DNA from: an uncultured Chloroflexia bacterium
Lineage (GTDB): Bacteria; Chloroflexota; Limnocylindria; Limnocylindrales; CSP1-4
Direction of reading: 5' to 3'
Length of the DNA stretch: 64,000 nucleotides
NCBI GenBank assembly: GCA_963749705.1
Contig: CAVVNQ010000015.1
Coordinates: 160,001-224,000, forward strand
Below the pieces are notes generated by a model. The model was not told where the DNA came from, made no database searches, and worked only from the letters and a program-made list of their open reading frames with translations. Positions 1 through 64,000 of this stretch are shown here, piece after piece. The position numbers and the translations under genes are program-made. Numbering within the stretch: position 1 is the first letter of the stretch; every line of letters begins with the position of its first letter.

Positions 1-1
1 C

Positions 2-598
2 CTCGGCCGGATGGCGGTCCACAACGCGCTCGCGGCAGCCGCGGTCGGCCTCGCCGCCGGGATGACGCCCGACCAGATCCTGCCCGGGCTCGCCCAGCCG
101 GGCGGCGCGCCGCATCGCACCTCGGTGATCCGTGTCGGCGACGTGGTGGTCATCGATGATGCCTACAACGCCTCGCCGGGATCGGTGACGGCCGCGCTCG
201 ACCTGCTGGCGGGGCTGCCGGGTCGCCGGGTCGCCATCCTGGGCCAGATGCTCGAGCTGGGCGCGGCATCCGCCGCCGGCCATCGCGCGGTGGGCGCCGC
301 CGCCGCGGCCGCCGTCGACCTGCTGATCGTCGCCGCCGGGCAGGCCGGTGGCGGGGCGGCCGCCATCGTCGACGGCGCCCTCGAGGCGGGCATGCCGGCG
401 GACCGCGTCGTCGCCGCCGCGGATCGCGACCAGGCGACCACCGAGGCGACGTCCCGCGTCAGGGCCGGTGACGTCGTCCTGGTCAAGGCCTCCCGGGGCC
501 TGGGGCTCCAGGAACGGGAGCGCAGCCGGCTCGGCGTCGGCCTGGAGGTGCTGATCGAGGCCCTGGTGGCCCCGCCGGACGCGGATCGCGCGCGATGA
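2..598 (+). CDS. murF: UDP-MurNAc-tripeptide--D-Ala-D-Ala ligase, C-terminal part (5' end outside window)
   Basis: IDDAYNASP, LGQMLELG and VLVKASRG motifs; frame open to the window edge; directly precedes mraY. Confidence 0.93.
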   Translation, partial: LGRMAVHNALAAAAVGLAAGMTPDQILPGLAQPGGAPHRTSVIRVGDVVVIDDAYNASPGSVTAALDLLAGLPGRRVAILGQMLELGAASAAGHRAVGAAAAAAVDLLIVAAGQAGGGAAAIVDGALEAGMPADRVVAAADRDQATTEATSRVRAGDVVLVKASRGLGLQERERSRLGVGLEVLIEALVAPPDADRAR

Positions 599-1575
599 CG
601 CTGGAGCTGATCCAGGGCCTGCTCCTGGCGTTCGCGCTGGTCGTGATCCTGATGCCGCCGTACATCCGGCTGCTCCGCCACGTCGGGTTCGCCAAGCAGA
701 TCCGCGAGGAGGGCCCCCAGAGCCACATGGTGAAGTGGGGGACGCCGACCATGGGCGGCCTGCTCATCATCGCGGTGGTCGTCGTGATCTTCGTCGTGCT
801 CCGCTGGCCGGTCGAAGGTGGGGTCATCGCACCACTTGCGACGCTCGGGTTCGTGGGCGTGCTGGGCGCGGTCGATGACTACCTGAACGCGCGGACCGGG
901 GACGGCATCCGCGCTCGCCAGAAGCTCATCTGGCAGACGGTCGTGGCCGTCGCGGCCGCCTGGCAGATCCACGACACGTACGCGCTGTCCGGGTTCCGGG
1001 TGCCGTTCGTGGGCGACGTGACCATCGACCCCACGCTGTACGTCGTGTTCGCGGCGTTTGCGATCGTGGCGGCATCGAACGGCGTCAACATCACGGACGG
1101 GCTCGACGGGCTGGCCGGGGGCACGCTCGTGTTCGCGTTCGCCTCGTTCCTGATCATCGCCCTGCTCAACGAGCCGGTCCAGCCCAACATCGCGTTCCTG
1201 TGCGCGCTGATCATCGGCGCGCTGCTCGGGTTCCTGTGGTTCAACGTCCACCCGGCCCAGGTGTTCATGGGGGACTCGGGGTCGCTTGCGCTGGGGGCGA
1301 CCCTGGCGGTCATCGCCCTGATCACCGGCCAGATCCTGGTGCTGCCGCTGATCGGGCTGATCTTCGTGCTCGAGACGGCGTCGGACATCATCCAGATCGG
1401 CTTCTTCAAGCTGTCGGGTGGCCGGCGCGTGTTCCGGATGGCGCCCCTCCACCACCATTTCGAGCTGGGCGGCTGGGACGAGGAGAAGATCACGCTCCGG
1501 TTCTGGATCATCGGAATCCTGGCCGGCCTGCTCGGCGTCACCCTGTTCCTGGCCTCGATCAATGGGCTCAGCTGA
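595..1575 (+). CDS. mraY: phospho-N-acetylmuramoyl-pentapeptide transferase
   Basis: GTPTMGG, DDY, NITDGLDGL, FMGDSGS and MAPLHHHFE motifs; multiple TM segments. Confidence 0.97.
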   Translation: MTLELIQGLLLAFALVVILMPPYIRLLRHVGFAKQIREEGPQSHMVKWGTPTMGGLLIIAVVVVIFVVLRWPVEGGVIAPLATLGFVGVLGAVDDYLNARTGDGIRARQKLIWQTVVAVAAAWQIHDTYALSGFRVPFVGDVTIDPTLYVVFAAFAIVAASNGVNITDGLDGLAGGTLVFAFASFLIIALLNEPVQPNIAFLCALIIGALLGFLWFNVHPAQVFMGDSGSLALGATLAVIALITGQILVLPLIGLIFVLETASDIIQIGFFKLSGGRRVFRMAPLHHHFELGGWDEEKITLRFWIIGILAGLLGVTLFLASINGLS

Positions 1576-1576
1576 G

Positions 1577-3139
1577 ATGACCGCGGCACGGCCGCTCGAC
1601 CTCGACGCCCTCACCCTTGACGGCGTGCGCGCGGGGGCGCTCGACGGTCGTCCGGTGACCGTGCTCGGGCTGGCCCGCAGCGGGATCGCCCTGGCCCGGT
1701 TCCTGGTCGACGCCGGCGCTCGGGTGAGCGTCTACGACGCACGGCCCGCCGCGGACCTGGCCGCCGCGATCGAGCAGCTGGGCGACCGGCCGATCACGCT
1801 CCGGCTTGGGCCGGACGTGGACCCAGCGACCACCTGGGCCGACGCTGCGCTGGTCGCGACATCGCCCTCGATCACGCCCGACTTCCCGACCACGGAGCCG
1901 CGACTGCGGGCCCAGCTGCGCGCGCTGGTGGCCGCTCGCGCCGCCGGCGATCCCAACGCTCCTGCCCTGGTGAGCGAGGCGGACCTGTTCCTCCGGCTGT
2001 GTCCCGCGCCGACCATCGGCATCACGGGGACCAAGGGCAAGACCACCACGGCGTCGCTCGCGCACGCGATCCTCGCGGCCGACCCGCTGCACCCCGCGGT
2101 CCTGGGCGGGAACATCGGCGTCCCGCTCGTCGAACGCCTGCCGGAGCTGACCGCGGACCATCGCGTGGTCGTGGAGCTGTCCGAGCTCCAGCTGCCCACG
2201 CTGTCGCGCGGGACGACGATCGCGGTGTACACCAACGTGACCTCGGACCACCTCGACCGCCACGGCTCGCTGGAGGCGTATCGACGGGTGAAGCGCCGGC
2301 TGGCCGAGCTGGTCGACCCGGACGGTGCGCTCGTCCTGAACCTGGGCGATCCGGTCGTGGGCGGATACGCAGGGCTGGGGACCGCGCCCGCGGTCCTGTA
2401 CCGCGACGACCGGCCCGTGCCCGGTGGCCTGGGCGTCGTGGACGACTGGATCGTGGCGGCGTCGGTCGAGCGGCTGCCGCTCGCGGGAGGCGGCGTGGCC
2501 GCGACCGGACCCGGCGGCGGGATCATGCCGGTGGACGAGCTCGCCATCCCCGGACGCCACAACGTGTCCAACGCCCTGGCCGCGATCGCGGTCGGGCTCC
2601 TGTTCGGGGTCGCGCCCGATGCCGTCCGCCGCGCGGCCGCGGGCTTCACCGGCGTCGAGCACCGGCTCCAGCCGGTCGCGCTCATCGGGGCCGTTCGCTT
2701 CGTCAACAATTCGCAGGGCACCCAGCCCGACGCGGTGATCGCGGCGCTGCGGGCGTTCCCGCCACCGGTCGTCCTGATCGCGGGCGGCCGCGACAAGGGG
2801 GTCGACCTGCACGATCTCGCCCCGGTGGTGGCCGAGCGCGCCGTCGCCGCCGTCCTGATCGGCGAGAGCGGGGATGCGCTCGAGGGGCTGTTCCGCGGCG
2901 CGGGCCTGGCTCGGACCGCACGCGCGGGGTCGATGGACGAGGCGGTCGCCGCGGCCCATGGCTTCGCACTCGAGGCGCTCCGCGGAACGCGCGAGGGGAC
3001 CGTTGCCACGGTCGTCCTCAGCCCCGCGGCGGCATCGTTCGACATGTTCGACGACTACGCGGCCCGTGGCCGCGCGTTCGTCGCGGCCGTCTCGCGCCTC
3101 GCGCACGGCGACCATCCCGACAGCGGGAGATCCGGATGA
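1577..3139 (+). CDS. murD: UDP-MurNAc-L-Ala--D-Glu ligase
   Basis: GLARSG, ITGTKGKTTT, GGNIG, ELS, DHLDRH, EHRL and SPAAASFDMF motifs; ATG 1 nt after the mraY stop. Confidence 0.96.
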   Translation: MTAARPLDLDALTLDGVRAGALDGRPVTVLGLARSGIALARFLVDAGARVSVYDARPAADLAAAIEQLGDRPITLRLGPDVDPATTWADAALVATSPSITPDFPTTEPRLRAQLRALVAARAAGDPNAPALVSEADLFLRLCPAPTIGITGTKGKTTTASLAHAILAADPLHPAVLGGNIGVPLVERLPELTADHRVVVELSELQLPTLSRGTTIAVYTNVTSDHLDRHGSLEAYRRVKRRLAELVDPDGALVLNLGDPVVGGYAGLGTAPAVLYRDDRPVPGGLGVVDDWIVAASVERLPLAGGGVAATGPGGGIMPVDELAIPGRHNVSNALAAIAVGLLFGVAPDAVRRAAAGFTGVEHRLQPVALIGAVRFVNNSQGTQPDAVIAALRAFPPPVVLIAGGRDKGVDLHDLAPVVAERAVAAVLIGESGDALEGLFRGAGLARTARAGSMDEAVAAAHGFALEALRGTREGTVATVVLSPAAASFDMFDDYAARGRAFVAAVSRLAHGDHPDSGRSG

Positions 3140-4410
3140 GCACCACGCTGCCCCTGCCCCTGTCCCGAACCGCGACCCGGGTCCGGTCGCCGGGCGTCCT
3201 CCAGCGCGAGCGGCACGAGCCGGAGTACGGGATCCTGGTCGCCATCGTCGCGCTGGCCGCGATCGGGATCCTGATGGTCTACTCGTCGTCCGCCATGAAG
3301 AACTACCTCGTGCACGACGATACGTTCAGGATCGTGGGACCCCAGATCCAGTGGGCGGCCCTGGGCATGATCGCGATGCTGGTCATGATGCGGGTCGACT
3401 ATCGCTGGCTGCGGGTGGTCTCGATCCCGATGTTCATCGCCGCGATCGTCGCCCTGCTGCTGGTGTTCGTCCCGGCGCTCAATGTCGTGGTCGGCGGGTC
3501 CGCGCGCTGGCTGAGGATCGGGCCCCTGCCCGCGGTCCACCCGGCCGAGTTCATGAAGCTCGCGCTGGTGGTCTACCTGGCCCACCTGTTCGCCACGCGG
3601 GGCGGGGAGGTGCACAGCCTGTGGAAGGGCACGGTGCCGTTCCTGGTGATCACGGGGCCCGTCGTCGCGCTGGTGCTGCTCGAGCCTGACCTCGGCACCT
3701 CCACCGTCCTCGGCCTGACCGCGTTCACGATGTTCTTCCTCGCCGGCGCGAGCTTCGTCCACCTGATCGCGCTGGGCGGGGCCGCCGTTCCCCTGGTCAC
3801 CCTCATGTTCCTCAAGGGCTACCAGATGGAACGCATCAACGCGTGGCTCAACCCGTGGGCCGACGCCGCCGGCAATGGGTTTCACAGCGTCCAGGGCTAC
3901 TTCGCGCTGGCCCTCGGCGGCATCCTGGGCGCCGGGCTGGGCGAGAGCCGGCTGGCGGGCGGCCTGTTCCTCCCCAATGCGTCCAACGACTTCATCTTCG
4001 CGATCATCGGCGAGGAGTTCGGGCTGCTCGGAGCGGGCCTCGTGATCGTGCTGTTCCTCGCCTTCGGCTACCTGGGAATCCGCACGTCGCTCGGGGCGCC
4101 CGACACCTTCGGTGCCCTGCTCGCGGCCGGGATCACCACCTGGATCTGCCTCCAGGCGTTCATCAACATGGCGGTCGTGGTCGGGCTGGTCCCGGTCACC
4201 GGAATCCCGCTGCCGTTCGTGTCCGCGGGAGGCTCATCGCTCATCATCAGCTTTGCGGCGGTGGGCATCCTGCTCTCGGTGTCGCGGGAAACGGTCGAGA
4301 AAGGAACCTGGAACGATGCGCCTGCTGATCGCGGGCGGCGGCACGGGCGGGCACATCTACCCGGCTCTCGCCGTCGTCCGGTCGCTCCGCGCACGACCCG
4401 ACGCGCCTGA
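3136..4410 (+). CDS. ftsW: SEDS peptidoglycan polymerase FtsW
   Basis: GSARW, PAEFMK, EPDLG, DFIFAIIGEEFG and PVTGIPLPFVSAGGSS motifs; ATGA overlap with murD. Confidence 0.95.
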   Translation: MSTTLPLPLSRTATRVRSPGVLQRERHEPEYGILVAIVALAAIGILMVYSSSAMKNYLVHDDTFRIVGPQIQWAALGMIAMLVMMRVDYRWLRVVSIPMFIAAIVALLLVFVPALNVVVGGSARWLRIGPLPAVHPAEFMKLALVVYLAHLFATRGGEVHSLWKGTVPFLVITGPVVALVLLEPDLGTSTVLGLTAFTMFFLAGASFVHLIALGGAAVPLVTLMFLKGYQMERINAWLNPWADAAGNGFHSVQGYFALALGGILGAGLGESRLAGGLFLPNASNDFIFAIIGEEFGLLGAGLVIVLFLAFGYLGIRTSLGAPDTFGALLAAGITTWICLQAFINMAVVVGLVPVTGIPLPFVSAGGSSLIISFAAVGILLSVSRETVEKGTWNDAPADRGRRHGRAHLPGSRRRPVAPRTTRRA

Positions 4411-5464
4411 GGTCGAGTGGCTGGGGGGCCACCGCGGGCTCGAGGCGTCGCTCGTCCCGGCGTCGGGGCTCCCGCTGCGCCGGCTGCTGCTTCGCTCGCT
4501 GCGGTCCGCGGGACGTGACGTCCACCTGGTCCTGGATCCGGTTCGCCTCGGCCTGTCCATTCCGCAGGCGCTCGCGCTGCTCATCGCGCGCCGCCCCGCG
4601 GCCGTGTTCACGACCGGGGGGTACGTGGCGATCCCGACGCTGCTGGCCGCGAGCCTGCTGCGGATCCCCAGCGTCCTGTGGGACGGCAACGTGATCCCGG
4701 GGCGCAGCGTACGGTTCGTGGCGCGGTTCGCGACGGTCGTGACCGTGAGCCACGCGGAGACCGCGGATGGGCTCGCGCACCCCCGGTCGTTCGTGACCGG
4801 GACGCCGATCCGGCCGACGGCCGGTGTGGACATCGACGACGCGCGTGGCCGCTTCGGCGCCCGACCCGGCGAGCGGATCCTGCTCGTGTTCGGCGGCTCG
4901 CAGGCGGTCCGCCGGCTCAACGACGCGGTGCTCGAGGGCCTCCCGCGGCTGGTGACCGCCGTCCGCGTCGTCCACGTGACCGGCGATGCGGGCTACGGTG
5001 CCGCGGTTGCCGCGCGCGACCGGCTGCCCGAGGACGCGCGTGACCGGTACCGCCCCTTCCCGTTCCTGTCCGAGGACATGACCGCGGCGCTCGCGGCCGC
5101 CGACCTCGCGGTCGTTCGAGCGGGTGCCTCGACGCTCGCCGAGGCGGCGGCCTTCGCACTCCCGCTGGTCATCGTCCCGTACCCGCACGCGTCGGGCCAC
5201 CAGCGCCTCAACGCGGAGGCGTATGCGAGGTCCGGGGCGGCGATCCTGGTCGAGGACGAGGCCCTGGATGCGGACCGCCTGGTCGAGGCGGCCGGCCTGC
5301 TTGCCGATCCCGCCCGGCACGCGGCGATGTCGGCCGCGGCCCGTGAGCTCGCTCGACCCGCTGCGGCCGAGGCCGTGGCCGATCTCGTGCTCGCCGTCGC
5401 ATCGGGCGATCCGCTGCCCGGCGGCGCCGAGATCGAGGCGATCGCTCGCGGGGCCCGCCCGTGA
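4316..5464 (+). CDS. murG: lipid II synthase (GlcNAc transferase)
   Basis: GGGTGGHIYPA, GGYVA, GGSQ, RAGASTLAE and HQRLNA motifs. Confidence 0.96.
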   Translation: MRLLIAGGGTGGHIYPALAVVRSLRARPDAPEVEWLGGHRGLEASLVPASGLPLRRLLLRSLRSAGRDVHLVLDPVRLGLSIPQALALLIARRPAAVFTTGGYVAIPTLLAASLLRIPSVLWDGNVIPGRSVRFVARFATVVTVSHAETADGLAHPRSFVTGTPIRPTAGVDIDDARGRFGARPGERILLVFGGSQAVRRLNDAVLEGLPRLVTAVRVVHVTGDAGYGAAVAARDRLPEDARDRYRPFPFLSEDMTAALAAADLAVVRAGASTLAEAAAFALPLVIVPYPHASGHQRLNAEAYARSGAAILVEDEALDADRLVEAAGLLADPARHAAMSAAARELARPAAAEAVADLVLAVASGDPLPGGAEIEAIARGARP

Positions 5465-6474
5465 CCGCGGGGTTCGATGCGTTTGCCCTCGGCACGGAGA
5501 TCCAGCGCCGGATCGGCGTCAAGACGGTGCGCGACGAACCGCTCGCGCGGTTCACCACGATGCGGGTCGGCGGACCGGCCGACCTGTTCGCCGTCGCCCA
5601 CAACCTGTTCGAGCTGCGGGCGCTGGTCAAGTTCTCGCGTGCGCGCGCGATCCCCTTATTCATCCTCGGCCGGGGCAGCAACCTGGTGATCGCCGACGCC
5701 GGGATCCGCGGCCTGGTCGTCCAGGCGCGCGCGGAGGCGGCCCGGGTGGACGGCGACCGCTACCTCGCCGACGCGGGCGTCCCGATGGCCCGGGCCGCCA
5801 CCGAGACCCAGCGAGCGGGGCTCGCCGGGCTCGAGTACGGGCTGGCGATCCCGGGCACGGTCGGGGGCGCGGTGTGGGCCAATGCGGGCGCGCACGAGAG
5901 CGACACGGCCCACGTGCTCGAGTCGGCCACCGTGCTGCTGGCCGACGGCAGCGAGGTCGTCCTGCCCGCAGCCGAGCTCGGATTCTCCTATCGCCACAGC
6001 CGGTTCAAGGCGCAGGCGACGGACACCCCGGGTTCGTCCGGCGCCTCCCCCGTTCCCGACGCGGCCGGGATGACCGGAGGTCCCGCCGAGATCGTGATGT
6101 CGGCAACCTTCCACCTCGAGGCAGCGGACGCCGACGCGATCCGTGCCCGCCTGGACGAGATCCGTCGATGGCGCCGGGATCACCAGCCGCTGGGCATCCC
6201 GTCGGCGGGCAGCGTGTTCCGCAACCCGCCGGGCAATTCCGCGGGACGGCTCGTGGATGCCCTGGGCCTCAAGGGATATCGGGTCGGCGGTGCCTCGGTC
6301 TCCGAGAAGCACGCCAACTTCATCGTCAACGACCGGAAGGGCACGGCCGCCGATGTTCGCCGCGTCGCCGAGCATGTGCGCGCCCAGGTTCGCGCCCGCC
6401 ACGGGCTCGAGCTCGCGTACGAGGTCGAGTTCGTCGGCGACTGGTCGGGCTGGACGGGGGAGGATCGCGGCTGA
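5461..6474 (+). CDS. murB: UDP-N-acetylenolpyruvoylglucosamine reductase
   Basis: RVGGPAD, GRGSNL, IPGTVGGA..NAGA, FSYRHS, SAGSVFRNP and SEKHANF motifs. Confidence 0.96.
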   Translation: MTAGFDAFALGTEIQRRIGVKTVRDEPLARFTTMRVGGPADLFAVAHNLFELRALVKFSRARAIPLFILGRGSNLVIADAGIRGLVVQARAEAARVDGDRYLADAGVPMARAATETQRAGLAGLEYGLAIPGTVGGAVWANAGAHESDTAHVLESATVLLADGSEVVLPAAELGFSYRHSRFKAQATDTPGSSGASPVPDAAGMTGGPAEIVMSATFHLEAADADAIRARLDEIRRWRRDHQPLGIPSAGSVFRNPPGNSAGRLVDALGLKGYRVGGASVSEKHANFIVNDRKGTAADVRRVAEHVRAQVRARHGLELAYEVEFVGDWSGWTGEDRG

Positions 6475-7613
6475 TGAGCGCACCCCCGATCGGCCATGAT
6501 CCCGGCGCGACGGCGATCGCCGTCGTGTTCGGCGGACCGTCCGCGGAGCACGACGTGTCGATCGTGTCGGGGACGGCGATCGGCGATTCGCTGCGCGCCG
6601 CCGGCTACCCCCTCGACCAGTGGCTGATCGCCCTGGACGGGGGCTGGTGGCACCTGCCAGGGGACCATCGCCGCGAGGATCGGCCACCGGCCGCGTACGA
6701 CGACCCGGCCGCCATGGGGGCGACGGGACCCATCGCCGCGGGCGAGGCGCTTGACGGTCTGGCCGCGCGACTGCCGTCGCCGATCGTGTTCCTCGCGCTC
6801 CACGGCCCGTTCGGCGAGGACGGCACCGTGCAGGCCATGTGCGAGGCGGCGGGGCTCGCGTACACGGGCGCCGGCGTCGCGGCGTCCGCGATCGGCATGG
6901 ACAAGGCGCTGTTCAAGCGGCTGGTGCGGGGCATCGGGCTGCCGGTGGTCGATTGGCGCGAGATCCGGTCCACCCGCTGGACGCGCGATCCGGGATCGGT
7001 CCTCGCCGAGCTCGAGGCGTTCGCCGCGGGGACCGGCGACCCGAGGCTGATGATCAAGCCGGCCTCGCTCGGCAGCTCGGTCGGGATGACCCTGGCCCAC
7101 GGACCCGAGGAGCGTGCCGCGGCGCTGGAGCTCGCGTTCCGGTTCGACGAGGTCGCGCTGGCCGAGCGCTACCTGGTGGGCGCGCGCGACCTCGAGGTAT
7201 CGGTCCTGGGCAACGATCCCGACCGCATCGAGATCTACGGCCCGGGCGAGATCATGGCCGGCCACGAGTTCTACGACTACGCCTCGAAGTACACGCCGGG
7301 GCTGTCTCAGACCACGCGCGCCGAGGTCACGCCGATGCAGCGCGCGACGCTGCTCAAGCTGGCCCGGGACACCTATCGGGCCGTCGGCTGCCAGGGCTTT
7401 GCGCGGATCGACTTCCTGCTGGCCGGCGAGGAGCTCGTGGTGTCCGAGATCAACACGATCCCCGGGTTCACGCCGATCAGCCTGTTCCCGACGCTCCCGT
7501 CCGAGGCCGGCTACGACTTCGGCGCCGTGTGCGGCCGGATCGTCGACCTCGCGATCGAGCGCCATGCGGGCCGCGTCCGGCACCGGCTGGAAGCGGTCGA
7601 CCTGCCGCGATGA
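6474..7613 (+). CDS. ddl: D-alanine--D-alanine ligase
   Basis: GGPSAEHDVS, LHGPFGEDG, MDKALFK, GSSVG, FYDYASKY and EINTIPGFT motifs. Confidence 0.96.
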   Translation: MSAPPIGHDPGATAIAVVFGGPSAEHDVSIVSGTAIGDSLRAAGYPLDQWLIALDGGWWHLPGDHRREDRPPAAYDDPAAMGATGPIAAGEALDGLAARLPSPIVFLALHGPFGEDGTVQAMCEAAGLAYTGAGVAASAIGMDKALFKRLVRGIGLPVVDWREIRSTRWTRDPGSVLAELEAFAAGTGDPRLMIKPASLGSSVGMTLAHGPEERAAALELAFRFDEVALAERYLVGARDLEVSVLGNDPDRIEIYGPGEIMAGHEFYDYASKYTPGLSQTTRAEVTPMQRATLLKLARDTYRAVGCQGFARIDFLLAGEELVVSEINTIPGFTPISLFPTLPSEAGYDFGAVCGRIVDLAIERHAGRVRHRLEAVDLPR

Positions 7614-8536
7614 CCGGGCCGCGCCGATCCGGTGGACGAGGATCGCCGATGGGCCGGCAGGTGCGGCGGCCGTCGGCGCTGCGACCCGGCGCCCACCCCG
7701 GAGGCCGGCCGCGGCAGACCCGCCGGGTGCGCAGGTCCTCCGCGGGCCTGACACCGACGCGGGCCGGCGCGCTGCTGGTGATGCTCGCGGCGATGGCCGG
7801 CATCTTCGGCGCCGCGACGTCGGATGCGTTCGCGATCAGCCGCACCGAGCTCAGTGGTGCGACGTGGACCCCGGCGGGCGAGCTGGAGGCGGCCCTCGCG
7901 ATCCCTCCCGGCCAGAACCTGTTCGCCGTCAGCACCAGCGAGCTGGCGCGGCGGGTCGAGGCCATTCCAGCGGTCCGGACCGCCCGGGTCGAGGTCGCGC
8001 TGCCCGACACGCTCCGGGTCACGGTCAGCGAACGCGTCGCGCTGCTGGTCTGGAAGGCGGGCCCCCGCGAGCTCCTCGTTGACGGCACCGGGTTCCTGTT
8101 CGGCGAGCTGCCCGACGCCGGCCCGTCCGACGCCGGCCCGTCCGGCGCCCGGCTGCCGGTGGTCGACGACCAACGCCTCGGGTCGGCCCACCTGGACGTG
8201 GGCGACACGCTCGATGCCGTGTCGCTCGACGCCGCCCTCCGGATCGGCTCGCTGACCCCGGCCGACGTCGGCAGCTCGGCATCGCGCCTGGCCATCCGGG
8301 TCGACGACACGGACGGGTTCACGGTCACCGCCGAGCCAGTCGGCTGGACCGCGGTGTTCGGGTTCTACACGCCGACCCTGCGGACGACCGACCTCATCCC
8401 GGGCCAGGTGCGGCTGCTCCGGAGCCTCCTCCTGGGTCGCGAGGACACGGTCCTGCGGATCGTCCTCGCCGACGACCACAGCGGGACGTACGTCCCGCGC
8501 CCGACGCCCTCCCCGTCGTCGACGGCCAGGCCGTGA
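7610..8536 (+). CDS. ftsQ: cell division protein FtsQ/DivIB
   Basis: Basic N-terminal tail, one TM segment, POTRA-like domain (NLF...V.LPDTLRVTVSER); position after ddl. Confidence 0.85.
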   Translation: MTGPRRSGGRGSPMGRQVRRPSALRPGAHPGGRPRQTRRVRRSSAGLTPTRAGALLVMLAAMAGIFGAATSDAFAISRTELSGATWTPAGELEAALAIPPGQNLFAVSTSELARRVEAIPAVRTARVEVALPDTLRVTVSERVALLVWKAGPRELLVDGTGFLFGELPDAGPSDAGPSGARLPVVDDQRLGSAHLDVGDTLDAVSLDAALRIGSLTPADVGSSASRLAIRVDDTDGFTVTAEPVGWTAVFGFYTPTLRTTDLIPGQVRLLRSLLLGREDTVLRIVLADDHSGTYVPRPTPSPSSTARP

Positions 8537-8630
8537 GCGGCTGGAACCGCGCCGCACCGGCGACGCGTCCGATCGGGCGGGGGTCTGGTAGCGTTACGGG
8601 AACGTACTTCCGGCCGGAGGCTGCCCGCTC

Positions 8631-8954
8631 GTGCTCCTGCCCCTCGTGGGTCTCCTCGTCGGCGTGCTGGCGGGGCTCATCCTCAATGTCAACGTCAGCT
8701 TCGAGTTCTCGCGGTACTCCGCCGTCGCGATCCTCGCCGCGCTCGATTCCGTGCTCGGCGCGGTGCGCGCGGAGCTCGACGGTGTCTACGACAATCGGAT
8801 CTTCATCAGCGGCTTCGTCACCAACGCGATCGTGGCCGTGCTGCTCACCTTCATCGGGGACCGGTTGAGCCTCGATCTCTACCTCGTCGCGCTCATCAAC
8901 TTCGGGTTCCGGATCTTCAACAACGTTGCGCTCATCCGGCGACACTTCATCTAG
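8631..8954 (+). CDS. sbp: small basic protein Sbp / DUF1290 membrane protein
   Basis: YSAVAILAALDSVLGAVRA, FISGFVTN and FGFRIFNN match the DUF1290 pattern; usual position before ftsA. Confidence 0.88.
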   Translation: MLLPLVGLLVGVLAGLILNVNVSFEFSRYSAVAILAALDSVLGAVRAELDGVYDNRIFISGFVTNAIVAVLLTFIGDRLSLDLYLVALINFGFRIFNNVALIRRHFI

Positions 8955-9011
8955 CGACATGCCGAGGCTCGCAGACCGCGAGCCGTCACGACAGCGAGGG
9001 ACGACAGGCAG

Positions 9012-10241
9012 GTGGAACGGGAAGCGGTTCTCGTCGGCATCGACGTCGGCACGTCCAAGGTCTGCGCGCTGATCGGCGAGATCAGCCGGGATGGCCGCCT
9101 GACGATCATGGGCCACGGCACCGTGCCGTCGTCCGGCCTCAAGAAGGGCGTCGTCGTCAACATCGACCAGACCGTGCGGTCCATCGCCGACGCGGTCGAG
9201 CGATCGGAGCGCCTGTCGGGCTGGAAGATCGACCGCGCGTTCGTGGGCGTCGGCGGCGGCAACGTCGAGAGCCTCAACTCGACGGGTCAGGTGGCGGTCA
9301 CCGCCCACCATCGCGAGGTCACCCGCGAGGACATCAACCGCGCGATCGAGGTCGCCCGTGCGGTCTCGATCCCGTCCAATCGCGAGGTCCTGCACGTCCA
9401 GCGCCGCGACTTCACCGTCGACGGCCAGGAGGGGGTCAAGGACCCGCTCGGCATGAGTGCCCTGCGGCTCGAGGTCGAGGCCCACATCGTGTCCGCCTCC
9501 GCGACGGCGGTCCAGAACCTGAGCAAGTGCGTCCAGGCGGCCGGCGTGAAGATCGACGAGCTCGTCGTCGACGCCCTGGCATCGGCGGAGGCCGTCCTGA
9601 CCGAGACCGAGAAGGAGCTGGGCGTCGCGGTCGCGGACATCGGGGCGGGCACCATCGACCTCGCCCTGTTCGCGGACGGCTCGCCGCTCCACACCTCGGT
9701 GCTGCCCGTCGGTGGCAACAACGTGACCAACGACATCGCGATCGGGATCAAGACCACGCTCCAGATCGCGGAGGAGCTCAAGATCCGTCACGGCACCTGC
9801 GACCTGCGGGAGCTCGAGGACGAGCAGATCGGGGTCTCCGTCCTCGGCGAGGAGGCGGGCCGGACGATCAGCCGCGAGGAGCTGTGCCGGATCATCGAGG
9901 CGCGGATGCGCGAGACGTTCGAGCTGCTGCACGCGGAGATGACCCGCAGCGGTCACGGCATGCTTCCGGCCGGCATCATCCTCACCGGTGGCGGCGCCCA
10001 GCTCGCGGGCACCGCCGAGCTCGGCCGCGACGTGCTCCAGATGCCCGTTCGCGTGGCGGGTCCGTCGGGGATCGGCGGGCTCGTCGACACGATCCAGGAT
10101 CCTTCATACGCGACCGCCGTGGGGCTCCTTCGCTGGGGCGCGGCGACGCTGACGATGGACGAGCCCGCGCGCTACGAGTCGGCCCCCGGCGGGGGCGGGC
10201 TGGGCCGGATCCGGGACGCGATCCGCAGCATCTTCCCGTAG
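9012..10241 (+). CDS. ftsA: cell division protein FtsA
   Basis: GIDVGTSKV, GLKKGVVVNI, DIGAGT, VGGNNVTNDIA and LTGGGA motifs; C-terminal amphipathic helix. Confidence 0.97.
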   Translation: MEREAVLVGIDVGTSKVCALIGEISRDGRLTIMGHGTVPSSGLKKGVVVNIDQTVRSIADAVERSERLSGWKIDRAFVGVGGGNVESLNSTGQVAVTAHHREVTREDINRAIEVARAVSIPSNREVLHVQRRDFTVDGQEGVKDPLGMSALRLEVEAHIVSASATAVQNLSKCVQAAGVKIDELVVDALASAEAVLTETEKELGVAVADIGAGTIDLALFADGSPLHTSVLPVGGNNVTNDIAIGIKTTLQIAEELKIRHGTCDLRELEDEQIGVSVLGEEAGRTISREELCRIIEARMRETFELLHAEMTRSGHGMLPAGIILTGGGAQLAGTAELGRDVLQMPVRVAGPSGIGGLVDTIQDPSYATAVGLLRWGAATLTMDEPARYESAPGGGGLGRIRDAIRSIFP

Positions 10242-10251
10242 GCCGGGCGCG

Positions 10252-10665
10252 ATGCGCACGGTCGAGCTCGAGGTCCGGACCGGGCGGGACCGGGGCCTCA
10301 CGGATCTGACCCCGGCGTGCGCCCGGTTCGCCGCCGATGCCTCGGACGGCGCCGACGGGCTGCTGTCGGTGTTCGTGCCCCATGCCACGGCCGGTCTGGT
10401 GATCCTCGAGCTCGGGGCCGGGTCCGAGGAGGACGCGATGCGCGCGCTCGACCGGCTGCTGCCTCGAGACGACCGCTGGACGCACCGCCACGGGTCGCCG
10501 GGTCACGGGGCCGACCACGTCCTGCCGCTGCTGGCGGCGCCGTCGCTGACCATCCCGGTGATCGCGGGCTCGCTCGCGCTGGGGACGTGGCAGTCCGTCG
10601 CGTTGCTGGACCCCAACGCCGACAACGCGACGCGGCACGTGCGGCTGAGCTTCATCGGCGGGTAG
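10252..10665 (+). CDS. yjbQ: YjbQ/UPF0047 family protein
   Basis: VPHATAGL, H.HGSPGHGADH and LGTWQ signature motifs. Confidence 0.9.
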   Translation: MRTVELEVRTGRDRGLTDLTPACARFAADASDGADGLLSVFVPHATAGLVILELGAGSEEDAMRALDRLLPRDDRWTHRHGSPGHGADHVLPLLAAPSLTIPVIAGSLALGTWQSVALLDPNADNATRHVRLSFIGG

Positions 10666-10761
10666 AGCGGCGACGTTCGCTCGCCGTTCGGGGCGTGGCC
10701 GCCGGACGGTAGACCGGCCCGATCGCGGGAAGTCCGTGGCTCACGCGGGCACATCCGCGGG

Positions 10762-10767
10762 TATACT
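10762..10767 (+). promoter_or_regulatory. putative sigma70 -10 box for ftsZ
   Basis: TATACT in the yjbQ-ftsZ gap; AGGAG SD sits just before the ftsZ ATG. Confidence 0.55.
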
Positions 10768-10878
10768 CCGGCCAAGCCCGAGGGACCCGAAGCGGCGCCG
10801 GAAACCGGGACCGGCACCACGGGGACGAGCGGTAACCCGTCCTGTCGCCATACCCCGCGCCACCTAGGAGAGCGCCCG

Positions 10879-12117
10879 ATGCCGCTGCGTTCGGATTCCG
10901 AGAACTTCGCCCTCATCCGCGTCATCGGTGTCGGTGGCGGCGGGAGCAACGCCGTGAACCGGATGATCCGGGCCGAGATGATGGGCGTGGAGTTCATCGC
11001 CTGCAACACGGATGCGCAGGCGCTGCTCCAGTCGGACGCCCCGCACAAGATCCGGATCGGCGACAAGATCACCCGCGGCCTGGGGGCCGGCGGCGACGCG
11101 GCGATCGGGCAGCGGGCGGCGGAGGAGGATCGCGACAAGATCGCCGAAGCCATCGCGGACTCCGACATGGTGTTCATCACCGCGGGCCTGGGCGGCGGGA
11201 CCGGATCGGGTGCCGCACCCGTGGTCGCCGAGATCGCCAAGGAGCAGGGAGCGCTCACGATCGGCGTCGTCACCAAGCCGTTCAGCTTCGAGGGCAGCCG
11301 GCGCAAGCTCGTTGCGGAGCGGGCCGCCGAGGAGCTCAAGGCCAAGGTCGACACCCTGATCACGATCCCCAACGATCGCCTGCGCGACGTGGTCCAGAAG
11401 AACACCTCGATCGTCGACGCGTTCCGCGTCGTCGATGACGTGCTGCGCCAGGGCGTGGCTGGGATCAGCGACATCATCACCGTGCCCGGGCTGATCAACC
11501 TCGACTTCGCCGACGTGCGGGCGATCATGAAGGATGCCGGCTCGGCCCTGATGGGCATCGGCCGCGCCGCGGGCGAGAACCGGGCGCTCGAGGCCGCGCG
11601 CGAAGCGGTGGCCAGCCCGCTGCTCGAGATCAACATCGCCGGCGCGCAGGGCATCCTGTTCAACATCACCGGGTCCTCGAACCTCACCCTGTGGGAGGTC
11701 ACCGAGGCTGCCGAGGAGATCCGGGCCGCCGCGGACCCGGAGGCCAACATCATCTTCGGCACCAGCTTCAACGAGCGCCTGGGCGAAGAGGTGATGATCA
11801 CGGTCATCGCAACCGGCTTCGACGGGCGCCGTCGCCCGGAGGGCGCACGCGCCGCCGCGTCCGAGCGGACGACGTCGGCGGTCGGCGTGCGTTCGGCACC
11901 GGCCGCCGCCGCGGGCGCGACCATCCCGTCGAGGGACTACCTCGAGGATCTCGAGCGCCAGCGGACCGAGACCGACGATCGCCCGCCGGCGCCGACCCGC
12001 GACGAGGGCCTGGCCGCGCTGGTCCGCCCCGAGCGGACCGTCGGCGACCAGCCGGCGCGCCGTCCCTCGTACGACGCGGAGGATCTCGAGATCCCGAGCT
12101 TCCTGCGCCGGCGCTGA
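10879..12117 (+). CDS. ftsZ: cell division protein FtsZ
   Basis: [24 protein letters not shown] and NLDFADV motifs; C-terminal LEIPSFLRR. Confidence 0.98.
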
Positions 12118-12142
12118 ACCCACGCCGGCCGCAGCCGCGGCC

Positions 12143-12883
12143 GTGATGCACGAGGCGGACGATCCCCGCGAGGTCGAGGCGTTCGCGCGCGCCCGGGCGG
12201 CGGTCGAGGCGCGGATCGACGCCGCCGCGAAGCGGGCCGGCCGCGATCCGGCTTCGGTCCGGCTGGTCGCCGTGTCCAAGACCGTCCCGGCCGCGCGGGT
12301 TCGGGCGGCCGTGGCCGCCGGCCTCGATGTCCTGGGTGAGAACCGGGTCCAGGAGGCGGCCGCCAAGATCCCCGACGTTCCGGGGGCGTCGTGGCACCTG
12401 GTCGGGCCGCTCCAGGGGAACAAGGCCCGCCGAGCCGTCCAGCTGTTCGACGTGATCCAGTCGCTCGACGGTCTCGACCTCGCCCGGAGGCTCGACCGTC
12501 TCGCGGGGGAGATGCGCCCCGGCAGGCCACTGCCCGTGCTGCTCCAGGTCAACGTCGCCGGAGACGTCGCGAAGGCCGGGTTCAGCCCGGCCGGGGTGGC
12601 CGAGGCCCTGCCGGCATTGTCGGGTCTCGCCAACCTGCGTCTCGACGGCCTGATGACCATCGGTCGCCTGGTCACCGATCCGCAGGACGCCCGACCCACG
12701 TTCGTCGCCCTCCGGACGCTGTCGGACCGCCTGCGCTCGGAGTCGCCGGCGCTCGGGCCGGCCCTGTCGATGGGCATGAGCGATGACTTCGAGGTTGCCG
12801 TCGAGGAGGGTGCCACGATCGTCCGGGTCGGGCGCGCCCTGTTCGGTGATCGTCCACCGGCCGGTGCCGGCACCGGCGGGTGA
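12143..12883 (+). CDS. yggS: PLP homeostasis protein YggS/YlmE
   Basis: LVAVSKT, GENRVQE, LQGNK and LSMGMSDDF..AVEEGATIVRVG motifs. Confidence 0.95.
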   Translation: MMHEADDPREVEAFARARAAVEARIDAAAKRAGRDPASVRLVAVSKTVPAARVRAAVAAGLDVLGENRVQEAAAKIPDVPGASWHLVGPLQGNKARRAVQLFDVIQSLDGLDLARRLDRLAGEMRPGRPLPVLLQVNVAGDVAKAGFSPAGVAEALPALSGLANLRLDGLMTIGRLVTDPQDARPTFVALRTLSDRLRSESPALGPALSMGMSDDFEVAVEEGATIVRVGRALFGDRPPAGAGTGG

Positions 12884-12934
12884 GGCCCGCGGTGACGAGC
12901 CGCGATGCCCGGCTACCGCTGCTAGATTCGCCGC

Positions 12935-13180
12935 ATGGCCCTGTTCATCCGGACGTTCCTGGGTCTGCTGCTCGCGACCCTGTGGCTGCTCGTGCTCGGC
13001 CGGATCCTCATCAGCTGGGTCGACCCGGCGGGTCGGACGCAGGTTGGCGCGTTCCTGATCCGGGCCACCGAGCCCATCCTGGCCCCGGTTCGCCGGGCGC
13101 TGCCCCCGGCGGGCATGTTCGACTTCTCGAGCCTGCTCGTGCTGCTCGTCCTGGGCGCCCTGTGGCGCGCGATCCTGTAG
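12935..13180 (+). CDS. yggT: YggT/YlmG family membrane protein
   Basis: RILISW..P, TEPILAPVRR and FDFS pattern; TAGATT 6 nt upstream (leaderless). Confidence 0.92.
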   Translation: MALFIRTFLGLLLATLWLLVLGRILISWVDPAGRTQVGAFLIRATEPILAPVRRALPPAGMFDFSSLLVLLVLGALWRAIL

Positions 13181-13185
13181 CCCGG

Positions 13186-13467
13186 ATGCCGTCCGCGGAC
13201 GTCCGGTTCGCGGTGCGGCTGACGCCCCGGGGCGGAGCGGATCGCGTCGAGGGCGTGGTCGATGGCGTGCTTCGCGCCCGGGTCGCGGCCCCCGCCGTCG
13301 ACGGCGCGGCGAACGAGGCGCTGCTGCGGCTGCTCGCCCGGGAGCTCGACCTGCCGCGCGCGGACGTCCGGATCGTGGCCGGCGCCACCGCGCGTCGCAA
13401 GATCGTGGCGGTGGCCGGCATCGCCGCCGACCGCCTGCGGCATCGCTGGCCCGGCCTGGCCGGCTGA
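13186..13467 (+). CDS. yggU: DUF167/YggU family protein
   Basis: VRLTPRG, RVAAPAVDGAANEAL and GATARRK motifs; follows yggT. Confidence 0.9.
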   Translation: MPSADVRFAVRLTPRGGADRVEGVVDGVLRARVAAPAVDGAANEALLRLLARELDLPRADVRIVAGATARRKIVAVAGIAADRLRHRWPGLAG

Positions 13468-13529
13468 CTCGCCGCGCAGCCGCGCGAGCGGTCCGCCGGC
13501 GGTAGAATGCTGGTCCCTTGGGGCCCTCC

Positions 13530-13606
<77 letters not shown>

Positions 13607-13804
13607 CCGATCCGGCCCCGGTCGACCCTGGATCGCACGTCAGGATCCGGGTGCGCGCGCGTCACACCGCCGCATACCGGCCCGTCGCAACCGTGACGGA
13701 CTCCCCGCAACGCGGTCTCCTCCCCGCGGTTCGTGGAGCCTCGGCAGATGCGAAGCCTCCTGGACGATCCAGGAGGCTTCGTGCCGTGACAGCCCGGGCG
13801 AGCG

Positions 13805-16477
13805 CTACTCGGCCGCGAGGCGGCGGAGGACGGCGGGCAGGATCCCTCCCTGGCGGAGGTAGTCGACGTCGATCGGCCCATCGAGACGCGCGATCACCTC
13901 GAACCGCTGCTCGCGCCCGTCGTCGGACCGTGCGATGACGGTCACCACCTGGCGCGGCGACAGACCGGCAAGCCCGGCGATGGCATACGTCTCGCGTCCG
14001 GTCAGCCCCAGCGACGCCGCGCTGTCACCGGGCTGGAACTGGAGGGGAAGCACGCCCATCCCGACAAGGTTCGAACGGTGGATCCGCTCGTAGCTTTCGG
14101 CGATCACGGCTCGAACGCCCAGCAGCGCCGTGCCCTTGGCAGCCCAGTCCCGGGAGGATCCCGAGCCGTACTCGCGACCCGCGATCACGATCAGCGGCAC
14201 GCCCTCGTCGCGGTAGCGCATCGCGGCGTCGTAGATGAATGCCTCGTCGCCGTCGGGCAGGTGCACGGTGTACGGGCCTTCCCTGCCACCCGCCAGCTGG
14301 TTGCGCAGACGGATGTTGCCGAACGTGCCGCGCATCATCACCTCGTGGTGGCCGCGGCGAGCGCCGAACGAGTTGAAGTCGAGCGGCGCGACGCCATGCT
14401 CCTGGAGCCAGCGACCGGCCGGCGCCCAGGCCGGGATCGAGCCCGCCGGGCTGATGTGGTCGGTCGTCACCGAGTCGCCCAGCAGCGCGAGGACCCGCGC
14501 ACCCTCGATGTCGGCGAGCGGCGCCGGCTCCGCGGTCAGCCCCTCGAAGAACGGCGGGTTGGCGACGTAGGTCGAGTCCGCGTCCCACGCGTACCGGTCA
14601 CCGGTCGGGATCGGCAGCGCGCGCCAGCGATCGTCGCCATCGAACACCACGGCGTAGGTCTCGCGGAACAGCTCGGGATCGATGGACCGGCCGATCACCT
14701 CCCGGATCTCGTCCGGGCCCGGCCAGATCTCGGCCAGCATCACCGGGCGACCGTCGCTGCCGGTGCCCAGCGGCTCGGTCGTGAGGTCGACGTCGACCCG
14801 CCCGGCGAGCGCGAACGCGACGACCAGCGGCGGCGAGGCGAGGTACGAGGCGCGTACCAGCGGATGGATCCGGCCCTCGAAGTTGCGATTGCCCGAGAGC
14901 ACGGCGGCCACCACGAGCTCATCGCCCTCGACCGCTGATGCCACGGCGGTGTCGAGCGGTCCGGAGTTGCCGATGCACGTCGTGCAGCCGTACCCGGCGA
15001 GGGCGAACCCGAGGTCCGCGAGCGGCGCCATCAGCCCGGCGCGCTCGAGATAGCCCGTGACCGCCCTGGACCCCGGTGCGAGCGACGTCTTGACCGTGGG
15101 CGCCACGGTGAGCCCCCGCGCGACCGCGTTCCGCGCGAGCAGGCCCGCACCGACCATCACCGTCGGGTTCGAGGTGTTGGTGCAGGACGTGATGGCCGCG
15201 ATCGCAACCGAGCCGTGGCCGAGCGTCGCGGTTCGGCCGTCCGCCTCGATCTGCCTCGGCGCGACGCCGACGGTGTCCGGATAGGCGGCCCGGAAGTTGT
15301 CGCCGAGTCCGGCAAGCGGGACGCGATCCTGCGGGCGGCGGGGGCCCGCAAGCGATGGCTCGACGGTGGCCAGGTCCAGCTCCAGCAGGGCGTCGAACTC
15401 GGGCCCGTCGCCCGGCTCGCGCCACAGGCCCTGCGCCTTGGCATATCGCTCGACGAGCTCCACGCGCTCCTCGGAGCGGCCCGTGAGCCGCAGGTAGCGG
15501 AGCGTCTCGTCGTCGATCGGGAACAGCGTTGACGTCGCCCCGAACTCGGGGCTCATGTTGGAGATGGTCGCGCGATCCGCGAGCGCGAGCCCGGCGAGCC
15601 CGTCGCCGGCGAACTCCACGAACGCCCCCACGACGCCGAACGAGCGCAGCATCTGGGTGATGGTCAGCACCAGGTCGGTCGCCGTGGCGGCCGTGGGCAG
15701 CTGACCCGTCAGCCGCACGCCGACGATCCGGGGCATCGGCAGGTACAGGGGCTGGCCCAGCAGCACCGCCTCGGCCTCGATCCCGCCGACGCCGTAGCCG
15801 AGCACGCCCAGCCCGTTGACCATCGTCGTGTGCGAGTCGGTCCCCACCAGCGTGTCCGGGAACGCGACGCGGCCCGCCTCATCCTCGCGATCGGCGACCA
15901 CCGTGGCCAGGAACTCGAGGTTGACCTGGTGGATGATCCCGGTCCCGGGAGGCACGACGCGCAGGTCGCGGAACGCGGTCTGGGCCCATCGCAGGAGCTG
16001 GTATCGCTCCCCGTTGCGCTCGTACTCGCGCTCGACGTTGAGGGCGAACGCGCCGGCCCCGCCCCAGGCGTCGACCTGGACCGAGTGGTCGATGATCAGG
16101 TCGGCTGGCACCAGCGGGTTCACGCGGGCCGGATCGCCGCCCAGCGCCGCCATGGCGTCACGCATCGCCGCGAGATCGACGACGGCCGGGACACCGGTGA
16201 AGTCCTGGAGGACGACCCGGGCGGGCATGAACGGGATCTCGGCCTCGCCGGCCCCGCCCGGGCGCCACCCGGCGAGCGCGGCGACATCATCCTCGCGGAC
16301 GACGCCGCGTCCGCAGTTGCGCAGGGCGTTCTCGAGCAGGATCTTGAGGGTCACCGGCGCGCGGCCCGGGTCCACGCCGAGGGCGAGGCCGGAGGTGCCC
16401 AGGGCGGACAGCCGGTAGTGATCGGGGAGGCCGGCGCCGAGGGGGGCGCGCGAGCCGAACGTGTTGGTCGTGGGCAC
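13805..16477 (-). CDS. acnA: aconitate hydratase A (start GTG 16477 inferred; ORF opens at 16492)
   Basis: LQDFTGVP, IDHSVQVD, GTDSHT, AITSCTNTSNP, GYGCTTCIGNSG, TDHISP and GSSRDWAAKG motifs. Confidence 0.97.
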   Translation of the reverse strand: MPTTNTFGSRAPLGAGLPDHYRLSALGTSGLALGVDPGRAPVTLKILLENALRNCGRGVVREDDVAALAGWRPGGAGEAEIPFMPARVVLQDFTGVPAVVDLAAMRDAMAALGGDPARVNPLVPADLIIDHSVQVDAWGGAGAFALNVEREYERNGERYQLLRWAQTAFRDLRVVPPGTGIIHQVNLEFLATVVADREDEAGRVAFPDTLVGTDSHTTMVNGLGVLGYGVGGIEAEAVLLGQPLYLPMPRIVGVRLTGQLPTAATATDLVLTITQMLRSFGVVGAFVEFAGDGLAGLALADRATISNMSPEFGATSTLFPIDDETLRYLRLTGRSEERVELVERYAKAQGLWREPGDGPEFDALLELDLATVEPSLAGPRRPQDRVPLAGLGDNFRAAYPDTVGVAPRQIEADGRTATLGHGSVAIAAITSCTNTSNPTVMVGAGLLARNAVARGLTVAPTVKTSLAPGSRAVTGYLERAGLMAPLADLGFALAGYGCTTCIGNSGPLDTAVASAVEGDELVVAAVLSGNRNFEGRIHPLVRASYLASPPLVVAFALAGRVDVDLTTEPLGTGSDGRPVMLAEIWPGPDEIREVIGRSIDPELFRETYAVVFDGDDRWRALPIPTGDRYAWDADSTYVANPPFFEGLTAEPAPLADIEGARVLALLGDSVTTDHISPAGSIPAWAPAGRWLQEHGVAPLDFNSFGARRGHHEVMMRGTFGNIRLRNQLAGGREGPYTVHLPDGDEAFIYDAAMRYRDEGVPLIVIAGREYGSGSSRDWAAKGTALLGVRAVIAESYERIHRSNLVGMGVLPLQFQPGDSAASLGLTGRETYAIAGLAGLSPRQVVTVIARSDDGREQRFEVIARLDGPIDVDYLRQGGILPAVLRRLAAE

Positions 16478-16594
16478 GTGCTCAATCTCCACTGTGGGGA
16501 TCGGGCGATGAGGGTGCGCCCTCGGACCGCTCGCTTACACTCGTCGCGTGCAAGCCTACAACACCGGCGGCGTCCCGGTCAGCAAGCCAGATCG

Positions 16595-17668
16595 ATGAGA
16601 GCCTGGGACGAGACCGAGGGCGCCATCCGCCGCGCGGCCGAGCGCAGGGCGGCCGACCAGGACGAGGCGATGCACGAGCTCGGCGAGCGCGGGATCGACC
16701 TGGATCCCGCCCCCAGCCGTCATGGCGAGCCGACGCACCGCCACGGTGACCTGGAGCACGCGAGCGACCACACGCACCCGCACGCCCACTCGGGCCCCGG
16801 CGAGCGTCCGGTAACCGGGATCATCGGGGCAGGCGCGGTCGGGACGGCCCTGGGGATCGCGCTCGACCGGGCGGGATGGCCGATCCGCGCGGTCGCCTCG
16901 CGCGATGCGGGCCGGCGTGCCCGATTCCGGGAGCACGTGCCCGGGGCTCGCGGGTTCGCCGAGGCCACGGCCCTGGTGGACGATGTCGAGCTGGTGATCC
17001 TGGCAGTGCCCGATGACGTCGTCGCGGCGGTCGCGGCATCGCTGCGGCTGTATGCGGGCCAGGCGATGGTCCACACCAGCGGCCTGCTGGGCGCCGACGT
17101 CCTGGCGCCGGCGATGGCCGCGGGCACCCAGGTCGGCGCATTCCATCCGCTGGTCGCGTTCGCGGACCTCGAGCGCGCCCTGGCGGCGCTCCATGGCGCG
17201 ACGATCGCGATCGAGGGGGACGACGAGCTGGCCGCGCACCTGGCCGACATGGCGGATGCGATCGGTGGCGTCGCCGTCCGGATCCCGCCCGGAGCCAAGG
17301 CTGCGTACCACGCGGCGGCGGTGCTCTCGGCCGGCGGCGTGGTGGCGCTCATGGACACCATCCGCGGCGTCGCCGCGGCGCTGGGGCTGGACGAGGCGGG
17401 CACGATGCAGATCTATCTCCCGCTGCTCGAGCAGACGGTGGCCAACGCGCGCGCGCTGGGGATCGCGGCGGCCCTGACGGGCCCGGCCACGCGGGGGGAC
17501 GCGGGCACGATCGCCGCGCACCTCGAAGCGCTGCGTTCCGGGGCCCCGGACACGCTGCCCGTCTACCGGGCGCTGATGGAGCGATCGGTGGGGATCGCAA
17601 CCGGTCGTGGCTCGCTGTCACCGGAAGCCGCCGAACGGCTCCGGGTCGCACTTGCAGGGAACCCTTGA
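16595..17668 (+). CDS. Rossmann-like + DUF2520 oxidoreductase (ketopantoate reductase PanG-like) with His-rich N-terminus; start uncertain
   Basis: IIGAGAVG, LAVPDD, HTSG, FHPL, YHAAAV and LTGPATRGD motifs. Confidence 0.85.
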   Translation: MRAWDETEGAIRRAAERRAADQDEAMHELGERGIDLDPAPSRHGEPTHRHGDLEHASDHTHPHAHSGPGERPVTGIIGAGAVGTALGIALDRAGWPIRAVASRDAGRRARFREHVPGARGFAEATALVDDVELVILAVPDDVVAAVAASLRLYAGQAMVHTSGLLGADVLAPAMAAGTQVGAFHPLVAFADLERALAALHGATIAIEGDDELAAHLADMADAIGGVAVRIPPGAKAAYHAAAVLSAGGVVALMDTIRGVAAALGLDEAGTMQIYLPLLEQTVANARALGIAAALTGPATRGDAGTIAAHLEALRSGAPDTLPVYRALMERSVGIATGRGSLSPEAAERLRVALAGNP

Positions 17669-17685
17669 CGAGGTACGATGCGGAT

Positions 17686-18003
17686 ATGCAGCACAGCATC
17701 GCCGCGCGGCACGCGGCATGGCCGGCGCGCTTCGTCCATCCGTCGACCCGGGCCCGTGAACGACGTCTCGGCCTCCGCTCCGCGGCGGCGTTCGTGACCG
17801 CCCCGGCGCGTCGCACGGTGCTGCGTCGGCCCGATGTCGGACCGCTCACCGCGCTCCGTGCCCCGTGGCGCTCGCTGACCGTCGCGCCCCGACGCGTCGC
17901 GACCAGCGGTCGCCCGAAGCCGGCGACGTCGATGCTGTGGACCAGCTCGAGCCGGGCCGGGAGCCCGCACCGCCCGTCCGTGGCGCCCGCGTGGCCCGCC
18001 TGA
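17686..18003 (+). CDS. putative leaderless Arg-rich leader ORF (105 aa) overlapping the NUDIX start
   Basis: TACGAT followed 6 nt later by ATG; fills the gap before NUDIX; no recognisable domain. Confidence 0.35.
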   Translation: MQHSIAARHAAWPARFVHPSTRARERRLGLRSAAAFVTAPARRTVLRRPDVGPLTALRAPWRSLTVAPRRVATSGRPKPATSMLWTSSSRAGSPHRPSVAPAWPA

Positions 18004-18485
18004 AGCACGCCGTCGCCACCTCTGCCGGGGGCATCGTCATCCGCTTCCAGAACGGGACCCCGCAGCTTGTCGTGGGCCGTCGCCGCCGGGAGCGGGACGG
18101 CGTCACCTGGACGCTGCCCAAGGGCACGCCGATCCCCCGGGAGACGCGCGAGGAGACGGCCCTGCGCGAGGTCCGCGAGGAGACCGGCCTCCAGGTCCGG
18201 ATCGTCCGCCCCTTCGACTCCATCGAATACCGGTTCGTCCAGGGTGGCACGCGGATCCACAAGACCGTCCACTACTTCCTGATGGAGCCCACGGGTGGCG
18301 ATCTCGCCCGTCACGACCACGAGTTCGACGAGGTGCGCTGGATCGGTCTGGCCGACGCGCCGGAGACGCTGACCTTCGAGACGGAGCGCACGCTGGTCGC
18401 CCGTGCCGCCGAGGCCGTCGCTGCGGGCGAGTTCCCGGGCGATCCATCCCATGGCGATCCATCCGGTGGGGGCTCTGGCGCGTGA
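17991..18485 (+). CDS. NUDIX hydrolase
   Basis: SAGGIV and WTLPKG...ETALREVREETG Nudix box; start GTG inferred. Confidence 0.9.
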   Translation: MARLKHAVATSAGGIVIRFQNGTPQLVVGRRRRERDGVTWTLPKGTPIPRETREETALREVREETGLQVRIVRPFDSIEYRFVQGGTRIHKTVHYFLMEPTGGDLARHDHEFDEVRWIGLADAPETLTFETERTLVARAAEAVAAGEFPGDPSHGDPSGGGSGA

Positions 18486-19591
18486 ACGACACGACGGCGC
18501 CGCTGCCGACCCCGCTGCTCGACCGACACGAGGCGCTGGGCGCACGGATCGTGGACTTTGCCGGCTGGCTGATGCCGATCCAGTACGCGGGCATCCTGGA
18601 GGAGCACCGCGCGGTCAGGGCCGCCGCCGGCCTGTTCGACCTGTCGCACATGGGCGAGCTCCTGATCGAGGGTCCGGAGGCCGGGGCAGCCCTGGCGGCG
18701 GCGCTGGTGACGGATCCGCCGGCGCTCGCGGTCGGGCGCGCCCAGTACTCGATGATCTGCGCCCCCGACGGCGGCGTCATCGACGATCTCATCGTCTATC
18801 GCCTGGCCGACGACCAGTTCATGGTCGTCGCCAATGCCTCGAACGCGCGCGTCGTCTCGGACGCGCTGACCGAGCGGCTCAGCGGACGCAAGGCCGTGCT
18901 CGACGACCAGTCGCTGGCGACCGGGCTGGTGGCGGTCCAGGGCCCGCGGTCGATCGACATCGTCGGCGGCCTGACCGACATCGACCTCGGCGCGATCCAC
19001 TACTACGGGATCACGGACGGGGTCGTGGCCGGTGTCCAGGCGCAGGTCGCCCGCACCGGCTATACCGGCGAAGACGGCTTCGAGCTGTTCGTCGAGGCGG
19101 ACCGGGCCGGGCCGCTGTGGGACGCGCTGCTCGAGGCCGGGGCGCCCGCGGGTCTCGTGCCCGTCGGGCTCGGGGCGCGCGACACCCTGCGGCTCGAGGC
19201 CGGGATGCCGCTGTACGGCAACGAGCTGGATCGCGCCACCAACCCGTACGAGGCGGGCCTGGGGCGCGTGGTCAAGCTCGACAAGCCCGGCGACTTTGTC
19301 GGACGGGCGGCGCTCGAGAAGGTGTCCCGCGATGGACCGGCGAAGCGGCTCGTGGGTCTCGTCCTCCGCGACCGTGGCATCGCCCGCCACGGATACCCGG
19401 TGCTCAACGCGACCGAGCGCACCGGCACCGTCACCTCGGGCACGATGTCGCCGACGCTCGGCACCGCGATCGCGATGGCGTATGTCAACCCCGCCGACGC
19501 CGAACCCGGTACGATGCTGGCCGTCGAGGTTCGCGGCACGCGCGTCGCCGCCGAGGTCACGCCGCTCCCGTTCTACAAGCGTCCGGCCTGA
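18482..19591 (+). CDS. gcvT: glycine cleavage T protein
   Basis: FAGWLMP, GLFDLSHMG, DDLIVY, RTGYTGEDGFE and GARDTLRLEAG motifs. Confidence 0.97.
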   Translation: MNDTTAPLPTPLLDRHEALGARIVDFAGWLMPIQYAGILEEHRAVRAAAGLFDLSHMGELLIEGPEAGAALAAALVTDPPALAVGRAQYSMICAPDGGVIDDLIVYRLADDQFMVVANASNARVVSDALTERLSGRKAVLDDQSLATGLVAVQGPRSIDIVGGLTDIDLGAIHYYGITDGVVAGVQAQVARTGYTGEDGFELFVEADRAGPLWDALLEAGAPAGLVPVGLGARDTLRLEAGMPLYGNELDRATNPYEAGLGRVVKLDKPGDFVGRAALEKVSRDGPAKRLVGLVLRDRGIARHGYPVLNATERTGTVTSGTMSPTLGTAIAMAYVNPADAEPGTMLAVEVRGTRVAAEVTPLPFYKRPA

Positions 19592-19681
19592 AGCCCGAGG
19601 GCAGCATCAGTCCGGACTGCGAGCCATCGCGACCAACCCGCGGTCGGAGCCGTGGTGAACAGCATCGGAGGAACCGGTTCC

Positions 19682-20062
19682 ATGGTCCCCGCTGATCTGC
19701 GCTATACCAAGGACCACGAGTGGGTTCGTCTCGAGGGGGACGAGGCCACCGTGGGCATCACGCAGTTCGCCGCCGACCAGCTCGGCGACATCGTGTACGT
19801 CGAGCTGCCGAACGTCGGGCGGGCGGTCGACCAGTTCGCGACCTTCGGGGTGGTGGAGTCGGTGAAGGCGGTGAGCGACCTGTTCGCGCCCGTCGCCGGC
19901 GAGGTCACCGGCGCCAACGACGAGCTAGGCGGCCAACCGGAGCTGGTCAACAGCGACCCGTACGGCGCCGGCTGGATGGTGCGCCTGCGGCTCGCCGATC
20001 CGGCCCAGGCCGACGTGCTCCTCGACGCCGCCGCCTACGAGCAGCTCGTCGCCGAGAGCTGA
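19682..20062 (+). CDS. gcvH: glycine cleavage H protein
   Basis: [17 protein letters not shown] and VESVKAVSD (lipoyl-Lys) motifs; GGAGG SD. Confidence 0.97.
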
Positions 20063-20067
20063 TCGAG

Positions 20068-21456
20068 ATGCCGTACGGCCCGCATGCGGCCGACGATCGA
20101 GCCCGGATGCTCGAGACGATCGGCATCACCTCCGTCGACGAGCTGTTCGACGACATCCCGGAACCGCTTCGTGCGAGCCCACTCCGGCTCGACCCCCCCG
20201 AGCCGGAGCTCGAGCTGAGCGCCCGGCTGGTCGCGCTCGCCGGGCGCAACCGGGTGGACCTGGCGAGCTTCCTGGGTGCCGGCGCCTACCGCCACTGGAC
20301 GCCCGCCGCCGTTGACCAGCTGCTGCTCCGCGGCGAGTGGTACACGGCCTACACGCCGTACCAGCCGGAGGTCAGCCAGGGCACGCTCCAGAGCATCTAC
20401 GAGTACCAGTCGCTCCTGGCCGAGCTCACGGGGCTCGACGTGGTCTCCGCGTCGCACTACGACGGCGGCGCGGCCACCGCGGAGGCGGCCCTGATGGCCT
20501 GCCGCGCCACGCGGCGCGAACGGATCCTGGTCTCCAGGGGCGTCCATCCCCACTACCGCGAGACGCTCGAGACGTACGCGGCGGGAGCCGGGCTCGCTGC
20601 CGAGGAGATCCCGCTGGTGGCGACCGGCCCGCTCGCCGGCACGACCGACCTCGAGGCGCTCGCGCGCCTCCTCGCGGACCCGGGCGGCCCCGTCGCCGGC
20701 GTGGTCGTCGCGCAGCCCAACGTGCTTGGGCTGCTGGAGGCGATGCCCGAGGTCGGGCGGATCGCGCACGAGGCGGGCGCGCTGTTCGTGAGCGTGATCG
20801 AGCCGGTATCCCTGGCCGTGCTCGCGCCACCGGCCGAGTACGGGGCGGACATCGCGGCCGGTGAGGGCCAGCCGCTCGGGATCCCGCTCCAGTACGGCGG
20901 TCCGTACCTGGGGATCGTGGCATGCACGGATGCGCTGGTGCGCCAGATCCCGGGCCGGCTCGTCGGCCAGACCACGGACCTCGCCGGGCGCCGCGCGTTC
21001 GTGATGACGATGCGCGCACGGGAGCAGGACATCCGCCGCGAGAAGGCGGCCAGCAACATCTGCACCAACCAGGCGCTGCTCGCCCTGGCGGCCAGCATCT
21101 ACCTGGCGACGATCGGCCCCCACGGGCTCCGTGACGTTGCCTCGCTGGGCGCGGCTCGTGCCGCGGACCTCGAGGCCGCGCTGGCCGTGGCAGGCGCCCC
21201 GCGGATGCACCCCGGGCCGTACCTCAACGAGTTCGTGGTCAGGGTTCCCGACGCCGCCGGCGTCCACGAGCGGCTGCTCGAGCGGGGGGTGCTCGCCGGC
21301 ATCCCGACGAGCCGGCTGATGCCCGACGAGGGATCGATCGCCGACGGCCTGCTGGTGTGTGCCACCGAGGTGACCACGTCGGCGGAGATCGAGCAATTTG
21401 CCGCGGTGCTGCGCGAGGAGCTCGCCCGCGCCACGACACCGGGAGGCGTGCGGTGA
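20068..21456 (+). CDS. gcvPA: glycine decarboxylase subunit 1
   Basis: FLGAGAY, TAYTPYQPEVSQG and REQDIRREKAASNICTNQ motifs. Confidence 0.96.
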   Translation: MPYGPHAADDRARMLETIGITSVDELFDDIPEPLRASPLRLDPPEPELELSARLVALAGRNRVDLASFLGAGAYRHWTPAAVDQLLLRGEWYTAYTPYQPEVSQGTLQSIYEYQSLLAELTGLDVVSASHYDGGAATAEAALMACRATRRERILVSRGVHPHYRETLETYAAGAGLAAEEIPLVATGPLAGTTDLEALARLLADPGGPVAGVVVAQPNVLGLLEAMPEVGRIAHEAGALFVSVIEPVSLAVLAPPAEYGADIAAGEGQPLGIPLQYGGPYLGIVACTDALVRQIPGRLVGQTTDLAGRRAFVMTMRAREQDIRREKAASNICTNQALLALAASIYLATIGPHGLRDVASLGAARAADLEAALAVAGAPRMHPGPYLNEFVVRVPDAAGVHERLLERGVLAGIPTSRLMPDEGSIADGLLVCATEVTTSAEIEQFAAVLREELARATTPGGVR

Positions 21457-22952
21457 CGGTCGTCGGAGAGCGGCTCCAGCCGACCCTGTTCGAGCGCAGC
21501 CGGCCGGGTCGTGGTGGCGGCAAGATCCCGCATCCGCCCAAGGACGCGCTGGACCGGATCCCGACCGCGGCCCTTCGCTCGGTACCCGCCGCGCTGCCCG
21601 AGCTCGCGGAGCCGGAGGTGGTGCGCCACTACGTCAACCTCAGCCAGCTCAACTACTCGATCGACACGGGCTTCTACCCGCTCGGCTCGTGCACCATGAA
21701 GTTCAACCCCAAGCTCAACGAATGGGCCGCGCGCCTGCCCGGCTTTGCGGGTCTGCACCCCATGGCGCCCGACGCCGTCGCCCAGGGAACGCTCCAGCTC
21801 CTGTTCGAGCTCGAGGGCCTGCTGGCCGAGATCAGCGGCATGGATGCGGTCACGCTCCAGCCGGCCGCGGGAGCCCAGGGCGAGCTGACCGGGATCCTGA
21901 TGATCCGCGCCTACCACCGCTCCCGCGGCGACCTTGCGCGGACCGAGGTGCTGGTACCGGACTCGTCGCACGGCACGAACCCCGCAACGGCATCGATGGC
22001 CGGGTTCCGCACCGTCACCATCCCGTCCGCCCCCGACGGCGGCGTCGATCTCGACGCGTTCGGCGCAGCGCTGGGGCCGAAGACCGCCGCGATCATGATC
22101 ACGAATCCGTCCACGCTGGGACTGTTCGAGCGGCGGATCGGCGACCTGCTCGAGGCGACCCACGCCGCCGGTGCGCTGGCGTACATGGACGGCGCGAACC
22201 TCAACGCCATCCTGGGCCGGTTCAAGCCCGGCGAAGCCGGCTTCGACGTGATGCACTTCAACGTCCACAAGACGTTCTCCACGCCCCATGGCGGCGGCGG
22301 CCCGGGTGCGGGGCCCGTCGGGGTCCGCTCGTTGCTGGAGCCGTTCCTGCCCGCGCCTCGCGTGCTGCGCGCCGACGACGGGTCCTACCGGCTCGAGCCG
22401 CCCGGAGAACGTCCGCTCTCGATCGGGCGAATGCGGTCGTTCGTGGGCAGCACGGGGGTGCTCGTGCGGGCCTACGCGTACATCCGGGCCCACGGCGCCG
22501 CCGGCCTGTGCGAGGTGTCCGACGACGCGGTGCTCGCGGCGAACTACCTCAAGCAGCGCCTTTCGGGCGCCTACCACGTCCCATTCGCCCGACACTGCAA
22601 GCACGAGTTCGTGGCTTCGGCCGGCGAGATCAAGCGCCGGACCGGGGTTCGCACCCTGGACATCGCCAAGCGCCTGATCGACAAGGGCTATCACCCGCCG
22701 ACGATCTACTTCCCGCTGACGGTCGAGGAGGCGATGCTGATCGAGCCGACCGAGACCGAATCGCTGGAGACCCTCGATGCGTTCACCGACGCGCTGCTGG
22801 AGATCGCGCGGGAGGCTGACGAGCACCCGGACCTCGTGACCGGAGCGCCGCACGACGCGCCGGTGCGGCGTCTTGACGAGGCGCTGGCCGCGCGCCAGCC
22901 CAATCTCCGCTCGCGTGGGATGACCGGCGCCCAGACGCCCTGCCCGGACTAG
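21453..22952 (+). CDS. gcvPB: glycine decarboxylase subunit 2
   Basis: YPLGSCTMK, AGAQGE, DGANLNA and HFNVHKTFSTPHGGGGPG (PLP-Lys) motifs. Confidence 0.96.
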   Translation: MTVVGERLQPTLFERSRPGRGGGKIPHPPKDALDRIPTAALRSVPAALPELAEPEVVRHYVNLSQLNYSIDTGFYPLGSCTMKFNPKLNEWAARLPGFAGLHPMAPDAVAQGTLQLLFELEGLLAEISGMDAVTLQPAAGAQGELTGILMIRAYHRSRGDLARTEVLVPDSSHGTNPATASMAGFRTVTIPSAPDGGVDLDAFGAALGPKTAAIMITNPSTLGLFERRIGDLLEATHAAGALAYMDGANLNAILGRFKPGEAGFDVMHFNVHKTFSTPHGGGGPGAGPVGVRSLLEPFLPAPRVLRADDGSYRLEPPGERPLSIGRMRSFVGSTGVLVRAYAYIRAHGAAGLCEVSDDAVLAANYLKQRLSGAYHVPFARHCKHEFVASAGEIKRRTGVRTLDIAKRLIDKGYHPPTIYFPLTVEEAMLIEPTETESLETLDAFTDALLEIAREADEHPDLVTGAPHDAPVRRLDEALAARQPNLRSRGMTGAQTPCPD

Positions 22953-23025
22953 CAGCGGGGCAATCCGCCGCCTGCGGGACCCGGGGCCGAGGAGGGGAGC
23001 ATTTCCCTGCGCGTCGCGCACCCGC

Positions 23026-23052
23026 TTGACACCTGAAACGATCTGCTATCCT
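23026..23052 (+). promoter_or_regulatory. putative promoter of the ABC operon (TTGACA ... extended -10 TGcTATCCT), leaderless start
   Basis: TTGACA 23026-23031, TATCCT 23047-23052, ATG 7 nt later; the spacer is only 15 nt. Confidence 0.55.
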
Positions 23053-23059
23053 CGCGGCC

Positions 23060-23989
23060 ATGGTCGGCCGAAGCCTTCGTCAGATCATCTGGGCACGTCT
23101 GCGGCGGGATCGAGTCGCCATGGTGTGCCTTGTTGTGCTGATCCTGTTCTACGGGACGGCGATCATCGGTCCGATCATCGCGGGCATGGTCGGCATCGAC
23201 CCCTACAAGTTCGACCCTGCGGCGATCAGTGACACGGGCGGCAAGCCCATCGCCGACTGGGGCGGGATCACCGCCGCGCACCCGCTGGGCGTCGAGTGGG
23301 GGACCGGCCGTGACATCTTCGCCCAGCTCCTGTACGGCCTCCGGATCTCGCTGATCATCTCGACCAGCGCGACGGCCATGACGGTGTTCCTCGGCACGAC
23401 CATCGGGATCATCGCCGGGTACACCGGCGGGCTCACGGACAACCTGGTCGGACGGCTGATGGACCTCGTCCTCGCGTTCCCGACCCTGCTGATCATTCTG
23501 GCCCTGTCCGGGGTCATGACCCAGCGTCTCACCGATCTCGGGGTGCCTGCAGGCAACGCTTCCCGGATCCTGTACCTGATCCTCGTGATGAGCGTGTTCG
23601 GCTGGCCGTACCTCGCCCGCATCGTGCGCGGCCAGGTGCTCAGCTTCCGCGAGCGAGAGTTCGTCGAAGCCGCCGTGGCGATGGGGTCGAGCAAGCGTCG
23701 GATCCTGTTCACCGAGATCCTGCCCAACCTGTGGGCACCGATCCTGGTGTACGCGACCCTGACCCTGCCGGCGTACATCGGCCTCGAGGCCGCCCTGTCG
23801 TTCCTCGGTGTCGGCGTCATCCCGCCGGACACGACGTTCGGCGCGATGCTCGCCAACTCGGTGACCTATTTCAACGTGGTTCCCACGTACCTGTTCATCC
23901 CCGGGACCCTGCTGGTCATCCTGGTCGTGTCGTTCAACCTGTTTGGCGACGCGCTCCGGGATGCCATGGATCCGAAGGGCGTTCACTGA
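23060..23989 (+). CDS. oppC: peptide ABC transporter permease (OppC/DppC-type)
   Basis: HPLG..GRDIF, RISL, EFVEAA..MG (EAA loop) and GDALRDAMDP motifs. Confidence 0.9.
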   Translation: MVGRSLRQIIWARLRRDRVAMVCLVVLILFYGTAIIGPIIAGMVGIDPYKFDPAAISDTGGKPIADWGGITAAHPLGVEWGTGRDIFAQLLYGLRISLIISTSATAMTVFLGTTIGIIAGYTGGLTDNLVGRLMDLVLAFPTLLIILALSGVMTQRLTDLGVPAGNASRILYLILVMSVFGWPYLARIVRGQVLSFREREFVEAAVAMGSSKRRILFTEILPNLWAPILVYATLTLPAYIGLEAALSFLGVGVIPPDTTFGAMLANSVTYFNVVPTYLFIPGTLLVILVVSFNLFGDALRDAMDPKGVH

Positions 23990-24113
23990 AACGGTAGCCG
24001 ACGCCTCAGCGGGAACCGACCCGCCGGCGTTCTTCAAACGCGCGTAATTCTCGCGCGTGTACCATCATCGGCATGCGCCGGATGATTCCGGCAAGACCTT
24101 GGAGGAGGAAACA

Positions 24114-25961
24114 ATGGTCAGATCCGAATCGCGTGGGCTGCGCGCCTTGACGCTCGGCGTCGTGGCGACGGTCGCGCTGGCGGCCTGCGGGGGTTCGACC
24201 CCCACCACGGCTCCGCCGGCGTCGACGGCCCCCGGCTCGTCGGCGACGGCGGAAAGCGCTGCTCCGTCCTCGGAGATCCCGACCGGCGGCACCGTGTACC
24301 TGCTGACGCAGGCCGAGCAGTGGGATCAGGTCGATCCCCAGCGCGCCTACACCGGCGAGGACCTCGCGTTCTTCTCGGCGACGATCTACCGGTCGCTGAC
24401 GGCGTACACCTATTCCGCTGACAACCCCACGGCCTCCGGCCTCCAGCCGGACCTGGCGACCGACACCGGCACGCCGAGCGACGGTGCCAAGACCTGGACG
24501 TTCACGCTCCGTGATGGCGTGAAGTGGCAGGACGGTTCGCCGATCACGTGTGCTGACGTCGCCTACGGCGTGTCGCGCACGTTCGCGAACGACGTCATCA
24601 ACCAGGGCCCGACGTACGCCGTCGCGTACCTCGACATCCCGGCCAACCCGGTCACGGACAAGAGCGACCCCAACAGCGTCTACCTGTCCGCGTACTACGG
24701 TCCCTACAACGGCACCGGCCAGGACCTGTTCGACAAGGCGGTCTCCTGCTCCGCCGACAACAAGACGATCACGTTCCACCTGAAGCAGCCGGTCGCGGAC
24801 TTCAACTACACCGTGACCCTCGGCTTCTCGCCCGTCCCGAAGGCCGCCGACACCGGCGAGTCCTACGGCGTCGCCGCTCCGCCGATGTCCTCGGGCCCGT
24901 ACAAGATCGACAGCTACACCACCGGCAACGGCGGCAAGATGCTGATGTCCAGGAATGAGAACTGGGATGCAGCAAGCGACCCGTACCGGCACCCGTACCC
25001 GGACAACTGGGAAGTCGACTTCGGCATCGACCCGAAGGTCATCGACCAGCGGCTGATCCAGAGCTCGGGCAATGACCAGTACGCCCTCCAGTACGGCGGG
25101 ATGCAGCCCGAGAACCTGGCGACCGTGTTCGCTGATGCCAACACCGTCAACGACCAGTACACCGGCCGCGCCGTCAGCGCGTACGACATCTACTCGCGCT
25201 ACTTCTGGATCAACGTCCAGAAGGTCAAGAACGTCAAGATCCGCCAGGCGATGGCCGTCGCCCTCGACCGCAGCGGGCTCCGCAAGGCGTCCGGCGGCGA
25301 CTTCTACGGCGACTACGCCGACGGCACCATCAAGCCGAACATCGGCGCGGACTACGCCGACACCGGCGTCTGGACCACCATGTTCGGACAGGCGATCCCC
25401 GACACCGGCGACGCCACCCTTGCCAAGCAGCTGATCGCCGACTCCGGCGAGGCTGCACCGACCCTCACCTTCAACTATGCCGACACCCCCACCTACGGCA
25501 AGTGGGCGGCGATCGTGCAGGCGTCGCTCCAGGCGGCCGGCTTCACGGTCAACCTCGCGCCGCTGCCCCCGGGCTCGTACTACAGCACCGTCTTCGATCC
25601 CGAGAAGGCAGGCGACTTCGGTGTCGGTGGCTGGGGCCCTGACTGGCCGAATGCCTCGACCGTCATCCCGCCCCTGTTCACGCAGGAGGGCGGCTGGGAC
25701 CTGTCCCAGGTCGACGACGCAGCGTTCAACACCGAGGTCAAGGCCGCACAGGCCGAGACCGACCGCGCAAAGCAGTCGACGATGTGGCAGGCCCTGGACA
25801 AGGAGACCATCCAGAACATGTGGGTCATCCCCACGTTCTTCGGCCTCAAGCAGGGCATGATGGGCACCAAGCTGGGGACCACGCAGGGACCCAACGGCGG
25901 CCTGTACGACTGGGGCCCCTACAGCTCCAACCCGTACGGCGACATGTACGTCAAGCCGTAG
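24114..25961 (+). CDS. oppA: peptide ABC transporter solute-binding lipoprotein (family 5)
   Basis: GGAGGAGG SD, lipobox LAAC, PDLA..WTFTLRDGVKWQDG, GPYKI and IRQAMA motifs. Confidence 0.9.
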   Translation: MVRSESRGLRALTLGVVATVALAACGGSTPTTAPPASTAPGSSATAESAAPSSEIPTGGTVYLLTQAEQWDQVDPQRAYTGEDLAFFSATIYRSLTAYTYSADNPTASGLQPDLATDTGTPSDGAKTWTFTLRDGVKWQDGSPITCADVAYGVSRTFANDVINQGPTYAVAYLDIPANPVTDKSDPNSVYLSAYYGPYNGTGQDLFDKAVSCSADNKTITFHLKQPVADFNYTVTLGFSPVPKAADTGESYGVAAPPMSSGPYKIDSYTTGNGGKMLMSRNENWDAASDPYRHPYPDNWEVDFGIDPKVIDQRLIQSSGNDQYALQYGGMQPENLATVFADANTVNDQYTGRAVSAYDIYSRYFWINVQKVKNVKIRQAMAVALDRSGLRKASGGDFYGDYADGTIKPNIGADYADTGVWTTMFGQAIPDTGDATLAKQLIADSGEAAPTLTFNYADTPTYGKWAAIVQASLQAAGFTVNLAPLPPGSYYSTVFDPEKAGDFGVGGWGPDWPNASTVIPPLFTQEGGWDLSQVDDAAFNTEVKAAQAETDRAKQSTMWQALDKETIQNMWVIPTFFGLKQGMMGTKLGTTQGPNGGLYDWGPYSSNPYGDMYVKP

Positions 25962-25980
25962 GCATCGAGTCGTAACAATC

Positions 25981-26020
25981 CCCAGGGGGGCGGCAACGCC
26001 GCCCCCCTGGGACACCTTTT
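25981..26020 (+). terminator. GC-rich stem-loop after oppA (partial terminator or mRNA stabiliser)
   Basis: CCCAGGGGGGCGGC-AAC-GCCGCCCCCCTGGG followed by ACACCTTTT. Confidence 0.75.
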
Positions 26021-26041
26021 GCCTTAAGGAGGAACTCGCGG

Positions 26042-27033
26042 GTGACGGCCTACCTGATCCGCCGCGTGCTGGGCATGATCATGCTCCTGTTCCTCCTCAC
26101 GATCACCGTCTTCTTCCTGTTCAACCTCCTGCCCGGTGACCCGGCTCGCCTGACCTGCGGCAAGGCATGCAGCCCGGCGATCATCGAGGCGAACCGCCAC
26201 CGGCTTGGCTACGACGAGCCGATCCTGGTCCAGTACGAGAAGTTCGTGACCGGGATCTTCTTCGGGCGGGTGTACTCCGCCGACTCGCCCCAGCCGATCG
26301 ACTGCACCGCTCCGTGCCTCGGGTATTCGTTCACCCGCCACGAGCTGGTGACATCCCTGATCGCCCGGTCTGCCCCGGTGACGTTCTGGCTCGCGACCGG
26401 CGCCTTCCTGATGTGGATCATCGGGGGCATATCGTTGGGGATCTTCTCGGCGCTCAACCATGGACGGTGGCCGGACCGGCTGGTGATGACGATCTCGCTG
26501 ATCGGCTACTCGCTGCCGTCGTTCTTCATCGGCCTGGTGCTGATCTTCTTCATCATCCTCAAGCTCGGCTGGTTACCATTCCCGTCGTACGTGTCCCCGT
26601 TCGACAACCCGTTCCAGTTCCTGCAGACGATGATCCTGCCCTGGATCGTCCTCGCGACCTTGAACGCGGCGTTCTACATGCGCCTCACGCGCAACCAGGT
26701 GCTCGAGGTGTTCGGCGACGACTTTGTCCGAACCGCCCGCGCGAAGGGCCTCCCGGAACGCACCGTGGTGGTCAAGCACGCACTGCGGGCGGGTCTCACG
26801 CCGATCGTCACGGCTGCGGGCCTTGACCTGGCCTACCTGCTGGGCGGAGCCATCATCTCGGAGAACATCTTCAGCCTGCCGGGACTCGGCTCGCTCGCGG
26901 TCACGTCGGTCCTCACCTCGGACCTGCCGGTGATCGTCGGGATCACGACGCTCACGGCGACGATCATCATCGTCGCGAACCTGGTCGTCGACCTGCTGTA
27001 CGCGGTCGTCGACCCGCGCGTGAGGATCGCCTG

Positions 27034-27034
<1 letters not shown>
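26042..27034 (+). CDS. oppB: peptide ABC transporter permease (OppB/DppB-type)
   Basis: LPGDPA, LGYSF, DFVRTARAKGL and NLVVDLLYAVVDPRVR motifs; AAGGAGG SD. Confidence 0.92.
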
Positions 27035-29126
<2,092 letters not shown>

Positions 29127-29198
29127 CGGGTCGGGCGGCGCCGAGCGGTTCCGTCAGGTCAGCGCCGAGCGGTTCGGCCGCGCGATCCCGTCGGGCGG

Positions 29199-30917
29199 TC
29201 AGCCGCCCCCCGCGGTGCCACCGAACAGGGCGTCCCAGGCCGAAAACGCGCCGGCGCGCCGCGCGGCACGGACCGCGCTGTTCGCGTCCCACTGGGCGAC
29301 GAAGGTCGCGAGCACGTCACCCGCGTCGAGCGTCGTTCCATCCTGGAACGTCACCCCCTTGCGCAGCGTGCACGTCCACACGCTCGCGTCGCTGCCGGCC
29401 GTGCACCGCGTCGCCAGCCCGGGGACGACGTCCATCGTGCCCGGAGCAAACCGGTACAGCGGCTCGGTGATCAGCGAGCAGGCGCGGTACGCATCGGGTG
29501 ACGAGGCGTCGGCGCAGTAGGCGCCGCCGGGGTCGGTCGCCTGCATGAACACCAGCTGCGGTCGGTCGCCCGGCGTGAACGAGCCGAGCGGATCGATCCC
29601 GAGCGGTGACGCGACCACGCCGGTCACGTCCGAGCGGAACGCGGTCACGCTGCCCGGATGCGCGAGCGGGATCAGGGGGACCAGGCTCCGGATCGCGTCA
29701 TTTGCCCGCTTGAGCCCCGCCTGGCGTGCCGCCGGGTCCACGCTCGACGCGATCGACGCCAGCGACGTCGCCACGGTCGGGGCACGTCGCGCGGGGGTGG
29801 CCGCGGTTCCCGGTCCGAGGACTGCGCCGATCGCATCGGTCGCGTCGACGACGCCGTCGGTCGTGCCGCCCAGGTAGAGGCCGTCGATGCCGCCGTCGGC
29901 GATCCGCGCGGCCAACGTCGCCGCATCCATCACGTCGATCTCCGTCGACAACCCGAGGCTGTCGAGCAGCTCGGCCTGGAGCGCGAGCGCCACCGCTCGC
30001 GGGTCGGGGAGGCCGGGGACGGGCCGGTCGGGCACGTGGAGCGGATACGTCGCGCGAAGGTCGAAGGATGTCGCCGCGAGGTCCGCCGCCGCGGCGGGCC
30101 CGTTGTACGGGTACCAGTCGTCTCCCACGCAGGCGCCGGCGAGCTGGCACGGCGCGAGGTGGGTGGCCACCGTCGAGCCGGCGGGAAACGCACTCTCGAC
30201 GAGGGCGTTGCGGTCGATCGCGCCCGCGATCGCCTGCCGGACGCGAACGTCATCGAAGGCGGGATCGCTGCCGAACGCGAGGTACGCCGTCGACAGCCCG
30301 GCCCGCGGGACCATCGCGACCTCCGGCAGCGTGTCGAGGTCGTCGATCTGGGCCGGGCCGGGTGCGTCGATCCCGTCGACCGAGGCCGCCTTGAGCTCCG
30401 CGGCCCGCTGCGCCGGATCGGCGTTCCAGCGAAGGATCACGGTGGGCGTGTACGTGCCGGGAGCTGCGCCGTCCCCGGTCGCCGCGGCGAGGACCGCGTC
30501 GCCGCCCTCGTCCCAGCGCTCGATGCGGTAGGGCCCCGTGCCGGCGATCGAGCGTGCGGCACCGGGATCCGCGCCCAGCCGTTCGATGGTCGCTGAATCG
30601 AGGATCCCCAGCGCCGGGCTGGCGATCCGGGCGAGGAACGACCCGTCCGGGGCGCACAGCCGGAACCTGACCGTCAGCGCGTTGACCGCCTCGATCCGTC
30701 CGATGCGGCCGGTGTACCCGGGGGCGTCGCAGGCAGAACCGGCCGCAGGCCAGCTCGATGGGGAGAATGGGTTGTCAGTGACCGCCACCGTGGGTGTGGG
30801 CGAGGCGCCGTCGATCCGGCTTGTCGGTGACGCCGACGGCTCGGGCTCCGTCGCGCACGCCCCGACGAGGGCCGCGACGACCAGGAGAGCCGGCAGCGCG
30901 CGGCTCGCACGGGACAC
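29199..30917 (-). CDS. family-5 solute-binding lipoprotein, circularly permuted
   Basis: GGAGG SD, lipobox-like VGAC, GTGPY and VRVRQAIAGAIDR motifs; the PGLA..WTCTLRKGVTFQDG block lies at the C-terminus. Confidence 0.85.
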   Translation of the reverse strand: MSRASRALPALLVVAALVGACATEPEPSASPTSRIDGASPTPTVAVTDNPFSPSSWPAAGSACDAPGYTGRIGRIEAVNALTVRFRLCAPDGSFLARIASPALGILDSATIERLGADPGAARSIAGTGPYRIERWDEGGDAVLAAATGDGAAPGTYTPTVILRWNADPAQRAAELKAASVDGIDAPGPAQIDDLDTLPEVAMVPRAGLSTAYLAFGSDPAFDDVRVRQAIAGAIDRNALVESAFPAGSTVATHLAPCQLAGACVGDDWYPYNGPAAAADLAATSFDLRATYPLHVPDRPVPGLPDPRAVALALQAELLDSLGLSTEIDVMDAATLAARIADGGIDGLYLGGTTDGVVDATDAIGAVLGPGTAATPARRAPTVATSLASIASSVDPAARQAGLKRANDAIRSLVPLIPLAHPGSVTAFRSDVTGVVASPLGIDPLGSFTPGDRPQLVFMQATDPGGAYCADASSPDAYRACSLITEPLYRFAPGTMDVVPGLATRCTAGSDASVWTCTLRKGVTFQDGTTLDAGDVLATFVAQWDANSAVRAARRAGAFSAWDALFGGTAGGG

Positions 30918-31159
30918 GCGGGGTTGCCTCCCGAACTGATCTCGATGAACACGCCGGTGGCGCCGGACCAGGTCGGCCGTCCGGGAGTCTCGGCGTGGCG
31001 ATCAGCCTAGCACCGTGGGCAGACCACGCCGGCGAGCGACCGGACGGGGTCCGCGGCCGCCGCAGCTCGACGGCGAGATCGCGCTGGTCGCTTCGACCCG
31101 GGCCGCGGTTTGGCCCACCGGCGGGTCGGTCCGCCGCCGGCGTGACTTAGACTCGCAGC

Positions 31160-32152
31160 GTGCAGCCACTCCGCATCGCCCTGGCCCAGATCGCCCCGCG
31201 CCTCGGGGATCTCGACGCGAACCTGGAGCAGCACCGGGACCTGGTGCATGACGCCCGGGCCGGTGGTGCCGGGCTGGTCGTGTTCCCGGAGCTGGGGCTC
31301 ACGGGCTACCTGCTCCAGGACCTCGCGTCCGAGGTGGCGATGCGCCTCGACGACCCGCGGCTCGCGACGCTGGTTGCGGCCACGACCGACGGCCCGTCGG
31401 CGATCATCTCGTTCGTCGAGGAGTCGGGCGACCATCGCCTGTTCATCGCGGCGGCGCTGGTCGAGGCCGGCGAGATCCGCCACGTCCACCGCAAGGCCCA
31501 CCTGCCGACCTACGGCCTGTTCGATGAGCGCCGGTTCTTTGCCCCCGGCAACGCGCTGCGCGCGGTGCCCTCGACGCTGGGGGTGGGTCTCGGGCTTGCG
31601 GTGTGCGAGGACTTCTGGCATCTGTCAACGGCGCAGCTGCTGGCGCTCGACGGTGCACAGATCCTGGTCAACGTGTCGTCGTCGCCGGGCCGCGACCTGG
31701 CGGCATCCAACGAGGTCGGGCTGGGAACGGCGACATCGTGGCGGACGCTGATGCGGACCTATGCGCAGCTCACGACGTCGTTCGTGGTGTTCTGCAACCG
31801 CGTCGGGGTCGACGAGTCGTTCTCGTTCTGGGGCGGGTCGGAGGTGATCGGGCCAAACGGTGCGGTCGTGTTCTCGGCGCCGATGTTCGAGGAGGGCCTG
31901 TTCTACGCCGACGTGGACCTGGCCGAGGTGCGACGCGAGCGGATCACGCTGCCGCTGCTGCGCGACGAGCGGCCGGAACTGGTCGCCAGGGAATGGCGCC
32001 GGCTGATCGCCGAGCGGGCCGGGCTCGCTCCGGATACCACCGGCGACGAGGCCGATCCCGCGGCATCGGCGGGTCCGCCCGAGGGCGTTCGACCCGCGCG
32101 AGCGGCCGCCGGCGTTGCACCCGTCCCCGCCGACCTCGAGACGCCATGGTGA
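31160..32152 (+). CDS. carbon-nitrogen hydrolase, probable glutaminase subunit of NAD synthetase
   Basis: FPEL, HRKAHLPTYGLFDERRFF and VCEDFW give the E-K-C triad; overlaps nadE. Confidence 0.9.
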   Translation: MQPLRIALAQIAPRLGDLDANLEQHRDLVHDARAGGAGLVVFPELGLTGYLLQDLASEVAMRLDDPRLATLVAATTDGPSAIISFVEESGDHRLFIAAALVEAGEIRHVHRKAHLPTYGLFDERRFFAPGNALRAVPSTLGVGLGLAVCEDFWHLSTAQLLALDGAQILVNVSSSPGRDLAASNEVGLGTATSWRTLMRTYAQLTTSFVVFCNRVGVDESFSFWGGSEVIGPNGAVVFSAPMFEEGLFYADVDLAEVRRERITLPLLRDERPELVAREWRRLIAERAGLAPDTTGDEADPAASAGPPEGVRPARAAAGVAPVPADLETPW

Positions 32153-33045
32153 GCGAGGCTCCGGGGCCGATGTTCGTGCTCCCGGACGAGCTGGCGATCG
32201 ACACCGGGGTCGCACGGACCGTCATCGCGGCGTTCATCCGCGGCCAGCTCCGGCAGGCGGGGTTCGAACGGGCCGTCCTGGGGCTGTCGGGCGGGATCGA
32301 CTCCGGGCTCGTCGCGTACCTGGTCGCCGACGCGATCGGCGCGGAGCGCCTCCTGTGCGTGCTGATGCCGTATCGCACGTCGTCACCGGCATCGCGGTCG
32401 GACGCGGAGGAGATCGTCCGTCGCCTCGGCTGCGCCTCCGAGCTGGTCGACATCAGCCCGATGGTGGACGGCTACTTCGGCGCCGACGGCGAGGCGGGAG
32501 CGGCGGGTCCCGAGGGCCTCGAGGCCGCCCCGCTGCGTCGCGGCAACCTGATGGCCCGAATGCGCATGTCGGTGCTCTATGACCGATCCGTCACCTGGGG
32601 CGGGCTGGTCGTCGGCACGGGCAACAAGACCGAGTCGCTGATCGGATACACGACGCTGTTCGGGGATTCCGCGTGCGCGTTCAACCCCATCGGTGACCTG
32701 TACAAGAGCCAGGTCCGCCAGCTGGCGGTCGCGATGGGGCTGCCGGAGGCGATCATCCGGAAGGCGCCATCCGCTGACCTGTGGCCGGGCCAGACGGACG
32801 AGATCGAAGCGGGCTTCTCGTACCCGGAGCTCGACCGGCTGCTGTTCTGGCGGATCGACAAGCGTCGGAGCGTGGACGAGGTCGTGGCGCTCGGGTTCGA
32901 TCCCGCGCTCGTCGAGCGGGTGGATCACATGGTCGCCGGCTCCGAGTTCAAGCGCCAGGTGCCGCCGATCGCGAAGCTCGGCCCGCGGACGGCCGGGGTG
33001 GACTATCTGTACCCGCGCCGCCGGCCCGGGTCGGCACGCAGCTGA
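32149..33045 (+). CDS. nadE: NAD+ synthetase (synthetase subunit)
   Basis: LGLSGGIDS, GNLMARMRM, GTGNKTE and KAPSADLWPGQTDE motifs. Confidence 0.96.
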   Translation: MSEAPGPMFVLPDELAIDTGVARTVIAAFIRGQLRQAGFERAVLGLSGGIDSGLVAYLVADAIGAERLLCVLMPYRTSSPASRSDAEEIVRRLGCASELVDISPMVDGYFGADGEAGAAGPEGLEAAPLRRGNLMARMRMSVLYDRSVTWGGLVVGTGNKTESLIGYTTLFGDSACAFNPIGDLYKSQVRQLAVAMGLPEAIIRKAPSADLWPGQTDEIEAGFSYPELDRLLFWRIDKRRSVDEVVALGFDPALVERVDHMVAGSEFKRQVPPIAKLGPRTAGVDYLYPRRRPGSARS

Positions 33046-33047
33046 CG

Positions 33048-33941
33048 GTGGCTGCCGGCGGGACGCTGTACCTGGTCGCGACGCCGATCGGCAACCTCGG
33101 CGACGTCACGCTGCGCGCGCTCGAGATCCTGCGCAGCGTGCCGCTGATCGCGGCCGAGGACACCCGGATCACGCGCCGGCTGCTCGATCGCTACGAGATC
33201 GGGACGCGGACCACCAGCTACCACGCCAAGAGCGGTCCGGCGCGGGAGCGGGAGCTGCTGGCGCACCTTGCCGGCGGCGCCGACCTCGCCCTCGTCACGG
33301 ACGCCGGCACGCCGGTCGTGTCCGATCCCGGCGAGAGCCTGGTTGCGGCATGGGCGGGGCGCGGCGGCACGGTGGTCGCGGTTCCGGGTGCGTCCTCGGT
33401 GCTCGCGGCCGTTGCATCGAGTGGGGTGGCCGGGCCGCGCTGGACCTTCGAGGGGTTCCTGCCGCGAAGCGGCCGTGAGCGGCGCGACCGGCTGGAGCAG
33501 ATCGCGGGCGATGAGCGGGGTGCCGTGATCCTCGAGGCGCCGGGCCGCACAGCCGCGACGCTCGCCGACCTGGCCGCGGTCTGCGGCGATCAGCGCTCGG
33601 GCGCCGTCTGCCGCGAGCTGACCAAGCTCCACGAGGCCGTCGTGCGGGGATCGCTCGGGGAGCTGGTCGACGCGGCGCGCGACGGGACGATCCCCGCGCG
33701 GGGCGAGGTGGTGATCGTCGTGGGCTGGTCGAGCGGGGTGGTCGCAGGGGCGGTCGGTCCCGGCACGTCGGGGGCGACGCGTGACGCGGTGATCGCGACC
33801 GCCCGGGCCGAGGTCGAACGGCTCGTGGAGGGTGGTGCCGCGCGGGGCGACGCCGCGCGTCGCGTTGCGGCGGAGACCGGCCTCCCGCGGCGGGCGCTGT
33901 ACGCGACCCGGACGGATCCGCGGCCGGAACCACGGGGCTGA
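33048..33941 (+). CDS. rsmI: 16S rRNA C1402 2'-O-methyltransferase
   Basis: LYLVATPIGNL, AEDTR, DAGTP.VSDPG, FEGFLP and RELTKLHE motifs. Confidence 0.95.
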   Translation: MAAGGTLYLVATPIGNLGDVTLRALEILRSVPLIAAEDTRITRRLLDRYEIGTRTTSYHAKSGPARERELLAHLAGGADLALVTDAGTPVVSDPGESLVAAWAGRGGTVVAVPGASSVLAAVASSGVAGPRWTFEGFLPRSGRERRDRLEQIAGDERGAVILEAPGRTAATLADLAAVCGDQRSGAVCRELTKLHEAVVRGSLGELVDAARDGTIPARGEVVIVVGWSSGVVAGAVGPGTSGATRDAVIATARAEVERLVEGGAARGDAARRVAAETGLPRRALYATRTDPRPEPRG

Positions 33942-34037
33942 GGGAGCCGGCTGCCGGGCGGACCGGGCTGCCACGCGGGCGGCCGGCTGGCGCGCGGGCG
34001 GCCGGTGCAGCGTCATCTCCGCCTTTCGACCGTCGTG

Positions 34038-35036
34038 GTGACGTACCCTTCGCCGATGCCACCCGCCGGATCGCCGCCACCGCCGCCACCGGACGCCCGA
34101 GCGGTCTCGGACGCCTATGGTCTGGGACGACCGACCGGACCGCCGGTCTTCGCGGCGCGCGGAGAGCTCGGGCGGATCTGGCGGCTGGACACGAGCGCCG
34201 GCACGTGGGCGATCAAGGAGCTGTTCGAGCCGCCGTCGGAGGCTGAGGCGGCCGATGATGTCGCCTTCCAGCTGGCAGCCATCGGGGCGGGCATCCCGAT
34301 GCCGCGTCCGATCCCGACTCGCGATGGCATGGTCCTCGCGCGGGCGACGGCGGTCGACCGCGAGCTGGTGGTTCGGACGTACGCCTGGGTGGAGCTGGCA
34401 GGACGCGACGCGATTGCCGACGTGATGGCGGCCGGCCGCATCCTGGGGCAGCTCCATGCGCTCGCGTACCCGGACGGGCGATCGCCGGATCCGTGGTTCA
34501 CGGCACCCGTTGCCGACGATCGCTGGGCCTCCCTGGTGGCGGACGCCGAGGCGCTCGGCGTCGCCTGGGGGGCGGACCTCCGGGGTCTCGCAGCGGCCTT
34601 CGTGGAGGCCCGATCACTCATCCTCTCGGGCAACCACGCGCCGACGATCCGGTGCCATCTCGACTTCAATCCGGACAACGTGCTCGTGGACGTGCACGGC
34701 GGACTCGTGGTCGTCGACTGGGAGAACGGGGGAGCCGCCTCGGCCGAGCAGGAGCTCGCGATGGCCGTCGACGTGTTCATCGACGACCCGGCCACGGAGC
34801 CGAGGTTCCTGGCCGGCTACCGAGAGGGTGGCGGGACGGCCGAGCTGCGCGATCGCAGCTCGTTTGCGATGGCGTACGCGATGCTCGGGAACCTCGTGGC
34901 GCATTACGCGGAGCGAGCGCTCGACGGTGCCGTGGGCGATGAGGATCGTGCGCGGGCGGCGTACTGGATCCGTGACATCGCCGCTCACGGGGTCAGCCTC
35001 GAGCGAACGGACGCGCTGCTGCAGGCGGCGCGATAG
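34038..35036 (+). CDS. APH/choline-kinase-like phosphotransferase (start uncertain, 34005-34056)
   Basis: WAIK, HLDFNPDNVL (Brenner motif) and VVDWE. Confidence 0.8.
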   Translation: MTYPSPMPPAGSPPPPPPDARAVSDAYGLGRPTGPPVFAARGELGRIWRLDTSAGTWAIKELFEPPSEAEAADDVAFQLAAIGAGIPMPRPIPTRDGMVLARATAVDRELVVRTYAWVELAGRDAIADVMAAGRILGQLHALAYPDGRSPDPWFTAPVADDRWASLVADAEALGVAWGADLRGLAAAFVEARSLILSGNHAPTIRCHLDFNPDNVLVDVHGGLVVVDWENGGAASAEQELAMAVDVFIDDPATEPRFLAGYREGGGTAELRDRSSFAMAYAMLGNLVAHYAERALDGAVGDEDRARAAYWIRDIAAHGVSLERTDALLQAAR

Positions 35037-35139
35037 CCGCCGAGGCGCCATGGACCCGGTGGCCGTGGCGAGGGAGCCGGCAGCGGCGCGGGAGGGGGTG
35101 CCGCGCCGCCACCGGCCAGGAAACGGGAAGGCTGCGGGA

Positions 35140-35628
35140 TCAGGCCGCGACGGCCTCCTCGAGGAGCTCGTCCTCCTCCTCGTCGTCCTCGTCGCCGCCC
35201 GGGGTGACGCTGAAGCCGGCGTCGTCCGCGATCGGCTCGGCGGCATCCGGCGCCACGCCCGCGGCGACCGCCTGCGCCTCGAGCGCCGTCGCTGCCGTCT
35301 CGGCCGCGTAGTCCTTCTTGCGACGGCCGGACAGCATCTCGACGCTGCTCGCGACGATCTCCGTCTTCCAGTGGCGCTGACCCTTGTCGTCGTCCCATGT
35401 GCGGGTCTGGATCCGGCCCTCGATGGCGACCTGCTGGCCCTTGCCCAGGTACCGGCCGCAGGTTTCTGCCAGCCGATCCCATGCGACCACGTTGTGGAAC
35501 TCGCTCTTCTCCTTGCCCGACACGTACTCGTGGCTCGCGACGGAGAACTGGGCGACGGCCTTGCCGCCGGCGGTCGTGCGAACCTCGGGGTCGCGGGTCA
35601 GGCGCCCGGTGAGAAGGACCCTGTTCAT
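35140..35628 (-). CDS. ssb: single-stranded DNA-binding protein with a non-canonical acidic tail
   Basis: MNRVLLTGRLTRDPE, FHNVVAW and IEGRIQTRTW motifs; GAAGGAG SD. Confidence 0.92.
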   Translation of the reverse strand: MNRVLLTGRLTRDPEVRTTAGGKAVAQFSVASHEYVSGKEKSEFHNVVAWDRLAETCGRYLGKGQQVAIEGRIQTRTWDDDKGQRHWKTEIVASSVEMLSGRRKKDYAAETAATALEAQAVAAGVAPDAAEPIADDAGFSVTPGGDEDDEEEDELLEEAVAA

Positions 35629-35897
35629 CGGTTCGTTGTCTCCTTCCGATCCGGCCGAGCCGCGCTTCCTGGGCGCGACGAGATCCGGCCGATCCTGCGT
35701 GCGGCGGGCATCAACGGACGGCGGGCGGGTGGGGCGCCGGCCCCGGCGGTCGGGCCTCGACGGAGCGACGGGTCGGCGGGGCCGGCGTGGTTCGACGGGC
35801 AGGACGAACCCTAGCGGTCGTGACTTCACGCACGCTTACGCGGGCGATGGCCCCGGGCGACCTCGGGCCCGGCCGCCAGCGCCGGGCGGACCGACGC

Positions 35898-36485
35898 TCA
35901 GCGGCTCCCGGTCCCTCGCTCGACCCCCGGCTCGGCTAGATCCGCGTCCGTCCCGCCGTCGTCCCCCGTGTCCGAATCCGGCTCCGGCTCGCGCGCCACG
36001 ACCACCTCCACCCGGGTCGCCTGCCGGAGGTCGTCGACGATGTCGCCGGTTCCGCTGAGGATGTGCTCGACGACGCCAGCCTCGTCCAGCGACGCCGGGA
36101 CGACGATCGTCTGAGCTCCCTGTCCGGCGGCGTACCGGGCGAGCGGCTCCGGGCCGTGCTCGGAGGGAAGCCACCCGTAGGCGTCCACGCCGAGCCCGCG
36201 CGCAGCGCTGACCTGGCGCGCGAGCGGCGCCCGACCGGCCCTCTCCAGTTGGGGGACGTCCAGCCTGCTCCCGAACTGCTCCGTCTCGCCGTCGGCCGAC
36301 CACCACGTCGGCAGCGGCGAGTCGAGGACCGATGCCGCATCCCAGTGGTAGAGGATCAGCGCCGCACCCGAACCGCGCGCGAGCTCCACGGCGAGTCGCC
36401 GGGCGGCGGCGAATCGATCGTCGTCCGAGGTGACGGCGACGATCGGGCGGGAGGCAGCGGGTCGGGTGGGCGTGGATTGCGTCAT
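35898..36485 (-). CDS. universal stress protein-like (UspA fold)
   Basis: IVAVT...A..LA...GAALILYH pattern, IVVP motif and acidic tail. Confidence 0.65.
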   Translation of the reverse strand: MTQSTPTRPAASRPIVAVTSDDDRFAAARRLAVELARGSGAALILYHWDAASVLDSPLPTWWSADGETEQFGSRLDVPQLERAGRAPLARQVSAARGLGVDAYGWLPSEHGPEPLARYAAGQGAQTIVVPASLDEAGVVEHILSGTGDIVDDLRQATRVEVVVAREPEPDSDTGDDGGTDADLAEPGVERGTGSR

Positions 36486-36717
36486 GCGGGGAACTCCCGG
36501 GTGGTGCCACGGCGGGCATGGTTGCGCACGTTCAGGTCACCCTACGATCGGTGACGTGTGGCAGCGCGACGCCGTCGGACCCGGTGATGTGTCAGGCGCA
36601 TCACAGCGTGCGCACCGGCGGTTGGACACCCGCCCTGCTGCGCGGAGACCCGCGGGTCGTCCGGTACGACGGCGCCGGGTCATCGTCGGACGTCGTCGCG
36701 GGGGGCCTTCGGTTCGC

Positions 36718-36926
36718 TATACTCGCCCGGTCCTCGAGGCTGCGCGGAGCTCCCCGACCGCGAAGGAGGAACTGACCATTGCTCGAGGGAGGCGCGGCGT
36801 CCGCCCCGTGAGACGGCACCGCACCCCTGACCGCTCGGTCCGCCGAAGCGCCGGTGGGCAGTCGCGGGAGACGTCTATCCAGGACCCCGGCCTCGTCCGG
36901 GGTCGTTTCATGCCCGGAGGCACCCG
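36718..36926 (+). promoter_or_regulatory. purA-operon promoter (TATACT) and about 200-nt structured leader
   Basis: TATACT at 36718-36723; several predicted helices; terminator hairpin before the purA SD. Confidence 0.6.
36883..36910 (+). terminator. leader terminator/attenuator hairpin upstream of purA
   Basis: GACCCCGG-CCTCGT-CCGGGGTC followed by GTTTCA. Confidence 0.6.
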
Positions 36927-38234
36927 ATGCCCGCGACGGTGATCGTCGGCCTCCAGTGGGGCGACGAGGGCAAGGGCAAGACCACGGACTTCCTGGCCGA
37001 GCAGGTGGCGATGGTCGTGCGCTACCAGGGCGGCGACAACGCGGGCCACACGGTCGTCACCGGCGACGAGGTGTTCAAGCTCCAGCTGTGCCCGTCGGGC
37101 GTGCTGTATCCGCACATCACGTCGGTGATCGGGAACGGCGTCGTGGTCAACCCCGCCACGCTGATCGCGGAGCTGGAGATGCTGGCCGGACGCGGGGTCG
37201 ACGTGGCGAAGGTCCGGGTCAGCCGCAGCGCGCACGTGATCATGCCCTACCACGTGGCCCTGGACCGCGCGAACGAGAGCCGGCTCGGGGGCGCGAAGGT
37301 CGGAACCACCGGCCGGGGGATCGGGCCCACGTACGGCGACCGCGCGTGGCGGCTGGGGCTGCGCATGGAGGACCTGCTCGACCGCGAGGTGTTGCGCGAT
37401 CGGATCTCGCGCGCGCTGCCGGACAAGAACCTGCTGCTCGCCTCGATGGGTGCCGACACGTTCGAGGTCGAGCCGCTCGTCGATCAGGCCGCGGCCTGGG
37501 GTGAGCGCCTCCGCGACCACCTGGACGACAGCACATGGCTGGTCCAGGACGCGCTCCGCCGCGGTGACCACGTCCTGCTCGAGGGCGCGCAGGGCACGCT
37601 GCTCGATCTCGATCACGGCAGCTACCCGTTCGTGACGTCGTCCAACCCGGTGGCCGGCGGCGCCTGCACGGGCGGCGGCATCGGGCCGCTCCAGGTCGAC
37701 GAGGTGATCGGCGTCATGAAGGCGTACGCGACGCGGGTCGGCTCCGGGCCGTTCCCGACCGAGCTCCACGACGACATCGGCCGCGGGATCGCGGAGCGCG
37801 GTCGTGAGTTCGGCACCGTCACCGGTCGCCCGCGCCGGGTGGGCTGGCTGGACGCGGTCCCGATGCGCTACGCGGTCGCCGTCAACTCCAACTCGGCGAT
37901 CGTGCTCAACAAGCTCGACATCCTATCGGGGATCGAGACCATCCGGCTGTGCGTGGCCTATGACATCGACGGCCGGCGCGTCGAGACCTGGCCCTCCAGC
38001 GGCTCGGCGCTGTCGCGCGCGACGCCCATCTACGAGGACTTCCCCGGCTGGGAGGAGCCGATCCACGACGTGCGCTCGCTGGCCGGACTGCCCGAGAACG
38101 CGCGCCGGTACGTGACCGCGCTCGAGGAGCACGCCGGGGTGCCGATCGTGTTCGTGTCCGTGGGCCCGGAGCGCAACCAGACCATCGAGCGGGCGTGGCG
38201 GCCGATGCGCCATCGGCCGGGCATGCCGGCGTAG
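36927..38234 (+). CDS. purA: adenylosuccinate synthetase
   Basis: QWGDEGKGK, GGDNAGHT, EGAQG and GTVTGRPRRVGW motifs. Confidence 0.98.
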   Translation: MPATVIVGLQWGDEGKGKTTDFLAEQVAMVVRYQGGDNAGHTVVTGDEVFKLQLCPSGVLYPHITSVIGNGVVVNPATLIAELEMLAGRGVDVAKVRVSRSAHVIMPYHVALDRANESRLGGAKVGTTGRGIGPTYGDRAWRLGLRMEDLLDREVLRDRISRALPDKNLLLASMGADTFEVEPLVDQAAAWGERLRDHLDDSTWLVQDALRRGDHVLLEGAQGTLLDLDHGSYPFVTSSNPVAGGACTGGGIGPLQVDEVIGVMKAYATRVGSGPFPTELHDDIGRGIAERGREFGTVTGRPRRVGWLDAVPMRYAVAVNSNSAIVLNKLDILSGIETIRLCVAYDIDGRRVETWPSSGSALSRATPIYEDFPGWEEPIHDVRSLAGLPENARRYVTALEEHAGVPIVFVSVGPERNQTIERAWRPMRHRPGMPA

Positions 38235-38248
38235 GGCGGACGATCCCC

Positions 38249-39586
38249 GTGTCCCCCGCGACCCTCGCGATGCCGTCCCGGATCCTCGTCCTGGGCGCGG
38301 GCGGTCGCGAGCACGCGCTGGCCTGGAAGCTCGCGCGGGAGCCCGGCGTCCGCGAGGTGCTCGTCGCGCCGGGCAGTGCGGGCATCGCCGCCGAGCCGCG
38401 CGTGCGCACGGTCCGGGTCGATCCGATGGACCCCGCGGCGGTCGTGGCGCTGGCGCATGACGAGGCGGTCGACCTGGTCGTGGTCGGGCCCGAGGCGCCG
38501 CTGTCCGTGGGCGTCGCGGATGCGCTCGGCGCCGCGGGCGTCGCCGTGTTCGGCCCGCCTCGTGCGGCCGCGCGCCTCGAGACCTCGAAGGCCTTCTGCC
38601 ACGACGCTGCAACGGCTGCCGGTGTCCGGATGGCCGCGGCCCGTGCCTTCGGCGGCGATGACGTCGACGGCGCCGTTGCCTGGGTGCGCGAGCTGGGCGC
38701 GAGGGGCGCCGGTGTCGTGCTCAAGGCCGACGGCCTCGCGGCCGGCAAGGGCGTGATCGTGACCGACTCGACCGACCAGGCGCTCGACCTCGTGCCGTCG
38801 TTCCTCGCCGGTCGTCCCGGCGGCGCGCCGGCGCTGGTCGTCGAGGAGCGCCTGTCGGGGCCCGAGGCCAGCGTCATCGCGATCTGCGACGGCGAGCGTG
38901 CCATCGCCCTGCCCGCGGCCCGCGACCACAAGCGCCTGTGCGACGGCGACCGCGGTCCCAACACCGGTGGCATGGGCGCCTACTCGCCGCTGCCCGATCT
39001 CGACCCGGCCGCGGTCGCGCAGGTCCTCGCGACCGTCCATCGCCCGATCCTGGCCGAGATGCGGCGGCGCGGGACGCCGTTCCGTGGCTTCCTGTACGCG
39101 GGCCTGATGCTGACGCCCGACGGTCCGGCCCTGCTCGAATGCAACGTCCGGCTCGGCGACCCCGAGGCGCAGGTGATCCTGCCGCGACTGTCCGGGTCGC
39201 TGGCGCCGCTCCTCGCGGCGGCGGCGCGTGGCCGGCTGCCGGAAGATGCGCCGTCCGTGCTCGACGCCCTGCCGGGGGCCGCGGTCGCCATCGTGCTCGC
39301 GGCGAAGGGGTACCCGGGCGATCCGAGGCGCGGCGATCCGATCGCCGGGCTGGATCGCGCCCGCGACCTCGGCGCGCTCGTGTTCCACGCGGGCACCGTC
39401 GGCCGGCCGCAGGGGGGTTTCGGGACCAACGGGGGACGCGTGCTGACCGTGGTCGGGCGGGGAGCGGACCTCGCGGCCGCGCGGGACGTCGCGGAGCGCG
39501 CCGCCGACCTGATCGCGTGGGACGGGATGCAGCGCCGTCACGACATCGCGACCGACCTGCCGCAGGCCGCGGCGGTGGTCGCATGA
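38249..39586 (+). CDS. purD: phosphoribosylamine--glycine ligase
   Basis: GAGGREHA, GPEAPL, KADGLAAGKGV and GPNTGGMGAY motifs. Confidence 0.97.
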   Translation: MSPATLAMPSRILVLGAGGREHALAWKLAREPGVREVLVAPGSAGIAAEPRVRTVRVDPMDPAAVVALAHDEAVDLVVVGPEAPLSVGVADALGAAGVAVFGPPRAAARLETSKAFCHDAATAAGVRMAAARAFGGDDVDGAVAWVRELGARGAGVVLKADGLAAGKGVIVTDSTDQALDLVPSFLAGRPGGAPALVVEERLSGPEASVIAICDGERAIALPAARDHKRLCDGDRGPNTGGMGAYSPLPDLDPAAVAQVLATVHRPILAEMRRRGTPFRGFLYAGLMLTPDGPALLECNVRLGDPEAQVILPRLSGSLAPLLAAAARGRLPEDAPSVLDALPGAAVAIVLAAKGYPGDPRRGDPIAGLDRARDLGALVFHAGTVGRPQGGFGTNGGRVLTVVGRGADLAAARDVAERAADLIAWDGMQRRHDIATDLPQAAAVVA

Positions 39587-40944
39587 TCCCGCGCTACACG
39601 CTGCCCGAGATGGGCGCGCTGTGGTCCGACCGCGCCCGCTTCGAGCACATGCTCGAGGTCGAGCTCGCGGTCTGCCGCGCCGAGTCCCGCCGGGGCATAG
39701 TCCCGCCCGACGCCCTGGCCGCGATCGAGGCGCGCGCCGTTGTCGACGTCGACAGGATTTCCGAGATCGAGCAGACCACCGACCACGACGTCATCGCGTT
39801 CGTGTCGCAGGTCGCCGAGGCCGTGGGGCCCGAGGGCCGGTACCTCCACCTCGGACTGACCAGCAGCGATGTCGTGGACACGGCGCTCGCGCTCCAGCTC
39901 CGGGCGGCCGGGGAGCATCTCCTGGCGGACGCGGATCGCCTCGTGGCCGCGCTGATCGCGCGGGCGAGGGCCGAGGCCGGGACCGTGATGATGGGCCGCA
40001 CCCACTCGGTCCACGCGGAGCCGACCACGTTCGGGCTCAAGTGCGCCGGATGGGCGTTCGAGGTCGCCCGCGGCCGTGCGCGCCTGGCGGACGCCACCGC
40101 GGAGATCGGCACCGGCAAGATCAGCGGCCCGGTCGGGACGTACAGCCATCTCGACCCCGACCTGGAGGCAGAGGTCCTGGCGGAGCTCGGCCTGCGCGTG
40201 GATCCGGTCAGCACCCAGGTCGTCCAGCGTGACCGGCACGCGGCGTTCGTGGGCGCGATCGCCGTCCTCGGCGGCTCGCTGGAGCGGCTCGCGACGGAGG
40301 TCCGAAACCTCCAGCACACCGAGATCGCCGAGGTCATGGAGCCGTTCAAGCGCGGCCAGAAGGGCAGCTCGGCGATGCCCCACAAGCGCAACCCGATCCT
40401 GTCGGAGCGGATCGCGGGCCTGGCGCGCCTCCTCCGCGGCTACGCCGGCGCGGCGCTCGAGAACCAGCCCCTGTGGCACGAGCGCGACATCAGCCACTCG
40501 TCCGCCGAGCGGGTGATCCTGCCCGACGCCACGATCCTGCTCGACTACATGCTCCAGCGCACGACCGGGCTGGTCGAGGGCCTCGTCGTCCGCCCCGAGC
40601 GGATGCGCGAGAACATCGAGCGCGGGCTGGGGCTCCACGCATCGTCGCGCGTGCTGCTGGCGCTGGTCGAGGACGGCGGGCTGTCACGCGAGGATGCGTA
40701 TGCGATCGTCCAGCGCAACGCGCTGCGCGCGGCCGACGAGCGGGTGCCGCTCGATGGCCTCCTGGCGACGGATCCGGCCGTTGCGGGACGGCTGCCGCTG
40801 GCCTCGCTCGACGCCTGCTTCGACGATGCCGCGGGGCTCCGGCACGTGCCGGCGGTGATCGCGCGGCTGGATGCGCTCGAGACCGAGGTGCGAGCGCGAC
40901 TCGGAGATGAGAACCGAAGGGAGGGCGCCGGTGTCGCTCGCTGA
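39583..40944 (+). CDS. purB: adenylosuccinate lyase
   Basis: MIPRY, HDVIAF, GRTH and GSSAMPHKRNP motifs. Confidence 0.97.
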   Translation: MIPRYTLPEMGALWSDRARFEHMLEVELAVCRAESRRGIVPPDALAAIEARAVVDVDRISEIEQTTDHDVIAFVSQVAEAVGPEGRYLHLGLTSSDVVDTALALQLRAAGEHLLADADRLVAALIARARAEAGTVMMGRTHSVHAEPTTFGLKCAGWAFEVARGRARLADATAEIGTGKISGPVGTYSHLDPDLEAEVLAELGLRVDPVSTQVVQRDRHAAFVGAIAVLGGSLERLATEVRNLQHTEIAEVMEPFKRGQKGSSAMPHKRNPILSERIAGLARLLRGYAGAALENQPLWHERDISHSSAERVILPDATILLDYMLQRTTGLVEGLVVRPERMRENIERGLGLHASSRVLLALVEDGGLSREDAYAIVQRNALRAADERVPLDGLLATDPAVAGRLPLASLDACFDDAAGLRHVPAVIARLDALETEVRARLGDENRREGAGVAR

Positions 40945-41848
40945 GGTGTTCGACCGGTCGGGCAAGGTCCGTGACCTGTATCGCGTGGGCGACGATCGCC
41001 TGCTGCTCGTGGCGTCGGATCGCCTGAGCGCGTTCGACGTCATCCTGCCCACGACGATCCCGGACAAGGGCCGCATCCTGACGGGGTTCTCGCGGTTCTG
41101 GTTCGCGAAGACGGCGGACCTGGTGGGCAACCACCTGCTGTCGGCGGATCCCGCCGACCTGCCCGAGAGCCTCACCCATCGCGATCCGGCGCTGATGGCG
41201 GACCTCCGCGGACGGATGATGCTGGGACGGTTGACCGAGGTCCTGCCGGTCGAGTGCGTCGTCCGCGGATACCTGTCCGGGTCGGGCTGGAAGGAGTACC
41301 AGGCCGACGGCAGCGTGTGCGGGATCCGGTTCCCGGCCGGCATGCGCGAGAGCGACCGGCTGCCGGCGCCGATCTTCACCCCGGCATACAAGGCGCCGGC
41401 CGGTCATCACGACGAGAACATCACGTTCCGCCAGGTCGAGGAGCTGGTCGGCGACACCCTGGCCGAGCAGATCCGGGCCGTGTCGCTGGCCCTGTACCGA
41501 CGCGGGGCCGCGGTGTGCGAGGCTGCCGGGATCATCCTCGCCGACACCAAGTTCGAGTTCGGGCTGCTGCCGACCGGCCGGCTGCTCCTGATCGACGAGA
41601 TCCTGACGCCCAATTCGTCGCGCTTCTGGGATGCGGCGACATGGGAGCCTGGTCGCCCGCAGGCGAGCTACGACAAGCAGTACGTGCGCGACTGGCTCGA
41701 GGCGCAGCCGTGGGACAAGACGGCACCCGGGCCGGAGCTGCCGGACGAGGTCGTGGCCGGGACGCGGGCACGGTACGTGGAGGCCTACGAGCGGATCACC
41801 GGAGCGAGCTTCGCCCGCTACCTGCAGGAGGATGTCATCGCCCCATGA
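40931..41848 (+). CDS. purC: SAICAR synthetase
   Basis: GKVRDLY, SDRLSAFD, ECVVRGY, ADTKFEFG and DKQYVRDW motifs. Confidence 0.97.
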   Translation: MSLAEVFDRSGKVRDLYRVGDDRLLLVASDRLSAFDVILPTTIPDKGRILTGFSRFWFAKTADLVGNHLLSADPADLPESLTHRDPALMADLRGRMMLGRLTEVLPVECVVRGYLSGSGWKEYQADGSVCGIRFPAGMRESDRLPAPIFTPAYKAPAGHHDENITFRQVEELVGDTLAEQIRAVSLALYRRGAAVCEAAGIILADTKFEFGLLPTGRLLLIDEILTPNSSRFWDAATWEPGRPQASYDKQYVRDWLEAQPWDKTAPGPELPDEVVAGTRARYVEAYERITGASFARYLQEDVIAP

Positions 41849-42213
41849 GCGAGCCGACGCGCGCGTTCCGTTTCGCCGTCAACGTCACGCCCAAGCCCGG
41901 GATCCTGGACCCCCAGGGCCGGGCCGTCGAGCGCAGCCTGCCGCACCTCGGGATCGCAGGGGTCGGCGACGTCCGGGTCGGGCGGAGGGTCGAGCTGAGG
42001 GTGGAGGCGGCCGACCAGGCTGCCGCGCGAACCGTGGTCGAGCGGCTCGCCCGGGAGCTGCTGTCGAACCCGCTGATCGAGGCGTACGAGATCGAGGCTC
42101 GCGAGATCGATCCGGACGGGACGGGCGGTGGCGTGACCGGCGGGGGCGTGACCGGCTCGCCGGCGGCGGCGGACGCGGCCGGGCCGGGCTCGCGAGCGGG
42201 AGCGGCCGGGTGA
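41845..42213 (+). CDS. purS: FGAM synthase subunit PurS (Gly/Ala-rich tail)
   Basis: KPGILDPQG and LLSNPLIE motifs. Confidence 0.93.
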   Translation: MSEPTRAFRFAVNVTPKPGILDPQGRAVERSLPHLGIAGVGDVRVGRRVELRVEAADQAAARTVVERLARELLSNPLIEAYEIEAREIDPDGTGGGVTGGGVTGSPAAADAAGPGSRAGAAG

Positions 42214-42968
42214 GCGTCCGGATCGGGGTCGTCCTGTTCCCCGGGTCCAACCGCGACATCGACGCGGTCAACGCGCTGCGCCTGGCGGGTGCGGAGCCCG
42301 AGATCCTGTGGCACGAATCGACGGACCTGGCCGGGATCGCCGGGATCCTGATCCCGGGTGGCTTCGCGTACGGGGACTACCTGCGCGCCGGGGTGATCGC
42401 GCGCTTCAGCCCCGTGATGCGTGCGGTCGCGGCGTTCGCCGATCAGGGTGGGCCGGTGCTCGGCATCTGCAACGGGTTCCAGGTCCTCGCCGAGGCGGGC
42501 CTGGTCCCGGGCGCCCTGCTCCGGAACCGCGGCCTGCGGTTCGTGTGCCGTGAGGTGGCGCTGATGCCCGAGCGCCTCGACACGCCGTTCACGCGCGAGA
42601 TCGGCGAGCGACGCCCGCTGCGGATGCCGGTCGCCCACGGGGAAGGCTGCTACTACGCGGACGACGCGACGCTGGACGAGCTCGAGCGCGACGGCCGGGT
42701 GCTGTGGCGGTACGTGGACGGTGACGGTGCGATCGCCGGTCCCGACGACGCGGCCAACCCCAACGGGTCGCTCCGCGGCATCGCCGGCGTGCAGAACGCG
42801 GCCGGCAACGTCGCAGGCCTCATGCCGCATCCGGAGACGGCGGTCGAGGCCATCCTGGGCTCGGATGACGGGCTGGGGATCATCCGCTCGCTGGTCGTGA
42901 GCGCCGGGGAATGGGCGAGCACGGGGGCCATCACCGGCACCCGCGCCGCGACCGGAGCTGCCAGGTGA
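42210..42968 (+). CDS. purQ: FGAM synthase glutaminase subunit
   Basis: FPGSN, PGGFAYGDYLR, GICNGFQ and MPHPE motifs. Confidence 0.97.
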   Translation: MSVRIGVVLFPGSNRDIDAVNALRLAGAEPEILWHESTDLAGIAGILIPGGFAYGDYLRAGVIARFSPVMRAVAAFADQGGPVLGICNGFQVLAEAGLVPGALLRNRGLRFVCREVALMPERLDTPFTREIGERRPLRMPVAHGEGCYYADDATLDELERDGRVLWRYVDGDGAIAGPDDAANPNGSLRGIAGVQNAAGNVAGLMPHPETAVEAILGSDDGLGIIRSLVVSAGEWASTGAITGTRAATGAAR

Positions 42969-45310
42969 CCGCATCCACGACCCCCGCCGCCGTGCCGCTT
43001 CACCGGACGCTGGGCCTCGAGGACGTCGAGCTCGACGCGATCCGGGCCAAGCTGGGCCGTGACCCCAACGACCTCGAGCTCGCCATGTTCAGCGTCATGT
43101 GGAGCGAGCACTGCTCGTACAAGAGCAGCCGTCCGCTGCTGCGCACGCTGCCGACGAAGGGCGAGGACGTCGTCGCCGGGGTGGGGGAGCAGGCGGGCGT
43201 GATCTCGATCGGCGACGGGCTCGCGGTGGCGTTCAAGATCGAGAGCCACAACCACCCCAGCGCCGTCGAGCCGTACCAGGGCGCGGCCACGGGCGTGGGC
43301 GGGATCCTGCGCGACGTGTTCGCGATGGGCGCCCGCCCGATCGCGGTGCTCGACGCGCTCCGGTTCGGCGACCCGTCCGATGCGCGGACCCGGCACCTGG
43401 TCGACGGCGTCGTGCGCGGTGTCGGCGGGTACGGCAACTGCGTGGGCGTGCCGACCGTCGGGGGCGAGCTCGTGTTCGACTCGTCGTACCAGGGCAACCC
43501 GCTGGTCAACGTGATGGCGATCGGGCTGCTCGAGGAGGGGATGCTCACCCGGGCGGCCGCCGACGGGCCCGGCAACCTGGTGGTCCTGTACGGCTCGGCG
43601 ACCGGACGCGACGGGATCGGCGGGGCGTCGGTGCTCGCGAGCGCGACCTTCGGCGACCAGGAGGGCTCGAAGCGCCCGTCGGTCCAGGTCGGCGACCCGT
43701 TCGCCGAGAAGCTGCTGATCGAGGCGACGCTGGAGCTGATCGCGAAGGGCGTGGTCGTGTCGATCCAGGACCTGGGTGCGGCCGGGATCACCTGCGCAAC
43801 GTGCGAGACGGCCGACCGGGGCGCGACCGGGATGCTCGTCGACCTCGACGCGATCCCGCGGCGGGAGCCCGGCCTCGAGCCGTTCGAGGTGATGATCTCC
43901 GAGTCCCAGGAGCGGATGGTCGCCATCGTCGAGCCGGCGCGCTGGGACGCCGTGCGCGCGATCTGCGAGCGGTGGGACCTGCCGGTCGCGATCATCGGAC
44001 GCGTCACCGAGCAGCCCGACATCGTGGTCCTCACGGGTCCCGACGGTGCCGGGGCGCTGGATGCCCAGGGCCGCCCCGTCGCCGGTGCGCTCGAGCTCGC
44101 CCGCATCCCGGCACGCGCGCTCGCGTCGGAGGCGATCGAGTTCGAGCGAGCGTCGCGATCGCCCGCGCGCCGCCGCCAGGCACCGGCGCCGGGCATGCCC
44201 ACGGAGCCCACCGAGGCGCTGCCCGGCCGCGGCATGGACCCCGGCGCCGTGCTGCTGGCCCTGCTCGGCTCGGCCAACCTGTCGTCGCGGCGGATCGTGT
44301 ACGAGCAGTACGACCACAACGTACAGGCCAACACCGTCGCCGGCCCGGGTCGCGGCGCCGCGGTCATCCGGATCAAGGGAACCACGAAGGCCCTGGTCGC
44401 GACGACCGACGCGAACGCGTCGGTCGGGGTCCTCGACCCCTGGCTGGGCGCCGCGCTGTCGGTCGCGGAGGCCGCCCGCAACGTGTCGATCACCGGTGCC
44501 CGGCCGCTGGGCGTCACCAACTGCCTCAACTACGGGGATCCCACCCGACCCGAGGCGTTCTGGCAGCTGTCCGAGGCCGTCCGCGGCCTGTCCGACGCGT
44601 GCGTCGCGCTGGGGCTGCCGGTCACCGGCGGCAACGTGTCCCTGTACAACGAATCCCGCTCGGGCGCGATCGCGCCGACGCCCGAGATCGGGATCGTGGG
44701 CCTGCTCGCCGACGTGTCGACCCGGGTCGGTCCGGCGTTCGCCGCGGATGGGAACGTCGTGGTCGCGGTCGGATCGCCCGGCCCCGGGCTCGCCGGCAGC
44801 GAGTACGCCCGTCTGGCCGGTGCCGCCGCCGAGGACGGTCCGCCACCCCTCGACCTCGAGCGCGAGCGGGCGGTCCAGGCGTTCATCCGCGAGGCCATCG
44901 CCCGCGGCCTCGTCGAGAGCTGCCAGGACGTGTCCGGTGGCGGGCTCGCGGTGGCGCTGGCCGAGATGGCGATCTGGGGCGATCGCGGTGCTCGTCTCCG
45001 GGTGTCGGTGGGGGATTCGCCCGCCGTGGCGCTGTTCGGCGAGAGCCCGTCACGGCTGGTGGCCGAGGTCATGCCGCGCCACGTCCCGGCCTTCGTCCTG
45101 CTCGCCCGCCACCACGGCCTGCCGACCGATGAGCTGGGCGTCACCGGTGGCACGCAGCTGGTGATCGAGATGGCCGGCGAAGGCGCCACGGGCGCCGCCG
45201 AGGAACGCGGCAGCCGGATCGCGGACGCGCTCGAGGTCCCGGTGCCGGATCTCCGGCACGCGTGGGAGCATGGGCTGCCGCGGGCGCTGGGCCTCGAGGA
45301 CGACCGCTGA
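42965..45310 (+). CDS. purL: FGAM synthase subunit PurL
   Basis: MWSEHCSYK, ESHNHPS, QDLGAAG, SESQERM and GGNVSLYN motifs. Confidence 0.97.
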   Translation: MTASTTPAAVPLHRTLGLEDVELDAIRAKLGRDPNDLELAMFSVMWSEHCSYKSSRPLLRTLPTKGEDVVAGVGEQAGVISIGDGLAVAFKIESHNHPSAVEPYQGAATGVGGILRDVFAMGARPIAVLDALRFGDPSDARTRHLVDGVVRGVGGYGNCVGVPTVGGELVFDSSYQGNPLVNVMAIGLLEEGMLTRAAADGPGNLVVLYGSATGRDGIGGASVLASATFGDQEGSKRPSVQVGDPFAEKLLIEATLELIAKGVVVSIQDLGAAGITCATCETADRGATGMLVDLDAIPRREPGLEPFEVMISESQERMVAIVEPARWDAVRAICERWDLPVAIIGRVTEQPDIVVLTGPDGAGALDAQGRPVAGALELARIPARALASEAIEFERASRSPARRRQAPAPGMPTEPTEALPGRGMDPGAVLLALLGSANLSSRRIVYEQYDHNVQANTVAGPGRGAAVIRIKGTTKALVATTDANASVGVLDPWLGAALSVAEAARNVSITGARPLGVTNCLNYGDPTRPEAFWQLSEAVRGLSDACVALGLPVTGGNVSLYNESRSGAIAPTPEIGIVGLLADVSTRVGPAFAADGNVVVAVGSPGPGLAGSEYARLAGAAAEDGPPPLDLERERAVQAFIREAIARGLVESCQDVSGGGLAVALAEMAIWGDRGARLRVSVGDSPAVALFGESPSRLVAEVMPRHVPAFVLLARHHGLPTDELGVTGGTQLVIEMAGEGATGAAEERGSRIADALEVPVPDLRHAWEHGLPRALGLEDDR

Positions 45311-46794
45311 TGTGCGGCGTCGTCGGCGTCGTCCTGCCAGATCGTGGCCATGAGGCGGCCGCGGTGGCCGCCACGGCGCTGTTCGCGCTCCAGCACCGCG
45401 GCCAGGAGTCAGCCGGTGTCGGGGTGTCCGACGGCCGGAACCTGATGATCTACAAGGACCTGGGCATGGTCGGCACCGTGCTCGACGAGCGGCGCATCCC
45501 GTCGCTCGCGGGCGACCTCGCGGTCGCCCATTGCCGCTACTCGACCACGGGCTCCACGGTCTGGGAGAACGCCCAGCCGACACTCCGGCTCGGCCCGCGC
45601 CGGGCGCTCGCGATCGGCCACAACGGGAACCTCGTCAATACGCGCGAGCTGCTCACCCAGCTCCAGGGGGGCCGCGGACGCCTCCCCGCGTCGACCGACA
45701 CGGAGCTCCTCACCGCGCTGCTCGCCGACGAGCCGGCCGCCGACACGGTCGATGCGCTCCGCCGCGTGCTGCCCCGAGTGCGCGGCGCGTACAGCCTGGT
45801 CGTCCTCGACGAGCAGCGCGTCATCGGGGTCCGCGACCCGCACGGCTTCCGGCCGCTCGTCCTGGGCCGGCTTCCGGCGCCGGCGGGCCAGCCCGACGGG
45901 CCCGGCCTGTGGGGCGACGACACGGCTGGCTGGATGCTCGCCTCGGAGACCGCGGCGCTGGACATCGTGGGCGCGGAGTACGTGCGCGACGTGGAGCCGG
46001 GCGAGATCGTGGTGCTCGAGCCGGGCCGGGAGCCGGTGTCCGTGCGGTACGCCACCGCGACCCCAGCGCTGTGCGTGTTCGAGCTGATCTACTTCGCCCG
46101 GCCCGACTCGTACATGGAAGGTCGCAACCTGTACGAGGCGCGGCGCCAGATGGGGATCCAGCTCGCCGCGGAGCACGCCGTGGAGGCGGACATGGTGATG
46201 CCGGTCCCCGACACCGGCGCGCCCGCCGCGGCCGGGTTCGCCGAGGCCTCGGGCATCCCGTACCGCGAGGGCATGGTCCGCAACCGGTACAGCGGCCGGA
46301 CCTTCATCCAGCCCTCGCAGGCGATGCGCCAGCGGGGGGTCAACGTCAAGCTCAGCCCGCTGCGCGAGGTGGTCCGCGACCGCCGCCTGATCGTGGTCGA
46401 CGACTCGATCGTGCGCGGCAACACGACCAAGCAGATCGTGGGCCTGCTCCGTCGCGCGGGCGCCCGCGAGGTCCATGTCCGGATCAGCGCCCCGCCCATC
46501 TACCACCCGTGCTTCTACGGGATCGACACCGCGATCGAGACCGAGCTGATCGCGGGCACCCACTCGGTGGACGAGATCCGGGAGTTCATCGGCGCCGACA
46601 CGCTGGGCTACCTGTCGATCCGGGGGGTGCTGGCCGCGCTCGACCTCCCGTACGAGCAGTTCTGCTTCGCCTGCTTCGACGGCAACTACCCCGAGCCCGT
46701 GCCGTACGACGTCTCGGCCCGCAAGTTCATGCTTGAGACATCCCCCGAACCCGCGCGCGCCGAGGGCGTGGCGCCGGCCGACGCGGCCGGATGA
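45310..46794 (+). CDS. purF: amidophosphoribosyltransferase
   Basis: N-terminal MCG, QHRGQESAG, HNGNL and VDDSIVRG motifs; Fe-S cysteines. Confidence 0.97.
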   Translation: MCGVVGVVLPDRGHEAAAVAATALFALQHRGQESAGVGVSDGRNLMIYKDLGMVGTVLDERRIPSLAGDLAVAHCRYSTTGSTVWENAQPTLRLGPRRALAIGHNGNLVNTRELLTQLQGGRGRLPASTDTELLTALLADEPAADTVDALRRVLPRVRGAYSLVVLDEQRVIGVRDPHGFRPLVLGRLPAPAGQPDGPGLWGDDTAGWMLASETAALDIVGAEYVRDVEPGEIVVLEPGREPVSVRYATATPALCVFELIYFARPDSYMEGRNLYEARRQMGIQLAAEHAVEADMVMPVPDTGAPAAAGFAEASGIPYREGMVRNRYSGRTFIQPSQAMRQRGVNVKLSPLREVVRDRRLIVVDDSIVRGNTTKQIVGLLRRAGAREVHVRISAPPIYHPCFYGIDTAIETELIAGTHSVDEIREFIGADTLGYLSIRGVLAALDLPYEQFCFACFDGNYPEPVPYDVSARKFMLETSPEPARAEGVAPADAAG

Positions 46795-47945
46795 CGGACC
46801 CCCGACCGGCGTCCGCGCGAGCGGCGTACGCGCGATCCGGCGTCGACGTCGCGGCGGGCGAGCGCGCGGTCGAGCTGATGCGCGCGTCGGTCGCCTCCAC
46901 GCACCGGCCCGAGGTGCTGGGCGGTCTGGGCGGGTTCGGATCGGCCATCACGATCCCGGCCGGCATCCGCGAACCGGTCATGGTTGCCTCGACCGACGGC
47001 GTGGGCACCAAGACCGCGATTGCGGCTGCGCTGGGCCGGTTCGACACGATCGGCGTGGACCTGGTCGCGATGTGCGCCGACGATGTCGTGTGCAGCGGCG
47101 CGGAGCCGGTGGCATTCCTCGACTACGTGGCGGTGGGCCAGCTCGACCCGACCCAGGTCGCCGAGCTCGTCGGAGGCGTCGCCGACGGCTGTCGCCAGGC
47201 GGGCTGCGCGCTCGTGGGCGGCGAGACCGCCGAGCATCCCGGCCTGATGGACGCGCACGAGTTCGACCTCGCCGGGTTCTGCGTGGGCATCGCGGAGCGC
47301 TCGCGCCTGCTGGACGTCACCGCCGCGCGCGCGGGCGACGTGATCGTGGGGTTCGCGTCGAGCGGGCTCCACGCCAACGGATACTCGCTGGTGCGGGCGC
47401 TCGTCGCGGAGCACGAGCTGCCGCTCCAGGAGTCGTTCCAGGCGCTGCTTCGCCGGGTGCTGGGCGACGCGGAGGCCGCCGCGCACATCACGCGCGAGCC
47501 CGACCACGAGCTGGCCACGCTGGGCGAGGTCCTGCTGACCCCGACCCGGATCTACGCGCCGGCCGTGCTCGCGATCCGCGAGGCGCTGCTCGCCGACGGC
47601 ACCGACGTCCATGGCATCGCGCACATCACCGGCGGGGGACTGCCCGGCAACGTCCCTCGCGCCCTGCCCGCGAACCTCGCCGCCCGGCTCGACCCGTCCG
47701 CGTGGCCGATGCCCGCGGTGATGGCCCTGCTCGGGGCGCTGGGCGGGATCGAGGACGACGAGCTGCGGGCGACGTTCAACGGGGGTCTGGGCATGGTCGT
47801 GGTCGTGCCGGCATCGGCCGCGGAGCGAACGGTCGGGCTGGCCGGCCAACGGGGGCTGCCGGCGTGGGTGGTCGGCGAGGTGGTGCCGGCCGGCGAGACG
47901 GGTTCCGGTCGCTATGCCGAGGGTCGTCGTGGGCGGACCAGCTGA
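46791..47945 (+). CDS. purM: AIR synthetase
   Basis: Y..SGVD, TDGVGTK, GGETAE, SSGLHANGYS and HITGGG motifs. Confidence 0.97.
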   Translation: MTDPRPASARAAYARSGVDVAAGERAVELMRASVASTHRPEVLGGLGGFGSAITIPAGIREPVMVASTDGVGTKTAIAAALGRFDTIGVDLVAMCADDVVCSGAEPVAFLDYVAVGQLDPTQVAELVGGVADGCRQAGCALVGGETAEHPGLMDAHEFDLAGFCVGIAERSRLLDVTAARAGDVIVGFASSGLHANGYSLVRALVAEHELPLQESFQALLRRVLGDAEAAAHITREPDHELATLGEVLLTPTRIYAPAVLAIREALLADGTDVHGIAHITGGGLPGNVPRALPANLAARLDPSAWPMPAVMALLGALGGIEDDELRATFNGGLGMVVVVPASAAERTVGLAGQRGLPAWVVGEVVPAGETGSGRYAEGRRGRTS

Positions 47946-47960
47946 GCCGATGGAGGAGAC

Positions 47961-50234
47961 ATGAGTCATTCGGGTCGGATCGCGGTCGGCGTGTCGGGAT
48001 CGGGCTCCAACCTGCGGGCGCTCGCGGCGGCGGCCGCGCGCGGCGCGCTGGGTGGCGAGGTCGTGCTCGTGTTCGCGGATCGCCCGTGCGCCGCGCTCGA
48101 CTGGGCGGCGGAGCAGGGGATCGACACCGTGCTCGTGCCCGGCGGCGACGACGCGACCCTGGCCGAGACCCTGGCCGCCGTCGAGCCCGATGCGGTCGTC
48201 CTCGCGGGCTACCTGCGGCTGGTCGGACCCGCGGTGCTGGCGGCATTCGGCGGCCGGATCCTCAACGTCCACCCGTCGCTGCTGCCGGCGTTCCCGGGGC
48301 TCCATGCCGTGCGCGATGCGCTGGCGGCAGGCGTCGCGGTCACCGGCGTCACCGTCCACCTCGTGGACGCGACGCTCGACGGCGGCCCGATCGTCGCCCA
48401 GGAGGCGGTCCCCGTGCTGCCCGAGGACGACGAGGACTCGCTGCTCGGGCGCCTCCACCCGGTCGAGCACCGGCTGCTGCCGGCGGCCGTCGCCGCCCTG
48501 CTCGCCGGGGCGCTGACCCGGCCCGGGGGCGCGCGCCGCGCACGCCTGGACACCGCGATCGCCGACGCCGCCGTCCCGGTACCGCGCCGCGCCCTCCTGT
48601 CGGTGTCCGACAAGCGCGCGCTCGCCGAGCTCGGGCGGGGCCTGGTCACCCGCGGCTTCGAGCTGGTGAGCACCGGCGGCACCGCCCGGGCGCTGCGCGA
48701 GGTCGGCCTTCCGGTCACGGACGTCGCCGCGGTCACCGGGTTCCCGGAGATGCTCGACGGTCGGGTCAAGACGCTCCATCCCCGGGTACATGCCGGGCTG
48801 CTCGCCGATCGCCGCCGGGTGGATCACCGCGAGGCGCTGCTGGCCGCGGGCATCGCGCCGTTCGAGCTCGTGGTCGTCAACCTGTATCCGTTCGCCGAGG
48901 CGGCGCGCAGGCCCGGCCTCTCGTTCGATGACCTGGTCGAGGAGATCGACATCGGCGGCCCGTCGATGGTCCGGGCGGCGGCCAAGAACCACGCCTCGGT
49001 CGCGATCGTCACCTCGCCGGACCGGTATGACGCGATCCTCGCGGCGCTCGACGACCACGGCGAGATCCCGCTCGGGCTCCGCTCGGCGCTGGCCGTCGAG
49101 GCGTTCCGGCACACCGCCGCCTACGACGCGCGGATCGCCGCCGAGCTGCCCGGCCGAATGGTCGAGGCGGGCGTCCCACTCCCGCCCGAGCCGGGTCTGC
49201 CCACCTCGGACGACCCCTACCCGCCGACCCTGACGATCTCGATGACCAAGGTCGAGACGCTGCGCTACGGCGAGAACCCGCACCAGCCCGCCGCGCGCTA
49301 CCGTCGGACCGACCGCGAGCCGCGCCCCGGCGAGGGCCCGTTCGCATCCGGTGAGCCGCCGCTGCAGGGCAAGGCGCTGAGCTACAACAACGTGCTCGAC
49401 GCGTCCGCCGCCGCGGCCGTCGCCCGGCAGCTGCGCGGGCCGGCGATCGTGATCATGAAGCACACCAACCCATGCGGCGCCGCCGAGCGGTCGAACCTGC
49501 TCAATTCCTGGGATGCGGCGCTGGCCGGCGACCCGGTCTCGGCGTTCGGGGGCGTCGTGGCCGTGCGGGGTGCCGTCGATCGCGCGCTCGCGGAGCGACT
49601 CACGTCACTGTTCCTCGAGGTGGTCGTGGCCCCGGCCTACGACGAGGCGGCGCTCGCGGTCCTGGCGACCCGGCCGAACCTGCGCCTGGTCGTCGATCCG
49701 GCGCTCGATCCGGCGGGCGACGCAGGCGGTCAGGGGCGGTCCGCGACGCCGGATCCCGACCACCTGGGCTCGGTGCGCACCACCGGGGGCGCCGTGCTGG
49801 TCACCGCCCCGGACACCCGGCCCGACGACCCGGCGACCTGGAGGTGCACGACATCGCGCCGCCCGACCGACCGCGAGCTGGCCGACCTCGATCTCGCCTG
49901 GCGGCTCGTCCGGGGCGTCGTGTCGAATGCCATCCTGCTGGTCCGTGACGGGATGCTGGTGGGGCTGGGCAGCGGCCAGGTCAGCCGGGTCGACGCGTGC
50001 CGTCAGGCGGTCGACAAGGCCGTCCGGTTCCAGGGCGATGCCGGGGCGCGGGGCGCCGTCGCCGCATCGGACGCGTTCTTCCCGTTCGCCGACGGCCCCG
50101 AGGCGCTGCTCGAGGGCGGGGTGACGGCGATCGTGCAGCCCGGCGGCTCGATGCGCGACGCCGACGTCCTCGCCGCCGTCGAGGCGGCGGGCGCGGCAAT
50201 GCTGGTGACCGGAACCCGCCACTTCCGGCATTGA
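47961..50234 (+). CDS. purH: fused GAR transformylase PurN + AICAR transformylase/IMP cyclohydrolase PurH
   Basis: N-terminal SGSGSNL, NVHPSLLP and LDGGPI (PurN), then ALLSVSDK, GRVKTLHP, IDIGGP, LRYGENPHQ and RHFRH (PurH) in one frame. Confidence 0.96.
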   Translation: MSHSGRIAVGVSGSGSNLRALAAAAARGALGGEVVLVFADRPCAALDWAAEQGIDTVLVPGGDDATLAETLAAVEPDAVVLAGYLRLVGPAVLAAFGGRILNVHPSLLPAFPGLHAVRDALAAGVAVTGVTVHLVDATLDGGPIVAQEAVPVLPEDDEDSLLGRLHPVEHRLLPAAVAALLAGALTRPGGARRARLDTAIADAAVPVPRRALLSVSDKRALAELGRGLVTRGFELVSTGGTARALREVGLPVTDVAAVTGFPEMLDGRVKTLHPRVHAGLLADRRRVDHREALLAAGIAPFELVVVNLYPFAEAARRPGLSFDDLVEEIDIGGPSMVRAAAKNHASVAIVTSPDRYDAILAALDDHGEIPLGLRSALAVEAFRHTAAYDARIAAELPGRMVEAGVPLPPEPGLPTSDDPYPPTLTISMTKVETLRYGENPHQPAARYRRTDREPRPGEGPFASGEPPLQGKALSYNNVLDASAAAAVARQLRGPAIVIMKHTNPCGAAERSNLLNSWDAALAGDPVSAFGGVVAVRGAVDRALAERLTSLFLEVVVAPAYDEAALAVLATRPNLRLVVDPALDPAGDAGGQGRSATPDPDHLGSVRTTGGAVLVTAPDTRPDDPATWRCTTSRRPTDRELADLDLAWRLVRGVVSNAILLVRDGMLVGLGSGQVSRVDACRQAVDKAVRFQGDAGARGAVAASDAFFPFADGPEALLEGGVTAIVQPGGSMRDADVLAAVEAAGAAMLVTGTRHFRH

Positions 50235-50299
50235 CCAGCCTCGACCATCGGCGCCCCGCACCCCGCCGTGCCTGCCGCCGCTGCTACCATCGGCCGGCC

Positions 50300-51946
50300 A
50301 TGTCCAAGCGTCGCCGCTTCTATCTCACGACCGCCATCGCGTACGCGAACAACGCGCCCGGCCTGCACACGGTGTACGAGGTCATCGGGGCGGATGTCAT
50401 CGCGCGCTGGCACCGGATGCTGGGCGACGAGACCCGGTTCCTGACCGGCACCGACGAGCACTCGGTCAACATCGCGCAGTCCGCCGAGGCGGCAGGCCAG
50501 ACGCCGCGCGAGTTCGTGGACGAGAAGGTGGCGCTGTTCCAGGCGGCCGAGGGCGCGCTGCTCATCAGCCCCGACCGCTTCATCCGGACCACCGATCCCG
50601 ACCACTACCGGTCGGCGCAGGAGATGGTCCGCCGAGCGTACGACAACGGCGACATCTACCTCGGGTCGTACGAGGGCTGGTACTGCCCCAACGAGGGGTT
50701 CAAGGCACCGTCGGACCTGCTCGAGACGGCCAACGGGATGCAGTGCCCGAACCATCCCGACGTGACGCTCCAGTGGTTGACTGAGCGCAACTGGTTCTTC
50801 CGGCTGTCCGCCTACCAGGAGCGGCTGCTCGCCTATTACGAGGCCAACCCGGACTTCGTCCAGCCCGACTACCGGCGCAACGAGATGCTGGGGTTCATCC
50901 GCCAGGGCCTCGAGGACTTCTCGATCAGCCGCGCCGGCGCGACCTGGGGCATCCCGTTCCCGATCGCCGAGAACGGCGAGACGGCACAGCGCGAGGACGG
51001 TACCTGGGATCCGGAGGCGGGGACGATCTACGTCTGGGTGGACGCGCTGATCAACTACGTCACGGGCGCCGGCTTCCCCGACGACCTCGACACGTTCCAC
51101 CACTGGTGGCCCGCCGACCTGCACGTGATCGGCAAGGACATCGCGCGCTTCCACACGATCTACTGGCCCGCGATGCTGTGGTCGGCCGGGATCGATGCGC
51201 CGCGCCACGTCTGGGTCCATGGGTTCATGCACGTCCAGGGCGAGCGGATGAGCAAGAGCCGGGGCAACTTCTTCGATCCCAACGCGATGGTGAATGCGTT
51301 CGGCGCCGACGGAACCCGGTTCGTGACCCTGCGCGAGATTCCGTTCGACCGTGACTCGGACGTCTCCTGGGATTCGTTCGTGCGGCGGTACAACGCGGAC
51401 CTCGCCAACGACTTCGGCAACCTCGTCAACCGGACGGTCTCGATGGTCAACCGCTACCTGGGCGGCGCGCGTCCGGCGCCGCGCACGGCCGGCAATTCGC
51501 CGCTGGCCGAGGGTTGGGCCGACACGCTCGTGCTGTACCGGGAACGGCTCGATGGATGCCGGCTCCACGATGCGCTCGCGGAGCTGTGGGAGCTGGTCGG
51601 AGGCGCGAACCGGACCGTCGACGCGGAGCAGCCGTGGACGCTCAACAAGGCCGCGAAGGCCGGCGACGCGGCCGCCGAGGCCAGGTTGCGGGACGTGCTC
51701 GGCGACCTGATCGAGACGTGCCGCCTGGTGGGCCTCGCGGTGGCGCCGTTCATGCCCTCGATCGCGCCCCGGGTGATGGACCAGCTCGGGTTCGAGTACC
51801 CGTACGGCCCCGACGGGAACGGCGGTCCGGCCATCCTGGACCAGCTGGCGTGGGGCGCGCTGCGGGACCAGGCAGGCCACGTGACCGCGACGCCCGAGCC
51901 CCTGTTCCCCCGCACCGAGACCGAGGCGGCGACGGACGACGCGTAG
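50300..51946 (+). CDS. metG: methionyl-tRNA synthetase (short form, no C-terminal Trbp domain)
   Basis: YLTTAIAYAN, GTDEH, FIRTT, IYVWVDALINY, IGKDI, RMSKS and LANDFGNL motifs; precedes tatD. Confidence 0.93.
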   Translation: MSKRRRFYLTTAIAYANNAPGLHTVYEVIGADVIARWHRMLGDETRFLTGTDEHSVNIAQSAEAAGQTPREFVDEKVALFQAAEGALLISPDRFIRTTDPDHYRSAQEMVRRAYDNGDIYLGSYEGWYCPNEGFKAPSDLLETANGMQCPNHPDVTLQWLTERNWFFRLSAYQERLLAYYEANPDFVQPDYRRNEMLGFIRQGLEDFSISRAGATWGIPFPIAENGETAQREDGTWDPEAGTIYVWVDALINYVTGAGFPDDLDTFHHWWPADLHVIGKDIARFHTIYWPAMLWSAGIDAPRHVWVHGFMHVQGERMSKSRGNFFDPNAMVNAFGADGTRFVTLREIPFDRDSDVSWDSFVRRYNADLANDFGNLVNRTVSMVNRYLGGARPAPRTAGNSPLAEGWADTLVLYRERLDGCRLHDALAELWELVGGANRTVDAEQPWTLNKAAKAGDAAAEARLRDVLGDLIETCRLVGLAVAPFMPSIAPRVMDQLGFEYPYGPDGNGGPAILDQLAWGALRDQAGHVTATPEPLFPRTETEAATDDA

Positions 51947-52054
51947 CCCGAGTCGATCCGCGGGCGCCGCCACCGCCCCGCCACCGCCCCGCCGCCGTTC
52001 CGGCACTGCGAGTCCGCCGCCCGGAGTCGCACCCGCCCGCCATACCATCGGGCC

Positions 52055-52897
52055 ATGCGGCTCATCGACGCCCACGGCCACCTCAACGCGGACCGGTTCA
52101 CCGACGATGTCGACCGGGTGCTCGACGACGCCCGGTCGGCCGGCCTGGAGCGGATCCTCGTCCCGGGCTGGAACGTCGCGTCGTCCGAGCGGGCCCTGGA
52201 GCTGGTGACTCGCCGGCCGTGGCTGGACGCGGCCGTCGGCATCCACCCGCACGACGCGGCGAAGGTCGATGCCGCCGGCTGGGCGGACGTCGAGGCCTGG
52301 GCACGGGACGAGCGCGTGGTGGCGATCGGGGAGACCGGGCTGGACTATGACCGGGTGTTCTCGCCGATCGATGTCCAGCTCGAGAACCTGCGTCGCAACC
52401 TGGCCCTCGCGCTCGCCACGGGCAAGCCGGCGATCCTCCATTGCCGGTCGCGGGCCGGCGAGCGCGACGCCCAGGACGCGCTCGTCGCCGAGCTGCGAGC
52501 GGCGGGCTTCGACGGCGAGCCGGCAGCGGCCGCGTTCGGCGCCCGCCCGCCCGCCATCGTCCACAGCTTCTCCGGTCCGGTGGACTATGCGCTGGAGATG
52601 ATCGCGATGGGCCTCGCGGTGAGCTTCTCGGGGCTGGTGTTCCGGCGCGGGGAGGAGCCATCGGCGGAGGTCGTACCGCTGGTACCTCGGGAACGCCTGC
52701 TGGTGGAGACCAATTCGCCGTTCCTGTCGCCGCCGGGCGCGCCGAGGTCGCGGAACGAGCCGCAGCACGTGGCGATCACGGCGCGCTGGGTCGCGAAGCT
52801 CCGTCCCACGACCGAGGACGAGCTGGGCGACGACCTCGTCCGCGCCTACGACCTCGCGTTCGGCGGTCGCCCTGGCCGATCGCGCCGAAGCGCGTAG
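52055..52897 (+). CDS. tatD: TatD family deoxyribonuclease
   Basis: DAHGH, GIHPH, IGETGLDY, HCR, HSF, ET(N)SP and RNEP motifs. Confidence 0.94.
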   Translation: MRLIDAHGHLNADRFTDDVDRVLDDARSAGLERILVPGWNVASSERALELVTRRPWLDAAVGIHPHDAAKVDAAGWADVEAWARDERVVAIGETGLDYDRVFSPIDVQLENLRRNLALALATGKPAILHCRSRAGERDAQDALVAELRAAGFDGEPAAAAFGARPPAIVHSFSGPVDYALEMIAMGLAVSFSGLVFRRGEEPSAEVVPLVPRERLLVETNSPFLSPPGAPRSRNEPQHVAITARWVAKLRPTTEDELGDDLVRAYDLAFGGRPGRSRRSA

Positions 52898-52950
52898 GTC
52901 GCGGTCTCGCGGCCCGGCAGCTTCGAGCGACCTGCCGCTCCGGCGACGCG

Positions 52951-54024
52951 TCAGTCCGGCGCGGGCACCCGGAGCGGCTGGGTGCCCCGCCGCCGGTACA
53001 GGTCGGCGTCGGCGCGCGCCGTGAGCGTCTCGACGGTGTCAGCCGGCTCGAGACGGGCAAGGCCCAGGCTGACCCCGATCCCGGCGCGCTTCAGCAGCGC
53101 TGCACGGATCGCCTCGAAGCGGCGCTCGCCCTCGTCGAGGTCGACCCCGCCCATGGCCGCCACGAACTCGTCACCGCCGTAGCGCATCACCGGGTCGAAC
53201 GAGCGGAGCGTCGCCCGGATCTCGGCAACCACGCTGACCAGGGCGGCATCGCCCGCGGAATGCCCGTCGCGATCGTTGATCCCCTTGAGGTCGTCGACGT
53301 CCACGAAGGCGAGGACCAGGCGACCGTCGCCGCGACGGGCTCGTGCGATCTCGTGGACCAGCGCGAGCCGGCCCATCTCCCGGCGGTACGCCCCGGTCAG
53401 GCCGTCGACGTGGGCGGTGACGAGCGCGGTCGCAAGGGCGTCCCGGAGCCTCGCTGCTTCGGTGCGGTCCCGCGCGGCTCGCTCCCGATCCCTGGCAGCG
53501 GCCTCTCGATCCTGCGCGGCCGCGGTGCGCAGCGCCGCGAGCTCGCTGGCGATCGACGGCCTCAACGTCCCGATCTCGCGTTCGAGCGCGGCGGCCCGCG
53601 CATCGCGCTCGCGCGCGGTTGCGTCGCGCTGGGAGGCCACGAGGTCGCGCCGTGCCGCCGTCTCGTCGCGCTGTGCGGCGGTCCGCCTCCGATCCTCGGA
53701 CGTCAGGGCCCGTTCGCGCGACACCTCGGCGCGCTCGAGGCGCGTCGTCTCGCGCCCGTCACGGAGCGCGTCGGTCCCGGTCGCATCGAGGTCCGCGTTC
53801 ACCTGGTCCAGGTTCGAGAGCTCCTGGTCCCGGGCCGCGCTGGACGCGTCGCGAACGGCGGCGTCATCGTCCGAATCGGCGGCCGTCTGGTCCGAATCGG
53901 CGGCCGTCTGGTCCGAATCGGCCGCCGTCTGATCGGCGTCGGCCGCCGCACGGAGCGAATCGCCGACGGCCCGATCCGTCGGGGCCTCGCGAGCGGTCAC
54001 CGCGCGAGGCCGGGATCGGTCCAC
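52951..54024 (-). CDS. diguanylate cyclase with a repetitive coiled-coil N-terminus (start uncertain, 54000 or 54024)
   Basis: DGLTG, DVDDLKGIND..GH..GD, RSFD I-site, YGGDEF and RADADLY motifs. Confidence 0.88.
   Translation of the reverse strand: MDRSRPRAVTAREAPTDRAVGDSLRAAADADQTAADSDQTAADSDQTAADSDDDAAVRDASSAARDQELSNLDQVNADLDATGTDALRDGRETTRLERAEVSRERALTSEDRRRTAAQRDETAARRDLVASQRDATARERDARAAALEREIGTLRPSIASELAALRTAAAQDREAAARDRERAARDRTEAARLRDALATALVTAHVDGLTGAYRREMGRLALVHEIARARRGDGRLVLAFVDVDDLKGINDRDGHSAGDAALVSVVAEIRATLRSFDPVMRYGGDEFVAAMGGVDLDEGERRFEAIRAALLKRAGIGVSLGLARLEPADTVETLTARADADLYRRRGTQPLRVPAPD
53869..53931 (-). repeat. 3 x 21-bp in-frame tandem repeat encoding (DQTAADS)n
   Basis: GTCCGAATCGGCGGCCGTCTG repeated three times, third copy slightly diverged. 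Confidence 0.9.
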
Positions 54025-54315
54025 AGCCAGCGTCGGACGACGCCCTCGGGCGGCCCGGCGTCTGGTGCTCCGATGCTCCGGCAGCACCCCGACCGACCCC
54101 CGCCCGGGTCGCCCGCGGATGGCATCCCCATCGGTCGTCCTCCTGGAGTCGATTGGGGGCACCCAACGCTCGACCGATCCGTTGCGCCTTCCCCCGCCAC
54201 GCGCGTGGCGTGTGTGATTCTCGTGCGGCGGAGGGGGTCGCGTCTGCCATCGACCTGCCATACGTCGCCCTCGATTGCATGACATGCGACCGAATCGCAT
54301 ACTGCGAGACGAGTC

Positions 54316-55026
54316 ATGAGGGAGCCCCGCAAACGGAACCACCTGCTGGCCGCACTGGGTCACGACGAGGCTCGTCGCGTTGCCAGCCAGCTCACGCCGA
54401 TCACGCTGCCACGGGGTATGGTCGTCGCCCGACCCGGGCAGCCCATCGACTTCGCCTACTTCCCGTTGAGCGGGATGATCTCGGTCGTCGCCCTGATGTC
54501 GGAAGGCCTCGGCGCGGAGGTCGCCACCGTGGGCAACGAGGGAATGATCGGGCTGCCGATCTTCCTGGGTGCCGACAGCTCGCCGTTCCACCTCATGTCC
54601 CAGCTGTCGGGCGAGGCGCTGCGGATCCCCGCCGAGCAGTTCGAGGCGTTGCTGGCGGAGCAGCCACGGCTCGGTGCGCTGGTGCGCACCTATTCACAGG
54701 CCTTCTTCGTCCAGACTGCCCAGAACGCGGCGTGCAACGGGCTTCACTCGGTGGCCCAACGCGGGGCGCGGTGGCTGCTCGCGACGCAGGACCGGGCGGA
54801 GAACGACGCGTTCTTCCTCACCCAGGAGTTCCTGGCGTTCATGCTGGGGGTCGCTCGGCAGAGCGTCGGCACCGCGGTCGCCGACCTCCAGGCGCGCGGG
54901 CTGATCGCGTATCGCCGCGGGAACATGCGCATCCTCGACCGGCCCGGTCTCGAGGGCGCCTCGTGCGAGTGCTACCGGATCGTGCGCACGGAGTTCTCGC
55001 GCCTGCTCGGGATTGCCCGCGCCTGA
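54316..55026 (+). CDS. Crp/Fnr family transcriptional regulator
   Basis: cNMP-binding-like domain (YFP.SG.IS, GNEG) plus HTH LTQEFLA.MLGV.RQSV and C-terminal SCECY. Confidence 0.93.
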   Translation: MREPRKRNHLLAALGHDEARRVASQLTPITLPRGMVVARPGQPIDFAYFPLSGMISVVALMSEGLGAEVATVGNEGMIGLPIFLGADSSPFHLMSQLSGEALRIPAEQFEALLAEQPRLGALVRTYSQAFFVQTAQNAACNGLHSVAQRGARWLLATQDRAENDAFFLTQEFLAFMLGVARQSVGTAVADLQARGLIAYRRGNMRILDRPGLEGASCECYRIVRTEFSRLLGIARA

Positions 55027-55034
55027 CGGTGCCG

Positions 55035-55112
55035 GTCGGCGTGGCTCGCGGTCTCGTCGTGGCTCGCATCGTCGTCGTGGCTCGCATCGTCGGCGTGGCT
55101 CCCAGCGTCGGC
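55035..55112. repeat. 4 x 18-bp imperfect tandem repeat
   Basis: Units at 55035, 55053, 55071 and 55089, consensus GTCGTCGTGGCTCGCATC. Confidence 0.85.
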
Positions 55113-55296
55113 CCCCGCTCGGCCGGTTCGGTCAGGCACCGCGTGTGCCGGTGATAGGCGAGGTTCCGCCATCGTCGAGGCGGCTGTCCAGGTCCCGCGA
55201 CGCACGGAATGCGAGCGTGCCGCGCGCCGATCATGGCTGAGACCTGACTACCACCACCCCGCGCGGTGGATGACAGCGAATCGATGGCTGCGCCCG

Positions 55297-55401
55297 GATA
55301 GCACCGCCGGGCGCGGTGGATGGCCGAACCGATAGCACCGCCGGGCGCGGTGGATGGCCGAACCGATAGCACCGCCGGGCGCGGTGGAGGGCTGAACCGA
55401 T
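55297..55401. repeat. 3 x 34-bp tandem repeat with an internal palindrome, plus a degenerate copy at about 55251-55285
   Basis: GATAGCACCGCCGGGCGCGGTGGATGGCCGAACC at 55297, 55331 and 55365; CACCGC...GCGGTG hairpin in each unit. Confidence 0.92.
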
Positions 55402-55446
55402 CCGGCACGGCATCGAGCGCCGGTGAGAGCGGTGCGCGGCGTGCGG

Positions 55447-55475
55447 TTGACAGCCGGAGCGCCCTCGGGTAGTTT
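55447..55475 (+). promoter_or_regulatory. sigma70-type groESL promoter
   Basis: TTGACA-17 nt-TAGTTT immediately before CIRCE. Confidence 0.85.
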
Positions 55476-55476
55476 G

Positions 55477-55503
55477 TTGGCACTCTCACAGCGAGAGTGC
55501 TAA
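55477..55503 (+). promoter_or_regulatory. CIRCE element (HrcA operator)
   Basis: TTGGCACTC-N9-GAGTGCTAA, one mismatch to the consensus, upstream of groES. Confidence 0.95.
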
Positions 55504-55708
55504 ACCAGTCGGGACGCGGCCCGTGTGGCCCGGTCGGGACACCCATCACCGGATGTCCCCGGGGTTGCCACACGGTGCGGATCGCGCGGCTGGCCATGCG
55601 CTCGGACGGAGGATCAACGGGTCGTTCGTGGCTTTCCCGCCCGGTCGACCCGATCCACACCACAGGCGATCGACGGCCGGTCCGCGGCCGCCAGAGGAGG
55701 AAGACACC

Positions 55709-57726
<2,018 letters not shown>

Positions 57727-57747
57727 TCCAGTCCCGCAACCACGAAC

Positions 57748-57784
57748 ACGGGCCCGGGTCGCAAGACCCGGGCCCGTTCGATTC
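57748..57784 (+). terminator. hairpin after groEL
   Basis: ACGGGCCCGGGTC-GCAA-GACCCGGGCCCGT, a 13-bp stem with a GNRA loop and a weak U tail. Confidence 0.75.
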
Positions 57785-57919
57785 CCGTCGCCGCCCAGGC
57801 GCGGGAGGTCCGGAACCCGTGTCGCCCGGGTCGTTGGCGGGTAATATCGGCCAGCAACCAGACTCAGTGGCGTCCGCGGTTATAGGGGTCTCCTTGGCGT
57901 TCGGCGGGTATCGGCACTC

Positions 57920-59011
57920 GTGGTGAGCTTGCGCGCAGGACGTCGCCTGGACGTTGAGCTGCTGCGCGTCATTGGCTTGGTTGGAGTCATCACGATTCAT
58001 TCGACGGGTTCGTCGATCGGCGCCGGTCCCGCGACTGACTACGGGTTCTCATATTGGCTGGCGCTAAGCGTGAACGCGCTCGCGAGGGTGTCGGTCCCGC
58101 TCTTCCTAGCCGTTGCCGGCTGGGCCCAGCTGTCTCGATCGCCGCAAGCCTCGGAAGGGTATTGGCTTGTGCGACGGCTCCGCCGTCTGATAGTCCCACT
58201 CCTGTTTTGGAGTGCCATCTACCTGCTGGAGGAGATCGGGCTGAGCCTGCGACACGGAGCGCCTCCCTGGCCTGTTGGGGGCCTCGAGCACTGGATCTAC
58301 ATCAAGATGCGCCTGGTCCTGTTCGGCCCCGGCGTCAAGGGTCATCTCTGGTACATGTACTTCCTTGTCCCGATGACCGTGGTGATCTGGCTGGTCCAGG
58401 CAACCAGGAGCGCCGGGGAGCAGCCTCGCGGGCGCAACGCAGTGCATGGCCTTCGATCCCATGCGTCACTGCTGGTCGTCGCCGCCGCGTTTGTGGGCAC
58501 GTTTGGTCTAATCTCGGCCGCCCGCCTGCCGGTGTCGTGGACGGGCTTCGCCTGGACTCTTGGCTATGCGGGGATAGGTTTCGCCATCCTTAGCTCCGGT
58601 CGCCTCAGGGGTAGGGGAATTGCCGTTTGTGTCTTTCTGGCCGCAAGCTTCGCAGTAGCCGTGCTCGGTCGCACCCTCGGGTACAACACGTGGCCGTACT
58701 TCAACCAGAGTCCGATCATCATGATCGGACTGGTCGCGTTGCTTTGGGCGGTTGCCGGCGCGGACCTTCGTCCATGGGCGGAACGGTGGAGGCCTTTGAT
58801 CCTCGCCACAGGCGGGCTTACCTACGGGGCTTATATGGTCCATTTCCTGGTATTGAACGTCGCTCAGATCGTCCTTGCAGGTCTGGATGCAGCTGTCCCT
58901 ATCCCCGGCCCCGCCAAGGTGGTTGGCCTCATCACGGTAACCACGCTTGGTAGCATTGGCATCGCTGCGCTGTGGCATCGGTCGTCTCGACTTGCGGCTG
59001 CCCTCGGCTGA
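57920..59011 (+). CDS. acyltransferase family 3 membrane protein (surface polysaccharide O-acyltransferase-like)
   Basis: ELLR....VI.IH, R.SVPLF, R.RRLIVP, HLWYMY and TYGAYMVH motifs; about 10 TM segments. Confidence 0.85.
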   Translation: MVSLRAGRRLDVELLRVIGLVGVITIHSTGSSIGAGPATDYGFSYWLALSVNALARVSVPLFLAVAGWAQLSRSPQASEGYWLVRRLRRLIVPLLFWSAIYLLEEIGLSLRHGAPPWPVGGLEHWIYIKMRLVLFGPGVKGHLWYMYFLVPMTVVIWLVQATRSAGEQPRGRNAVHGLRSHASLLVVAAAFVGTFGLISAARLPVSWTGFAWTLGYAGIGFAILSSGRLRGRGIAVCVFLAASFAVAVLGRTLGYNTWPYFNQSPIIMIGLVALLWAVAGADLRPWAERWRPLILATGGLTYGAYMVHFLVLNVAQIVLAGLDAAVPIPGPAKVVGLITVTTLGSIGIAALWHRSSRLAAALG

Positions 59012-59065
59012 TTGGTCTCCGAACGACTCATCTCCGGGATGAGCGACCCAACCTAGAATGGACCG

Positions 59066-61846
59066 GTGAGTCCCACCCCTTCCGGCGAGCAGGCGAAGCG
59101 CCGGCGAACGCGCGCGGCCGAGCCCGACGTCCAGGGGACCTGGCTGGACCTGGGGCCGGAGGACGAGCGTCCCGCGGCGGGCATCACGGGCGGCTCCGGG
59201 CATGCCAGCGCGGCCGTCACCGAGGCTGCCGCGTCGCCGGCGCCGGATGAGCCGGACTGGATGCAGGATCTCCCCCCGGACCCCGAGATCGCGAACGCGG
59301 GCCCGGCGCTCGATCCCGAGGCGGTCGCGGCCGCCATCCAGGCCCGGCGCGCGGCCCGTGCCGAGGAGATCGTGTCCCGGCTCAACCCGGAGCAGGGACG
59401 GGCGGTGACGACGACCGGTGGCCCGATCCTCATCCTCGCGGGTGCCGGCAGCGGCAAGACCCGCGTGATCGCACATCGCATCGCGTACCTGATCGGGGTC
59501 GAGGCGGTCCGCCCGCACCGGATCCTCGCCGTCACGTTCACCAACCGCGCGGCGGGCGAGCTCCGGGAGCGGATCGCGGCGCTCGTGGGCGACGTCGGCA
59601 AGGACGTCGAGGCGGGGACGTTCCACGCCCTGTGCGCCCGCGTGCTGCGGCGGGACGGCGAGGCGATCGGGCTCGACCGGCGGTTCGTGATCTACGACAC
59701 CGACGACCAGCAGCAGCTGATGAAGCGGATCCTGGCCGAGGAGGACCTCCCGGCCACCGGCGAGTTCCGTCCAGCGGCGATCCTGGGCGCGATCAGCCGG
59801 GCCAAGAACGAGATGCTGGACGAGACGTTCCTGGCCCAGAACGCCGTCAACCATCGGGAGCGGGTCATCGCCCGCCTGGCGGCCCGCTACAGGGAGCGCC
59901 TCCGGGCCGCCAACGCGCTCGACTTCGACGACCTGCTGCTCCGGGCGGTCGAGCTGTTCGACCAGGCGCCCCAGGTCCTCGCCAGGTACCAGGCCCGCTG
60001 GAGCTACCTCCACGTCGACGAGTACCAGGACACGAACCGGCCGCAGTACCTGTGGGTTCGCGCCCTCGCCGCGGCGCATCGCAACCTGTGCGTGGTGGGC
60101 GACGACGACCAGTCGATCTACGGCTGGCGGGGGGCGAACGTCCAGAACATCCTCGACTTCGAGCGCGACTATCCGGACGCGACCGTCGTCAAGCTGGAGC
60201 AGAACTACCGCTCGACGCAGCTGATCCTCGATGCCGCCCACGCGGTCGTGTCGCGCAACGAGCGGCGGACGGACAAGAAGCTGTGGACGCAGAACCAGGG
60301 CGGCGTCCCGATCCAGCGCTTCGAGGCCTTCAACGAGGAGGAGGAGGCGGAGTGGATCGCCCGTCAGATCGAGGGGCTGGTCGGCGGCCGGGGATCGTTG
60401 CTGACGCGCCGGGCCGATGACGACGAGTCGGGGCGCACCCGGCCAAAGGACGTCGCCGTGATGTACCGGATGAACGCCCAGTCCCGAGCGATCGAGGAGG
60501 CGTTCCTCCGATACGGGCTGCGGTACCAGCTGGTGGGTGGCACGCGGTTCTACCAGCGGCGCGAGGTCAAGGACGCCCTCGCCTACCTGCGGGTGCTTCG
60601 CTCGGACACCGATGCGGTGTCGTTCGAGCGCATCATCAACGTCCCCGCCCGGGGGATCGGCGACCGATCGGTGGAGGCCCTGCGACGCTGGGCGGGCAAG
60701 CACGACGACGATGTCTGGGCGGCCGTCGAGGCGGCTGCGACGGGCCAGGTCGACGGGATCGGAGCGCGGATCCGGACGTCGATCGGCGAGTTCGCGGCGC
60801 TGGTCCGACGGCTCCGCAAGCGGATCGGGGTGCTGCCGCTGCCGGAGCTGCTCGACGAGGTGCTCGAGGCCTCGGGCTACCGGGCGATGCTCGCGGACGG
60901 CTCCGAGGAGGGCGAGGACCGCTGGGCGAACCTGCTCGAGCTGCGCCAGGTCTCCACCCGCTACGACGACCTGTCGCCCGACGACGCGCTCGACCGGCTG
61001 CTCGAGGAGACCGCGCTGGTCGCCGACCAGGACAGCTACGAGGGCGAGGCCGATGCGGTGACGCTCATCACCCTCCACGCCGCCAAGGGTCTCGAGTTCC
61101 CGGTCGTGTTCATCGCCGGCCTCGAAGAGGGCGTGTTCCCGCACAACCGCGCGCTCGATGACGAGAAGGAGCTCGAGGAGGAGCGCCGGCTCGCCTACGT
61201 CGGGATCACGCGCGCCAAGCGCCGCCTGTTCCTGTCGCACGCCTGGCGACGCGCGACCTGGGGCGGGGGCGGGATGAGCATCCCGTCGCGGTTCCTGCTC
61301 GAGATCCCGTCCGAGCTGATGGTCGGGCCGCAGCTCCACGGGACCGGCGACATGGGAGCGGACATCGATCCGGACCTCGTGTTCCGCGAGCGCGGGTCGC
61401 GGTTCGGGGCCGGGATCCGCGCCGGTGGGGGAGCGTACCGTCAGGGGAGCGGGCGGCCGGGCGCGCCGCGCGACGGTGAGACGTTCCGGCCCGGCCGCGA
61501 CCTGGGCGCCAAGCGGCAGGCGTTCGCCGCTGGGGCGCCGTCGGGCTCGCTGGGCCGGCTCGGCGGCGGCCTGGCCGACGACGCCACGGCCTGGCACGAC
61601 GAGCCGGCGATCCGTGGCGGTGGCGCGCCACGCGAGCGGGGCGTCATCCCGCCACGCCCGATCGTCCCCGGCGAGCGTCGCTATCGGGACGGCGACCGGA
61701 TCCGCCACGCGCGCTGGGGGGACGGCATCGTGGTGACCTCGAAGCTGACACGGGACGACGAGGAGGTCACGGTCGCGTTCCGGGACCCGCTCGTCGGCCG
61801 CAAGACGATGCTGGCGAGCCTCGCGAACCTCGAGCTGCTCGGGTAG
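59066..61846 (+). CDS. pcrA: ATP-dependent DNA helicase PcrA/UvrD
   Basis: AGAGSGKT, TFTNRAA, VDEYQDTN, GDDDQSIY, LEQNYRS, HAAKGLEF and EERRLAYVGITRA motifs; C-terminal Tudor-like domain. Confidence 0.97.
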   Translation: MSPTPSGEQAKRRRTRAAEPDVQGTWLDLGPEDERPAAGITGGSGHASAAVTEAAASPAPDEPDWMQDLPPDPEIANAGPALDPEAVAAAIQARRAARAEEIVSRLNPEQGRAVTTTGGPILILAGAGSGKTRVIAHRIAYLIGVEAVRPHRILAVTFTNRAAGELRERIAALVGDVGKDVEAGTFHALCARVLRRDGEAIGLDRRFVIYDTDDQQQLMKRILAEEDLPATGEFRPAAILGAISRAKNEMLDETFLAQNAVNHRERVIARLAARYRERLRAANALDFDDLLLRAVELFDQAPQVLARYQARWSYLHVDEYQDTNRPQYLWVRALAAAHRNLCVVGDDDQSIYGWRGANVQNILDFERDYPDATVVKLEQNYRSTQLILDAAHAVVSRNERRTDKKLWTQNQGGVPIQRFEAFNEEEEAEWIARQIEGLVGGRGSLLTRRADDDESGRTRPKDVAVMYRMNAQSRAIEEAFLRYGLRYQLVGGTRFYQRREVKDALAYLRVLRSDTDAVSFERIINVPARGIGDRSVEALRRWAGKHDDDVWAAVEAAATGQVDGIGARIRTSIGEFAALVRRLRKRIGVLPLPELLDEVLEASGYRAMLADGSEEGEDRWANLLELRQVSTRYDDLSPDDALDRLLEETALVADQDSYEGEADAVTLITLHAAKGLEFPVVFIAGLEEGVFPHNRALDDEKELEEERRLAYVGITRAKRRLFLSHAWRRATWGGGGMSIPSRFLLEIPSELMVGPQLHGTGDMGADIDPDLVFRERGSRFGAGIRAGGGAYRQGSGRPGAPRDGETFRPGRDLGAKRQAFAAGAPSGSLGRLGGGLADDATAWHDEPAIRGGGAPRERGVIPPRPIVPGERRYRDGDRIRHARWGDGIVVTSKLTRDDEEVTVAFRDPLVGRKTMLASLANLELLG

Positions 61847-62283
61847 CTGAGCGGCCCGAGGGAGGCCGGCCGCACGCCGGTCGCTGCACCGGCGCCCGGC
61901 ACCTTGCCGGATCCGTTCGGCGCGATCAGATCCCCGGTCGCCTCCTCGATCGCCTCGCCACGCGCCTGCTCAGCTCATGTGCATCTGCGGCGCTTGACCG
62001 CGCCGAACTGCCGGGCGGCCGTCCGCGGCATGGCTTGCCGGGCTGGACGCACGCCACGTGATCAGCCTTGACCCCATGCTGGCTGCCGGGTGCTGCGCTG
62101 GGGCGCAGCCGCGGCCGTGTTGAGCTCGAAGTCCGCGGTTTGCACACCAGGCGATCACCGGCGCGATTGGCAAGGCGCGGCTGGCCCCGACGTCGACCCG
62201 GAGGGCTGCGACCGTCGCGACCCGGACCGGGCAAGGCGCGATGCGCCCGCCCTCGCCGAGCGCGCGGCGCGACACGCCGGATC

Positions 62284-62754
62284 TCAGTGCGGCGCGAGGT
62301 GCGGCAGGTGCTCCACGTAGTGCTCGGACGTATCGGAGGCCACGGTCCTGGCGAGCGCCTCGCCGCCGAGCCACGGAAACCGCCCGGGCTCGGCGAGGTC
62401 GGCCTCGGAGGCCTGCTCGACCGCGGCCACGACGCGCCGGTACGCCACCGCCTCGCCATCGCGGACGTCCTCGATCGAGCGTGCCCGGCTCTCGGCGAGC
62501 ACCTTTGCGTTGTGGACGTCGATGTCGAATGGGGCGTCGTCCGTCGGGTACGGCTCACGGCCCGCAAGCAGCGCCTCGACGATTCCCGCGGAGTGCCCCG
62601 TCCACCACTCGATGTGGGCGAGGACGTCCTTGCGCGTCCATCCTGGCATGTCCGGTGCCGCGGCCATCAGGGCGTCATCGTCGAGCGCTGCCACGGCCGC
62701 CTCGATCGCGGCATGGGTCCGGCGGATGTCGTCGAGCAGGGTCAGCTTGTCCAT
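62284..62754 (-). CDS. DinB/MDMPI-superfamily metalloprotein with its own leaderless start, also in frame with the upstream GNAT
   Basis: WTRKDVLAHI..W and EHYVEH metal-binding pattern; TAGGCT 7 nt before the ATG. Confidence 0.8.
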   Translation of the reverse strand: MDKLTLLDDIRRTHAAIEAAVAALDDDALMAAAPDMPGWTRKDVLAHIEWWTGHSAGIVEALLAGREPYPTDDAPFDIDVHNAKVLAESRARSIEDVRDGEAVAYRRVVAAVEQASEADLAEPGRFPWLGGEALARTVASDTSEHYVEHLPHLAPH

Positions 62755-63351
62755 GGCGTGGAGCCTACGCCACGTGTGGCGCCGCCACGTGTGGCGCCGC
62801 CAAGTCTGGCGCTCCAGCCGGTACGTCACGTGCGGACGGAGCGGGTGCCCGTCAGGGAGCCGCGGGTGGTCAAAGTCAGCCGCCGGATCGTGCGTCATCC
62901 CGATCCGCTCCATGACCCGCCGGGAGCGCCGATTGGCGACGGTCGTGTACGACACGATCTCCGGCAGGTGGAGGACCGTGAACCCGAATCGCAGCGCCTC
63001 CCGGGCGGCCTCCGTCGCGTATCCATGCCCCCAGGCGAAGCGGGCGAGCCGCCAGCCGATCTCGGGCGCCGCCAGCGGCGCCCAATCCGGAACGCCGAGG
63101 CCCGTGAACCCGAGGAACGCGCCGTCGCCGAGCCGCTCGACGGCCCACAGCCCGAACCCATCGGCCGCCCAGCCGGCGACCATCCGATCAACGAACGCGT
63201 CACTCTCGGACCTCGTAAGCCGAGCCGGGAACAGGGCCATGACCTCCGGGTCCGCATTGAGCGCCGCGAACGGCCCGCGATCCATGTCACGCCACTCCCG
63301 CAACAGCAGGCGGTGCGTTTGCAGGCGGGGGACGGTGGACAGGTCGCTCAC
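62755..63351 (-). CDS. RimJ/RimL-type GNAT acetyltransferase domain; no stop, reads through into the DinB ORF
   Basis: THRLLLREW, LNADPEVM, EIGWRL...WGHGYATEAA and N.RS.RVMERIGM motifs. Confidence 0.88.
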
Positions 63352-63390
63352 CCACGCATCGTCGCCCATTCGCGGCCTATCCTGCGCACC

Positions 63391-64000
63391 ATGCCGGATG
63401 AAGCCCGACCCGCCCTCGCATACCCGCCGCCGTCCGGACCGCCGCTCGATGTCGAGCACATGGCCGCCGTCGCCGACTTCGAGGAGCCCGCCCGCGAGCG
63501 TCTCCACCCCGCGGGCTGGGCGTACTACGCCGGCGGCGGCTGGGACGGCCACACGCTCCGCGACAACCTCGAGGCGTGGCGGCGCTACCGGTTCCGGCCG
63601 CGGGTGCTCGTGGATGTCTCCGACATCGACCTGTCCACGACCCTGCTCGGCGCACCGGTGTCGATGCCCATCGGCGTCGCCCCGGCCGCCCTCCATGGCC
63701 TGGCCCACCCCGATGGCGAGCTCCCGACCTCGCGCGCCGCCACCGCGGCCGGGATCGCCAACGTCGTTTCCACGGTGGCCTCGCGCACGATCGAGGAGGT
63801 GGCGGAGGCATCGGGCGACGGCTTGCGCTGGTTCCAGCTGTACGCGCAGCGCGACCGCTCCCGGAGCCGCGACTTCGTGCAGCGGGCGGCGGCCGCGGGG
63901 TACCGGGCCCTCGTGCTGACCGTCGACCTGCCCGTCCTCGGCTACCGCGACGACCTCGTGCGGATCGACTTCGATCCGGGCTCGCGGGCCTACGGCAACA
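63391..64000 (+). CDS. FMN-dependent alpha-hydroxy-acid oxidase/dehydrogenase (3' end outside window; absent from the ORF track)
   Basis: My translation gives AYYAGG, LRDN, FRPRVL.DVS, PIGVAP, HPDGE, WFQLY and ALVLTVDLP..GYR; TATCCT 7 nt before the ATG. Confidence 0.93.
   Translation, partial: MPDEARPALAYPPPSGPPLDVEHMAAVADFEEPARERLHPAGWAYYAGGGWDGHTLRDNLEAWRRYRFRPRVLVDVSDIDLSTTLLGAPVSMPIGVAPAALHGLAHPDGELPTSRAATAAGIANVVSTVASRTIEEVAEASGDGLRWFQLYAQRDRSRSRDFVQRAAAAGYRALVLTVDLPVLGYRDDLVRIDFDPGSRAYGN

Follow-up and report, generated by a model that had tools for sequence, protein, structure and literature searches.

The window analysed here, a 64,000-nt stretch of the source assembly (G000), contains six CAATTC hexamers on its + strand, each of which lies in frame as AAT-TCN within its ORF, as an earlier note on this DNA had described. 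The ORFs, named via NCBIfam, encode MurD, MurB, PurC, PurN and PurH (together in a single 757-aa ORF), MetG, and a TatD-family protein (Table 1). The nine AATT copies that the note had counted by eye in the window are all present where it placed them, compared to 19.1 ± 4.3 expected from dinucleotide shuffles, and AAT is indeed a rare codon, accounting for 8.4% of Asn codons in a set of 2132 ORFs. Including a single − strand copy at 58617, the window holds seven CAATTC hexamers, which is the chance level (shuffle mean 5.9; at least seven in 30 of 100 shuffles). The window is also ordinary for this genome, where + strand CAATTC averages 3.4 per 64 kb and individual windows reach 7. Six + strand copies of the motif are changed to CAATTC and six are unchanged CGATTC; the latter comprise the two that had been pointed out before, at 6584 and 8744, and four further sites.

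Table 1 In-frame CAATTC hexamers on the + strand of the window.
Feature	Positions	Strand	Codon and context
murD CAATTC	2707..2712	+	AAT (Asn) replaces conserved Asp, VN-D-SQGTQ
murB CAATTC	6234..6239	+	AAT (Asn) within NPPG-D-S
purC CAATTC	41611..41616	+	AAT (Asn) within TP-D-SSR
purH part of purN-purH ORF, CAATTC	49502..49507	+	AAT (Asn), variable D/E position
metG CAATTC	51493..51498	+	AAT (Asn), variable D/E position
tatD-family gene CAATTC	52711..52716	+	AAT (Asn) within VET-D-SP

In the two closest relatives, G031 and G032, G is present at all six window sites, and four of the six read exactly GATTC. The murD and tatD sites are CGATTC in both genomes, while the murB site is CGATTC in G031 and TGATTC in G032. 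At the purC site G032 carries CCCGATTCG, identical to the window letters with G replacing A. The purH site reads CGATGC in both relatives and CGACTC in G009, giving all three a codon that starts with G (Asp), and the metG site is CGACTC (Asp) in G031 and G032 alike. The Asp that a single A>G change restores at all six sites matches the residue in the closest relatives. At position 41612, G also appears in 29/29 aligned contigs from four soil runs, these contigs deriving from relatives and not from the source; the best-matching public run shared 0.10 of the sequence words.

Conservation at the protein level differs among the sites. Asp occupies the MurD position in 29/29 relative loci, the TatD position in all 26 relative loci with a match (two had none), and the PurC position in 15 of the 17 relative genomes, with AAT-TC again in the other two; in a wider set drawn from a genome contigs collection, PurC retains Asp in 79 of 80 loci. 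Solved structures display VETDSP or VETDAP (YcfH/TatD chains), TPDSSR (PurC), and N/DDSK (MurD) at the aligned positions. The strong conservation previously asserted for these three residues is thus borne out. The Asp of MurB NPPGDS, described as common, is present in 17/17 loci of the genus and variable across the sister genus. Within the genus, the PurH position is variable (4 D, 10 E, 1 A, 1 G), as is that of MetG (6 D, 7 E, 4 other).

Across the 22 contigs of the assembly, whose orientation is arbitrary, CAATTC has 190 copies on the contig + strand against 83 on the − (binomial p 8e-11). Genes on the + strand contain 66 sense and 9 antisense copies, whereas those on the − strand contain 17 sense and 48 antisense copies (Fisher p 4e-14); the excess tracks the contig strand rather than the gene strand. 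It is seen in 18 of 21 informative contigs regardless of gene-strand bias or the sign of the GC skew. Of the 1593 six-mers screened for a contig-strand effect, CAATTC scores highest (z 6.6), and the next non-overlapping six-mer has a z of 3.7. The counterpart CGATTC is depleted on the + strand (422 vs 515) by about as much as CAATTC is in excess, such that the sum of the two is nearly balanced, at 612 on + and 598 on −. Set against the 422 surviving + strand copies of CGATTC, an excess of ~107 CAATTC corresponds to roughly a fifth of copies changed.

The affected motif is narrow. Where no C precedes it, AATTC is balanced between the strands (96 vs 95), and CAATTT displays no strand excess (12 vs 18). 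The CAA-TTT codon pair of gcvPA at 21394, earlier proposed as a seventh site that would read Arg, is CAA-TTT and CAG-TTT in the closest relatives, and because both encode Gln there we regard it as a real Gln codon. Counts for the other GANTC-derived forms, ordered as + genes sense/antisense and then − genes antisense/sense, reveal no contig-strand effect for CAACTC (147/21/16/102) or CAAGTC (149/30/25/104), and one that is weak at most for CAAATC (17/11/18/7). The four GANTC forms do not behave alike, as a CcrM-type methylation footprint would have them do. The effect does not extend to GANTC in general; it is present only in the GATTC form with a 5′ C.

In − genes, 36 of the 48 antisense CAATTC copies read GAA-TTG in frame. 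The sense-strand change at these sites is C>T, converting TCG to TTG (Ser>Leu) at conserved residues. The release factor (GGQ..TE-S) has Ser in 9/9 relatives and Leu in G000; a YyaL-like protein has Ser in seven of eight relatives, Thr in the eighth, and Leu in G000; and RadA (GEE-S) has Ser in 3/3 relatives and Leu in G000.

The forward excess also depends on the type of assembly. Forward CAATTC outnumbers reverse CAATTC in each of the 11 genus assemblies that have at most 30 contigs (1370:866, p 1e-26), and these 11 are species representatives in the genome collection searched. No forward excess is found in five genus assemblies with at least 150 contigs (184:196), and the three with 80–90 contigs give 196:200. 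Three MAGs with NODE_/scaffold names give 89:90 at 16–21 sites per Mb, compared to 76 per Mb in G000; overall, CAATTC density is 3–5 times lower in related fragmented or NODE_/scaffold-named assemblies. Two MAGs with contig_N names show forward:reverse ratios of 124:70 and 109:58. According to the part of the source publication covered here, these contig_N relatives are Nanopore-only assemblies produced with Guppy sup, Flye, and one Medaka round, and short-read polishing is absent from the steps it describes (PMC12313526). The strength of the excess varies among contiguous assemblies, from 223:101 to 113:93. Two exceptions were encountered: G013 has a high CAATTC density that is nonetheless symmetric (117:120) and carries Asn at the same PurC site, and L306 has Asn at the PurC site on its contig’s reverse strand.

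Taken together, these results indicate that the assembled consensus is wrong at the six AAT-TCN codons, which do not represent the organism’s sequence, a reading to which we assign a probability of about 0.93. The error is specific to a single hexamer, to the forward strand of the file, and to contiguous, long-read-like assemblies of the genus. In this scheme, about a fifth of true + strand CGATTC copies would be written CAATTC, with the G before the A becoming A; in-frame copies in + genes would turn GAT (Asp) into AAT (Asn), and − genes would have GAA-TCG (Glu-Ser) rendered as GAA-TTG (Glu-Leu). Asp is most likely the true residue of the proteins at each of the six sites, with less certainty for MetG. 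Judged by the aligned relatives, the true sequence at the murD, murB, purC, and tatD sites is likely CGATTC. Of the 26 + strand CAATTC sites that align to G009, 23 have G opposite the A, against an A:G background of 7.1%. CGACTC makes up 8 of the 15 CGAYTC counterparts in G009, which by our estimate is not a clear excess over the expected GACTC share of 0.38 (36 vs 59). Because CGACTC occurs in these eight counterparts and in both closest relatives at metG, some sites may be two-base errors, or the single-base model may be incomplete. Confidence is lowest at the metG site, where G000 either truly has GATTC or is wrong at two bases.

Three other accounts take the A as real. The earlier note had raised the prospect that a sequence-specific A-to-I enzyme turns CAAUUC into CIAUUC in the mRNA and so restores Asp. 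Such a change would yield GAT at all six window sites, three of which are invariant Asp positions. Bacterial A-to-I mRNA recoding by TadA targets tRNA-Arg-like UACG loops in an anticodon-like hairpin. The present case resembles it in that several genes would regain a conserved residue through one A>G-like change at a constant place in the motif. It differs in its motif, CAAUUC, in an excess that also falls outside the sense strand, and in antisense sites that would need U>C instead of A>I. The excess follows the FASTA + strand and not the sense strand, with 48 antisense against 17 sense copies in − genes. The antisense sites are Ser>Leu changes, and therefore no A-to-I event could repair them in the release factor, RadA, or the YyaL-like protein. 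Fragmented and short-read-named genus assemblies lack the forward excess, and the DNA of the closest relatives already has G at 6/6 sites. There is no case for mRNA editing at CAATTC sites, and of all the accounts considered this one is the most improbable, at the very edge of credibility. Real lineage mutations, for instance where a methylated motif is a hotspot for deamination or mismatch, would make the proteins truly Asn or Leu; G>A does fit deamination of the opposite-strand cytosine at a CpG-containing, motif-specific site. A mutational process is blind to arbitrary contig orientation, yet 18 of 21 contigs have more + than − copies. It would also have inactivated conserved residues of several essential enzymes simultaneously, and it would have to act across different species in 11/11 contiguous assemblies while sparing the five fragmented ones. 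The methyl-C deamination hotspot suggested in the note cannot track the orientation of 22 contigs or assembly contiguity, and we consider real mutation very improbable. Slightly less probable still is a consensus that mixes co-occurring strains, with A as a real minor allele. G000 is a metagenome bin with 1.3% contamination, and near-identical and 85–95% similar contigs coexist in the soil runs; strain alleles, however, would not be limited to one hexamer and one file strand, and all 29 aligned soil contigs have G at 41612. The note had proposed that strand-symmetric enrichment would point to a DNA-level cause. The asymmetry found is relative to the file rather than to biology, and it is therefore stronger evidence for an artefact.

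What triggers the consensus error is less firmly established than the error itself. The note’s top-ranked reading, a systematic motif-specific sequencing change, stands, although plain GANTC is not the motif. Contiguity and the sequencing of the relatives suggest a long-read technology for G000. Given an artefact, we somewhat favor a base modification within GATTC or adjacent to it, which would alter the nanopore signal and lead reads of one strand to report A in place of G. The error is confined to a motif, confuses purine with purine, and covers only part of the motif copies, all three of which are criteria for long-read modification errors. An error in reads of one DNA strand is expected to strike both file strands equally. 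The forward-only excess therefore requires a putative asymmetric consensus step: a consensus or polishing step that treats the strands unequally would retain the wrong base only on the draft’s forward strand. A basecaller or polisher k-mer weakness in very GC-rich DNA, with no modification involved, would account for a single affected hexamer with the other GANTC forms spared, and the forward-only pattern suggests software over chemistry. Against it, contiguous assemblies within one genus vary widely in the strength of the effect (223:101 to 113:93), comparable errors disappear after amplification in the portions of two published studies covered here (PMC11610603, PMC11610573), and a methyltransferase is conserved in 18/18 genus members. 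On balance such a weakness appears unlikely, though far less so than any account in which the A is real.

The covered sections of four reports describe modification-induced R10.4.1 errors that are strand-specific, include G-to-A, affect only some motif copies, and mostly confuse purine with purine (PMC11610603, PMC11610573, PMC12392509, PMC10687267); in two of them, motif-bound purine confusions that vanish after amplification are taken as modification-dependent (PMC11610603, PMC11610573). As far as those sections go, the errors described here are similar in their short motif, in G being called A, in the fraction of copies affected, in the wrong base lying beside and not on the presumed modified base, in their occurrence in long-read-only assemblies, and in being correctable by comparison with close relatives (Liu et al. 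2024 PMC11610603; Lohde et al. 2024 PMC11610573; Chiou et al. 2023 PMC10687267). They differ in that strand-specificity is known here from finished contigs alone, and neither a forward-only consensus excess nor the CGATTC motif was found in the covered parts of PMC11610603, PMC11610573, and PMC10687267. GANTC (CcrM-type) adenine methylation causes Nanopore assembly errors in Brucella, according to the part of that report covered (PMC12392509). GANTC has four forms, GATTC among them, and a CcrM-matching methyltransferase is conserved in the genus studied here. Unlike the Brucella case as described there, GACTC, GAGTC, and GAATC show no clear effect, a 5′ C is needed, and the host is a Chloroflexota MAG and not an alphaproteobacterium.

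Three PF01555 loci are present in G000. One, a beta-class N6/N4 DNA methyltransferase gene (G000:C2:86874-87746), occurs in 18/18 genus genomes and 0/12 sister-genus genomes. Among solved structures it is best matched by an unnamed methyltransferase, RsrI, and CcrM (E 1.8e-21 for CcrM), the first two matching better than CcrM. We tentatively propose, at a little short of even odds, that CAATTC is the footprint of a real, uncharacterised modification, in which this enzyme, conserved throughout an uncultured Chloroflexota genus from soil, would act as an amino-methyltransferase on a CGATTC-containing motif. The mark would possibly sit on one strand only, and current basecalling models would then misread it in every long-read MAG of the genus.

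The assembly probably carries ~100 false substitutions of one kind, several of them at conserved positions in essential proteins (MurD, PurC, TatD, release factor, and RadA). Such genomes would mislead anyone using them to call pseudo-enzymes, positive selection, recoding, or strain SNPs, and a forward-versus-reverse k-mer count offers a cheap, read-free screen for such errors. The enzymes most likely keep their usual Asp and Ser, so that nothing biologically unusual remains at these sites. If the modification reading is true, the biology would lie in the methylation system and not in the Asn codons.

AATT is rare in the window, with nine copies against 19.1 ± 4.3 in shuffles, and CAATTC occurs six times on the forward strand and once on the reverse, a total that is not above chance (5.9 expected from shuffles) and is ordinary for the source genome (3.6 Mb, 22 contigs, 71.5% G+C, 88% complete) in a genome-wide comparison. 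As the earlier note had seen by eye, each of the six forward copies is read in frame as AAT-TCN, within ORFs named by NCBIfam as MurD, MurB, PurC, PurN and PurH (a single ORF), MetG and a TatD-family nuclease. The unusual aspect is the residues replaced by AAT codons rather than the number of CAATTC sites. Codon usage alone did not reveal the anomaly, since AAT makes up 13.5% of Asn-TCN pairs in this genome and a similar share, 13.8–15.5%, before CC, CG or GC. The purN-purH ORF is one open frame of 757 residues with no intervening stop (PurN at residues 6–183, PurH at 209–757); genus relatives have open frames of 754–1031 residues across the same match, and the fusion therefore looks real and conserved.

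Comparison of the six genes across 18 same-genus and 12 sister-genus genomes reveals what relatives read at these sites. A conserved Asp, as previously proposed, is found at the MurD site in 29 of 29 relative loci, at the TatD site in all 26 loci with a hit and at the MurB site in 17 of 17 genus loci. For PurC, Asp is found in 15 of 17 genomes, and the remaining two carry AAT-TC themselves; a wider scan gives Asp in 79 of 80 PurC loci and AAT-TC in one. The same Asp is seen in solved structures of YcfH/TatD, PurC and MurD, and the PurH and MetG sites are D/E-variable among relatives. The two closest relatives, G031 and G032 (90–93% identical in DNA), carry G at each of the six sites, reading GATTC at murD, murB, purC and tatD, GATGC at purH and GACTC at metG; a single G-to-A change in (C)GATTC thus accounts exactly for four sites and is consistent with the remaining two. 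Public sequencing runs were also matched by words, of which the best run shared 0.10 and none half or more, and the listing had no RNA run sharing them; 29 of 29 contigs from such runs have G at 41612, though these contigs are mostly those of relatives and not informative on the source. The gcvPA codon CAA-TTT, once suspected as a seventh site, has to be dropped: it is CAA-TTT in G032 and CAG-TTT in G031 and is hence a genuine Gln codon. TAATTC at 24046 is likewise conserved in G031. The sister-genus genomes are small (1.0–1.4 Mb, 87–93% complete); a purC match was absent from 12 of 12 with the query used, and only a distant PurH-like match was found, in 10 of 12, suggesting that purine synthesis is reduced in the sister genus.

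Plain k-mer strand asymmetry in the source genome is dominated by a 55:45 excess of forward-strand genes, and it was replaced by a test of gene strand against motif strand, using a conservative, GC3-based set of 2132 ORFs that accounts for 75% of the genome. Genome-wide, CAATTC occurs 190 times on the forward strand of the contigs and 83 times on the reverse (p = 8e-11), and forward copies outnumber reverse copies in 18 of 21 informative contigs, including C6, C8 and C11, whose genes lie mostly on the reverse strand, and under either sign of GC skew. Within forward-strand genes 66 copies are sense and 9 antisense; within reverse-strand genes 17 are sense and 48 antisense (Fisher p = 4e-14 for the gene-strand split). 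The excess therefore tracks the arbitrary orientation in which each contig was written, to which no process in the cell has access. When 1593 six-mers are scored for this dependence on contig strand, CAATTC stands out most (z = 6.6), and the next non-overlapping six-mer reaches z = 3.7. CGATTC is correspondingly short on the forward strand, with 422 copies against 515 (a deficit of 93), and the CAATTC and CGATTC sums balance at 612 on the forward and 598 on the reverse strand. AATTC without a preceding C is symmetric (96 versus 95), and no flank preference was seen outside the hexamer at the CAATTC sites of this genome. Plain GANTC, which the earlier note had named as an example, is not the affected motif. 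CGACTC is symmetric genome-wide (1011 versus 1021). About 107 of roughly 530 forward-strand CGATTC sites, a fifth, are written as CAATTC; in the window 6 of 12 forward-strand sites are changed. Weaker contig-strand effects at ACCAA, CCAAG, ACCAAG, CGCCAA and CACCAA (z = 3.4–4.4) may represent a second, fainter class of G-to-A error (e.g. CCGAG to CCAAG) or noise.

Coordinates of the sites and features discussed (window positions unless a contig is named)
Feature	Location	Strand	Remarks
CAATTC in murD	2707	+	
CAATTC in murB	6234	+	
CAATTC in purC	41611	+	
CAATTC in purN-purH	49502	+	
CAATTC in metG	51493	+	
CAATTC in tatD	52711	+	
CAATTC, sole reverse copy in the window	58617–58622	-	stretch of lower G+C (0.683 over 56–60 kb), unaligned to G009; may be real or an error
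purN-purH open frame	47961–50231	+	
Region of lower G+C	24001–28000		G+C falls to 0.667, GC skew -0.07; elsewhere G+C 0.71–0.74
ORFs in that region	24057–27034		low first-position G+C, 0.58–0.59
21-bp tandem repeat	53847–53962		about 4–5 copies; four GAATCG (unchanged motif, reverse strand) at 53873, 53894, 53915 and 53957
Weaker 21-bp array	53644–53683		
Beta-class N6/N4 DNA methyltransferase	C2:86874–87746		best solved matches: an unnamed methyltransferase, RsrI and CcrM
PF01555 locus	C21:36855–37730		later part of the profile matched before the earlier part
PF01555 locus	C6:103557–104540		later part of the profile matched before the earlier part

Alignment to another genus relative, G009 (412,088 positions at 86% identity), points the same way: G009 has G opposite the A at 23 of 26 aligned forward-strand CAATTC sites, against an A:G mismatch background of 7.1%. 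Its letters at these 26 sites are CGATTC in 7, CGACTC in 8 and CAATTC in 2. In the reverse direction, none of 47 aligned AATTC sites of G009 faces GACTC in the source genome. Because G009 has GACTC at five of the six window sites, a two-base change of GACTC to AATTC, around the A of GANTC, was initially favored. As the main rule it is contradicted by the symmetric CGACTC counts, the forward shortage of CGATTC, the balanced sums and the GATTC found at four of six sites in G031 and G032. A smaller share of sites, metG among them, may still be two-base miscalls: the relative has GACTC there, as do 8 of 15 G009 counterparts.

The strand excess also varies with the type of assembly. Forward copies of CAATTC exceed reverse copies in 11 of 11 genus assemblies with at most 30 contigs (1370:866 overall); the ratio is 196:200 in three assemblies with 80–90 contigs and 184:196 in five with at least 150. 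NODE_ names are given by a short-read assembler and contig_N names by a long-read assembler. Two contig_N-named MAGs of relatives show ratios of 124:70 and 109:58, and three NODE_- or scaffold-named MAGs show 32:40, 30:32 and 27:18, with 16–21 sites per Mb versus 76 per Mb in the source genome; these named MAGs may overlap the genus assemblies (the counts for one genome are the same in each set), and the two sets were not summed. The contig_N-named relatives were sequenced by Nanopore only, with Guppy super-accurate basecalling, Flye and one Medaka round, and short-read polishing is absent from the steps described in the part of that account available to us (PMC12313526). There are exceptions: G013 is symmetric yet dense in CAATTC and has Asn in PurC, and locus L306 carries its PurC Asn on the reverse strand of the contig. 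Some reverse-strand copies may be errors too, since reverse-strand density is ~19–23 per Mb in contiguous assemblies versus ~7–11 per Mb per strand in NODE_/scaffold MAGs, which are of different species. The G001 assembly (2 contigs, 73% complete) looks like one with many indel errors, its murD and metG each lying in four frame pieces (around loci L030 and L137).

We conclude that the six AAT-TCN codons are an assembly-consensus artefact, with a probability of roughly 0.93. The earlier note had also raised A-to-I editing of mRNA at CAAUU; it is now extremely improbable. The excess follows contig orientation, and in reverse-strand genes 36 of 48 forward-strand copies are in frame as GAA-TTG (Glu-Leu), a change that amounts to C-to-U on the mRNA and lies beyond A-to-I repair. 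At the three such sites compared with relatives, the source genome has Leu where relatives have Ser: in 9 of 9 for the release factor motif GGQHV.KTE-S, in 7 of 8 (Thr in one) for the YyaL-like CHWCHVMERE-S and in 3 of 3 for RadA GEE-S. Real mutations of the lineage, under which the departure from the relatives' Asp would be genuine, are very unlikely, for contig orientation is invisible to any cell.

Granting the consensus artefact, a modified base is the probable trigger, if by a modest margin of confidence. R10.4.1 reads carry modification-induced errors on a single strand, including G-to-A, that are gone after whole-genome amplification (PMC11610603); most ambiguous positions are A/G or C/T and fall within short motifs, and only part become assembly errors (PMC11610573). 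Untrained modifications can yield thousands of mismatches, correctable against relatives (PMC10687267), and two errors in Brucella were linked to GANTC (PMC12392509). The present case would fit among these nanopore errors. Neither a forward-only consensus excess nor the motif CGATTC was found in the parts of the published accounts covered by our non-exhaustive search. A one-strand read error should affect both strands of the file to the same degree, which requires an asymmetry at some step of the consensus; this could be a tie-break that follows base order (A ahead of G, C ahead of T) or a polisher whose output depends on which of the two complementary strands it is given, both purely conjectural.

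The source genome holds three PF01555 methyltransferase loci. The beta-class enzyme on C2 occurs at 75–86% identity in every one of the 18 genus genomes, so it cannot discriminate among them by strength of asymmetry, and no copy was found in any of the 12 genomes of the sister genus. The Asn codons do not reflect the organism itself; the CAATTC pattern is of use as a warning on data quality and may point to a conserved methylation system.
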